Notes: generated by a model from the sequence alone, not told the origin. DNA of 64,000 bases from Leucoraja ocellata (GCA_036785375.1 JAWMAR010000506.1:248001-312000), one strand, 5' to 3'. Positions 1 to 64,000 are shown, counted from the stretch's first letter. Program-made: numbers and translations.

Positions 1-305
1 AAAAAGTCGGAGGATTACGAGTGGGGGTGATGGGGAGTGAGAGCAGTGTTACGGGGTATAGAAGAGACCCTGGTGAGAGCCTCATCTATAGTAGAAGAGG
101 AGAACCCCCGTTCCCCGAAGAATGAGGCCATCTCCTATGTCCTAGTTTGGAACACCTCATCCTGGGTGCAGATGCGACGTAGACGGAGGAATTGGGAGTA
201 GGGGATATCCTTACAGGAAGCAGGGTGGGAAGAAGTGTAGTCCAGATAGTAATGGGAGTCAGTGGGTTTATAGTGGATGTCGGTCAGTAGTCTATCACCT
301 GCGAT
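1..305 (-). mobile_element. Penelope-like element RT fragment
   Basis: YKPTDSHYYLDYTSSHPASCKDIPYSQFLRLRRIC, a typical PLE RT thumb region. Homologous to 17240-17450. Confidence 0.85.
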
Positions 306-848
306 GAATGCCAATTTGGTCAGCATGGACAATGTTGGCTGATGGGCCTGTTTCGATGTCATACACACCTATAAGACGTTATCACTCTATGACTAAAGAG
401 AATTACATTTTTCTTTTGAAACCTCAAAGTAAAGCAAATGAACCATTTATTTTCTAGAATCTGCATATCAAAGAAATAGCCTTAACGTTCAGAACACATA
501 TCCTTTATTTAATGATTCCTTATATTCTTTATATTCACCATGCTCATACGTTCATCCCATTCTATCTATTCAATATGGATGCCTCAAAGAATAATGCAGG
601 TTTTATTAATATTATTCTGGTGAAATTCAACTGTGGCAGGGCTTATAATGAAAGAGCAGTGAATTAGCTATCTGTTATGTGCTACCCATGATTTCATTTC
701 TACTTATCTCAGGTAGTATACAATAATTCTTCATCTTCTACTGCACCCCCAAGTTGAAATTACCCCCACACTTTGATCCAAAGTTGAAGCTAAGTTATAA
801 TTAGGACATAATTAGGACGTAGAAAATTGTAACAAGCAAATACTTTAC

Positions 849-1041
849 CATCATCATTCTGTGTTCTTCAATCGCTTTTATATCTGACAGTGATTTTTGT
901 TCTTTTTGCTTCATTTCCATATCTCTTTTAGCCTCCTTTTCTTCTGCAGCTTTCCTAATACGTTGTGATTCATCCCGTATTTCTTCTTTCATTTGATCAC
1001 CTATTAACTTCAACATCTGGTTTCTCAGGTCTTCCCTCTCC
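849..1041 (-). CDS. CFAP210: CFAP210 coding exon 8 (gene continues beyond window start)
   Basis: ttctag| acceptor and ATG|gtaaag donor, phase-consistent. Encodes EREDLRNQMLKLIGDQMKEEIRDE...IKAIEEHRMMM. Confidence 0.88.
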
Positions 1042-1932
1042 CTAGAATTGGCAATAAAACAAAAATGGACACAAACTTATTGCAACATTGCAAATCTCTT
1101 GCAGTTTCCCATGAAAATAATAAATAAAATAATTCGATATTACAAATAACCATTTTGAAAGAGAAAAAAATGTTTCTAATAGATAATTTTCTTTTGAAAA
1201 TTGTAAATATGGAGAAAAGCAACATTAGTGGTGTTAAAATAAATATAAATCTTAATCCTGAATCTTGAAGGGCCAATTAGATTATTTTCCTACATTGGTA
1301 TACATTACATTTCAAAACCAAATGCTGATGCATTTGGTGTTTCAACTATTCCCATCTGTTGAAATGATTAATGCTGGGGTATATAATTACTTTGAGAAAT
1401 AAGGAAATGTAGATACTGGTTTACAAAAAAAGACAAAGTGCTGGAGTGGCATCTCTGGAGAACTTGGATAGGTGCCGTTTTGGGCTGGGACCCTTCTGAC
1501 CTTTTTTATAATTCCATTTGGACAATTCTGATTAGCCAGAAACCTGCCTGGATTCCTTCTCTGTGCCATTGAAGGTATTTAACTTTCTTGACTCTACCTG
1601 TGACTTTCTTTTGAGTAAATATTCACATTTCATTAAAACATTTGTAGCTAGATTTGAATTTTAGATTGCACTTCGTAAGTTGTTCAATAAATTTCACTTT
1701 ATTCCCAAGAGTGCACATCACCGCATTCAACATTATGGGGTTCAATCCCATAAGCAGATTTGCTATTTTCTAACATGTAAAAAAAGTGGTGCAATTTCCT
1801 CAAACAAACCTACTCATTCTTGACTTTTTCCACAGCTCCCCATGCAATATGTTTATTTTAAAAGCAACAATCTGTATTTGATGTATTCCACATGTTTGGT
1901 CTGCATAAATGTGCTGGATTTATTTCACTTAC

Positions 1933-2072
1933 TTGTCCATTTCTGCTTGTCTTTCTTTCCTAAGCTTTATCATTTTTTGTTTTGCTAATACGTACAATCT
2001 GATATCTTCATCTTGGAATTCCTGTTTTTGCTTTTCTAGCGCTTTAATAATATTATTGTTCTCAACATGTGC
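1933..2072 (-). CDS. CFAP210: CFAP210 coding exon 7
   Basis: attttcag| acceptor and AA|gtaagt donor. Encodes AHVENNNIIKALEKQKQEFQDEDIRLYVLAKQKMIKLRKERQAEMD. Not in the ORF track. Confidence 0.88.
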
Positions 2073-2657
2073 CTGAAAATTAAATAAAATATGAAAATGC
2101 GTTTATGTGATGCTTTTAACACAGTGAAACATCCCAAGCTGCTTCCCAGAAGCATTGTCATATGAAAATCTGATAATTAACTACGTGAGAAGACATTAGG
2201 GCAAATGACTAAAACTAGATGTCTAAAAGAGGTGAGTTTTAACCAATGCCTTGAGAAAGGAGATAGAGAACAAAGAGGTCTAGAAAGGGAGAGAGTTGAC
2301 ACCTTGGCAATGAAAGGCAATGGTCTCTAATGTTAGTGCACAAATTCAAGAATGTTTTGACTGTTTTACAAACCATGTTCTCGGGGTATCTAAATCTAAA
2401 TTTTATTAGTTGTTTAAGTTATGATATCGGATGGAAGCTGCATATCAAATCTCGTTGCACATATGTGCAATGACAATAAAATATATTATTATTATTATTA
2501 TGAATAAAAGGCCAGAAATCTGGTAGTGCAGAGGTCTTGGAGGGTTGTTAGGAGTGTGCAGATCATGAAATTAGGAAGAGAAGGATAATTTTTAAATTGA
2601 GAGGTTGCTTAACCAGTATTGTTGTAAAACAGTGAGATCTTGGGGTACAGCTACATA

Positions 2658-4020
2658 CAGTGCCCTCCATAATGTTTGGGACAAAGACCCATCATTTATT
2701 TATTTGAAGGTAGACAAAAGTGCTGGTGAAACTCAGCGGGTGCGGCAGCATCTATGTGGTTAAAGTGCACATTATCACATTTTAATAAAGGCCATTTTTA
2801 TACAATGCAATGTCATGTAAATGAAAGTAGTCATGTTTAGTATTTTGTTGCATATCCTTTGCATACAATGGCTGCTTGAAGTCTGCAATTCATGGACATC
2901 ACCAGTTGCTGGGTGTCTTCTCTGATGATGCTCTGCCAGGCCTGTATTGCAGCCATCTTTAGCTTTTGGGGGCTAGTCCCCTTCAGTTTTCTCTTCAGCA
3001 TATAAAAGGCATGCTGAATTGGGTTCATATCGGGTGATTGACGGCCACTCAAGAATTGACCATTTTTTAGCCTTGAAAAACTCCTTTGTTGCTTTAGCAG
3101 TATGTTTGGGATCATTGTCTTGCTGTAGAATGAACCGCCAGCCAGAGTTTTGATATATTTGTTTGAACTTGAGCAGATAGAATGTGTCTATACACTTCAG
3201 AATTCATTATGCTACTACCATCAGCAGTTGTATCATCAATGCAGATAAGCGAGCCAGTACCTTAAGCAGCCACACATGCCCAGGCCGTAACACCCCCACC
3301 ACCGTGTTTCACAGATGAGATGGTATGAATTGGATCTTGGGCAGTTCCTTCTCTTCTCCATACTTTGATCTTGCCATCACCCTGATGTAAGTTAATCTTC
3401 GTCTTATCTGACCACAAGACCTTTTTCCAGAAATGTGGATGCTCTTTTAAATATTCTTGGCAAACTGTAACCTGGCCATCCTATTTTTGAAGCTAACCGG
3501 TGGTTTGCATCTTGCGGTGTAACCTCTGTATTTCTGTTCATGAGGTCTTCTGCGGACAGCAGTCATTGACAAATCCACACCCGACACCTGAAGAGTGTTT
3601 CTGATCTGTCGGACAGGTGTTTGGGGATTTTTCTTTACTATAGAGAGAATTCTTCTGTCATCAGCTGTGGAGGTCTTCCTTGGCCTGCCAGTCCCTTTGC
3701 GATTAGTAAGCTCACCAGTGCTTTCTTTCTTCTTAATGTTGTTCCAAACAATTGATTTAGGCAAGCCTAATGTTTGGCTGATGACTCTAACAGTTTTATT
3801 CTTGTTTCTCAGTCTCACAATGGCTTCCTTGACTTTTATTGGCACAACTTTGGTCCTCATGTTGATAAACATCAATAAACATTTCCAAAGGTGATGGAAA
3901 GACTGGAGGAAAGACTAAGGGCTGAGAGCTCTCTTCTCCCTGCATTAAGGAGGCAATTAAACACACCTGAGCAATTACAAACACCTGTGAAGCCATGTAT
4001 CCCTAACATTATGGTGCCCT
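2658..4020 (-). mobile_element. Decayed Tc1-family DNA transposon (frameshifted transposase)
   Basis: TA|CAGTG terminus at 2656-2662. HTH ORF 3447-3875 (GRPRKTS). DDE-domain remnants [15 protein letters not shown] and SPDMNPIQH. Inverted copy of ccataatgtttgggaca at ~3995-4013; other end truncated. Confidence 0.92.
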
Positions 4021-4054
4021 GAAATGGGGGGGGGGGGGGGGGCGCTATGTATTA

Positions 4055-5030
4055 GAATGGCTTTTGACAAGGAACTGCATGGTAGGCTGATCTGGAAGTT
4101 GAGATCACATATGATCCAGAGTGAGCAACACTATTTGATACAAAGTTGGCTTAAAGGAGGAAAGAGAGGTGATATTAGTGGGTTGGACTGGAGGCCTGTA
4201 GAAAATGGTGCTACCACGGGGATAGGTGCAGGGTCCACTGTTATTCATTATATTAACAATGTAAATGTAAGTATAAGTGGCATGGTTAGCAAGTATATAT
4301 GGTGACCTATGAAAAAGGTTAACTATGATTACAATGGTATCTTGATGAACTGGGCCATTGGACATAAGGATGGCAGATGGAGTTTAATTCAGACAAATGA
4401 AAGGTGTTGCATATTGATAGGATGCACCAGGGTGACATGCATTAAATGGTACAGCCATGGGAATTGTTGCGGACCAGAGAGACCCAGGGATGCAATGTAC
4501 ATATTTCCATGAAGGTAGTTATTTCGATAGTGAGGGTGCTGAAGAAGGCATTTGACACTTTTATCTTCATTGGTGAGCGTATTGAGCACAACAGGAATTG
4601 GAAGTCATGTCACAGCTGTACAATATGTCGGTAAGGCCAAATTTGGAGTGCGGATAAGAGTCTGGTTTCCCTGCTGTGGGGACATTGACATTAAACTGCA
4701 AATGGTGCAAAAAATATTTATTGCACCATTAAATGTTCAATTATTGCATTATGTGTCTGGTAATAGGTTACCAGGTCTGGGTTACCATTGGCTGGGTTGT
4801 TTGTCCTACCAAAATGCAACACTTTACATTTATCTGATTTGAACTCCATCTGCCATTGCTATGTTCATTGGCGTAGTTGATCAAGATCCTATAAGATCTT
4901 TAAGGTGAGAGGGGAAATAATTTAAAAAGGCCTGGGGAGCAACATTTTCACACAGAGGGTGATGCGAATATGGAACGGGCTGCCAGAAGATGTAGAGGCA
5001 GGTACGATTAAACATTAAAAATATACTTTA
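4055..5030 (+). mobile_element. Old CR1 LINE fragments
   Basis: AFDKELHGRLIWKL, WQMEFN-like and other CR1 RT remnants, heavily degenerate. Confidence 0.7.
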
Positions 5031-5067
5031 AAAGATACAATTAGGATCTAAAATCAACCAAGAACTG

Positions 5068-5340
5068 GATGGTACAGTAGTGCAGCTGGTAGAGCTGCTG
5101 CCTCATAGTGCGAGAGACCCATGTTCCATCATGACCTTGGGTCCTGTCTGTGTGCGTTTACCACATTCTCCCCATGACCATGCGTGTTTCCTCCAGGTGT
5201 TCCAGTTTCTTCCCAAAGTCGTGCTGGTTTGTAGGTTAATTGGGAATCTGTAAATTGCCCCAAATGTGTAGGGAGTTGATGCGTAAATGGAATAACATAG
5301 AATTAGTGTGAACAGGTGATTTCTAAACTAAACTAAACTT
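5068..5340 (+). mobile_element. HE1-type tRNA-derived V-SINE
   Basis: tRNA-like head, central ggtttgtaggttaattgg domain, (ctaaa)n tail. Matches copies at 43436 and 50064. Confidence 0.75.
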
Positions 5341-6350
5341 GGACAGGTACATGGATAGGAAACTAATTTCTACTCATTAACTTACTCGGTTAAGCAACTT
5401 GGTCAACATGGGCAATTTGGACCATAGGACTTGTTCCTGCGTTGAATAGCTCTGTGACTAATTTGCTTGGTTCACAATGACTGCATCATAGCTTTATGTG
5501 CTGCAAATCTTCTTTAATCTTTATCCTCTGTTCCTCAGAATGCCACATTTTTTGCCTGGACAGTAAATTCCCCTTCCCACTTTTCTGACACTACTTGGTC
5601 ATGCTGCATTGCCCAAGTCCCCAAGGTTGTATTTGTGACTTAAGTTACTGCACTTTTTTCATGTATTGTTTCTTCAAAAGGTTTCTTGGCGACCTTCCTC
5701 CTCATAAAGGTTTAATAGGTTCCTGTGAACACTTTTCCCTTTCGTCTTCTCATGCAACCAATGTCCATAAATTGAAAAGTTTATGCCGAACCTGACATGC
5801 TTTTGTAACTGTTTGGTTATGTGCATATACCAGGCAACCACATTAGAATCTAGGAATTATCTAAAATGAGTGCATTCAAATGTTTCCAGTTGGTGGGATG
5901 GTGATTCACAATACTGCTTAATTTAAAAAAATCTCCTTTCTTAGTTTGCATGCAGTCAGAGTGATGAGGGAAGGGAAATATTATTAATACCATTTAACAG
6001 ATAGTCACTCCTATCCATTCTATCAGGCCGTATTTCCTTGGGGGTTTTGCTACCGGGAGGCCCCACACATTTTATTACTCATCCTCTAAATTTGTAAGGC
6101 ACCATCACAGAAACAAAGAATCCAGTGTATTCCTTCAAAACATAAAATGTAATCTCTTCCAATATTAGCAAATAGAATGTGGTCTTCTTTTAGCTGCTAT
6201 AGGTGATTAGGCTCAGCATACAGACATATCACAAACCTGCTGCTCACTTCTTTGGCAATGAAACTCACTCTGGTAAGACGCGATTGGAGCAATACAGTTT
6301 TTCCACAGCTTCATTTTCATTTGGATGTGGTAAGAAACCCTTTTATTTGA

Positions 6351-6443
6351 AGGTACACAAAAAAGCTTGAGAAACTCAGCGGGTGCAGCAGCATCTATGG
6401 AGCGAAAGACAAAGGCAACGTTTCGGGCCGAAACCCTTCTTCG
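6351..6443 (-). mobile_element. Short PLE-derived element with hammerhead-like core, 15-bp TSD
   Basis: TSD aacccttttatttga at 6336-6350 and 6444-6458. Reverse complement reads gaagaagggtttcggcccgaaacgttg. Confidence 0.8.
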
Positions 6444-6706
6444 AACCCTTTTATTTGACTTTGTGTACTAAAGTTGGACTATGAATTTCAAGCAAATTTA
6501 AAAAAAAAAAACATGATAACAGCTGTTTGCATTGTTAATCCATAAATGAATCAATTTTCCCCAAATAAACCTTTGGGGATTACACAAGAAAGCAGAAAAT
6601 ATCCTAAATTAATATAATGTCTACTATGATAATAAGTCTTCCAAAGTTCTGGAACCGTATGTAATTGAACTCCTAGGGATAAAAAAAAAAAGTAATTCAA
6701 GCTTAC

Positions 6707-6863
6707 CATATGAGTGATCTTATTATTATATTTTTCTTGCTTCTTTAGTTCTTCAATTTTACTAAGTTCCCATGCATATAACTGTGCCAATTTCCTGATT
6801 TCTTTTCCTTCCATTATATCTTGTTGCTTCTCTTGTTTCCTTAGCACTTCATGTTCTTTTATC
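6707..6863 (-). CDS. CFAP210: CFAP210 coding exon 6
   Basis: ggcag| acceptor and ATG|gtaagc donor, phase-consistent. Encodes (Q)IKEHEVLRKQEKQQD...KITHM. Confidence 0.88.
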
Positions 6864-7059
6864 CTGCCATCAGACAAACTTGTTTAAACATCATTGTTAT
6901 TACATAAGGTTAATGGACAAATGAGCAAGTTGCTTGGATATCCCTTCATAAAAGGGCAGCTTACAAAAGATGCTGACAGTTGGTGTCACATATGTTTTGA
7001 GATTCAAGAAACTGCAGATGCAAACTGCAAGGACATTTATATATTTTACTGAAAATATC

Positions 7060-7507
7060 TACTGTGCAGTGTCTACCATTCAGTGGTGGCCAGTGCTCTG
7101 TTTTTTGCTGTGGCCTGTTGGGGAGAAGGCGCCCGAATAGCGGACAAAAACAGACTGGATTAGCTGATCAGGAAGGCCGGCTCAGTGGTTGGGGCAGAGC
7201 AACTAACGGTCAAGCAGGTGGCAGAGGCCAGAACTCTGAAAAAACTAGGCTCAATAATGACCAACCCCACTCACCCACTCCACGCCCTGAAGGTGATCAA
7301 GTGCAGCATCTTCAGTCAGAGACTGATTGCACCAATGTGCAAAACGGAGAGACATAGGAAGTCTTGTATACCAGCTGCTATAAGGTTTTATAATGCACAA
7401 AAATTTTAACTTATTATGTATTGAAGATATCTGTTGAAATGTGTGGTGTTATGTCTGTCTTGAAGCTGTTGTGGCACTGTAATTTCCTGTAAAGGATTAT
7501 TAAAGGT

Positions 7508-7538
<31 letters not shown>
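7060..7538 (+). mobile_element. Rex1/Babar-type LINE 3' fragment with poly(A) tail
   Basis: NPTHPLHAL...CKTERHRKSCIPAAIRFYN C-terminal motif, followed by a long A-tract at ~7512-7538. Confidence 0.7.
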
Positions 7539-7540
<2 letters not shown>

Positions 7541-8774
7541 TTCAGGTTGGTCTGTTGTGCCAAAATAAGTGGGTAAGTGATATTAAATGCTAGCTATTTT
7601 GGGGGCTCAGATGAGGTTAGGTATTTTAATTGTAACATTGCACTATCAGGAGAATATCTAAAACTCCCATTTTATGCAATGGATCAGGAGGTTTTTGAGG
7701 CAGGAGTGCTGCTGCCAAAACCACTCATAAGAATACCCACTTGTGTCCTTTACCAGAGAGTGTTACAGAGGCACAACAGTTAGAACTACTGTTTCACGCT
7801 CCAGGGAACAAGATTCATTCCCGACCTCACAAACCATCTTTGTAGAGCCTGCATTGCTTTTCTCTGGATGGTCTGGATGGTTTCCTCACACATCCCGAAA
7901 ATGTGTTGGTAGATTAATTGGCTATTGCATATTATCCCTTAGTGTGGTAAGAGGAGCTGATGAATATATAGGAAAGAAAAGGTTGCAGGGATACCAAAAA
8001 GAGGGAGGACAAATCTGATGGGAATTGCTCTGCTGGGACCAGCATGAACGAATAGACTGACTAGCCTCCTCTGTCATAAAGAGTAATTAACTAACAGAGG
8101 CACACGTAAAATCCTTTCCAGGAAACAATGTTATCGTTCAATTATTTTGTCCTTGAAGCTTCTAAGACACGATAAAGATTTGAATCTCCAGATGGTTCCT
8201 ACTTCACGGTTCACACTTCATCTAACAGTTATTCCCATTGCAATTTCTGTTTCAGGGCCGGAAAACTAGAAATTCCTGATAATTTTTGCCCAACATGTCT
8301 TAAGTTGATGGCTACGACTAGAGATGTCCCAAGCTCCAACCTGCAAGATCATGGTCAGGAGATTTGGATCCTACACAATAGATTGTATTTATGTATGTAT
8401 TATCTGATCTGTTTGGATAGCATGCAAAACAATGCCTTTCACTGGAGTTCTTGAACATATGATAATAATACACATAAACCTAAACAAATCCTTCAAGCTT
8501 TCCCGATGAGGATACAAAAGGGCTACATTGGAAGAATCAGATGTTTTCCAACCCAAGTTTACTACATCGTATTTTTAATGCACTCTTCATTGACTTATGA
8601 AGCTCTTATGTTTATTTTTGGTGACCATTTGCTACTCGCATGAAAATAAACAGTTAAAATAAATATATTTGGATTGAATATTTCATGATCTTAGGATGTC
8701 CTAAAGCACTCTGCATCCTAGGAGTCATTCTGAATTGTAGGACAAACTGTTTCACAATGGGCATTGATAGATAA

Positions 8775-9697
8775 TACAATACAATACAATACAATACAAC
8801 GGTTTATTTGTCACATTGCACAAAAAGTGCAAGTGAAATGATACGTCAGCAGCGATACAATGATAAAGGGCACACACAAAAACACAGTAAATTTTTAACA
8901 TAAACATCCACCACAGCATTCATCACTGTGGTGGAAGGCACACAATTTGGCCAGTCCTCCTCCATTTCCCCCCGTGGTCGGGACCTCAACCCTCCGCAGC
9001 CGTTGCTGCGGACGTCCAGATGGTAAAAGGACAAGGTACAAGTCCAGGTAAGTCCAGAGTCGGCTCCTCCCCACCGGAGACCGCGGCTTTTAGTTGGTGT
9101 AGGCCGCAGGCCGGCGGCCGAAGATTTAAAGTTCCCTCCACGTCGCAGCCGTAAGCACCGCAGTCTGCAGGGCCGGCGGTCGAAGCTCCCCTCCAGGGGT
9201 GATGTAAGTCCATACCGGACCCGCGGTAGAAGTTGGCCGCGGGCCGGCGGTGGAAGCTTCTTCTTCCCCCCGGGTCCCCCACGAGGGATCCCGGGCTGTA
9301 GACGCCGCGCCAGCTGGAGCTGTGCAGACCGCGGCTTCAGGCTGCCATCTGCTGCGGGCCAACGGAACGGAGCGCTCCCCTCCAGCGAGTCCCAGCTCCG
9401 TGCTGACAGTCCACGCTGCACCCGCCGCCGGAGCCCCGAGCCCCGGGCGCGTCTCCGGGAAAGGCCGCGCCGATCCTCGCTGTTAGGCCACGGGGGAGGC
9501 GACCTGGAAAAAGTCGCCTCTCCATGGAGGAGGCGGCCGAAACGGTTTCCCCCTTACCCCCCCCACACCACCCCCCACGCAAAACACACTAAGAAACACT
9601 AAAAACAGACTTTAAGACATACTAAAAAAATTAAAAAAAGTTGAAAAGACTAACATGCTGCTGACAGGGCTGCTGCCAGTGCAGCGCCCCCACCGGT
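8775..9697 (-). mobile_element. GC-rich non-autonomous retroelement with a LINE-type 3' tail
   Basis: Minus-strand 3' end ...tgacaaataaa followed by (ttgta)n. CpG-rich body. Shares motifs with 18880-19690. Confidence 0.6.
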
Positions 9698-9824
9698 CGC
9701 TAATTATGAAACGTCAGTTTTTAGTGACAATGATTTAAATATAAATTGGGTTAGGGGTTTTCTAAGATTTACAAACCAAAGAAATACATTTTTTAAATGT
9801 AACTGAAGTCAATCCTTTACTCAC

Positions 9825-10030
9825 TGTTGTTCATGGTAATCAGAAAGAGCCTTCCTCTGTTCCTTTTGTTTTAGTATTTTTTGCCACTCAACATCCTCAC
9901 TTGTGTACATTCGGCGTTGTTTGTCCTCCAGAAATTGTTTTTCTTGAGTTTTAAGAAAATTTTCCTTGTTCTGCTTCAATTTAATCTGGGCTTCTCGTTC
10001 TTTTAGTGCTTCAGTAAACATCAGTGCAGC
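9825..10030 (-). CDS. CFAP210: CFAP210 coding exon 5
   Basis: ttgaag| acceptor and CA|gtgagt donor (phase 2). AALMFTEALKEREAQIKLK... is coiled-coil, trichohyalin-plectin-homology type. Confidence 0.88.
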
Positions 10031-10479
10031 CTTCAAATATATATATATATATATATGTGTGTATTAATTATATGGAACATTGAATGCTTATAATGTAGAT
10101 TATCAAATAAAACTGTCTGCTCAGTTGGAGTTATATGATGAAAGCACAAAATTAAGGAATTTACTCATATCAACATGACTGAATTTTAGCTTTCACATTG
10201 TTTCTAATTCCACATTACCAGTAGTTTCCAGGCTATCAATGTGGATATTATATATTTTTATAACAATAATCTTTAAACATCAAATCCAATTTGTATAAAT
10301 GTGCACACACCTGAAATAAAGTAAAAAGTATTGTTGTCATATATAGTTTGAATTGCAAGCAAAACTGGGATAAAATTCAATATTTGGTTAATAATAAATG
10401 TGTTTTAAAAAACTTGACAAAAATTTACTATATTTTTTATATTAACTATAATTTACAAAATTTACTATACTTCTTCACA

Positions 10480-11540
10480 CCCAGATTCCTGTAAGGACTC
10501 CATTCCATTCTCCCAATCTCCATCTCCACTGTTCTTATGAGGAGACTTTCCACATCGGTGCTTCTGAGGTACCTTGCTTTTTTATTAAACCTAGCCTGTT
10601 AAAGCCTGTTTAGCACAATTAACTGGGTTCTTGAATTCTATTTCCTGTACTTCTGTTCTCACTCCCTCTCCTACCAGGCAGAAGAAGAATAAGGTTCCCC
10701 TTATCCTCACCGTCCACCCGACCAGCCTGCACGTTCAATAGATCATCCCTTGCCACGTTCAAACAAAATGCCATTATCAGACACATTTGTTCGACGACTC
10801 CCTTTTCAGTATTCCAAAAGAACCATGCCATTATGATTCCACCTTCATCTGCCACTTTTGCCTAATACTCCCCTTCTTATGGAACTTTTCATGCAACTGC
10901 AGGAGATGACACAGCTGCCCTTTAACAAACTCTTAACATCCAGGGAGCCAAACACTTCTTCCAGAAGAAGCAGCAATTCATTTATACTACTTCCAATTCA
11001 GTTTATTGAATATGAGTGCTAAAAATATTTTCTCCTCTGCAATGGAAGAACCAAATCCAGATTAGGCGCCTACTTTGCAGAACACCCCTGTGCGGTTCGC
11101 AGGAGTGACCCTGATCTTCCAGTTTAGTTTAGAGATACAGCGTGGCAACATTAACGCTATCCCACATACACTAGGGACATTTTACATTTACACCAAGCCA
11201 ATTAACCTACAAACCTGTATGTGGTTGGAGTGTGGGAGGAAACCGAAGATCTCAGAGAAAACCCACGCAGGTCACGGGGAGAACATTCAAACTCCATACA
11301 GACAGCACCCAGGATCGAACCGTGGTCTTCGGTGCTGCAAGCGCTGCAAGGCTGCATCACCGTGCCGCCCCGTTGTGTATCACTTTAATTCTCCATCCAA
11401 CATATATTCTGCCCGTTCTATTTTTGGACTTCTTCACTGTTCCAATGAAGCCTAATATAAACTCGAGGAATAGACCTCACGTCGTTTTGCAGCAGAATGC
11501 AGCCTCTGGACAGTGCTGAATTGAACAATTTCAGATCTGG
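10480..11540 (+). mobile_element. Degenerate Penelope-like element 3' part, interrupted by an HE1 SINE (11125-11370, minus)
   Basis: Collinear with 17290-18070, including tgcaactgcaggagatg and GIY-YIG-like remnants. Confidence 0.7.
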
Positions 11541-12568
11541 TATTTTCTATTTTGTGCTGTTTGTACAGAGTTTGCATTCTCCATTGACGGCGGGGGTTTC
11601 AATAGACAATAGGTGCAGGAGTAGGCCATCCGGCCCTTCGAGCCAGCACCGCTGTGGTTTCCTCCCACCTCCCATAGACATGCAGGTTTATAGGATAATT
11701 GGTCATTGTAAAATTGCTCCTAATGTATAAGGAGTGGAGGAGAAAGTGGGATAGCATTGAACTAGTGTGGATAGTTCATCAATGGTTGGGCCAAAGGGCC
11801 TGTTTCCATATGTATCCTTAAACTAAAACCAGACTATGTAATTCTGCAAAGTTGAATGGATCAAAGTTGAAATTTATGAACACATTTGGTGGAAATCTGA
11901 AGCTACAGCACAGAATCCCAGACAACAGCTGTGCTATATTGCCAAACAGAGATAGTCTTACCACTGATTACTCCCAGTAATCTTCCCACCCAAATGCTCT
12001 GGTTTTAAGTTAAAATTGTATTTAGAATGAAATTATGTCATTGGATCTTGTTTACATTTTTAAAACAATGTTCTCCTACAGTCAGAAACAAATTAAAATC
12101 CAATCACAAGGGAGGGTAGATGGATCCCAGGAGTGGGGAATATCCCCAATATATCATCCAAGGATTTCATATCAAAAAAGAGATACAATTCTGAAGTACC
12201 ACATTCAAGACATGAAAGATGAGTAAGAGCTTGATCCATATTTGCATTCATCCTCTACAGCTTGGGTTTTATCTGTATGTCACAGGAAGGATATCCACCA
12301 TCAAAATTGAGGAATATTTTACACAGTTTGTAATCTTATGATTTCATGATAATGAAACATTGGTTGGGTAATGTTCAAAGCAAGGCAAGTACAGAAGGTA
12401 CAGTTACTATGACAATAAATTAATATTGTTATGAAAGACTACAAGATTAATAATTCTGATGCAGTAACAAGATTGCTAAAAATAATAAATTTCTTAAGTC
12501 ACTTAAAACTAATGACTTTTTTAATGCAAAAGAATATTTTCAAATTTAAAAGAAACATTATACTGTAC

Positions 12569-12742
12569 ATTAAATCCTTTCACTCTATCGGTCTGGAAGA
12601 AAAGTAGAGTTTTAGCCTGTTCCAGATGTTCTTTTCTTTTCTGTGCCATATATTTTGCCTCCTCCAAATCTATTTGTCGCCTCTCCTTTTCTTCCTTTTC
12701 TTTACGTAGTTTTCGTGCATTAAGTCTTTTTTGTCTGTGACC
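12569..12742 (-). CDS. CFAP210: CFAP210 coding exon 4
   Basis: tattcaag| acceptor and AAT|gtacag donor, 174 nt. GHRQKRLNARK...ERRQIDLEEAKY...FFQTDRVKGFN matches the family motif QTERVKNFH. Confidence 0.9.
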
Positions 12743-13879
12743 CTTGAATAGATTGTACATCTTTTTATACTTAAGCTTTTGAATGGTGATTATAACATTT
12801 TGCACATGAGATATTAACTTTTAAATTACAATGCATTTGATCTACAGTATTTATAGTGCGATCCTCAATAGATGAATTTTGTTAAAATTCTAGTTCCAAA
12901 GTGGCATCTGATAATTTTACACAAAATGCAAGAGATCTTTAATATAGCTCTGAGGGCTTAAAATTGTGCAGAGTTATTTACAATTAGTGACTACTGAACA
13001 TGACAAAACCTATTTCAAAATGTTGGTTTAAATTCTTTATTCTAGCTTTTATGTTTATTTTACTTTTGCCCTGGGCTAAATAGCACAATTTTACCACAAG
13101 GTTAGTGGTTATTTTAAGAAATATAATTCCAAATCTTTAGATGCCTCTGCCATATGTATATATAAAAATAAATCTCGAATTGGCATTCAACCATCCACTT
13201 ATCAAGAAACCATAATAGTAATAACTATCTCAATGAGGTTAAGAATGAATCAGCCAAGATATCACTGATGCTCAATGAACAGACCAGCCTATTTCTGTTC
13301 CTAATCTTACGGTTGGATTTTCAAAGAAAGTTCGACTAATAAAATGCAACCAAGTCTACCCAGTAACCTAAACCCTATTGTAATATTTTGTGTGGAAATA
13401 TTGGTGTTATCAGGACACCCACATGCATCAAATTATAAACTTGCTCAAAAATGGGGGCAATCAAAATCCTTTTCTCTAATGACATTCAACAGGGTCAATT
13501 TAAATCCCCGGACAAACTGAAATTATCTGTTCAATTAGAAAAATGCACGGAAATTGGGTAAAATCTCTGTCATCACTTTTATGTAAATTTGTGGACAATT
13601 AATGGGTCACTCAAAATTGTTACTGGAAGTGTGATATACATTTTTTATCACAACACCCCAACCTTTCCTGATTTACTACATTAATTTTACACCTGTTTAT
13701 CAGATGCAATCAACTAAAATCAACTATATCTCGGATAATAATAGAAAAATAGTGACTCCTTAATGCATGCAAAGGAATGCTACAAATATTAACTGGTAAA
13801 TAGTGGTAAGCAATAAAATGATATAATGTTGTACAACATAATTACAACAGGTACTGTAAAATACTTAAAGAGTGCTTAC

Positions 13880-14103
13880 TGCAACTGTGTTTGTCCAGTG
13901 TTTGGTTATTTCCTTCGATTGTAAATGTAAGGCTTCTTTTTCTTCCCTCTGGGCACGTAAAAATTCAGCCTCATGATTTATACCATTCAAATTATCCTGG
14001 ATGCGTTGCCATTCCACTTTTGGAAGAATTGTAACTTGTCGCAGATCCGTCAGATTTGGAAACTGTACTCCGCCATGTTCATTCGGTTTGTCACGAACCT
14101 GCA
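13880..14103 (-). CDS. CFAP210: CFAP210 coding exon 3
   Basis: attttag| acceptor (phase 1) and GCA|gtaagc donor. DLRQVTILPKVEWQRIQDNL...HLQSKEITKHWTNT resembles human CCDC173 DLQQVTIIPHDEWKRIQDSL...HLRSQEVVKHWTNT as recalled. Confidence 0.9.
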
Positions 14104-15608
14104 CTAAAATGTCCAAATCATGAAATTTCAAAAAGAGTCAATATTTACCACATTTACCAAAGGTACTTTTTCTAATATGACTCATCTGGTATAATTGGTA
14201 GGTGGTAAACCAATCACCAATTCATTATTAGAGAATTAATTACAGTCTTAGGTGTATTGCTTAAAGCAAATTACAAACTGTTTTAACCAAATAAATTTAG
14301 AATACCATTGCTTATTCATTCACCTTCATTGTGGCCAATTCCTGAAACTTCAGGATATTCACTCCCCTCCATAAGTACAGCTTTGTGACACATGAGCTGC
14401 AGTTGAATCTTTAATATTGTGTAATCTCCAATCTCACTTTTTATGACAGCAGATCTTCAACTCGCAAAAGTTTACCAAGGAAATCCTCAAAAAACATGAA
14501 AAATGAACTGTACAGATACGTGCTTTGTGAATCAGCGTTTAAATTGGTTTGTGCAATGGATTAGAAGAATATTAAATTTCCTTAAACAGCTGGCATATTA
14601 AGCCAAGCATTTCAACTAATTCCAACTAATATATATTCCTGGCCAATATTTGTTTCTCGGTAACTGTAATCATAAAGTGTGGTCATTTATCGAGAAATCT
14701 TGCTGTGACTAAATTGGCAGTTGGACTTTCAACATAATAGCAATGAGTACCTTTCAATAAGTTCTTCATTATCTGTAAAAAATACTTTAAATCATGTTAA
14801 CCTTACAAAACATGTTACATAAACACGTCAATTAAAATAAAAATAACTGTAGATGCTGGAAAACTGAAATAACAGCAGAAAATGCTAGAAACATTCAGCA
14901 GATCAAACCGCATCTGTGGAAAGGGAAAGAGAGTTAACGATTTTGACCCTGAAGGGTCTTTATCTTGAAAACTTAACATTTCAATTTCCACTGAGTATTT
15001 TCTGGATTTATTTCAATATTAGCACCTAAGTGTAATAAGTGTGAACTGAGATCAATGGTGGATACTGTACTTCCAACTCATCCCATCTGTTGTGCAGGAA
15101 AGACCTGCAGATGCTGGTTTAAACTGAAGGTAACTCTCAGACACCTCCTCCTACTTATCCTTGGACCATGATCCCACAGACAAGCACCAGGCCTTAATAT
15201 CACACACCATTTCTGATTTCATTACTTCCGGCTCTCTGCCCTCCAAAGCCACCAACCTTATCATTCCCCAATTTTATCGTCTCCCCAAAATCCACGAACA
15301 AAACTGCCCTGGCAGACCCATTGTTTCTGCTTGTTCATATCCCACTGAATTAATTTCCACATACCTCGACTACATCCTATCCCTCCCTACCTATGTCCAA
15401 GACACCTCACACGCTCTTCGTTTCTTCAATGACTTCTGTTTTCCAGGCCCCCACTATCTCATCCTTACTATAGATGTCCAGTCACTCTACACCTTCATCC
15501 CCCACCAGGAAGGTCTTAAAGCCCTCTGTTTCTTTCCCAACCGCAGAACCAGCCAATTTCCATCTACTAACACTCTCCTCCGCCTAGCAGACCTGGTCCT
15601 TACCCTTA

Positions 15609-15780
15609 TGGGACTGTCCCACTTAGGTGACTCTTTAGGCAACTGCCAGGGACTAGTTTTAATGGAATTCACCTACGACACCTGGCGACAACCTACGACA
15701 GCAAAATTGTCGCCACTGTCGCCGGGTTTTGCAGCAGTCGCCTGTAGTCGCCCAAAAAATCGCCTAGTGGGACAGGCCCA
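15609..15780. mobile_element. PIF/Harbinger-type MITE
   Basis: TIRs tgggactgtcccact and agtgggacaggccca; TTA TSD at 15606-15608 and 15781-15783. Confidence 0.8.
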
Positions 15781-15841
15781 TTAGCAAATTCTCCTTTTAC
15801 TCCTCCCACTTCCTCCAAATCCAAGACGTAGCTATGGGCAC

Positions 15842-17017
15842 CAGGGCTGCCAACTCTCACGCATTGAGCGTGAGACTCACGGATTTCACAAAATTCTCAC
15901 GCTCTCACGCTGATCACAAATTTCCCATGCTCAATTTTTTTTTAAATGAAGTCATGAACAATTCAATTTGCCCAAGGTTTCCAGATCTCCTCCACACTCA
16001 CCAATGAGAATAGTTTTCTGTCGGTGGGTTTCCTGTAAAGAACTAATTGTCTTAGAATCTTAAGCACACTATTTAAAATGGCAAACTGCAGTACATTTGA
16101 CATTCATGGAATCAAAATCTGCAGGTGCTGGAAATTCAAAACAAAGGAGAGAGAAACGCTCCCTGGGCATCGCCAAGTCTCTGCTCACTCCGGATGTTGT
16201 CGTCGCTTCACTGACACGCATTCTCACACACACACTGGCACACGCAAGGTTTAAAGAGATATGTGCCAAATGGGGCATCTTGATCTGCATGAACAAGTTG
16301 GGATGAAGGGCCTGCTTCCAGGCTGTAAGACTTTGACACATTGTAGAAAGGGTGCAATTGCTCTGGAGAGGATCCAGGGGCGATTTATGAAGATGTTGGA
16401 AGGGCTGGAATTTTTTTTTCACTGAAGAAAGATTTGATAACTGGGATTGTATTCTCTGCAGCAACGGAGGTGAAGAAAAGACTTAGTTGAGATGAATAAT
16501 ATGAGAATAGGACCTGTTTCGCTTAACAAAGAGTGTAGGAAAGAACTGCAGATGCTGGTTTAAACTGAAGATAGATACTAAAAACTGGATTAACTCAGCA
16601 GGACAGGCAGCATCTCTAGAGAGAAAGAATGGGTGATGTTTCGGGTCGAGACCTTCAGACTGAAGAGGTTGAAAACCAGCCATAATACACAATGACTGGA
16701 GATGTGTGTTATCCAACTAAGGGCGGAAATCAGAATCATGTGTTCATCTTTATTGACGTGATATCATAATAAATATATTACAGGGTAAAAAAAATAATGG
16801 GGTGGCATGTTGGCGCAGCGGTAGAGTTGCTGCCTTGCACCACCACAGACCCAGATTTGACCCTGACTACGGGTGCTGTCTGTACAGAATTTGTACATTC
16901 TCCCTTTGACCACATGGTTTTCTCTGGATAGTCCGGTTTCTCCCCCCCTCCCCACCCAGTCGTTACGCTCCCTCGCAATTTCTCACTCTCAACTCTCACC
17001 CAATGTTGACAGCCCTG
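15842..17017. mobile_element. hAT-like non-autonomous DNA transposon with a 6-bp TSD
   Basis: TIRs cagggctgccaac and gttgacagccctg; TSD gggcac at 15836-15841 and 17018-17023. Subterminal ctctcac repeats at both ends. Confidence 0.8.
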
Positions 17018-18467
17018 GGGCACTCACATGGGCCCCAGCTATGCCTGCCTCTTTGTAGGATACCTCAAACAATCTCTGTTCCAGGTGTACACTGGCCCTA
17101 TCCCCGAACTCTATGCAGAACTCACAGACTTCATCAACTTCATCTACTAATTTACATCCTGCCCTCAAAATTCACTTGGACCATCTCCGGCATCTCTCGA
17201 TCATTTCTAGATCTCACCGTCTCCATCACAGGAGACAGACTATTGACCAACATCTATTACAAACCCACTGACTCCCATAGCTATCTAGACTACACTTCTT
17301 CCCACCCTGCTTCCTGCAATCCCCTACTCCCAATTCCTCCATTACACCGTGTTTGCGCACAGGATTAGGTTTTCCATGCCAGGTCATCGGAGATGTCCTC
17401 ATTCTTTAGGGAATGGGGGTTGCCCTCTTTCATTATAGATGAGGCTTTCACTAGGGTCTCCTCAATATCCCGCAGCTCTGCTCTTGCTCCCCCTCATCCC
17501 ATTTGTAACAAGGACAGAGTACCCCTTGTCCTCACCTTCCACCCCGTCGCACACAGCACATAATCCTCCGACATTTTCGCTACCTCCAACGGGATCCCAC
17601 TACGAGCCACATCTTCCCATCTCCACGCCTTTCCACAGAGACCATTCCCTCCGCAACTCCCTGGTCAACTCGTCCCTTCCCACCCAATCCATCCCCTCCC
17701 CAGATATTTTCCCCTGCAACTGCAGGAGATGCAACACCGGTCCCTTTACCTCCCCCCACAACTCCGTTCAAGGATCCTGACAGTCTTTTTAGGTGAGGCA
17801 GAGGTTCACGCACCTCCTCCACCTCATTTACTGTATCCACTGTTCCAGGTGTCGATCATTTCGCTGAATACCTCCGCTCAGTTCGCCTAAACCTACCTGA
17901 TTTCCCGGTTGCTCATCAATTTAACTCCCCCTCCCATTCCCAATCTGACCTTTCTGGCCTGGGCCTCCTCCATTGTCAGAGTGAGGCCCAGCGCAAATTG
18001 GAGGAGCAGCACCTTGTATTTCACTTGGGTAGCTTACATCCCAGCGATATGTACATTGATTTCTCTAACTTCAAGTAGCCCTTGCTTTCCCCCTCTCTCC
18101 ATCCCCTCCCCTTTCTAGTTCTCCTATCAGTCTTATCTCTGTACAGCCCACTCCCCTGACATCAGTCTGGAGAAGGGTCTCGACCCGAAACATCACTCAT
18201 TCCTTCTCTCCAGAGAATGCTGCCTGTCCCGGTGAGTTACTCCATCATTTTGTGTCATCCCAGATATTTACATTTACAAACAATGAGGATACATTAGCAT
18301 CCATTAACAATTCTGTATTATTCAGGTACAATTTAAGTATTATTTTTCTAATATTACTCAAAAATAATTTCAATGCTATGACTATTAAACAATTTACAAT
18401 TTAATTCTGTAGTTATAATTTAACACTCCATGCATGGCTACATTTTTCAACATTAAAAACAACTTAC

Positions 18468-18530
18468 CATTCACATCTCCAAGATCCCTTTCCACAGAAC
18501 ATTTTGGGGCACATAGCTTGGTCTTCTGAC
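18468..18530 (-). CDS. CFAP210: CFAP210 candidate coding exon 2 (63 nt, phase 1-1)
   Basis: atattttcag| acceptor and AATG|gtaagt donor. Open frame (G)QKTKLCAPKCSVERDLGDVN joins exons 1 and 3 in phase. No recalled homology. Confidence 0.5.
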
Positions 18531-18879
18531 CTGAAAATATTCTACCTGCAGTGCATACATAATAAGTATAGGATCTGAAAAACGGCAGTCAAAAATATAC
18601 AATTATGATAATAACCATTGCAACTATTAATGCTATTAACTTACGTTCACAAAATTGTTGACATTATCATGTTCCTCATTAAGAATGTTGTAGATTCTGT
18701 AAAGATTTGAGAAATGGAGTGCAATTCGTATTTGGAGCCAAAATATATGAATGATGGTAGATTGCACAAATATAATTGCAAGGTGACTAAAGATGGGAAC
18801 GGAATATTCTGGGATTCTTGGAATTTTGGAAAGGTAGACAGAAGGAAATAGGAGATGGGGAGATCTTTGTACAAGTTAC

Positions 18880-19692
18880 AAGATACATTTATTTGTCACA
18901 TATACCAATTGGTACAGTGAAATGTGTGGTCACTGTGTAGCCATACGAATAATAAAGAGCACGATAGTCTTTCCCACACATCGGGATCAAAGTTTCCCCA
19001 CTGCGAGGGAAGGCTCCAAAATTCAGTCATACTCCTCTGTTGTCCTCCCGTGGTCGGGGGGGCTCCCGAACCCCCCACTGTCGCCGCTACGGGTGGCCCG
19101 ATGTTCAGGCCCGTTCACCGGGGTGATGGAAGTCCGATGTCAGGACTGGAGGACATCCTCACCGGCTTGGACATCCGAATCGGCCACCTCCTACCGGAGT
19201 CCGCGACTCCCAAAGTCCACAGGCCGCGCTGGGCGGAGATTCAATGCTGGTGGCCCTCTGCAAAGGGTTCAGGACTCCGCGATGTTGAAGTCAACACCGC
19301 CCGCGCTGGAAGCTCTGCAAACCACAACTCTGATGTTGAAGCAGCAGGCCCAACCCTCCGGAGCTTCAACGGCGATCCAGGTAAGCAATCGCCCGCTCCG
19401 CGATGTATCCAGTGCTGCGCCGCCGCTGCTGAAGCTCTGGTCCAGGTCCCCCGCAGGAAAGGCCACTCCAATCCAGGTGGTAGGCCGCGAGGAGGGGGGC
19501 GAGGACGCGACTCGGAGAATAGTCGCGTCCTCGCCAGTAAGTGACTGGGAAACGGTTTCCCCCTTACCCTACCCCCCTACCCCACATAAAAAAAGCTAAA
19601 GAAATCTACCACACAAACTTTTAAAACTGACAAAAATATTTAAAAAGTCAGAAAAACAGACAGAGACTGCCATCAATGCGGCGCCCCTAGTG
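18880..19692 (-). mobile_element. GC-rich non-autonomous retroelement (relative of 8775-9697)
   Basis: Minus-strand 3' end tttcactgtacc...gtgacaaataaa. Shared gaaacggtttcccccttaccc motif and ggggcgc 5' start. Confidence 0.6.
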
Positions 19693-19829
19693 TAAAGGTT
19701 AAGATTAGCACATAAGAAAAATGGTTTGACTCCGAAGAAGAATCAGTTTGAGAAAAAACAAAGGAAACTAATCATTGGTGAGAATAGGCTACAGGATCTC
19801 TAATGGCAGCTACAATGCAGGACAGATCT

Positions 19830-21210
19830 GTCCCTTGTGATCTTGTGCTCTTCCGGTTTGCATGGTTTTTCTATTTGCGCAATAATGGTACTCAATAACG
19901 CTATGATTTTTCGCCAGCTTACTTACCGTTCTCCTATGCTGCAAGTGCAATAAGTTTTGTTCTGAGCGATGATATATTGTAAAAGTTATTAAGGTTTAAA
20001 AATCATAAAAACCACGCATGCGCAGATTGCTGTCTGTCGCCGCCACGTAGATTGATCTCCTGTCAGTCAGGAAGGAACATCACCGTCCCAGCGACGCCCC
20101 TTCCTGGCACCATTGCCACACTGATTGGCTGCGTCCGCTGTCAATCGGCGGGAGGTCGCCTTGGTGAAGGAGTGGCGTCGCCGTCCAAGGTGCTGAGGCC
20201 GCGCAGTACCTGGTGGAGAGGGTGGTGCTGCGAGCTGAGCCCGGGGACTGGACCGCGACTGGAGCCAAGGACGAGCCTGGGTCCGCCTTCAGGGACAAGT
20301 CCGGAGATGAAGTCGGGGCCTGGACTGGATCCCAGACAGCCGAGCTGAGGGCTGGAGTCGTACCCAAGCCCAGGGCCTGGTCAAGGGGTACCAGTGCCTC
20401 GGGGGCCACCCGGCCGCCACCATCCTGCAGCACTGCCTTCGCTTCCTGCTCTGTGGGCATCTCTGGCTCGGCTGCCCGCCACCCTCACCCCGCCCCCAGC
20501 ACAGCGAGCCCGGCTCTGTCGAGGCCCAGGTCCGCGAATGTTTCGGCCACCTACAGCCAGGGCCAGGCCGAATACGAGAACCAGGCCAAGTTCCAGGCCC
20601 TGCCGCTGGTCTACGACATGGATAGGCACTGAGGCCGGGAAAGGGAGGAGGATGAGGGAAATGGTAGGAGGGAGATGGGGTGGTAGAGGGAGATGGGGGG
20701 GGCGGTAGCGCCGAGACACCGCGGGTCCCGGGATGTGCAGCGCTCCAGCAGCTCCTGCCCGCAGGCGCGGCCACGGAGCGGCCCTAACGCACCACACCGT
20801 TACGTGGAGAGAGGGAGCGCCCAGCCCGACCCACAGCACAGGAAAGGGAGGAGAGAAGAGGGGGGAGAGAGGGATGAGGTAGGGGGGAGAGAGGGATGAG
20901 GGAGGGAGAGGGAGGGAGTGAGTGAAGGGGGAAAGTTAGAGAGTGGGGTAGAGGGGTGGGGGTAGGGAGCAGGGTAGAAGGGGGTCCAAGGTGATGGGCA
21001 AGGTGGGATGGGGGGGGGGAGGTAGAGGGAGAAGGGGACAGGGAGGGGTGGATTTGATGGGAGGAGGATAGGCGTGAGGGGTGGAATATTGCGTTGGGGG
21101 AACGGGATGCGTTGAGGGAACGAGTGGTGGAATATTGCGTTGGGGAACTGGTTGCATTGGGTGACGAGGCCTCCGTGTGACAGGGACCCAACGGGTCCCA
21201 CTTAATCTAG
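19830..21210 (+). mobile_element. Non-autonomous Helitron-like element with GC-rich cargo
   Basis: 3' hairpin gggaccc-aac-gggtccc followed by ...CTAG|T at ~21183-21211. 5' tgatcttgt motif shared with the 41444-42965 units. The 5' boundary is approximate. Confidence 0.7.
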
Positions 21211-21519
21211 TTATACATTAAGAAACAATGTGGGCTTGTAATACAGTTACAAGTTTTAATCTTCATATGGACTGAGCAAATTATCTTGACAATGGCAGCC
21301 TTCAGGTTGAGTTCATATAGTGTATTAGGGACAGATACGTGAATAATACATTGTGGAACCTACCAGGGAAATGGCTATTTTAAAACTGATCATATGTAAA
21401 GGGTCATTCTTATTTTCATATTCAATTTGAACTAAAACCTGTATTTTAAAGTTAACTAGAAGCAGGCAGAGTTGACTAAAATGAACTGGGACAATTATGA
21501 AAAGGTATATATAAATAAT

Positions 21520-21883
21520 GAAGGTAGATAAAAATGCTGGAGAAATTCAGCGGCTGAGGCAACATCTATGGAGCGAAGGAATAGGTGGCGTTTCGGGTCG
21601 AGACCCTTCTTCAGACTGATGTGGGGGTGGTGCGGTGCGAAGAAGAAAGGAAGAAGCGGAGACAGTGGGCTGTGGGAGAGCTGTAAATGGGAGGGGAAAG
21701 AGGGAAAAAAGCAAGTACTACCTGAAATTGGAGAAGTCAATGTTCATACTGCTGGGGTGTAAACTACCCAAGCGAAATATGAGGTGCTGCTCTTCCAATT
21801 TGCGGTGGGACTCACTCTGGCCATGGACGAGGCCCAGGCCAGAAAGGTCGGATACAGAATGGGAGGGGGAGTTGAATTGCTGA
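21520..21883 (-). mobile_element. Penelope-like 3' end with hammerhead-bearing terminal repeat
   Basis: Reverse complement matches 17920-18256. Confidence 0.8.
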
Positions 21884-22989
21884 AATAAATTGTTTAATTT
21901 ATAAACAGTTGACTCTTATTCCTGCAAGTAATAGAGATACTAATGATTGTTGAATAACTGTTGTCTTATTTTTCCTTTATCCTTGGATTCTCCTTCATTC
22001 CCACTTTCTTTTTCCCCACTCTTATTTTCTTTCTTTATGTATCCAGCTTGGTACTAATTTACTCTCCCATCCAATCAGTTTATGTTCTTAAATCTCATTC
22101 CGAGGACCAATAATCACAGCGAATCTGTCTTTAACTGCAACAGGCAGTTGAATGCCGCTGTGTACAGCAGTTTGCAATGTAATTTAGCAAGAGCCTCTCA
22201 TGTTAAGTGCGTTCTCCTTTCCTCGTAAGTACAGCAACATTGTTTTGCTTCCCTAAAGTCTCTGTCTATTTGGTATCTGCAACATGTGCACATGACTAGG
22301 GTGTATGGCTCCTCATGACTGTTATGCCATGCAGTCAAAAAGTGGCTGAAATTCACAGTCAACCACTCCATCTGATACTAAAACCCTAATCATCATATCT
22401 ATCCATCAATTCCTCCTTGTGGGACAGCTAGCTCATTCATTGAATCACCCTTCTGGAACATTGTTGCACTCCTCTAATGCAAATTGATAAGGATACCCAA
22501 ACTGTATAGAATACACCAGGCATAGTTTTATCAATGCCATTTGTATATGCAGCAAGACATTTTTTTAAACTTTATTTTACTTGCATATTTCTATTCTGTA
22601 CAAATATATGTACATGGGGCCCCCAATCCTTATTAATCCCTCCCTCATGTTATTCCATTCCTTCTACCAAAGTGGATAATTATGTGCATCCCTAAATTAT
22701 ACTTTGTTTACCATTTTCTCATCCAATTAGACTTTGACATTTGTTTCATGGATTGATTTTACTTTGTCAGCATACATAACAATTATATGTCTCAGCTACT
22801 TCACTGATATAAATTGTGAATGGATAAAGGATGGTATAGTGACCATCTGTATTCTAATCAACACAGTCTGCCATCCTAAAACTCACCCATTCATTCTATT
22901 CTGTTCACTGCTCTGCCAATGCCTTAATCTATCCTAATATGACATGCGACAATAAACTAAACTGAAACTATATTCTTCTTAGCCTGCCC

Positions 22990-23800
22990 TCTAGATTGAG
23001 GATAACTTGCTTCCAACACTAATTCTGGAGATTATGAAGTAACTGTTGAGGCCAATATGGGAACTCTGGCTCTTCCACAAATGGCATTGGAGATATCTGA
23101 TGGTGCTGATAAGTAGGTTGTAAAGTGGTGTGCTCCTTCTGCTGTATATGATCTGGTGCTTTGTGTTTCCAATGCGTGTGGTCAATCAATAAGATTCCAC
23201 TTTGAGCGGCCATGGGCCAAGGATTTGCAGCAGTTAGTGCGGATGTTACATTTTTAATGATGCATTGAACTTTTTCTTCTTTCCTCTTGGTAATCTTTTC
23301 CCGTGACAGTGCATGGAATAGAGTGTCTGTTTTGGGAGTCTGGTGATGGACGTGTGAATGTCATGGCCTGCCCAATGAAGACCATCGAGTTGATTTAAGG
23401 CCTCAATAATGGGAACTGTTTATCTGAGAGTGGTTGGTTAGATTCACTTCTCCTGCCGGTGGATTTAATTAATTTATTTAAGACATCATTGGTATTGTTG
23501 CAATACCTTAAGATGTCAGCTTTAGGTGGTCTAGATCTTAGAAGTAAATAAGACAAGTTGCCCTACAGACCATAATTTTGGTGCCAGTTTTTTGGGTCAT
23601 AATGTTCAAATATCTTGTCCCATAAAACTAAAGGCTATGCCGGTACTCGAAAGGTGAATTTACCATATAGGTGGCTCCCAGGGGAATTGTCTTGGGGAAT
23701 TGTCCTTGTTGAGAAAGAATGCAAATATAACACAAAGTTGACAAACACTCTAGAAATGTGGTGTAATCGGCTTGGTTATGCTGAAAAACATAGTGTACTT
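22990..23800 (-). mobile_element. Old RTE-clade LINE fragment
   Basis: PKQTLYS, A..RSKW and SHIGL.S C-terminal remnants typical of RTE ORF ends. Confidence 0.55.
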
Positions 23801-24451
23801 ACAAACATTACAATTTCAATCTTGGGTAATGGTGAAACCTGCTGTTCTTCAGCCCAGTAACGATGCAATTAATGAACATTTATTTCAATAATACCATACA
23901 TCCCAGTCATGTGCTAAAGCACCGTTGTTCAGAGCATCATTGTCGCAACTATATTCACAATGAGAAAGTACCAGACTTCACAGACAAAGTATGCAGATGA
24001 TCTTTTCCCAAATGTCTGAAGAAAGGTCTGGACCCAAAAACACCATCCGTCCATTCCCTCCACGGACGTTGACTGACCCGCTTAGTTCCTCTAACCAGCA
24101 TAACGTGTTTTGCGTGCAACAACTTATTACAGCTCAATCCATCGCCTTGCATCCCCCCGTGAGTTCCTCTAGCATATCGTGCTTTGAGTGCAACAGAGTA
24201 TTACAGTTCAATCCTACAAATGCAACATGATTTGTGACCGCCAGGTTCAAGAACAGCTTTCCCCCAACAGTGTAGGCTCCTGAACGCCACAAGACACAAA
24301 CTATGAACCGTCTCTAGTTGCATTGAGGACTGTTTTACACTAGTATTGGGGTTGTTCATTTATTACTTTTCTTTTTGTTTATTCTGTGCTATAAACAACT
24401 GTGTTTAAATAGACCTATTATGCTGCTGCAAGTAAGAATATCATTGTTTTT

Positions 24452-24946
24452 GAAACATAGAAAATAGGTGCAGGAGTAGGCCATTCGGCCCTTCGAGCCT
24501 GCACCGCCATTCAATATGATCGTGGCTGATCATCCAACTCAGTATCCTGTACCTGCCTTCTCTCCATACCCCCTGATCCCTTTAGCCACAAGGTCCACAT
24601 GTAACTCCCTCGTAAATATAGCCAATGAACTGGCCTCAACTACCTTCTGTGCCAGTGAATTCCAGAGATTCACCACTCTGTGTGAAAAATGTTTTCCTCA
24701 TCTCGGTCCTAAAAGATTTCCCCCTTATCCTTAAACTGTGACCCCTTGTTCTGGACTTCCCCAACATCGGGAACAATCTTCCTGCATCTAGCCTGTCCAA
24801 CCCCCTAAGACTTTTGTGAGTTTCTATAAGATCCCCCCTCAATCTTCTAAACTCTAGCGTGTACAAGCCGAGTCTATCCAGTCTTTCTTCATATGAAAGT
24901 TCTGACATCCCAGGAATCAGTCTGGTGAACCTTCTCTGTACTCCCT
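24452..24946 (-). mobile_element. Young CR1 (HER1-like) LINE 3' end
   Basis: VQRRFTRLIPGMSELSYEERLDRLGLYTLEFRRLRGDLIE...SRTRGHSL, with a gaaacata-type tail. Confidence 0.9.
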
Positions 24947-25247
24947 GTACTTTTGTTGTAAGTATGACAATTAAACATTGCTGAAGAAGGATCTCGACCC
25001 GAAACGTCACCCATTCCCTCTCTCCAGAGATGCTGCCAGTCCCGCTGAATTATAGTTACACAAAAATGCTGGAGAAACTCAGCGGGTGCAGCAGCATCTA
25101 TGGAGCGAAGGAAATAGGTAACATTTCGGGCCGAAAGCTTTCTTCAGACTTATTTATTACATTTTTGATATATTGCATCTTGTTGTGTCTATTGACACGC
25201 TTGACTCTCTTGATTTTAGGTCCGCTAACCTATTTGGAAGAACTCAC

Positions 25248-25314
25248 CTGAATTGTTCCTCGTGTCACCTAACAGTATTCGATTTGGCGGCGTGATGTTC
25301 GCCGCTGTCGCCAT
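25248..25314 (-). CDS. CFAP210: CFAP210 (CCDC173) coding exon 1
   Basis: ATG at 25314, encodes MATAANITPPNRILLGDTRNNS, ends CAG|gtgagt (phase 1). Lies in the CpG-rich promoter next to RFX X-boxes, head-to-head with PHOSPHO2 as in mammals. Confidence 0.7.
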
Positions 25315-25666
25315 TTGCTTGGAGAAGCAAGTCCAGGGTCCCAGGAGTTACTCGGTGCGGGCGGACATTTTACCCTCCCCCCGCACCGCGTTGTGGATTC
25401 TGTTGCTCGGCAACCACACCGGAAGCGTGTGGGGCAGAGGAGCGTCCCCGGCGGAATGTTTCCTCCGTTGCCAGGCGACGTGCGCGGGGGCACGTGGAGT
25501 GGCGCGAACAATGAGCGGAGTGTGCCGGCGCCACGCGTGCTCCGGGCCGTGACCAGAGCGGTGCCACTGAGCTACTGCTCCCCTCCCATCCACCCAGGGA
25601 CGATCATTCGTACCAGATGAAGCTCTTTTGAGGAATATATTGTTTCTTTGAAGAGTCGTACGCAAG
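25280..25666. promoter_or_regulatory. CpG-rich bidirectional promoter of CFAP210/PHOSPHO2, including the probable non-coding PHOSPHO2 exon 1
   Basis: CpG-dense island. X-boxes GTTGCTCGGCAAC (25402-25414) and GTTGCCAGGCGAC (25467-25479), ETS CCGGAAG (~25419), E-box CACGTG (~25491). Plus-strand donor AAG|gtattt at 25666/25667. Confidence 0.75.
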
Positions 25667-26411
25667 GTATTTTTTTAATTTAAGCGACTGAAAAATAAGA
25701 GGTTGCTGCAGGCTTGGGAAAGCTCTGGGTTATTAATAGTGTCCGCCTTGTGCTGGAGGTTTGTTATTACCCTTGGTCCTTGCAATGAACTTAGGCAAAT
25801 AAATTCTGCCCTCTTTTGGGCCTACTTAAACAAGACAGTTGGGAGAATAGTGCGAGTAAATTGCACCTGCAGCATTTCTCCGAACGGTTAAGAAAATCCT
25901 GAATTAATCTGTAAATGTTATAATCCTATAAATTGGTTCAAGCATCGATGTGGTTTATTATTAGGAAACACGGGAAGACATGCTATAAAATGGGATTAAA
26001 ATTTGCCCTCTTTCTATATTTGGTGTCCTTCACTAATGTATTTTTCCTGGTTGTAGAAAACTATCTTTTATTTTGTGCTTCGTTTTGTTATTTTTCTTAT
26101 GAAATTTAATTTTATTAATGGCTTTGATACCAAGTAATTAGTAAAAACAATATGAATGCTGGAAAAACGCAGTCGGTCTTTCTCAATTCTGATGAAGGGT
26201 GTTCAACCTGAAAATTAACGGCTTCTCTTTCTACAGATACTGCCAGATGTGCTGATATTTTTTTAACACCAGCATTTTGTTTTTTTAAATCTCAGTATAA
26301 TATACCAACCTAGATATTTAACCTTAAATAAATTGTACCCTTCTAAAGAGCTGTTCACAGATAATATAAATAACTAAATCCTCTATTTTCTGAAGAAGGG
26401 TCTCGACCAGA

Positions 26412-28030
26412 GAAACATAGAAACATAGAAAATAGGTGCAGGAGTAGGCCATTCGGCCCTTCGAGCCTGCACCGCCATTCAATATGATCATGGCTGATCA
26501 TCCAACTCGGTATCCTGTACCTGCCTTCTCTCCATACCCCCTGACCCCTTTAGCCACAAGGGCCTCTTAAATATAGCCAATGAACTGGCCTCAACTACCT
26601 TCTGTGGCAGAGAATTCCACAGATTCACCACTCTCTTTGTGAAAAATGTTTTTCTCATCTTGATCCTAAATGACTTCCCCCTTACCCTTAAACTGCGACC
26701 CCTTGTTCTGGACTTCCCCAACATCAGGAACAATCTTCTTGCATCTAGCCTGTCCACCCCCTTAAGAATTTTGTAAGTTTCTATAAGATCCCTCCTCAAT
26801 CTTCTAAATTCTAGCACGTACAAGCCGAGTCTATCCAGTCTTTCTTCATATGAAAGTCCTGCCATCCCAGGAATCAGTCTGGTGAACCTTCTCTGTACTC
26901 CCTCTATGGCAATAATGTCCTTCCTCAGATTTGGAGACCAAAACTGTACGCAATACTCCAGGTGTAGTCTCACCAAGACCCTGTACAACTGCATCAGAAC
27001 CTCCCTGCTCCTATACACAAATCATTTTGCTATGAATGCTAACGTACCATTCGCTTTCTTCACTGCCTGCTGCACCTGCATGCCTACTTTCAATGACTGT
27101 GTACCATGACACTCAGATCTCGTTGCATCTCCCCTTTTCCTAATCCGCCACTATTCAGATAATAGTCTACGTTCCTGTTCTTGCCACCAAAGTGGATAAC
27201 GTCACATTTATCCACATTATACTGCATCTGCCATGCATTTGCCTTCTCACCCAACCTTTCCAAGTCACCTTGCAGCCTCCTAGCATCCTCCTCACAGCTA
27301 ACACTGCCCCCCAGCTTTGTGACATCCGCAAACTTGGAGATGTTGCATTCAATTCCCTCGTCCTAATCATTAATATATATAGTAAATAGCTGGGGTCTCA
27401 GCACTGAGCCTTGCGGTATCCCACTACTCACTGCCTGCCATTCTGAAAACGACCCGTTTACTCCTACTCTTTGCTTCCTATCTGCCAGCTAGTTCTCTAT
27501 CCACATCAATACTGAAACCCCAATACCGTGTGCTTTAAGTTTGCATACTAATCTCGTATGTGGGACCTTGTCGAAAGCCTTCTGAAAGTCCAGATATAAC
27601 ACATCCACTGGTTCTCCCTTATCCACTCTACTCATTACATCCTCGAAAAATTCTATAAGATTCGTCAGACATGATTTACCTTTTAAAAAGTGGGGTTACA
27701 TTAGCTACCCTCCAATCCCCAGGAACTACTCCAGAATCTAATGAGTTTTGAAAAATTATCACTAATGCATCCACTATTTCTGGAGCTACTTCCTTAAGTA
27801 CTCTGGGATGCAGTCTATCTGGCCTTGGGGATTTATCGGCCTTTAATCCATTCAATTTACCTAACACCATTTCCCAACTAACCTGCATTTCATTCACTTC
27901 CTCCATCTCATTTGACCCCCGGTCCCCTGCTATTTCCGGCAGATTATTTATGTCTTCCTTAGTGAAGACAGAACCAAAGTAGTTATTCAATTGGTCTGCC
28001 ATGTCCTTGTTCCCCATGATCAATTCACTT
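26412..28030 (-). mobile_element. CR1 (HER1-like) LINE, 5'-truncated and internally deleted
   Basis: ORFs 26488-27018 and 27676-28137 (KSPRPDRLHPRVLKE, WRVANVTPLFK); (gaaacata)n tail. Confidence 0.92.
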
Positions 28031-29395
28031 GTAGGGTGGATCAGTTTCCTCATGGTAGGCTGATCCAGAAGGTTAGATGTATGAGTGACAATTATTTGGT
28101 CATATGGATTCTGAACTGGCTTATTCATAGAATTCATAGATGGTTGTGGTAGAAGGTAGATATTCTGACTGGTGATCTGTGACCAGAGAACTTCTGCAGG
28201 AATCTATGCTGGGACCTCTGTTATTTGCGATAAATGACCTAGATGTAAATGTAAGGTAGACAAAAATGCTGGAGAAACTCAGCAGGTGAGGCAGCATCTA
28301 TGGAGCGAAGGAATATGTGACGTTTCGGGTCAAGACCATTCTTCAGACTGGCTGAAGAAGGGTCTCGACCCGAAACGTCACCTATTCCTTTGCTCCATAG
28401 ATGCTGCCTCACCCGCTGAATTTCTCCAGCATTTTTGTCTACCTTTGATTTTTCAAGAATCTGCAGTTCTTTCTTAAACATAGATATAAATGTAGATGGG
28501 TTGGTGAGTGAGTTTGCTGACAACACCAAAATTGGAGGAGTTGCAGACAGCGAGGAGTACTGTCAGAAGATACAGCGGGATATAGACCAGCTGCAGAAAT
28601 GGGTGCAGAAACGGCAGTTGGAGTAGAGTTGGGTGATGCATTTTTGGGAGGTTGGAAGGAGGGTATATACAGTTAATAGCAGGACTTTTTACAGCAATGA
28701 TGTGCAGAGGGATTTTGGAGTCCAAGTTCATAGCCCACTGAATGTGGCAGCACAAGTGGATAGGGGTTTAAGAAGACGTATGGCTGCTTGCCTTCATTGC
28801 TAGGGACATTGAATATAAGAGCCAGGAAGTAATGGTGCAGCTTTGGACAACTTTAGTTTGGCTGCATTTAGAGTATTGTGAGCAATCCTGGTTGCCACAT
28901 TACAGGAAAGATGTGGAGGCTTTGGAGAGGGTGCAGAGGAGGTTTACCACAATGCTGCCTGGATTAAAGGGTTTCCGCTACAGGGAGGGGCTGGATAGAC
29001 TTGGATTGTTTTCTCTGGAACATCGGAGTTTGAGGGGAGACTTGATAGAAGTATATACAATTATGAGAGGGATAGACAGTCAGAACCTTTTTCTCCAGGG
29101 TGCCAATGTCCAACAGTGAAAGGCGTGACGAAGATGAGAGGGGCAAAGTTTAATGGAGATGTCCGGGGCAATTTTATTTTTTATAGTGGTGGGCGCCTGG
29201 AACCCACTGCCCAGGGTTGGTGGTAGAGGCGCTGATACCTCTTCCACCAACACAGGTGTTTAAGAGGCTTTTAGATTGGCATGTGGAGGTGCAGGGAATA
29301 GTGGGATATGAATCATGTACAGGCAGATGTGATCAGTTTAACGGCACAAACATTGTGGGCCGAAGGGCCTGATCCTGTGCTGTACTGTTCTATGG
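28030..29395 (+). mobile_element. CR1 LINE fragment interrupted by a palindromic PLE unit
   Basis: FADNTKIGG, LEYCEQSWLPHYRKDVEALERVQRRFT, and a CR1 3' end. Confidence 0.85.
28254..28480. mobile_element. Palindromic PLE-derived unit with two minimal hammerhead cores
   Basis: About 95-bp inverted arms spanning 28253-28445. Cores at 28319-28346 (-) and 28352-28379 (+). 14-bp TSD with one mismatch at 28240-28253 and 28481-28494. Confidence 0.82.
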
Positions 29396-29737
29396 ATGTC
29401 CTCTCTCGATAGTTTGTCATATTCTCTCCTTTCAGATAGTCATCCAGCTTCCTTTTGGGAGCAATTAAATTTGCCATGAGGTTGACACTTCCAGGTTTGG
29501 AAGTGCATTTATAGATCCTAACCACACATTATGTTTAACTTTAAAAAAGAAAATCCTTGTGTCTCTTTTGTGTTTTTTGCCAATTACCTTCATCAAACAA
29601 ATTCTTCACTCTGTAAATTAGAAAATTTTCTTTCTGCTCGGAACATGGAGAATTTTTAATTTGCAATCTCCTCTGTTCCAAGTAGAACAAACTCCAATTT
29701 CTCCAGGCCATTCATGTAACTGAGCTCCTTCAGACCT

Positions 29738-29945
29738 GGTAAACAAAAATGCTGGAGAAACTCAACGGGTGAGGCAGCATCTATGGAGCGAAGGGAATAG
29801 GCGATGTTTCGGGTCGAGACCCTTCAGTCTGAAGAAGGGTCTCGACCCAAAACGTTGCCTATTTCCTTCGCTCCATAGATGCTCTCACCTGCTGAGTTTC
29901 GCCAGCATTTTTGTCTAGCTTCGATTTTCTACCATCTGCAGTTCT
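29738..29945. mobile_element. Palindromic PLE-derived unit
   Basis: caaaaatgctggagaaactc...gtttcgggtcgagaccc is inverted to ctgaagaagggtctcgacccaaaacgtt...cagcatttttg. Confidence 0.8.
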
Positions 29946-29946
29946 A

Positions 29947-30135
29947 TATCCTGAGAATAAACTGGAACAAAAGTGAAATTATGGCAATAAAACCTCAAGA
30001 GCCGACACACCTTTTAATATTCCCTTTCAGAATTGCTACAGAAAAAATTAAATATCTGGGTGTCCAAGTAACCAGAAAATATACTTCTTTATTCACTGCA
30101 AACTTCCTGCCTTTAATTACTAAATTAAATGCTAT
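29947..30135 (+). mobile_element. L1-clade ORF2 fragment
   Basis: RINWNKSEIM...IKYLGVQVTRKYTSLFTANFLPLI. Confidence 0.75.
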
Positions 30136-30157
30136 TATCTTTTGCTACATGACTTCA

Positions 30158-30420
30158 GAATTAAGGGACAGAAGTTTAGGGGTAACATGAGGGGGAACTT
30201 CTTTACTCAGAGAGTGTTAGCGGTGTGGAATGAGCTTCCAGTGGAAGTGGTGGCGGCAGGTCCGTTGGTATCATTTAAAAATAAATTGGATAGGCATATG
30301 GATGAGAAGGGAATGGAGGGTTATGGTATGAGTGCAGGCAGGTGGGACTAAGGGAAAAAAGTTGTTCGGCACGGACTTGTAGGGCCGAGATGGCCTGTTT
30401 CCGCGCTGTAATTGTTATAT
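30158..30420 (+). mobile_element. CR1 LINE 3' end
   Basis: RGNFFTQRVLAVWNELP...FKNKLDRHM. Confidence 0.8.
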
Positions 30421-30559
30421 GGTATCTCTGAACTAAATATACAATATAGGGTAAACATGCAACATGTTTATTATTTTACCTTTTTAAAATAAGACATGTG
30501 TGCAGTTATATAAAACACTTCTTCCTTTTTGTTTTTTAAAATAGGAGGCTATCCAGACA

Positions 30560-31285
30560 ATGAAGAGTTTACTCGTTTTTGATTTTGACCACACAATTGT
30601 AGATGGGAACAGTGATACTTGGGTTGTGAGATGTACTCCTAAAAAGAAACTTCCAGACTGGCTTCGTAAAAAATATGATGGAAAACACTGGAATGAATAC
30701 ATGCAAAGCGTCCTCAGTTACATTGGAGACCAAGGAATCAAAGAACCTGAGATAAAACAGGTTATGGAATCTATACCATATTGTTCGGGAATGGTTGATC
30801 TCCTAAAGTTCATCTGCCAAAACAAGGATAAAGTTGACTGCCTTATTATTTCTGATTCCAACACAGTTTTTGTCAATTGGATCTTAGAGTTTACAAATAC
30901 AAGGTTGGCTTTTGATAGCATTCTCACAAATCCGGCAACTTTTGATGAACAAGGTTACCTTAGAATTAAGAATTTTCATTCTCATTGTTGCCCACAATGC
31001 CCTGATAATCTTTGCAAGAGAAAAGTGTTAAATGAGTTTATTGCTGCTCAACAAAAAGTGGGAGTACAATATAAAAAAATAATTTACACAGGTGATGGAG
31101 CAAATGACTTGTGCCCCATTGAAAGTTTGGAGGAAAGTGATGTTGCTATGGTCAGAAAAGGGTACAAGTTGGAAAAGCTGGTTAATGAAATGGTTGAAAT
31201 AGACTCTTGTCATATGCGACCATTCATAGTGATATGGTCTTCAGGTGAAGAAATCCTGTCTTATTTGAAAACATACCTAACTTAA
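30560..31285 (+). CDS. PHOSPHO2: Pyridoxal phosphate phosphatase PHOSPHO2 (HAD superfamily), 241 aa, single coding exon
   Basis: HAD motifs FDFDHT, IISDSN, NLCK and GDGAND. Acceptor ttttaaaatag| at 30544 just upstream of the ATG. Adjacent to CFAP210. Confidence 0.95.
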   Translation: MKSLLVFDFDHTIVDGNSDTWVVRCTPKKKLPDWLRKKYDGKHWNEYMQSVLSYIGDQGIKEPEIKQVMESIPYCSGMVDLLKFICQNKDKVDCLIISDSNTVFVNWILEFTNTRLAFDSILTNPATFDEQGYLRIKNFHSHCCPQCPDNLCKRKVLNEFIAAQQKVGVQYKKIIYTGDGANDLCPIESLEESDVAMVRKGYKLEKLVNEMVEIDSCHMRPFIVIWSSGEEILSYLKTYLT

Positions 31286-32163
31286 GTCTCTGTTTTTAAA
31301 CAAAATAAAATTAAAGCCACCATAAATGTTGTATTTAATTTTATAATTCAACAATTCATAAAATTGTAAAAATTACCGAAGAATAAAGATACTTCAGTGT
31401 GCCAATTTTATAGTTTAATGATTTCTAACAATCAAACCGTGGAATGAATTTTTCTTAGTGTAGCCTTAACTTTGTTAACTTTGGTTAACAAAGGAATTTG
31501 TCCACAGCATAACTTATTAAAAAAAATATTGGGGTTACTTTCCCAGCTGGAGAATGATAGATTAACCAAGACTATAACAATCTTGTTAAATTTAACTAAT
31601 TCACCCTTGCAAAACAAAGTTATGTTTCATTATTGAGAAGCAGGTTGATATACATTTCAATAAGCTCTGTGAACTGAAATTTTAAGAGCATAATCGTATC
31701 ATAAAGATGCAGTCTATAAACTCATGTTGCAGAAACGTAATTGCACATGAAAATCTATGGTTGTATGTCTGGGGAAACGTGTTCGAATATGTGTAGTATT
31801 TCCTATTGGTAGACTATAATGCAAGACCTTTGAGTTGTTCTGCTTGCTTCTTTTTAAAGTGTATTTATGGAGGTTGATATCCTGCATGTTCTGTGCTCAG
31901 GAAGGAATTATTAATATTAAAATAATATGAATTTGTGACTATTTTACACCTATTCCCACCTCAATTTACTATATCGATTTATTTCAAAAGTGAAATCAGC
32001 AGGTAAACTTGCAGAAATGAAGTGTTCATCCTTTGTGGTAGTTAAACATCTATAAATTATGAACTTAAGACTATATGAATTGAGTCAAATAATGAATGTA
32101 TAACTATACCTACATTTTTTTTTGTAATAATGCACTATTTTAGAAAGTGGTGACATGCAAGAG

Positions 32164-32199
32164 AATAAATAAATTAAATAAATAAAGAGAATTAATAAA
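32164..32199 (+). terminator. Cluster of AATAAA/ATTAAA polyadenylation signals, probable PHOSPHO2 3' end
   Basis: aataaataaattaaataaataaa...aataaa followed by a T/GT-rich stretch. Proximal AATAAA signals also at ~31304 and ~31382. Confidence 0.5.
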
Positions 32200-33889
32200 T
32201 GTTTTATTAAACCACTGACTTTTTCATTTTAGTTTATGGTGTTTGTCACACATTGTGATCCAGTTGAGTAAATGTTAATAACATTCTGACACATTTTTGA
32301 GAAAACTCATGAAGCCGTTTGATCAGTCATTTACAGCAAGCTATATGTATAAATAAGACTTCCATTATCTGTTGCATTTAGTGAGAATAAAAGATTCAGT
32401 TCATCAAAGGTTTCAGAGATAGTAGACCCCAGCTCTGAATAGAAACTTTTATCTTAGTAAGTTGCTTATTGGTAAGTAAATTGAAAGCTTACTACTTGTC
32501 TTGTTTCCAGGCAACAATAAAAACGTTTTTTTAAAGGAACCAGGTACAATTTCTACTTAAATCGTATAGAGAAAACATGATTAATTGTTGGACTAGATAT
32601 AAGAATATCCTTTGGGCATTCTCTGCCATTCATAAGATCATAGTTGATCTTTGCCTTCCATGAACATCCTTCAAAGTTAGTACTATGTTTTGTTGGTGGA
32701 ATGTGCCCAACATAATCTTGCCCTACACAATCAGAATTACAGTACGAGTATTACAAAACTGCCAATCGCCACAGAAAAGGGGAATGCATGACTAACAAAA
32801 TTATCCATGTTCCTTCAAATAATACTTGCAGTGCACATAGGGTTCCCTTGAAAATAAGCCATACCGAAATATTTGACAGAAACTGCTAAGATTTATAGAA
32901 CAATTTAGTCTAGCAATTATTGTAATTACTAAAAAAAAATAAAATACTCTGAGCAGTGCTTATGTTTGCTGAGGAGAACTATTTATTTTAAGTTTCACAC
33001 AGCAGAATCATCTTTACCTCCACCCTTTCTTTTTTATCATTTGCCCCAACCTGAATCCCTAATGACACCCAAATGTTTAAAGTGATTCCACTTGAACCGG
33101 CTTTATCCAAGGAGTCAACTACTGAAGGTGTGCATATTGATTTGGTAAATTGATGGGAAATCTTTAATAGATATTACTAGAGTTTGTTATCTTTATATGA
33201 CTCACAAAGCATTGAAATAGGCCCTTCAGCCCATCTTCTCCATTCCAACCCAGATGCCCCATCTAGGCTAGTCTCATTTGCCCGCAGATGGTCCATATCA
33301 ATCTCAGATTTTCCTATCCATGGACCTGTCCAAGTGTCTTTTAAATGTTGTTGCAGCTGCCCCATCTACCTCCTCAATGTTACCGCACTGGACATACTCT
33401 GATGCTGATCATGTCCTGGAATAGGGTGGCAGGCATGATCAGCCTCAAGCTTATTACAAAGCTCAAATCTCTCGCTGGGAAGAGATTTCAAAGAAAGAGT
33501 GAGGGAGATTTCCAGTGGCCATTTGGCATACCAGTGTTGGGATGAAACCAGAGCACCCTGGTGAAACCCACATGGTCCCAGGGAGAATGTGCAAACACAT
33601 ACACAGGACCAAAGGGTCAGGATTGAAATTGTGGCTGGAGCACGATCTGTTGCATCACTGCACAACCAAAGAGACTGCCACGGGGAAAGTTATCATTGAC
33701 GATTTTGGTGCTTTTGCGCTTATAAAGCATACTCGGCCATAAACACTGTCAAAATGTCGAAACAAGGAACTGCAGATGCTGGTTTACACAAAAGGGCACA
33801 AAGTGGTAGAGTAACTCAGCGGGTCAGGCAACATCACTGGAGAACATGGATAGGTGACGGTATGGGTCAGGAACCTTGTTCAGTCTGAA

Positions 33890-34695
33890 ACATAAATTGA
33901 TAAATGTGAGGTTATCCACTTTGGTGGCAAAAACAGGAAGGCAGATTATTATCTAAATGGAGTCAAGTTGGGAAAAGGGGAAGTACAACGGGATCTGGGG
34001 GTCCTTGTCATCAGTCCATGAAAGTAAGCATGCAGGTACAGCAGGCAGTGAAGAAAGTGAATGGCATGTTGGCCTTTATAACAAGAGGAGTCGTGTATAG
34101 GAGCAAAGAGGTCCTTCTACAGTTGTACAGGGCCCTAGTGAGACCACACCTGGAGTATCGCGTGCAGTTTTGGTCTCCCAATTTGAGGAAAGACATTCTT
34201 GCTATTGAGGGAGTGCAGCGTAGGTTCACCAGGTTAATTCCCGGGATGGCAGGACTGTCATGTTGATAGAATGGGGCTGCTGGGGTTGTACACTCTGGAA
34301 TTTAGAAGGATGAGAGGGGATCTTATTGAAACATATAAGATTATTAAGGGTTTGGATACGCTAGAGGCAGGAAACATGTTCCCGATGTTGGGGGAATCCA
34401 GAACCAGGGGCCCCAGTTTAAGAATAAGGGGTAAGCCATTTAGAACGGAGATGAAGAAAAACATTTTCACACAGAGTTGTGAGTCTGTGGAATTATCTGC
34501 CTCAGAGGGCGGTGGAGGCTGGTTCTCTGCATGCTTTCAAGAGAGAGCTAGACAGAGCTCTTAAAGATAGCAGAGTCAAGGGATAGATAGTGGAGTCGGG
34601 GGAGAAGGCAGGAACGGGGTTACTGATTGTGGATGATCAGCCATGATCACATTGATTGGCTCAAAGGGCCGAATGGCCTACTCCTGCACCTATTG
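33890..34695 (+). mobile_element. CR1 (HER1-like) LINE 3' fragment inserted between PLE repeat halves
   Basis: LVRPHLEYRVQFWSPNLRKDILAIEGVQRRFTR. Flanked by PLE repeat pieces at 33765-33885 and 34699-34760. Confidence 0.9.
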
Positions 34696-35699
34696 TATAT
34701 CACCTATCCATGTTCTCTAGAGATGCTGCCTAGCCTGCTGAGTTACTCCAGCATTTTGTGTTCTTTCATATACAGTGTCAACCAGTCACCATGTTATCCT
34801 TGCTTCTCTTACTGCCTACATGCCATGCTCACAACCTCATGCACAACAAGATAACTTGCAGAATTGAAGTGAGGATGATTGGAAGCTGCACTCTAGCAAT
34901 GCCATTCCAACATGAATGATTTTCCTTTCATTGAAGGCCTGAAATGGCAGCTGGCTAGAGGATTAGAACAAGACAAAAGTGGCAGACAATTTGAATAATT
35001 TTACTTCACAAATACAAAGTTTTCAGAAGGAATACAGAAAATTTGGAATCAAACCAGGAAAAAGAAGTTAGGATGAGCGATGGTTTGCAGAGAAGAAATA
35101 AATGATGAAAATGAAAGAAAGAATATCCAGATTAGTGTTGCCAAAGATATTTCCAATGGAACAAAATATAATTGATGTGTAGAAAAGAGCTGTGGTCAAA
35201 TAGCAACAGCCTAGCTTATTCTACCCAGAATAAATAAATTCTTTCAGGTTACAACTTAGGCAACGTTTTGGGCCGAAACCCTATTTCCTTCGCTCCGTAG
35301 ATGCTGCTGCACCCGCTGAGTTTCTCCAGCATTTTTGTGTACCTTCGATTTTCCAGCATCTGCAGTTCCTTCTTAAATACAACTTAGTCCATAAACTTCA
35401 ACTATAACATCAGTTATAGTTAAAATCAGTTCTAGTTTCTAGTTCTAGTGTGGAGGATAATGCTAGTGTACGGGTGATCGCTGGTCGGCGAGGTCTCGAT
35501 GGGCAGAAGGACCCGTTTCTGCACTGTATCTCAAACTTAAAAGAGAAAACAGACAAGATAAAATGACAAAAGGAAATGGTGTAAATCAAAAGAATACAAG
35601 TGATGAGACAAAAAACAATAAGCAAAAGCAAAGTACAGCAAAGAGGTATAAATTAAAGCAGCAAAATCATTTTCTGGAAAATAAAACCTAGGTACTAGA

Positions 35700-36620
35700 G
35701 TTCCTTTGTTCAGCACTGTTTCATCAGCACCTCAGATGATGAGGACTTCACAAATCTTTGGCGTGAGAGAGATTTACTCTTGCAAGCACGGAACCATCTT
35801 ATGGAGCTGTCAAGGGCTCGCTTTAGAAAAGTCTTGCGATTTAAAAAAATCAAAACAAAAACAAGACTGTTTGATGTCAGCAAAATTATCTCTATAAAAC
35901 AGTGAAAAGTTTGGAAAATTCATTAGGAACATATTTAATTGATGACCTTAATGTTGATGTTCACCATGGACCATTTAAATATATGCTGTTTGTTTCCCAA
36001 GTGGTTGAAGGCAGCAAGAGATTTCGTTACTCGAGTCACAATTTCATTTGCATGATGATAGTCTTTAAGCAAAAACTGGCAAACCTGCAATCGTTCAGTA
36101 ACTTTTTCATATGCCGGATAGTTGCTTTGTATTTCCCCTTTTCCACTTTGCCAACTTGGCAGCAAATAGTCTTGAAGAAAAGAGGTCACATAGTTTATAG
36201 GTTGCCAAAGCATGCTGTTCGTTTGCCAATTGTCTTTTCCTGAGCCTTGAAATCTGTGCCTGCTTTCCCACTATTGCTCTGAGAGTTTTGTAATTTTAAT
36301 ACCTGTACTAGTGCTATTTTTATTCCAATAGACTTTTCACAACTTTGATTTCGGGAGTAAATTTTTACATGTAAGAATAAGTTGTCCTTCAAGGCCACTG
36401 TGACTGTGGTGTTCTCTCCCCATTCTGAAGTTAATAAAGTTCCTTTGAAAAATTGATGGATCATTGAGGAAAGCCACCTTGCAGCAAACATCTCCATCAG
36501 TTGAATAGAGAGACAAAAGATTTAACTTCAACCCCTTAAAAGAGTAATAGCGTCCTTTAAATCCACTGACTTCCTCTACATCAAAAGGATGTAGCCAAGG
36601 GAACCCTGATGGGTTCATAT
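35700..36620 (-). mobile_element. Ancient RTE-like reverse transcriptase remnant
   Basis: Ordered motifs across frameshifts: VDLKDA, LSSMIHQFFKG (cf. ISMIRQFHDG) and NEIVTRVTKSLAAF (cf. DEITRRIAKASAAF). Confidence 0.5.
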
Positions 36621-37979
36621 TTGTCAGTCTCTTTCTGAGAAATATGGAACACCTATTATTGCAGTCCAGCTAAAAGTCAATCCCTCTCATCTTTAAAAGT
36701 TGTATATAAAATAACAGCACGAATCGTTAAAGTACGTCACTTGCCTCTGGCATCTGAACAGGTAAGCAACCCTCCACCACCATGTTGTTACCAACCAATT
36801 TTAGATACAGCATTGAATTTTCCAATTTTAGGTAACTACAAAACCCTTGCTACTTACTCTCCCCCCTCCCCGCCTCTCCTGTTTCTTATGTGGACTTTAC
36901 CCCTATTTTCCCCTTCGACCTACTTTCCTTTCTCTAGCTTCACAATTCGCAACTTTCCAATCCCTTTCTAGCACACCTGTCTTTTCATCTCTGACCTTTG
37001 TATAACCATCTGTCCAGCAATAAACATCCTCACCTGTGTTGGCTTATTACCTGCCAGGCTTTGTCCTGCCCCTCCTCCCTTCCAACTTTCTGCCCCCCCC
37101 CCCCTCCCTACAATCAGTCTGAAGAAGGGTCCCAACTCGAAACGTCACCTATCCATGTTCCCCAGAGATGCTGCCTGGTCCGCTGAGCTTTTCAGCGCTT
37201 GCCCGTGTTCCTGTGGGTTCGACTCACTTAGACCAAACTTCCACGTGGCCTTACTGACGTCCACATAAACCACATTAACCTTGCTGCTCTCATCAATGTA
37301 GCGACCTCTTCAAAAAAACGCAATTATATTAGTCATACATGATCATCCATTAATAAATCCATACTGACTATCACGAATCAACCCTTGTCATTCTGTGTAC
37401 ATTAATCTTATACCTTAAACTTTTTTCCTTATTTCTCCACCATTACTTTAGACTAATTCGCCTGTATTTACTTAGTTTATCCACAGGCCCTTCTTGAATA
37501 TGTATCACATTTGCTTTTTTCCAGTTATTTGGCATCTCAGAGATGCTGTCTGGCCCGCTGAATTACTCAGGCATTTTGTGTCTGCCTTTGGTATAAACCA
37601 GCATCTGCAGTCCCTTCCTACACATTTCAAATTATCTGTCAGAGCCCCAGCAATGTTTCCACGAGTAAACTCTTCCTGACGTTTCGGGTCGGAATCATAC
37701 TTCAGACTGGACAGAGAACGGACGGGGAGATTTTGACCAATGGGCCGAGTGCTGTACAGAAGACACAATTGAAATACACTGCAAAAACTCACACTAAACC
37801 TTTGGCGAAAGTTTAGAGACACTAAAACGTTTCGAGTTTCTGCAGAAACGCACAGAGATCTCACAAAAAATACTGCAGGATATCCAAGCCTGCACATTCA
37901 GTACTAATGCAAAACTGCTTCCTTTAACTTGGCATCAGGTACCAGTCAATTTGAACAAAGCCGATTGAGATTCCCTGTT

Positions 37980-38388
37980 GGTCCAATCATTTATGCCTCG
38001 TGGAGTCTGTTTCAACTGGGTACGAAACATTTTTGTGTAAATGCATCCCAAGTAAAAGTTCCTCCAATAAAATGTACGTGAAAATGTTAACTGGGAAAAT
38101 GTTTAAATTATCGTGACATAATAATTTACCGTAAGAATCTTATTCTGTACATTCCTTCATTTATTCTGACATTTGTTTGCCCTGAGAACAAATTGCGTTT
38201 GAAATCGCAATATACGGTTTGAAATCAGCACGCTTGTTTTTGATTTGCTGTTTTGCAAGCAGTGTCCGTGAATTAAAAAAAAACGAAAATGCTTCATATT
38301 AGTCGCCGAGGGGCGGGGTTAAGGCAGCTTTGAAAAGTCGGGGCTGCTGATCACGTGAATACTTTCACTCCCGAAGTTGCAAGGAAAG
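37980..38388 (+). promoter_or_regulatory. PHGDH promoter/5' UTR
   Basis: CCAAT (~37983, ~38064), GC box GGGGCGGGG (~38310) and E-box TCACGTGA (38351-38358) upstream of ATG 38389. CpG-enriched. Confidence 0.65.
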
Positions 38389-38523
38389 ATGGCTTTTTCG
38401 GTTCGTCGCCTCCTCATCAGCGAGAGTGTGGATGCCAGTTGCAAGAAGATCCTGGAGGAAAACGGAATCAAAGTGGCAGAGAAGAAAAATCTGACGAAGG
38501 ATGAGCTGCTTGCTGAAATAAAG
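38389..38523 (+). CDS. PHGDH: D-3-phosphoglycerate dehydrogenase exon 1
   Basis: MAFSVRRLLISESVDASCKKILEENGIKVAEKKNLTKDELLAEIK, then AAG|gtgtga donor. Resembles the human N-terminus MAFANLRKVLISDSLD. Confidence 0.93.
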
Positions 38524-38674
38524 GTGTGACTCGCTGTAAGATAATGTGCGGTGGGCTTGCGGCGCTCAGTTGCTTGCGGGGAGGGGAGGAGTGTTGCGGA
38601 GGGAGAGCTGGTAATCTTCATCTGAAGACAATCCTTTCTCCCCCCCCCCCCCCCCCCCCCCTTTATAAGCAAAT

Positions 38675-39355
38675 TGATGAAATGCGATCGGATGCGGATG
38701 AGCTGCATGCAATCTTGATTTGGGTTATATAATATTTTTGGAGAGTGAATTGTTGTGATGGCGTAGATCCGGGATCATTCAACCAGGATCTTTGCTGATG
38801 CAACAGCGCTGAGAGGTTTCCCCATGAGAAATGCCGTACAGTCTCGGGCTGTTCGGGAGCCAGGAGTCTTGCTGCGTTCAATTATTTTTAATGTATATAT
38901 TTAACCCAAGTGTGCTATGCATTACTCTTTTGCCTTAAACATTCGGTTCCAATTAAAACCTAACCCAAATCGCACAAAACAATGTATTTTTAACATTTCT
39001 GTTTTAATTTAGATTTCCAACACCTGAAGTTTTTGTTTTATTAATTTTCACAAAACATTATTTTCGGTCGTTCTGAAACTTAAGGCTCTAACATTAAATC
39101 GCTGTGATTTTAAACTCTAGCATCGTAATCGTTCTAATTTTGGTACTTGTGTTGCGTGAGACTTATTGACTTTTTTTACCAGTGAAGTGAAATCAAAGAG
39201 GAAAACATCTACTTATCAGACTGTATAATTGTAAGTAGAATTAATATAGAAAGTCTTCCCGGTTCAAAAAATCACACGTGATGAAGGTTTTCTGCAGGCG
39301 TCCTTGAAATTTGAATCTGAGAAAATTGAGTTGAGGCAATTCCACATGATGTAAT
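38675..39355 (+). promoter_or_regulatory. Three C/EBP-ATF response elements (TGATGxAAx) in PHGDH intron 1
   Basis: TGATGAAAT 38675-38683, TGATGCAAC 38796-38804, TGATGTAAT 39347-39355. Confidence 0.55.
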
Positions 39356-40351
39356 TTGTAATTACCGATTGATGTTAAAGGTGTACGTTGTTTTTTTTCC
39401 CTGTTGACTCCTTTACCTTCCCACTCTTCCATTCTCATTTCATCGTCACCTGTGCTGTTCCTCGGTGGGGGGGGGGGGGGGGGGGGTAATAGGAATGTTC
39501 GGTATTCCGACTGCGCATGCCCAGGTCATAGGTCACTGGAGATAAACATGCTCGGCAGCTGTGCTGCTGCGTGTATGCAGACCTGTGATTCATCCGTAGT
39601 CAGGTTCGAACCGGGTCTCCGGCGCTGCAAGTGCTGTTGAATTGCAACTGGAGTTAGCGACACTAGTTCTCCCTTCTCCACTGGTCCATGCAAAAATCTC
39701 AGCAGTGACAATCTAATGAATCATTTTCTCCCCCTCAGCCTGGGAGTATGGGTTCCACTCTCACTCGGGCTGCCCTCCCGGGTTATACAGGGTTATTATA
39801 CAGGGGCGAACCACGCACCCCTCTTCTGCATAACACCAGGAGGCAGATTTGTGAGTAGAGTCTCACTACCGTCCCCTCCCGTGTGTCCCATCCCTGTCCA
39901 GGGGCGGCCAGAGATGTCCGGGGTGACCCTGGTCTGACGGGACAGAGGCCCGGAGCAGTGGAGCCCCAGGCTAGCGCGGTGAAGAAGCGTTAACTCCAGA
40001 TCAACTCTGCTCCAACTCCCGAGGAACCCGTTCCCCGACGGGCCGGGGACCGTCAGCTGCACCTCTCGCCTTATCCAGTGGCTATCGGTTAACCCCCTCT
40101 GTGCCGGCGAAAGCCGAGCACCAGTCATCAACGGGGATACACACAAAATGCTGCATTAACTCAGCGGGTCAGGCAACATTTCTGGAGAAGGGTCTCGACC
40201 CGAAACGTCACCTATTCTTTTTCTCCAAAGATGCTGCCTGTCTCACAGAGTTACTCCAGCACATTGTGTCTACCTTCGGTGTAAGCCAGCATCTGCAGTT
40301 CCTTCCTACAGAGCTACGTCTGGTAAAGGCGAGGTGGCGGGGACAGAGCTG

Positions 40352-40425
40352 TGGAGAGGGATGGGAAGATAGATGGGGAGAGGGATGGGAAGATAGATGG
40401 GGAGAGGGATGGGAAGAGAGATGGG
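40352..40425 (+). repeat. 24-bp purine-rich minisatellite, 3 copies
   Basis: (ggagagggatgggaagatagatgg)x3. Confidence 0.85.
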
Positions 40426-41194
40426 GGGGGGGGAAACTCGCTATCGCGGCTTCACTGCAGGTCCTGTACACCCCGTCTCCGCAAGAACTCCCCGGCGCCA
40501 GGACAATCTCTCCGCCATCCCATCTCTCCCGGACTGAAGGGAGGGACTGGGGGACATTGGCCGCCTCTGCAACCAACATGCAAACCCTGGCACTCCCTGC
40601 GGAATGTTAAACTAAACACATCTGTGAGCAAAACACAAACACGCATGTCTTTCACCCCTCTTCTCTCTCCCCCACCACTCACCGTCTCTCTGCCGGTCCA
40701 GTCTCTCCCTCGCTCTCCCACTCACATCTTCCCCTCTCTCTCTCGCTGTTCCACCCTGCTCTCCCGCTGCTTGGCACCACCGTTCGCTTTTTTTTCTCCA
40801 ATGAACTTTGACAAATCCCATGATTCCTTGCGTTTTTCGGAATACCAAACTTGCTTATTGTGAAGAACAGTGGTTTGTTGGTCGTTTCACTTGTCCCGGG
40901 GAGATGGATAACCTCTTGCTGGAATAGAGTCAAAGCATCAGCCAGCTATTTCCACTCTATCATAAGGCCCTTCGTTTTTCCAAGCCCCCTTATTTATTTT
41001 CCTTTTGTTGCCCCTTATTTTCTTCTTCCATACTAATTTTATTTTTATTTGTGGGGATCCTACCAGCTGGTCTTGGTGTCTTATATGTTCCCGTGGCTCC
41101 ACTTTCCATATAGTTTACTGTTTTCTGAATAGCAGGTAAATATATAGGAACAGCTTAATTAAATAAATCTGCATTGAAATGAGAAAAAAACATC

Positions 41195-42965
41195 TAGTTA
41201 GTAACATTGTTGATGCAGTGTCATCATCTCTGCCTCTGCCCTCTCTCTGCCTCTGCTCTCTCTCTCTCTCTCTCTACCCCCCTCCCTCTCTAGCCGCGCC
41301 TGCGAGTTTAGGGCTATGCGTGAGTGGATAGAGTGGGGGATGGGGTAAAAGGAGCGAATGAATAACATTAATATAATATCAATGGGGGGTGGTAGTGTGT
41401 CACGCAGCAGATAGCCAGACGCAACGGATCCCACTTGGTCTACTAAATAACTCTAAAATCAGATCTTGTATGTGTGTGTTTTTACTTCTTCGCGAAAAAA
41501 CTACGCGGTAATGATAACATTTTTACATATTCTAGTTGACATTTTTCCCGTCGAGTAAAATCACTTTATCTGACCATTTCGTGCTTTATTTCTTGACATT
41601 ACTGAAAATGTAAAAAAAAAATGAAAAGACTGAATTTAAATGACGAGCTTCCGCTGATGACGTCACAATGGGTCTGCTTGATGCCGTCTCACACACAGAA
41701 TCTACCACGCGCTTCGAGTGACATCTTCCTCTCTGCCCTTTCTCTCTACCCCCCTCCCTCTCCGTCTCTAGCCGCGCCTGCGGAGTTGGGGGCTATGCGT
41801 GAGTGGATAGGCCGGGAGATGGGGTAAAAGGAGCGAATGAATAATATTAATATAATATAAAGGGGGGGCTAGTGTGTGCGTGTGCAGGGTGGTTAGTGTG
41901 TGTGACGCCGCAGGCTCCCCGCCCACCCCCCCCCCCCCCACCCCGCAACTGCACGTTGAGGGGAAGGGAACCAACGGTTCTCACTTGGACTATTACTTAT
42001 TAAAACTCTGATCTTGTACGTGTCTATGTGTATATATATGTGTGTCTTTACATCATCGTGAAAAAACTACACGGTAACGATAACATTTTTACATATTTTG
42101 GTTGGCATTTTTTCCGTCGAGGCCGGGACACCTTCTCTGAACATATCATGCTTTATTTTTCGACATTACTGAAAATGTTTAAAAATATCACAAAACTTTG
42201 AATTTTAAACGACGAGCTTTCACTGATGACGTCACAATGGCTCTTCCACAGAATCTTCCACGCGCTTCGAGTCATCCCCCCTCACATTTTTACATATTCC
42301 AGTTGACATTTTTCCCGTCTAGGCCGGGAACACCTTATCTGAACATTTCATGCTTTATTTCTCAACTTATTTTCGAGTCATTACTGATTAAGTCAAAAGA
42401 CTTTGAAATTAAAATCACCAGCTTCAAATGATGACGTCACAATGGCTCTGCTAGCAGAGACAAGCATCAATGATTGTGTCATCATCCTATATTTTACACA
42501 TTATTCGCGATTAAAACTTTAAAAAATGCCAACTTTCACAAGACTTCTCCATATTCTGATTCGCATTTTTCACCTCGAGTCAGAGATCACTTTCACTGAA
42601 CATTTTATGCTTTATTTCTCGACTTATTACTGATTAATTACCTTGAATTTCAAACCGACCAGCTTCAAATTATGACGTCTGTAAATTTCAAACTGACCAG
42701 TTTCAGCTGATGACATCACAATGGCAGCTTGAACTGACGACATCACAATGTATAGACTAGGAGGGGGATGGATAATTGCTATTGCATCACGCAGGGCAAG
42801 TGCAATTGGAATTTTTTATAAATAGCACAGCTGATGGAGGCAAGGGGAGTGCTGGAATCTTACGTTCTGGAACGGCTTGAGTTGGTGGACAGCACCTCAC
42901 GTGGGGGCTACGGGTAGGGAAGGGTGCGTTGGGGGAGCAGATCCACGGGTCTGTACTTGGTCTAG
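41195..42965 (+). mobile_element. Tandem array of three Helitron-like units
   Basis: Each unit ends in a hairpin plus acttggtctag-like terminus (~41443, ~41993, 42965). Shared internal blocks; units 2 and 3 start with aaaa(ctc)tgatcttgt-like sequence. Confidence 0.72.
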
Positions 42966-43090
42966 TAAAATCTAAAATGTATTATTTCAAATTCTATAAT
43001 AAGAAAACTGCTTGTAGTTCTGTTCGAGAGACTTTTAGTAAAATATATTATCAAATGAGAGTAATAATGCATTGTTTTTATTGTTATTAG

Positions 43091-43242
43091 GACTATGATG
43101 GACTTATAATCCGTTCGGGAACAAAGGTTACAGCTGATGTAATAAATGCTGCCAAGAATCTGAAGATAATTGGTCGGGCAGGAACAGGAGTGGATAATGT
43201 GGACATTGATGCTTCAACAAGGAATGGAATTATTGTGATGAA
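43091..43242 (+). CDS. PHGDH: PHGDH exon 2
   Basis: ttattag| acceptor, [52 protein letters not shown]|gtatgc donor; 152 nt. Confidence 0.96.
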
Positions 43243-43435
43243 GTATGCACAATTTAATTATTTAAAAGTTCAAAAAGACTGAGCGTATTAGATTTTCAAT
43301 AATCTGCATAAAATAATTAGCTTTATAACGGATACAACATTTAGGATTACTTTTTGAAATATTTGAGCATATTCTTTAACAGTAGTAAAATGTACCAAAA
43401 AATGTCTACACTCGTAAAGTACTAAAGTCAATGAA

Positions 43436-43725
43436 GGGGTGGCACAGAGTTGCTGCCTTACAGTACCAGAGACTGTGTTTGAACCTGGCTCTGGATGCCG
43501 ACTGTACAGTTTCTACATTCACCCTGTGACCGTGTGGGTTTTCTCGGGTGCTCTGGTTTCCTCCTACTCCACAGATGTACAGAAACATAGGTTAATTAGC
43601 TTCCGTTAAATTGTAAATTGTCCCTAGTGTGTAGGATAGTGCCAGTGTATGTGAGGGATTACTGGGTGATGCGGACTAAATGGGCTGAAGGGTCTGTTTC
43701 CACTCTGTGTCTCTAGAGTCTAAAG
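43436..43725 (+). mobile_element. HE1-type V-SINE
   Basis: Same tRNA head, V-domain and CR1-derived tail as 50064-50365. Confidence 0.8.
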
Positions 43726-43835
43726 TAGAGAGAAAGGTATTTTTAACTTTTTCACCAAACAGTCTAACCTTTCTTTTGAAACTTTTGCAATGTTCAAAAG
43801 ATCAGTAACTTTTTCGTAATTGTTTTTCTCCACAG

Positions 43836-43901
43836 CACACCAAATGGGAACACGATCAGTGCCGCTGAATTGACATGTGCAATGATCATGTGTTTGGCCA
43901 G
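43836..43901 (+). CDS. PHGDH: PHGDH exon 3
   Basis: ccacag| acceptor, (N)[23 protein letters not shown]|gtaagg donor; 66 nt. Confidence 0.96.
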
Positions 43902-44199
43902 GTAAGGCATTTTTTAACCAATGTAAATATCCTAATGCAAATTATATTAAAATAAAGCATTGTGAAAAACACATGATTAATAATGTTTGGCTTGGATCAC
44001 ACATTAATTTGCTAGTCAAAGCTAGTGTTGCATGCTGATAACCTTATCTTATTGGAGGTGCTTGTGCCCGCTTTTTACTGCTTCACTGCAAAATCTCTTC
44101 AGAGCATTCCCACTCTGAAGAAGTTCTGTGAGACCCTCTTTGTGATTCCTGCTGCTCTTCTGCTCTTTGACCATGTTCTAACCCAGACTTGCTTGCTAC

Positions 44200-45269
44200 C
44201 AAAGATCTTAGAGTGGAGCAAGATGGTTCATTCCGCGAAAAAGCCGTAGTAGGTGTTGGGTAATCTTCAGCGCCATTTCCGTAACCGGCTTCCGTCATGG
44301 CGTCAAACTAATTCAGGGAGATTCTGCTATATCAGGCTGAGAGATTAAAGGATAGACACAAAATGCAGTGGGTCAGGCGGCATTTCTGGACAAACGGAAT
44401 AGGTGACATTTCGGGTCAAGACCCGTCTTCAGACTGAGAGGGGAAAGAGGAACTCAAACCATCCTCCCCACCCCCCCCTCCCCCTTCCCTCCGACACGGA
44501 CACGGAGCGATCACCGGCCCCCCTTTTTTTTGTTAAACATCTATTTCTTTTGGGTGCTTTTTTTTTAAATTACCATTTCCATACTTTTTTGATAGCTGCC
44601 ATGACCTGTTTGATGTCATCCTTCGCCCTGCTCCTGGTCTCGGCCTGCACCGATCTGCCGGACATGCTGTGTGTGTGTGTGTGCGTGTGTTTGTTTGTTT
44701 GGCGGAGTCTGAGGGGAGAAGCGCCGGCACCAAGAGCGAGCGAACGCGCGGACAGACGGACGAAAACAAACGGGTCATGGCAGCTATCGAAAAAGTCGAC
44801 CCGAAATATCACCTAGTCCTTTTCTCCAGAGATGCTACCTGATCCGCTGATTTACTCCAGCCTTTTATGTCTGGATTCGGTTTAAACCAGCATCTGCAGT
44901 TTCTCCCTGTACAAGGTATGTGCCGTTTTCGTGTGTAGTATCGTGTGTCCAGTCAGATTTGGCTTCCAGTCAGATTAACAATCACGCAAGTTTCCACACA
45001 CACACTTACTTCAACAAATAGCGACCAAGGCAGTGCTGACAGTGATGGGGGAAATTGATCAGGGTTTACTGCATTTAAAATTAAAAATTAAAAAAACATT
45101 TAAGACATTTAAAAACACACAAACTCTTCCCCCGCAACGCTCGTCATTACACCGCGAGAGGCATAACTGAAGTCGGGTTTACTGAAATGGCGGAAGTTAC
45201 TCTCCGGTTACACGTCAGTCCATTGGATTTTGCAGGAGTGGACCATCTTGCTCCGCTCTAAGATCTTTG
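44200..45269. mobile_element. hAT-type non-autonomous DNA transposon
   Basis: About 40-bp TIRs caaagatcttagagtggagcaagatggt and accatcttgctccgctctaagatctttg. 8-bp TSD cttgctac (44192-44199) and ctggctac (45270-45277). Confidence 0.85.
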
Positions 45270-46590
45270 CTGGCTACCAGTCTGAAGATGGGTCCGACTC
45301 AAAATTTTGTCTGTTCATTCCCTCAGCACATTCTTCTTGACCCTTCACCACCTTGAATTTTGCTCAAGGTTCCAGCATCTGCCGTTTCTTATGTCTCCCC
45401 CTTATAATAATCTTTTGACGTGCTACTGTGTGAAATAGTATTAGTAGCAAGGACAGAATTGAATGGAAAGTATTGCTCAATATGTGTATATATTCTAAAC
45501 ACAAAATCACACCTTTTAAAATTCTCATTGGTTGATTGAAATTTTATATTTATGAAATGTGTAAACTTGTTTGTTAATCTTGATATTCAGCTGTTTAGTG
45601 TGTTCCCTTCTGTAGTTCTGATAATATATTTCTCATATTTATTTACTGTTTGTTTCCTGCAGTCCCTTGCACCTTCACTGTCCTCTGCAATTTAGCTTTA
45701 TTTTTTTCCATTTGTTGGCATTCAGCTGTTGGCAAGCAGCCCTGTTTTATTTGGGGAAACTTTTTTTATTAAGATATCTGCAGTTTTACTTGATGATGCT
45801 TTTGATCTTTTTGCTGTCTATAGTCTCTGTCTTGTACTGGAAGGAACTGAAAAGAAGCATTTTGTATCTATTTTCAGTATAAACCAGCATCTGAAGGAAC
45901 TACAGATGCTGGTTTATACTGAAAATAGATACAAAATGTTGGAGTTACTCCACAGGTCGGGCAGCATCACTGGAGAAAAGGAGTAGGTGATGTTTCGGGT
46001 CGGAACCCTTCAGCTTTCAGCCTGAAGAAGGGTTCTGAGCCGAAACGTCACCAATTTCTTTTCCCCAGAGATGCTGCCTGACCTGCAGTTTCTATCTTGT
46101 ATCTGTTTCAGTGTGAAGAGCATAAGCTTAGAAGATAAGCTGATAATATCCTAAAAGCCAGTTTTGCGTTCATATTATTTTAAAGAATTTTTTCAAACAA
46201 CACAACTGCTTGCATCTTGATCCAAATCATTTGTCTTTTATTGAAAATCAAAAATCTGCAGATGCTGGGAATATCAAGTAAAACAGAAAATTATGGCCTG
46301 AAGAGTCCAACATGTTTCTCCTTCTACAGATGCTACCTAACCTGCTGAGTGTTTCTAGAAAATAAGACACAAAATGTTGAAGTAATCCAGTGGGTCAGGT
46401 ACCATCTCTGGAGGACATGGATTGGCAATGTCTCTGTTTGGAACCCTTCTTCAGTACTTTGTCTCCATTTCTATTGTCTTGTGCTCCTGTTTTGAACTGG
46501 ACAATTGTTTAACATTAGTGAATATTTACAGCTATTTTCTTTGCTTTTCATCTGTGATAAATTAAAATGAAAATTAATTTGCTATTGTAG

Positions 46591-46645
46591 GAAAATTCCT
46601 CAAGGGGCTGCTTCCATGAGAGCTGGAAATTGGGAGAGAAAGAAG
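46591..46645 (+). CDS. PHGDH: PHGDH exon 4
   Basis: ttgtag| acceptor, (R)KIPQGAASMRAGNWERKK, |gtgagg donor; 55 nt. Confidence 0.95.
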
Positions 46646-46917
46646 GTGAGGTAGCGGTATGAATTATTTCAAGAACACAAACGAGTGGCTCAAAATTGTA
46701 AGGGGGAAATGATCCTTTGAATTTTGAAACTTTGCTAATAACAGGTTGGCTAGAACATTGCCTTATTAGCGCATGCAGAATTCAAACTGCATATGTTTAT
46801 CGAGAAATAAAATGTGTACGGTGCTTTAGACCTGACAGGCAAAAAGTTTATGTGCGATAGTTTTGATAATAAAAAGTCAATGGGAAGCCTGTGCATCAAC
46901 ATCAATGCATTTTGGAA

Positions 46918-47200
46918 CACAGCGCAGAGATAGAGTTGAAGCCTTGCAGCTCCAGAGACTCGGATTCGATCCTGACTACGGGTGCTGCCTGTACGCAGTT
47001 TGTACATTCTACCTGTGATCGCGTGGTTTTCTGCAGGGTTTCCTCCCACGCTCCTAAAATGTACAGGTTTATCGGTTAGTTTGCTTCTGTAAATTGTAAA
47101 TTGTCCCTAGTGTGTAGGACAGGGCTAGCGTACAGGGTGATCGCTGGTTGGCACTGACTCGATGTGCCGAAGGCCCTGTTTCCACACTGTATCTCCAAAG
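46918..47200 (+). mobile_element. HE1-type V-SINE
   Basis: B-box ggattcgatcc, V-domain, and gccgaaggccctgtttcc tail. Confidence 0.82.
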
Positions 47201-47261
47201 TCTGATGTTTTCTTGCTTTGAAGACTGTGATGTGACCAAATTTTCCTGATCTTATTCCTAG

Positions 47262-47360
47262 TTCATGGGCATGGAGCTGTATGGGAAAACTCTTGGAATT
47301 GTGGGACTTGGAAGAATTGGCAAAGAAGTAGCAACCAGAATGCAGTCCTTTGGAATGAAG
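47262..47360 (+). CDS. PHGDH: PHGDH exon 5 (Rossmann GxGxxG)
   Basis: cctag| acceptor, [33 protein letters not shown], |gtaatg donor; 99 nt. Confidence 0.97.
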
Positions 47361-48354
47361 GTAATGCCACTGTATGGTGGAACTTGGGAGTTCGGCTATT
47401 TAAAATAAATAAGGCAACCAGACTTGTTTTATCAGCACTTTATTACATTTCATTCTTAAATATTTCACAAAATAAATCTTTTTTTTCCCTTTAGAGATGA
47501 CATTGCAGAAAATGAATACAAAGTGAAATCTGTGTCCAAAGCCTGTAATGGTTGAATGGATAAATTGACCACTTGGAATGTGTGGGGTTAACAAGAAAGT
47601 TTATACCATACGGTTTCATAGATACAAAACATACACAATAAGTTTTGACAACATTTTGTGTTTATGTAGCATCAACAAAGAAATGCCTAAAGAGATTTCA
47701 AGTAAAGTGAAACCAAGGCCAAAAAGGATTAAGAGGCAGTTACCTAAACCAAATCAAACATAGAAACATAGAAATAGAAAATAGGTGCAGGAGTAGGCCA
47801 TTCGGCCCTTCGAGGGATCAAGGGATGGTCTTTGAGTTTAGTTGAGAAATTGAGAAAACCACCATGTAAACATGTCCTTTGCCCATCCAGTCCACAGCGA
47901 TCATCGGCTACCTGTTTACAATAGTTCTATGTTATCCCACTTTCCCACTCCTGACCCTCTGCAGATATTTTACAAAAGCCAATTAAGCTGCAAAATGGTC
48001 TTTTGAGGAATGTCGATTCAGGGAATGCTTAATATGTTGATTTTGCATGCCTCATTTACAGAAAATTAATGTCTTCTGTGTTTCTGTGTGAACAACTAAA
48101 CATTCATCTCTCTCCGCCGCCCCCTCCCCTTCATAACCTCGATTCATGTTAGTACATGGAGGAGGACATTCGCTTCAATGACAATTAATTTATTATTCTT
48201 TGCTGCATTCAAGGATAAAAATAGCACTGTAAAACTGTGAAATATCTTAAAATATCAGGATGGTGTATAATCTGTTTAAGAAGACTAAAGTATTCAAGCC
48301 AATTTTGCTCATCTTTCACGAAAAGTCGTTTTGATATCTACAACATAGATGTTT

Positions 48355-48487
48355 AAGAAATAACTGCAGATGCTGAAAAAATTGAAGGTAGACAAAAATG
48401 CTGGAGAAACTCAGCGGGTGAGACAACATCCATGGAGCGAATGAATAGGTGACGTTTCGGGTCGAGACCCTTCTTCAGATCCATCTC
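48355..48487 (-). mobile_element. Short PLE-derived hammerhead element with a 14-bp TSD
   Basis: TSD caacatagatgttt at 48341-48354 and 48488-48501. Intact core on the reverse complement: ctgaagaagggtctcgacccgaaacgtc. Confidence 0.85.
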
Positions 48488-48899
48488 CAACATAGATGTT
48501 TTGCGTTTAAATTTCTAAGTCCCTTTCTCCAGTCCCTCAGCACCGATAGAAATTGTGCTTGGCAGCTGAAAGTGTTATTTGGTATTGAGGGGAGATGTTC
48601 TCACTTGCTTGCACGTTGGGGTTGGGGTTGGGGTTTTTATTCTTGCTGGAAACCCAGTTCTGGCACAAAATTCACCCCCATGGTATCAGATGGAGTGCAA
48701 CACTTTTCTTTCCTTCTGATGTTGTTTTAAGTCTTGCTAGTCAGAAAAAGCAGTTCCTGTTTACTCGTAGAACAATCAGCTTATGTTGCTGTTGTTTCCC
48801 ACCAAACAAAAACGGAATACCGTAAAACTGATCATCTGGCACCCTTGGAACCTTGGTAATGCTGAACAAGCAGATTTTTCAGACTACGCATGTTGGAAG

Positions 48900-50690
48900 A
48901 TAGAACCAAACAGCACTAAAACAAGCCCTTAGGCCCATGATGTCTACGCTGAACAAGATGCCAAATTAAACAAATTCCTTCTGCCTGCACATGACCAATA
49001 TTCCTCCATTCCCTGCCTGGCCATCTGCCTCTCCAAGTGCCTCTTGAATGCCACTATTGTATCTGCTTCCCCCTCCATCCCTGGCATCGGGCTTCAGGTT
49101 CCTACTACTTTCTGTTTAAAGCAAAACTGCTCCCACACATTTCCTTTAAACTGTCCCCCTCTGGCCGCTAATATTTGCCATTTCCACCCTTGAGAAAATA
49201 GATTCTGCGTGCCTCCCATAATTTTGTCAACTTTCTATCAGGTATCCCCTCTGCTATCAATGTTTCATAGAAAGTGATTCACGGTTGACAAACTTCCCCT
49301 TATAGATAATAACATCTAATTCAAATAGCACCCTCGTAAACCTCTTTTCTACCCTCGCCAAAGCCTCCACATTCTTCCTGAAATGCCATGACCAGAATTG
49401 CACACAATACTCCAAATGCAGCCTAAACAAAGTGTTATAAAACTGCAACATGACTTCCTGACTCTGGCACTCAATGGAAACTTGCCGTATGCCTTCTTTA
49501 CTACTCTCTACTCGTGTTGCTGCTTTCAGGGAACTATGGACATGGATCCCAAGATCCCTTCGTGCATCAGTACTCTTCAGGGTCTTGCATTAACTGCAAA
49601 CTTCCCTCCTAAAATGCAACACTTCACATTTGCCTGGAATAAAATCCAGCTGCCCTTTCTCGGCCCATATGTGCAACTGATCTATATCTCACTGCATCTT
49701 TTGGCAGCCTTCCTCACTGTCTGCAACTCCACTCATTTGTGTGCCATCTGCAAACTTAGTAACCAACTCAAGTACATTTTCATGTAAGTAATTTTGCAAA
49801 CAGGAGCCCCAGTACTGATCTGTGCAGAACGCCACTGGTCACAGATCTCCAGCCGGAAGGACACCTATCCACCACTTCCTTCTGTCTTCTCTAGGTATAA
49901 CATTTTTGAATCCAAACCACCAACTCACCATGGTTCCTATCCATCTCAATCTTCTAGATCAGCTTAACATGAAGTGCCTTCCTCTAGACCATGTAGACAA
50001 TATCTACTGCCCTATCCTCATCAGTGACCTTCGTTACCACCTCAAAAAACTCAATCAAGTTGAGGGGTGGCACGGTGGCGCCACGGTAGAGTTGCTGTCT
50101 TACAGCGCCAGAATCCTGATTTCGATCCTAAATATGGGTGCTGTCTGTATGGAGTTTGTACGTTCTCCCTGTGACCTGTGTGTCCGGGTGCTTTGGTTTC
50201 CTCCCACACTCCAAAGATGTACCGTTTTGTAGGCTAATTGGCTTTGGTAAAATTGTAAATTGTCGCTAGGGCATGTAGGATAGTGTTAGTTTGAAGGGAT
50301 CGCTGGTCGGCATAGACTCAATGGGCCAAAGGGCCTGTTTCTGCGCTGTATATCTAAACTAAACAAGTTTGTAAGACATGCACAAAGTCATGTTTACTGT
50401 CCCTAATTAACCCAATTCCCTTCCAAATGTGAACAAATGCTATCCCTAAGAAGCATCTCCAATAACTTCCCTACCACTGATGTGAGGATCACTGGCCTAT
50501 AATTCCCAGAATTATCCCTATTTCCTTAAACAAAGGAACAACATTGTCTACTCTTGGACCTCGCCCGTGGCAAGAGAGAATAGAAAGATCTTAGTCAAGG
50601 CCCCTGCAAACATCTCTCTTGCCTCTCTCAATAACCTGATATAAATCCTACCAGGCCCAAGGGATTTATCCATCTTGAGATCTTCAAAAG
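48900..50690 (-). mobile_element. CR1 LINE fragment with an HE1 SINE inserted (50064-50365, plus)
   Basis: LFRLHLEYCVQFWSWHFRKNVEAL. The SINE has A/B boxes (ggcacggtggcgcc, atttcgatcc) and is flanked by a duplicated caagtt. Confidence 0.82.
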
Positions 50691-52187
50691 ACCCCTACAC
50701 CACCACGGCCCCACAACCCAAAATGGCGCCTATCCATGTTCTCCAGAGATGCTGCGTTAGTCCAGCACTTTGGTTTTGTTGTAAACCACCGTCTGCAGCT
50801 CCTTATGCCTTGTATACAGTCCACCAGCATCTCACCATTCTTGTTGCTGTATTGTTCTCTGCTTGCTGAGTGAAAGTAAATGAGCCATGTGCCAAGCCAA
50901 CTAATCCTTTCCTATATATAGACACAAAAAACTCAGCGGGTCAGACAGCATCTCTAGAGAAAATGAAGTGACGTTTTGGGTCAAGACCCTTTTCCTATGT
51001 TTTAAATTTACTAAAGTTGTTCATGCTATATTTCTAACTGAATAGTATTAGGATTTTTACATATTTTGATTTACGTAAATAGAAATTTTAGAAGAATTAT
51101 TTGAAGGCTACATTTAAATCGCAGCTGGAAGGTTTGTACAGTTTGATTTATTAAATGGTTTTGTTACCCCATGAGATAGTAACTTGACTCTTAATGATAC
51201 CATTGACACATTGTTTTGCCTGGCAAATTGTGAACAATACAGCTATTGAAATCTGAAAACAAGTAGACCAAATTTTTATATTTGTTAGCGCGATTAAAAT
51301 GTTGGACCCGAGATATAAAACAAATACTCTCAAGTAGTTGATTATTGTTAAAGTTTTCCAAAGCACTAATACATAGTTTGGTAAGTTTTGTCTGCCGTCT
51401 GTATCTTTAATGTATTCAGTCATTAAAATAGAAACCAAAACTGATGTTCGGGTTGTAGCACAAAATTGCACTGAAGATTTACTATTCTCGCTTTAGTAAA
51501 TTTTGGCAGAGTTGGTGATCGAAGTACATAAAATGATAGGGAAGAGAGCTACATCTAGTTTTATATGTTGATCTAGCCAAATCTCATTTGGTACTATTTT
51601 GGATGAAATTGTGTGCGGGAGGGTATTTATTGACCATGGTCATATTGCTGCTGTTGGGAGACTGTTGTGTCCAGAGCATGTTATGTTACAGCAGTGAATG
51701 CACATTAAAGATAGCTCAGTGGCTGTTAGACATTTTGATGTGTATTGGGATGATAAAAAACTTAAATGCAGCCTGTTTTTGCCTGTACTTTTTAAATGCT
51801 GGTTTATTGAGCAGTGCCAAGTTAATATCTGCACTTCTGTAATCCAGTGTGCTTGAATTCCTCTGTTGGTAGATTAGCAGGCTGTTGAAAACAGTGCTTT
51901 CTTTGTGCTTCTGTGAAGCAGAATTACTTCCATAGCTACTTGTTAATCATAGAGCATTGGTATTTGTTCACAGTTTGTTTCATGTTTAATTTATGGTGAG
52001 TTGTATTGGGAGTTTCACAAGAATACCAATTGGAGCAATTGGGAAGTTGATTCATGAATAAGTGACAACAAAAATGCATTTTTCCTGGTCTTAAAGTTTG
52101 AGACTGTCCAGTTATTTCCCTTGCCTCCGACCTGTCTTGTGCATTGTTTTACTTTAGTTAAGACCATAGTACTTTAGTAAGACCATA

Positions 52188-52880
52188 AAGCTCCTGTCCC
52201 ACTTAATTGCCCTTGGCACGCTAATTACTCGACCTCGTGGTCGCGTTGAGGCGCGACGGTCCCGCGAAGGTCGCACGTGACTTCATGCGTCCGCACAGCA
52301 GTCTGGAGCACTTGACGTCATTTGAAGATGGACACAAAATGCAGGAGTAACTCAGCAGGACTGGCAGCACCTCTGGAGAGAAGGAATGGATGATGTTTTG
52401 GTTCGAGACCCTTCTTCAATCTGAAAGAAGGGTCTTGATCCGAAACGTCACCCATTGCTTCTCTTCAGAGATGCTGTCGGTCCCGCTGAGTTACTCCAGC
52501 ATTTTGTGTCTATCTTCAATTTTTTTGGCCCCGCTCTGGGAGTAGATGTGGGGGCGGATCCGGACCGCAACGGCCGTGAGCCCCAGGCTGAGTTCGACGA
52601 TCGTTTGCCTGCTTCTGCTGCTGTTGGAGGTGAGACATTGCATCACGCCAGGGTCTTGGGCCTGTCCCACTTTGGCCGTCTGTTACGCGACAGGCCGGTG
52701 GCGCGCGAAGATTTAGTTTGCTACAAAATTTCCGTGCGCCGCGCGATATATCGCGCACAACTACATACCCCTCCGCGCTTCACAGTGGGACCGGCCCCGC
52801 ACGGCCACACAATGTCCGTGCGCTTCAACGCAACGGCGAGGTCACGTAATTTGCATGCCAAGGACACGTGAAGGGCCTTA
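52188..52880. mobile_element. Harbinger-like MITE with long imperfect TIRs, containing a palindromic PLE unit (52325-52516)
   Basis: ccttggcacgctaattactcgacctcg is inverted to cgaggtcacgtaatttgcatgccaagg. The ctgtcccact motif is shared with the 15609 MITE. Confidence 0.65.
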
Positions 52881-53184
52881 ACAACTTCAGCTCCTGTCTG
52901 TGACCAATTATTTACACGTTTCTCTCATCTCATAGCTGTAATTATTGGTCTGATGTTTTGCATACATAACGCCTCCTTTTGACTTCCATTATCCTGCTCA
53001 TGCTTTATATTCTTTCTTCAGCTACATCAGCCAAACACTTTGGATTCCTTTCCCTAAACTCTCTTTCAAATGCTCCCCAGTTTAATCTTGACTCTGGCCA
53101 CTTTCCTGAGTTGGTACTTGCAATCATTTTCATCTCTGAAATACACCTAAAAATTGTCATTACTTTAAAGACATCATGTAAGTT

Positions 53185-54430
53185 CAGCACAGCGGCGCAC
53201 CTGATAGAGCTGCTGCTTCTCAGCGCCAGAGACCCGGATTTGATCCTGACCTTGGGTGCTGTCTGTATGGAGTTTGCACTTTCTCCCAGTAACTGCAAGG
53301 GTTTCCTCCGGGTGCTCCCAAAGATGTGCGAGTTTATAGGTTAATTGGCCTCTGTAAAATTGCGCTTGGTGGATAGCGAGTGGATGAGAAAGTGGGATAA
53401 CATTGAACTAGTGTGAAAGGGTGATCGATGGCCATTGGGAACTCTGGGGGCCATGGGCGGAAATCCCGGGTGGGATGTGCCCCTCCCATGCTTTGAGAGG
53501 TGGGGGACAATCCCCCCCCCCCCCCATGTTTTGTAATCCGCATTTTGAAATTTGGTGAAAAAAAAATCTATTAAAATCTCCGCTTTCCACGAGACAGTGG
53601 GGGTGTCACTGTTAAGCGTTTGTTAAATGTTTCTATTAACATCATATTAACACGATGTGTCACCAATTGTGTTTTGATCTTCAAGTATTACTGAAGGTAT
53701 TTACGGAGAATTTCTTAAAGCTGTATGACGCGGGTACAATTACCATTTGAACTAATTGGATGTATTGGTGGGTGGGAAAGATTTAAACGGGTATCGGATT
53801 TAAATGGGTCAGGTCATTAAAGGCTCCGGTCGAACAGGTTTCCTGGCTGACCTGCAGATAAGTCCCTCATTCACGCTCACTCACGTTATTTAGTTTTTTT
53901 TCCCATCTCTCTCTCTCTCTCCCCCCCTCCAAGGATGGTTCTTCTGTTTGCCTTTATTTGCTTCAGTTTTATTTGCTTAAGTGTAATTTATCACATTGTA
54001 GCTTTTGAAAGATTCAAGCGGGTATCAGACGCTTTCTAAGGGCTGAATCGACCCGTTCGCGGGGCCATTCATCGCCCGGCGCGGCTTAAAATCGGCTGCA
54101 GAATCTCCCATCGCCCCGAGGTCAGGCAGTCAAATTGCTGCGCCAAGGCAATCAAGGCTCCCGGTGTTGAAGCCACCGCCAGCCGATTTTAAGCCGCACC
54201 GGGCGATGAAAGGCCCCCAAACGGGCCAATTCAAGCCCCACAATTCAGGGCGGATGAAGCTGCTGTTATTGGAAGTCGGAATGAGTCGCCAACCAGGTGA
54301 GTTCCCGATGTAACCGTCCACAGGGCCCACGGCCGAAGACTCGCGGCCACCAAGAAATTGGGTCCCCCCCATGTTTTTATAGCGATTTCTGCCCCCTTCA
54401 GCAGGGTCTGTTTCCATGGTGTATCTCTAA
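53185..54430 (+). mobile_element. HE1 SINE split by a hAT-like element (~53451-54398)
   Basis: SINE body at 53185-53450 resumes at ~54400 (gggtctgtttccatggtgtatctctaa). Inserted element ends are gggcggaaatc and gatttctgccc. Confidence 0.65.
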
Positions 54431-54622
54431 CCTATATTCAATTATTGTATTCTATTTGTTAAAATAAATAAATTTTAACTGCTGGGTCTTCCATGCATTG
54501 ATGTAACATTTAATGTAAATTTTTGTAGCTAAGAGAAGTTGAAGAGTTTCCTAAGACATTAGCATGTTACATTTTGGAATTAGACAATAGACATTTATCA
54601 TTTATTATTATTTTTGTTTCAG

Positions 54623-54755
54623 ACCATAGGTTATGATCCAATAATTCCTGCTGAGGTGGTAGCTAAATTTGGAGTAGAATTCGTGTCCCTGGACTATCTC
54701 TGGCCACATTCTGACTTCATCACAGTTCATACACCTTTAATGCCATCTACTGAAG
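54623..54755 (+). CDS. PHGDH: PHGDH exon 6
   Basis: tttcag| acceptor, [45 protein letters not shown]|gtaaat donor; 133 nt. Confidence 0.96.
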
Positions 54756-56810
54756 GTAAATATTGATGCCACCAACATTGCACGTTGCTCAGAAAGGGTC
54801 TTTTTGTGATACCTGAGGAACTACTTCCCTTAGTGGAAACTGAATACGTCAGTCACTCAGGTAGCACCAGTACACCTAGTGGATTCTAATATTAAGGACT
54901 CTGCTCGTATATATTCAAATCCTTCAAACAGTTTAAGTCTGAATGAAAGAGAAACATTGAAAAGCACTGGAAATTGTATACTGGAAGTGCACAATATGTT
55001 GGTCATCCATGCAAAGATGGAGGAGGATGGTTAGTGTTCTGGTCATGGTGCAGTTCCAAAGTGTTAACTTGTTGATTAGCAAGATTCCTACTATCAATAC
55101 TTATACCCAACTAGCTGCAAGTTGAGACAAATTTTGAGAAACTCAAGACTAAGAAGGTTATCTGATTGCACGAGAAATGAAGAGGAACAGAAAGCAGTAG
55201 CTATTTAGATAAGGGATTTTAGAAGTTTAATATTGGTAGGGAAAAAAAGGGGTTACTGAGATGCACAATTTTGAAAATGCGCGCAATTAGTGGATGTCGT
55301 GATAAATCTGGGGAATGGACTTTGAATAAACCCTGAAGATATAGACACAATTGTGCATGTGCAATTCAAAAAAATGAATTTGTGTTTAGGATCATCAACC
55401 ACATTAGCATCAGTAAATACCAGTGACAGAAAGGGAGCTTTCATTGAAACTGAAATAAGGAGGGAAACAAGAAATTGCAGTTTTCCGAAATCTGAAACAA
55501 CAGGAGATGTTGGAAATGTTTAGCAGCTCAGGCAGCGCCACTGGACAGAGAAACAGCTAATATTTTCACTCAATTAAATTTAATTACAATGGGAATTGCA
55601 TTGTTAACCAGAAGATTTTTCTTGCCTTGTTCACTGGTGTGTGCGAAGTGCAGGTGACATGGGGCAACATGAGGCATTGCCTTCACATCCATCCATTCTC
55701 AAATAACCATTATCAATGTTACGGGAAGGTGCATCCATGTGTGTATGTTTCGTATGTTCCTCTAGAAATTATCAAATTCTAATTTATTTGTGTCTCAGGA
55801 ACTAAAAGTTTTCATTGTCCATCAGTACATTATTGTTGAAATCCAAATGCACATTAGCTGCAATGCCACAGGAAGTTTGCAGGTAACTTGTAACAATGGA
55901 TACAATTCAAAGAAGTTGAAGAAAATGGAAAATAAAATTCCAGTGGTGGGCAGGACAAAGTTCTTCAGACTGATGTCAGAAGAGGGGGCGGGACAGAGTT
56001 CTTTGTCCCTCCCCCTCCCCGGAAATCAGCCTGAAGAAGGATCTCAACCCGAAACGTCACCCATTCCTTCTCTCCAGAGATGCTGCCTCACCGCTGAGTT
56101 ACTCCAGCATTTTGTGTTCCCAAATCATGCCGTGATGCATCCCGTTACGGGCAATATCAGTTCCATCACTTCAGGACCCGACATTCCCTCTCTCTCTATC
56201 CCTCCCCCACCCAAGTCACACTAGCTTCTCATTTTCACCCTTTAGCTTACAATGACCTGTTTCCTTTATCATCGTTACTTTTTTTGAATATCTTTCATTC
56301 ATTGTTCTTTATCTCTCCACATCACCGTCTATATCTCTCGTTTCCCTTATCCCTAAACAGTCTGAAGGAGGGTCTCTACCCAAAACATCAGCCATTCCTT
56401 TTCTCCAGAGATGCTGCCTGTCCCGCTGAGTTACTCCAACTTTTTGTGTTTATCTTTGGTTTAAACCAGCATCTGCAGTTCCTTCTTACACATCAGTTTA
56501 TTCACCTTCAATCTAGATTCATTTGTTGTGTTTGATCAAAGTTTTGGTAATCTACTCTTTTATCTCATGACAACCTTTATACTTTCATGAAAAACCTTGT
56601 GGTATGTAATGATAAACATTTTCCAATATATTCTGCTTTCTGTACGACTTTCAAAAGTCGTTATAATTACACTTAAACATGATGTGTTTTCGTGTTATAG
56701 GCTCTGTGTATATATATTTTAAATCCAAGTTGAGTATGGTGTATATTTTAGCTGTTTATCAAATCTTAACAAAATGACCTGCTGATTTTGTCTTGTATGT
56801 TTACATTTAG

Positions 56811-56959
56811 GATTGCTGAATGATGAAACCTTTGCCAAATGTAAAAAAGGAGTGAAGGTTATCAACTGTGCCCGAGGAGGTATTATTGATGAGAATGCAT
56901 TGCTTCGAGCAATGGAATCTGGACAGTGTGGTGGTGCTGCATTAGATGTATTTGTGGAG
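56811..56959 (+). CDS. PHGDH: PHGDH exon 7
   Basis: atttag| acceptor, (G)[49 protein letters not shown], |gtatac donor; 149 nt. Confidence 0.97.
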
Positions 56960-58808
56960 GTATACGCCAATTGTCTATCGCATTGTCTTCCATGATAACC
57001 TTGCGTAGGTGTAATGATAAAACATTTCTGATATACTCTGCATTCTGTAAGGAATTGGAAGAACAATTACTTTAATTGCACGTCTATAGTGACATATTAT
57101 AAAGAAGCATCTCAAGACTTCAGTGAATATCCTTGAGAGATACATAATATGGAGGTATATTTAACTTACTAGCAGCAGCAGGACGTACTTTGTATTTGGC
57201 CAAGAATCATAAGACCATTAGTCATAGGAGCAGAATTAGGTCATTCGGCTCATCAAGTCTACTCCACCATTCAATTATGGCCGATCTATATATTGCCTCA
57301 ACCTCTAACTTACATACTAATTGAGAGTATCAATTGAGAAATAAAGCTGTATTTTACAAACAAGTTATGCACAAATCGATTGAATTATCATATTGGTCAA
57401 AGTGCATTGGTTGAGATAATCTTGGATTAATTCCTAGAACAATGTCATAGACAGGGAAAAGATGACTTTAGATTTGGTCATTTACAGTCTGATTTTAGTT
57501 GGTCCACAAAGGGACACAGTGCTGGAGTAACTCAGCAGGTCAGGCAGCATCTCCGGAGAGATCCCTTAATGTCTAAAATTCTATTATTCCTCTTCTTGCA
57601 AATAGTCAAAGACTGAATCACTACAACCCTCTTATTGAGCATGCTGAAGATTTCCTGGGACAGCTCTGATTATTTCATGTACAGGTGCTCTGTGTTTTCA
57701 AGTGAGTTGTCCTGATATGCTTTGCCTTTCGTGGTTGTGGGAAACGGCATATATGTGCCTCCATACATTCAATATAAAAGGATTGCTTCTCCAATAGAAT
57801 TGGAATTATTTTCCTTGAAAAGAAAGTCACATAATTTACTGTGGTTTTAAACCAAGCCTTTCCATTGGTATGAACATTGAATTCTCCAATCAACCCCCCT
57901 TCATCAATCTATCTATCTACCCTTACAGCATAGAAACAGGCTAACAAGCCCAACTTTCATTTTTTAATATCACGTGTACCAAGGTACAATTAAAAGCTTT
58001 TTGTTGCATTCTATCCAGTCAAAGAAAAGACTATACATGATTCACAATGCACAGATCAAAGAGTGGAGCGATTGTAATGTATGATAGCAGATCCTCTTCT
58101 GGGACCAACACACAGAGAATCCACTGGCTTCGGTGCCATCTTGGCTTGACCCAACTTGCCCATGCTGACTAAAATGTCCCATTTGCCCACATATGGACCA
58201 TATCCCTCTAAACTGTCCAAATGTCTTTTACATGGTGTTTATTGTACAAGTCTCCACTATCTCTAATATATAGATATATATATATATTTCCTTCCCTCTA
58301 TTTTTCCTGTGCCTCATCTGGATGTGCACCCATTTCTCCCCTTCCCCTTGCACCCATATTCCTGCCTATGGCTTCACAATTTGCACCTCTTCTATCCCTA
58401 CCTCACTTTTTGTCTTTTTGTCTCTGGCGTTTGTCCAACCATTTGCCTACTACCCCTTCCCCTCCCACCTGTATCACTTGTCAGGCTTTGTCCTGCCCCT
58501 CCTCTCCTCCAGCCCCCCACCACCCCCCCCCCCTCCCTCCCGCCCACACCACAATCAGTCTGAGGAAAGGTCCCAACCTGAAACATCACCTATCCATGTT
58601 CTCCAGAGATGCTGCCTGACCTGTCAAATTACTCCAGCACTTTGTACCCTTTCCATTGTTATCCCAGTTTAAGTTTGTAAAGCTTTGAAGTTCTTTGTCA
58701 GCAGTTAATGCTAGAGTCTAGGCTGAAGCAATGTTCAATGTTCAAGCACAATTGAAAGGTCTTGAAGTACTGTTTTCCCAGTGTTTTCTATTTTTACATT
58801 GTTTTCAG

Positions 58809-58961
58809 GAACCACCCAAGAATCTCTGTCTCGTGAATCATCCGAATGTAATTGCCTGTCCACATCTGGGAGCGAGTACCTATGAAGCCCAGGAACGCTG
58901 TGGCAAGGATATTGCAGCTCAAATTGTGGACATGGTGAAGGGCAGCTCATTGGTTGGAGTG
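58809..58961 (+). CDS. PHGDH: PHGDH exon 8 (catalytic His in PHLGAST)
   Basis: tttcag| acceptor, [51 protein letters not shown], |gtatgt donor; 153 nt. Confidence 0.97.
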
Positions 58962-60080
58962 GTATGTAATTCTGCCATTATTGCTTTTTGAAATTGATCA
59001 TTTAAAAAAAAAATGCTTACAAAAAGGCTAATATTAAACCAGAATATCACTAGATCAAAAGATAGACACCAAGTGCTTGAGTAACTCAGTGGGTTCGGCA
59101 GCTTCTCTGGAAAAAAGAAATAGGTGATGTTTTGGGTCGGAACCCTTCTTCAGACTGAAAGATAGAGAAGGCCAGAACAAAACATGGTCGGTAACAGATA
59201 ACCACAAGAAGGGTGGAGTCCATAATAGCCCATGGTTGGCTGGGGAAGATGTGCTAAAGACAGGGATACAAGGATGCGAACAGTGGAACAAGTAGGATGA
59301 CTAGGGTGGTGAAGAGAGGGGGGTGGGGGAAGACCATGTGAGTTTTCTCTGGGTTCCTCAGTTTCCTCCCATATTCCAAAGACATGCAGGTTTGCAGGTT
59401 AATTGGCATCTGTAAATTGCCCTTAGTGTATAGGCTGCAAAACTGAGATAACATGGAACTTGTGTACAGGTGATCATTGGTAGGACTGGTGTAGATGGAG
59501 CATCTTGGATGGCATGGGCAAGTTAGCCAGAAGGGCCTGTTTCCTTGCTTTATGACTTTATGACTGTGAGTCAACTTAGAAATTCTGAGTCTGATTTGGT
59601 TGTTGTGGACTTGGTGTTTCCACGCTGTAACTAAATTAAATGAAATTACAGTAATAGAAATAGCCAAATGAGGTTGAATTCAGAATAAGAGTATGTGGGA
59701 GCGACTCTGGGGAAAGGCTGTGAAGAAGTGATTGTTTCAGAGAAGGTAAACACAAAATGCTGGAGTACCTCAGCGGGGCCAGGCAGCAGCATCTCTGGAG
59801 AAAAGGAATGGGTGACATTTTGGGTCGAGACCCTTCTTCAGACTGAGGTTGTTTCAGGGGTCTGATTGCAAAATGAACTTGTGGTTTATTTAGAACAAAG
59901 GATACTATTCAATTGAAAAAATGCAGCAGAACTTAGCAAAAATGATTTGCTATGACATTGTGAACTTCTACAATTAGCCCTATATTCTGTAAGGGTGTGC
60001 ATCCTTTTGCATATCATGATTGCATTATACTTTCCCAAAGTTATTGGGTGGATGGCTGTCTGACATTTATCCTTGGTTAG

Positions 60081-60219
60081 ATCAATGCCCGGGCTCTGAG
60101 CCACGCTGTGATTCCTGAATCAAAACCTTGGATCCAACTCGGGGAAGCGTTGGGAATGGTGGCAAAAGCATTTGCTGGGCAAGTAAACAGTCAAACAAAT
60201 GTGCAAGTTGCAACAGTAG
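60081..60219 (+). CDS. PHGDH: PHGDH exon 9
   Basis: ggttag| acceptor, INARALSHAVIPESKPWIQLGEALGMVAKAFAGQVNSQTNVQVATV, G|gtgagt donor; 139 nt. Confidence 0.93.
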
Positions 60220-60994
60220 GTGAGTGCCACAATTCACCTTTTGTTTTGAGAGTTTTTTCAGCGTTTCATGGAGGGAGTCTGGTAATGACTGAGAAGGAAT
60301 CTGTGGTCAGTGAGTGTTTAAGGGGAATGAATAAAGGGGAATATAACGTGACCAGGGTGATCTCTCCATATGAGGAATAAGGCCCAAACGCAGGCAGGTG
60401 GGACTAGTGTAGATCTTGGTCGGCATGGGCAAATTGGAATGAAGGGCCTGTTTACGTTCTGTATGACTCTGAGTCCACTTAGAAACTAAAGCTTGATTTG
60501 GTCAGACTCTAAGCACAATACAATGTTCTACTTGTTAATATTTGGGTTTGGGTTATCAATCCTTCTCACCGTTTATCATTAACTTATCTGTGGGCTTTGC
60601 AGCAACTCAAGTTATTAAATTAACAGTGTAGTTGTAGAATAAATTAATCTGGGATATCAAATCAGGGATTTAATTGGGGAATTGGATAGTTACTAATGGG
60701 AAATATAGTTTGTAGAGCAAGGCAATGGGACTAACAAGATTGCTGTTCAAAGCCAGCGTAAATCTGGTGGCTGAATCTTTTGTTCCAACACAAACTTTGA
60801 TTCTTCATCCAGAGAATAGTTTTACTCTCTGAAATGGAACAAGATTCTGGATGATTAGAAAAGCAATATGTATTGCGGTGTCGAGCAATCATGCAATATT
60901 TCTGACAAAGCAGGTAGCTGTTTATTGTTTTGATTTAGCTGCCAGTGCTTGAACAAGGCAAAAGTATATTGAGTCAATGGTTGCATCATAACTT

Positions 60995-61480
60995 GCTCAA
61001 GACAGCAAGAAATTGCAAAGAGCTATGGATGTAGTCCACTCCATCACACAAACCAGACTCCCCACCACCGACGTCATCTACATTTAACGATGCATCGGAA
61101 AGGCAGCCAATATAATCAAAGACCCATTCCTCCTCCTCCCTGCTCCTATCAGGCAATAGATACAGAAGCTTGAAATTGCGCACGTTAAGACTCAGGAAGA
61201 GCTTCTTCCCCTCTTTTATCAGTCATCTGAACAGTGTTACCATATGCTAGGGTACTGTCCCAGTTATCTCTACCCCATTGGAGACCTTGGACTTTTTATA
61301 TGGAACAGATGCACTAAAATGCTGAGAACTATATTCTGCACTCTGTATCTTCCCCTTTACTTTACCTATTGTACTTGAGTTTGAGTTGATTGTATTTATG
61401 TACAGTATTATCTGATTTGATTGAACCAAGCTTTTCACTCTGCCTCGGTATACATAACAATAATAAACCTAAACCTATAT
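60995..61480 (+). mobile_element. Rex1/Babar-type LINE 3' end
   Basis: LLLSGNRYRSLK...RLRKSFFP-like motif and a tttcactctgcctcggta...aataaacctaaacct tail. Confidence 0.7.
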
Positions 61481-61781
61481 ATGACCTATTGCTGTTTGAC
61501 TTCCAGTGTAGTTTATTTTAGTTTATTGTCACGTGTACCGTGGTATAGTGAAGATTTTTGTTGCATGCTATACAATCAGTGGAAAGACTATACATGATTA
61601 CAATGGAGATGTCCACTGTGTACAGATAAAGGATAAAAGCAATAACATAAAATGCAAATCTAAATGACACACGTTGCATTAATAAAATATTTGCTTCACG
61701 TGCAAAGCTGAAACTATGAGATCATAAAGAGTGAAAGTAATATGACATGTTCAAATATTACATTTCTATTTTATTTTTAAG

Positions 61782-61909
61782 GTTTGTCTCTGACAAATAC
61801 TGGGCATTGTATTGCCACAGCTGTGACCCTGGGGCTGCTTAAAGGAGATTCGGAAAACCATGTCAACCTTATCAATGCTTCCTTACTTGCAAAAGAAACA
61901 GGAGTGACT
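61782..61909 (+). CDS. PHGDH: PHGDH exon 10 (gene continues beyond window end)
   Basis: ttttaag| acceptor, (G)LSLTNTGHCIATAVTLGLLKGDSENHVNLINASLLAKETGVT, |gtgagt donor; 128 nt. Confidence 0.93.
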
Positions 61910-61984
61910 GTGAGTTGTCTTGGAATTTATTTTGTAAATATGTGACCATTGTTGTAATTAACTCATTTGAATTTGATTTGCCAA

Positions 61985-62580
61985 AAGTTCATAAATTATA
62001 GGAGCAGTGTCTGAAGGGTCTCGACCAGAAATGTCACCCATTCCTTCTCTCCAGAGATGCTTCCTGTCCCGCTAAGTTACTCCAGCTTTTTGTGTCTATT
62101 ATAGGAGCAGAATTAGGCCATTCAGCCCATCAAGTCTACTCTGCCATTCAATCCTGGCTGATCTATCATCCTTTCTCAACCCCATTCTCTTGCCTTTTCC
62201 CCATAACCCGAGACACCGGAACGAATCAAGAATCTGTCATTAAAAATATCCATTGACTTGGGGTCTACATCCTTCTGTGTCAATGAATTCCACAGATTCA
62301 TCACCCTCTGACAAAATAAATTCCTCCATCTCCTTTATGCCTTTTATTCGGAGGCTATGGGCTCTGGTTCTAGACTCTCCCACCAGTGGAAACATCCTCT
62401 CCACATCCACTCTATCCAGGCCTTTCACTATTCAGTAAGTTTTAATTAGGTCCCCTCTCATTCTTCTAAACGCCAGCGAGTATAGGCCCAGTGCCGTCAA
62501 ACGCTCATAAAATGTTAATCCAATCATTCCTGGGATCATTCTCGTAAACCTCTGGACCCACATCCTCCCTCAGGTATGGG
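61985..62580 (-). mobile_element. CR1 3' end with an inserted PLE repeat (62008-62097, 13-bp TSD attataggagcag)
   Basis: KGLDRVDVERMFPLVGESRTRAHSL; TSD at 61995-62007 and 62098-62110. Confidence 0.8.
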
Positions 62581-62911
62581 GACTACACTTACTGTTATGG
62601 ACATAGCCCAGACCATCATGCAAACCAACCTCCCTTACATGGACTCCATTTACACGTCACATTGCCTCAGCAAACCACCAGCATAATCAAGGACCAATCT
62701 CACCTGGTCACTCCCTCTCCTCTCCTCTCCCATCAAGCAAGAGGTAAAGATTCAGATTCGGGGTCAATTTCTTCCCAGCTGTTATCAGGCAACTGAAATG
62801 TCTCTCACCCGCTGGAGAGCGGCCCTGACCTCCCATCTCCCAAATTGGAGACCTTCGAAATATCTTTAACGGACTTAATCTTACACCAAATGTTATACCT
62901 TTTATCCTATA

Positions 62912-63952
62912 TAGCAATGTTACAAAATTTTGAGATTTAAAAAATCAAGTCTGCAATTTATCCCATCAGATAAAGCATAACAATAAGTTTAATTTGACAC
63001 ATAATTCACTTTCATATCTCAAGTAATAAAAAAGTTATGGCCATTTTCATACTCGGAAATTAGCATCTTGTTCCCTATTGATTTTCTATGGACATAACAA
63101 AAAAGCTGTGATCGTGGACAGTCAAAAGCACATAACCTTCTTAAAAATTAAGAGAACTGAATGAAATTTTCAGTTATCATAGATTGAGCCATTCTGAAAC
63201 AAATATAAAATAATCTTACTTGGATGACCTGAAATTAAAGCATATAATTAGTTAGTTACCCAATTGTAGCTAATTTCAAACTTAAATCTACTAGATCTAA
63301 ACATCTATCCATTTCTTAATAAATGATTAACATTTTTAAATAGCCCAAGTGTCCAAATAATATTCACAAATAATTCACAATAAAACATGATTTTTAAATC
63401 TCATTTACATCAATTTATAGGCCAAATGGAAGGAATTTAGTGTCCAATTGCTGTAAATTAAAGTCAATTTAAATCGGCTTTCTAGTGGGTTCCTGTGGAA
63501 CGCGCTGGTTTAGAACGTTCACATTGCGCTAGATTTATGCCATCAAATGCCCAGAAAAATACTGCGGGATATAAAGAGCCCAAAATGAACTACTCGCTAT
63601 AGAAAACTTTAATTACAGGGTTATATACATGCCCCATTTAATGTAAAAATAAGGTACATACCTTTAATTGTTTGCTTTATAAAACCCTGGGGCTGCGAGA
63701 GGTTGCGGAGTGAGATAGTTGTTTTTAAATTACTCTAACTATTTTACAAGGCCATAAAAACTAATAATACCTTTTGCGACGGGGTCTTTCAGCGATTTTC
63801 CGTTAATGATTTACTAGGCTGAACATTTTCGATTGCAACAGCCTAGTAAAAATCGCGTTTTAAACCCGCCCCCTCTAAACAGCGCCAAAATCACGCACAA
63901 GGGGTGGGGCAGATGCTCAGCCACGATTCAGGTAGTTTTTGTAACATACCTA
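62912..63952. mobile_element. AT-rich non-autonomous DNA transposon inserted in a Rex-type LINE tail
   Basis: TIRs tagcaatgttacaaaa and ttttgtaacataccta; flanking duplication tcctata. Confidence 0.75.
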
Positions 63953-64000
63953 TCCTATATCTGCACACTGTGGATGGCTTGATTGCAGACATGTTTAGTA

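Follow-up and report, generated by a model that had tools for sequence, protein, structure and literature searches.

The window analysed here, a 64,000-nt stretch of Leucoraja ocellata DNA, is crowded with a short repeat carrying a hammerhead ribozyme core. The question raised by this locus is whether these copies form a family of their own, as proposed in the initial annotation, or are the ends of a larger element, and how the short copies arise.

Abundance and extent of the repeated unit

The repeat family is real: 42-49 copies were detected in the window (Table 1) and none in reversed controls. A profile built from 10 window copies gave 49 matches at E<=1 and a second profile gave 42 at >=15 bits, with 0 in the reversed window in both cases. 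The 17 coordinates listed initially all overlap matches of the profile derived from the 10 window copies, and the claim of very high abundance was upheld by a density of 475 copies per sampled Mb (4.7% of sampled bases), from which about 1.6 million unit copies are estimated for the genome by extrapolation. A strict descriptor (core plus 4-bp stem II) found 69 matches in 1.06 Mb and 0-2 in each of five shuffles. Recognition of the hammerhead through Rfam, as envisaged at first, failed (none at E<=5 among 4,227 families); over the window, only miRNA-like hairpins were found besides, over inverted pairs.

The core and its sequence had been correctly described, but the unit is not centred on it: it starts at the core and extends about 95-130 nt downstream. 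Short copies measure 95-135 bp and are solo or head-to-head. Among 215 matches, neighbours comprised 38 head-to-head, 4 tail-to-tail and 10 same-strand arrangements, with no regular array. The head-to-tail hammerhead-monomer arrays required of a non-LTR retrozyme were not present among these matches, and this candidate was rejected. A SINE with a tRNA, 5S or 7SL head was also rejected, since the 5' ends of short copies lie 0-5 nt ahead of the core, the sequence preceding them is unrelated flank, and no such Rfam match was obtained.

Table 1. Copies of the unit and associated element remnants in the window.
Coordinates	Strand	Feature
1395..1497	-	short copy, decayed, CFAP210 intron
2696..2756	-	copy without core after deletion; core still present in 98% matching contig C35 stretch
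6337..6450	-	young-subfamily short copy (GGGTTTCGGCCC)
14842..14922	-	partial copy, old
15092..15500	+	PLE RT fragment; inverted tail fragment (15092-15132, -) on 5' side; right end approximate
16532..16667	-	tailed short copy, inverted relative to PLE body at 16990
16990..18263	+	decayed 5'-truncated PLE body: RT end, linker, GIY-YIG, pyrimidine-rich 3'UTR, then unit; tail-less end; TCAGT 18162-18166, C3 18167
21513..21883	-	PLE endonuclease remnant, 3'UTR and unit; C3 21614; GCC replaces GTC
24009..24115	+	decayed old copy
24981..25153	both	tail-to-tail short copies: plus from C3, minus from ~-3
26187..26411	+	older-family copy (CTGATGA core) and core fragment 26385-26411
28246..28483	both	head-to-head pair: minus arm tail-less, plus arm tailed with intact core, C3 28352, predicted cleavage after 28379
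29731..29947	both	head-to-head pair meeting at palindrome TTCAG-T-CTGAA
33761..33888	-	short copy
34699..34765	+	partial copy without core
35257..35382	both	head-to-head pair, junction inside stem II
37096..37229	+	copy with pyrimidine-rich UTR upstream; intact core, G-U in stem II
37537..37726	both	tailed copy without core (+) and core-only fragment (-)
40127..40311	both	head-to-head pair, tail-less and tailed
44343..44916	both	short copy 44343-44444 (-); tailed partial copy 44796-44916 (+)
45273..45325	+	core fragment
45856..46122	both	head-to-head pair and tail fold-back (45856-45940)
46295..46455	both	two decayed copies, tail-to-tail
48348..48482	-	solo short copy from -1; intact core, C3 48478; tailed; ~12-13 bp target duplication
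50714..50993	both	two partial copies: 50714-50805 (+), 50916-50993 (-)
52318..52524	both	head-to-head pair, tail-less at both ends
56003..56117	+	tail-less short copy
56344..56494	+	tailed copy, long upstream UTR, decayed core
57493..57561	-	partial copy without core
58541..58696	+	copy with upstream UTR
59040..59160	-	short copy
59737..59851	-	short copy from ~-5
62009..62106	+	tail-less short copy

The unit is the end of a Penelope-like element

The repeated unit is the pseudo-LTR, 5' leader and terminal repeat of an autonomous Penelope-like element (PLE), apparently of Neptune type. It follows 93 of 99 endonuclease C-terminal ends (these loci overlap, and many were picked for long ORFs) and terminates two PLE remnants in the window (18140-18263 and 21513-21639), as had been remarked from the start. 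Intact tandems with a period of 3,946 bp carry an open frame with RT and GIY-YIG (1,221 aa / 1,233 codons) and are ordered as ORF stop, ~110-nt pyrimidine tract, TCAGT, hammerhead, ~95 nt, ~35-nt tail, ~33 nt and an ATG located 164 nt past C3. The single ORF matches RVT_1 (E 5e-6) and, C-terminally, GIY-YIG (E 1e-3), both below the Pfam cut-offs; 1,489 protein relatives were retrieved at E<=1e-30, the best named matches being unannotated shark and cnidarian proteins, and no solved structure was found for the protein. Between RT and EN, the translations contain CNRKKCNTC, a linker of the kind found in the Neptune clade, which suggests the assignment to this type. The traits of EN+ PLEs are also present, namely partial tandems as pseudo-LTRs, inverted copies, an optional 30-40-bp tail and target duplications, and insertions stop at two fixed 3' points, tail-less or tailed. 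The family is amplifying recently. A stretch of contig C35 matching the window at 97-99% contains one young PLE (~1 kb plus unit, ~13-bp duplication) that is missing from the window; in the same comparison, no short copy differed in presence or absence.

The retrozyme- or SINE-like family proposed initially therefore holds for its SINE-like traits, a defined 5' end and target duplications, but not as an independent family, since the unit ends an autonomous PLE. Endonuclease-attached copies occur alongside short ones in each of five rule-defined subfamilies (200 copies), and the two kinds have the commonest diagnostic signature in common (3 attached, 5 solo).

The hammerhead motif covaries across distant families and is mostly decayed in genomic copies

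The core reads CTGAAGA-A-GGGT(CTCG)ACCC-GAAA-CGTC. Its identification as a minimal type-I hammerhead of PLE type was confirmed by the CUGANGA...GAAA...UH core, G10.1-C11.1, the extra base after A9 and the palindromic 15.2-16.2 (ACGU) replacing stem III, whose CG is the column majority and is worn by CpG decay. The ribozyme is not new, being of the kind known from PLEs. Stem I is very short (2 bp), as already noted. These core features are invariant in 13 family representatives, themselves selected for the core.

The motif lies on the sense strand after the ORF in 12 of 27 distant relatives and in none on the antisense strand; the remaining 15 show no strict motif downstream, some being decayed and some ending early. 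Across distant families, pair I.1 (2.1-1.1) is formed in 13/13 with five pair types (shuffle mean 5.8), I.2 in 12/13 and II.3 (10.3-11.3) in 13/13; shuffle means for the stems were 5.8-6.3, stem II pairing having been used in selecting the relatives and stem I pairing not. The expected covariation was found between distant PLE families but not among genomic copies, where pairing-preserving changes in stem II were no more frequent than in shuffles (four pairs, p 0.17-0.62, ~255 copies), contrary to what had been read from the window. The stem II differences among copies amount to CpG decay and one subfamily U-A to U-G change, and the G2.2-C1.2 pair gave p 0.008, one of seven tests. No excess conservation of the core over the columns downstream of it was observed (92.8% and 92.3%). 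Core, stem II and palindromic CG are together intact in 4/27 core-spanning window copies and in 37/239 copies of a 1-Mb sample. The hammerhead covaries across distant relatives yet decays neutrally in genomic copies, in which it is mostly decayed cargo.

For a young copy, the predicted energy of the hammerhead was -4.5 kcal/mol as monomer, against a minimum of -10.6, and -7.1 as dimer, against -29.8. The fold is thus predicted to be unstable and not the minimum-energy structure, in agreement with the doubt expressed earlier about monomer activity. In the youngest family the cleavage triplet reads GUU. No RNA read from a related organism starts at this site and genomic copies do not pile up there, 3 copy 5' ends being found at +28 against a mean of 3.7 per position over +10..+50 (517 copies). 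None of four runs showed a conspicuous back-joint of monomer length, although poly(A) and single-cell libraries are poorly suited to circRNA. We regard the hammerhead as a structurally selected motif of master elements that is probably weak and depends on a dimer or a protein.

Short copies share a sharp 5' end

A sharp 5' boundary some 3 nt ahead of C3 marks the short copies, accounting for 32% of 4,441 exact young copies; no report of such a fixed end was found in the literature searched. Genome-wide, exact young leaders numbered 4,823 from +5, 4,441 from C3, 3,540 from -3 and 3,007 from -6, with a loss rate of 1.6%/nt before the site and 5-7%/nt at the site. Among 30 young loci, 11 end at 0..-5, with clear 9-15 bp target duplications in 4 of them, and the other 19 never end between -6 and -21; the edge spans a few bases, the commonest being -2. 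Among 94 solo copies, agreement with the element drops from 60% at -3 to 32-34% at -4/-5, and in 61 UTR-attached copies it is 80-87% at the same positions; a cap-derived extra G at -4 was not seen (G 20%). By contrast with the 32% above, none of 28 ORF-start copies stops at the -3 site (p 2e-5, or ~3e-4 with arrays counted once), which argues against a sequence-intrinsic stall, although early truncation is commoner near the RT start, so that processivity differences could explain part of this result.

The A at -3 is also the best Inr+MTE+DPE site among 3,946 element positions (19/24 letters, a score reached by 15/298,890 background positions), according to a consensus (PMC4581360, Table 1) that is degenerate and mostly of Drosophila and human origin. 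The Inr at this spacing is absent from distant relatives. The predicted MTE/DPE motifs overlap the ribozyme, sharing their letters with stem II, GAAA and the cleavage triplet. The start spot of the short copies is likely to be the transcription start of the element, as far as motifs and copy ends indicate. Against this reading, the edge falls on the palindrome TCAG-T-CTGA and on a pyrimidine tract and CAG resembling a 3' splice site. Use of this CAG as a 3' splice site, and of the cleavage site as branch point for the AG before GATG, were provisionally set aside, as no GT-AG joint occurred among the joints listed and no exon was common upstream of solo copies.

In RNA data (raw-read runs of a related organism; two contig runs were guessed to be RNA), the A at -3 was the top left-side loose-end site of one run, with 851 reads. 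There was no place where many RNA molecules begin or end in the related-organism reads, and 62-93% of reads continued into unlike flanks.

Origin of the short copies

We regard it as fairly probable that most short copies are run-off cDNAs, extending from an RT start inside the leader to the RNA 5' end. Pol II would initiate at the A of TCA(+1)GTC, at an internal Inr/MTE/DPE promoter; RT would have two alternative start sites, one on each side of the tail, as reported for the anole PLE in vitro, and, when starting within the leader, would run off the RNA 5' end. The dimeric RT-endonuclease may often prime both nicked target strands, one per RT site, and the two cDNAs would then join into head-to-head pairs. 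Such pairs unite tail-less and tailed (short and long) ends in 52/70 classifiable cases (35 expected, p 2.5e-5). ORF-bearing and tandem copies would derive from another template without that 5' end, either a read-through multimer or a hammerhead-made circle, and the model requires two RNA classes, both hypothetical. A more complete version can be offered tentatively: in this lineage, the first 35 bases of the transcript would serve both as hammerhead and as downstream core promoter (Inr, MTE, DPE). Reverse transcription started internally on capped leader RNA would give a strong-stop-like cDNA inserted alone, often twice per site and on the order of a million times, and the ORF-bearing tandems would have a separate template, possibly circularised by the ribozyme.

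In a rival explanation, plain 5' truncation at a local hotspot, the short copies would stem from the same long RNA as the body copies, with RT stalling, or the cDNA being joined by microhomology, at TCAG-T-CTGA just before the pyrimidine tract. PLE insertions are indeed known for strong 5' truncation and frequent inversion (PMC8557442, PMC3846280), the junctions of many pairs fall at the palindrome and 5' ends occur throughout +5..+70 too. This explanation is nevertheless rather unlikely in view of the ORF-bearing copies, none of which stops at the site, of solo copies starting there too that carry target duplications and lack an inverted partner, and of TCA at -5..-3, retained at 80-87% across subfamilies with wholly different UTRs. 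The self-propagating non-autonomous family of the initial annotation, with its own internal promoter, transcription into flanks, PLE protein in trans and own lineages, seems improbable to us. It would account for the defined 5' end, the target duplications and the majority of short copies (UTR missing in 164/235 core-bearing copies); tailed copies reaching -5 contain the entire predicted promoter and the RT-start stem, and short copies of the young subfamily are more diverged than attached ones (0.060 vs 0.025). However, divergence is similar in the four other subfamilies, no short-only subfamily was seen among the 200 copies, all five having endonuclease-attached members, 1,434 short copies are identical to the young master over 94 nt, and copies from -3 miss two upstream Inr bases.

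A ribozyme-driven retrozyme, in which RNAs cut after GUC/GUU and circularised would be the templates of short copies, is very improbable: the 5' ends are not piled up at the cleavage site, where related-organism reads do not start either, the short copies include the whole core and the window has no head-to-tail hammerhead-monomer arrays. These results outweigh the covariation of core and stems across distant PLEs, the circle model already proposed for PLEs (PMC4209133) and the small 63-66-nt tandem arrays which, elsewhere in the genome, start near GAAAC.

Comparison with known systems

Minimal type-I hammerheads in PLE pseudo-LTRs were described by Cervera and de la Pena 2014 (PMC4209133). 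The present motifs resemble them in the core, the extra base between 9 and 10.1, G10.1-C11.1 and the palindromic 15.2-16.2, and in being mostly single, tied to truncated PLEs and sometimes paired nearby on opposite strands, but stem I has just 2 bp here (as in D. virilis). Up to ~9,000 motifs per genome were counted in that study, against ~37 intact motifs and 475 copies per Mb here; the term shark is absent from two of its supplementary files. The Poseidon element of Anolis carolinensis, PAc (Frangieh et al. 2024, PMC11167929), has its hammerhead where pLTR and ORF meet, a pair of internal RT start sites bounding an optional tail, cutting and extension of both target strands and no RNA-seq ends at the cleavage site, as here. 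Unlike PAc, the present protein has the CxxC linker of Neptune/Nematis, and the ATG lies well after the core (inside stem II in PAc); a fixed 5' end of short genomic copies is seen here and was not found in the parts of that study consulted. The in vitro mechanism reported for this one lizard element agrees with the two 3' ends, the single 5' end and the asymmetric pairs of the present family.

According to Schostak et al. 2008 (PMC2377424), Penelope of D. virilis has a TATA-less promoter inside the pLTR that contains Inr and DPE. Partial tandems and an internal Inr/DPE promoter, here predicted, are shared; Penelope transcription begins 46 bp ahead of a 75-bp intron that ends 3' at the hammerhead, whereas the start predicted here is only 3 nt upstream of the core and the downstream promoter motifs overlap the ribozyme. 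No spliced joint was seen among the joints listed for related-organism RNA. Non-LTR retrozymes consist of 150-450-bp monomers arrayed head to tail that frequently carry canonical active hammerheads and give circRNAs (PMC7229834; bioRxiv 10.64898/2026.07.22.740005, which surveyed one chondrichthyan). They are likewise non-coding, with a type-I hammerhead, and derived from PLE pLTRs, but the copies here are solo or head-to-head, 95-135 bp long and PLE ends.

For work on PLE transposition and on the role of the weak hammerheads, the genome provides a young family with intact tandems of identical sequence and exact short copies in the thousands, and the start spot of the latter is a testable clue to PLE copying. 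Should transcription start at this 5' end, many PLE copies called 'truncated' would form a distinct product class, and hammerhead sequence conservation may partly reflect promoter constraint.

Copies in host genes

The host genes named initially, CFAP210, a PHOSPHO2-type phosphatase (PF06888) and PHGDH, were all verified. For PHGDH, one exon has a PDB match and the last PHGDH-like exon has none. The presence of both orientations was borne out before the PHOSPHO2 exon and inside PHGDH but not in CFAP210, where three copies within the verified span 804-14137 are all on the gene's strand. As the unit accounts for ~4.7% of the DNA sampled and occurs frequently in host transcripts, it places potential promoters and cleavage motifs in many introns.

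The unit is an abundant terminal part of Penelope-like elements

A profile built from 10 window copies of the unit gave 49 matches in the window (E<=1) and 0 in the reversed window; all 17 positions at which the initial annotation had placed copies are among them. With a second profile, 475 copies were detected in 100 stretches of 10 kb, chosen blind on large contigs at round coordinates, where they occupy 47,045 bases or 4.7% of the sample (reversed, 0). Extrapolation to the 3.44-Gb assembly gives ~1.6 million copies (1.4-1.9), and the haploid count could be smaller, as this assembly contains near-duplicate stretches. With a strict hammerhead descriptor, 69 matches were obtained versus 0-2 in shuffled sequences. 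The dense repeat family announced from the sequence is confirmed; it is very abundant and belongs to a kind already known.

Two remnants of Penelope-like elements (PLEs) in the window terminate in the unit, and the unit lies at most 400 nt after the endonuclease (EN) end in 93/99 cases, drawn from overlapping loci of which many were picked for long ORFs. A first look at the genome gave 117,457 candidates for the PLE C-terminal protein. Its nearest named relative is a shark protein (69%), in keeping with an elasmobranch host. In a young subfamily, intact copies are arranged in tandem, head to tail, with a period of 3,946; their open frames span 1,233 codons (1,221 aa from the ATG). In these tandems, the stop codon is followed by a ~110-nt pyrimidine tract, TCAGT, the hammerhead, the leader and an ATG at +164 (positions are counted from C3, the first core base of the hammerhead). 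This layout and the adjacency to the EN end identify the unit as a pseudo-LTR, which closes one PLE at its genomic 3' end and serves the following copy as 5' leader. An older PLE copy shows RT and GIY-YIG Pfam matches, both weak, and the CxxC linker described as characteristic of Neptune and Nematis (PMC8557442). At window 26187-26281, a related older family is represented whose core reads CTGATGA and whose stem II loop is longer, and the PLE copy at L053:3950-4520 carries an expanded 24-bp tandem repeat in its N-terminal coding region.

Conservation of the hammerhead

The column majorities of the unit (C3-A9, an extra A, a 4-bp stem II with tetraloop, GAAA, ACGU and C/U17) match the minimal hammerhead as presented by Cervera and de la Pena (PMC4209133), with a stem I of 2 bp, so that the core recognized in the initial annotation is of the minimal PLE type. 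The stem II pairing said to be kept between copies was not recovered, since no covariation was found among the genomic copies; no excess of core conservation was found among them either. The hammerhead is intact in 4/27 window copies and 37/239 sampled copies. In distant metagenome relatives (33-56% protein identity), the motif is present on the sense strand in 12 of the 27 having at least 150 nt downstream, and on the antisense strand in 0. A set of 13 representatives was compared, made up of two own subfamilies and 11 relatives in which CGT follows GAAA; six further motif matches were excluded. In this set, stem I pair 1 holds in 13 and pair 2 in 12, with several pair types. Judging from these sequence comparisons, the sense-only motif and the stem I pairing indicate selection for the structure in master elements. 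Its activity without help is doubtful because the hammerhead fold differs from the predicted minimum-energy structure and neither copy 5' ends nor RNA read ends were found at the cleavage site. The anole PLE hammerhead is described as cleaving only in presence of protein (PMC11167929).

Hammerhead-like motifs without ACGU/UH (GAAACGGC, GAAACCAU) also occur in distant PLE relatives, and a 63-66-nt leader piece, beginning near GAAAC and missing most of the core, is found in tandem arrays (Table).

Origin and 5' end of the short copies

The unit had been proposed to be a retrozyme- or SINE-like family. Retrozymes are described as head-to-tail arrays (PMC7229834; bioRxiv 10.64898/2026.07.22.740005), whereas the unit copies are arranged otherwise, and the retrozyme reading is not supported. 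From the SINE-like reading, the abundance is retained but not the separate lineage: all five rule-defined subfamilies (200 copies) hold both endonuclease-attached and short copies, which argues against it. The short copies may have been moved in trans from other copies. Target duplications of 9-15 bp at four short solo copies show that these are insertions and not deletion products.

Genome-wide, exact young leaders number 4,823 at +5, 4,441 at C3, 3,540 at -3 and 3,007 at -6, i.e. 32% stop within six bases (C3 to -6). Among 30 such loci, 11 end at 0 to -5 and the other 19 have no end between -6 and -21. Older solos share this 5' edge, with the steepest drop between -3 and -4, and the main left loose end of RNA reads from a related organism is the same A at -3. 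No stop at this position was observed among copies holding the ORF start (0/28).

The A at -3 has the top core-promoter score of the element (Inr 6/6, MTE 8-9/12 and DPE 4-5/6, in the required spacing), according to consensus sequences (PMC4581360, Table 1) which are mostly of Drosophila and human origin. The predicted MTE and DPE coincide, letter for letter, with stem II, GAAA and the triplet at which cleavage is expected. An internal Inr/DPE promoter is reported to be in use in D. virilis Penelope (PMC2377424). We propose that an RNA would start at the predicted A, that the short copies would be its run-off cDNAs and that the long copies would be made from a different template.

The 3'UTR consists of a long pyrimidine tract with CAG directly before the core and, in several subfamilies, CTGAC/CTGAT a few bases upstream; as in D. 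virilis, its end resembles a 3' splice site, and no spliced reads were seen there in the RNA reads. At L100:6694-6855, unit reads of a single-cell run are ~4:1 on the strand opposite the hammerhead, which may reflect selection on orientation within genes or priming by oligo-dT where the sequence is rich in A.

3' ends and head-to-head pairs

Two 3'-end groups were distinguished, tail-less at +93 to +95 (young family) and tailed at +128 to +130. The optional tail is known and, in the anole element, is placed between two internal RT start sites (PMC11167929). Head-to-head pairs take in 175/475 sampled copies, and a tail-less copy is joined to a tailed one in 52 of the 70 classable pairs (35 expected; 94 pairs in all). 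One-sided tails have been described for PLEs (PMC8557442, PMC3846280). Both target strands are probably primed, one from each RT start site. The leader AGATGCTG pairs with the tail CAGCATCT to form a long stem enclosing a hairpin (e.g. window 28399-28460); the 3' arm of this stem is flanked by the two 3' ends; it is a candidate RT-binding structure.

The literature already covers minimal hammerheads in PLE ends as well as solo copies, inverted pairs and tails, and the ribozyme itself is expected. In the mostly open-access literature, no paper was found on the elasmobranch family, which the supplements of the retrozyme preprint (one chondrichthyan) may list, nor one describing a PLE product of strong-stop type or a hammerhead that overlaps a promoter. 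What merits testing is this overlap, together with the fixed 5' end and the asymmetry of the pairs.

Other repeats

A stretch of contig C35 (G000:C35:11.44-11.51 Mb) is 97-99% identical to the window and represents an allele or a recent duplicate. About ten insertion differences in 64 kb indicate very active transposition; they include LINE pieces (CR1-type and others), a non-coding GC-rich repeat and, near window 37030, a young PLE bearing a target duplication.

Table. Coordinates of additional features
Feature	Position	Strand	Pfam
Hammerhead-like motifs without ACGU/UH, distant PLE relatives	L247:2131, L296:3152, L264:4791, L268:4109, L276:3677		
63-66-nt leader-piece arrays	L053:730-940, L053:8442-8733, L113:8377-8606		
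3' splice-site-like 3'UTR	L100:6615-6730, window 18075-18166		
GC-rich ~0.9-kb repeats	window 8776-9700, 18880-19690, 19980-21200		
Decayed Tc1/mariner transposase, CFAP210 intron	window 2840-3914	-	PF01498

The ~0.9-kb GC-rich repeats are apparently non-coding and end in (CAATA)n or are T-rich at their ends; related copies are polymorphic with respect to C35.
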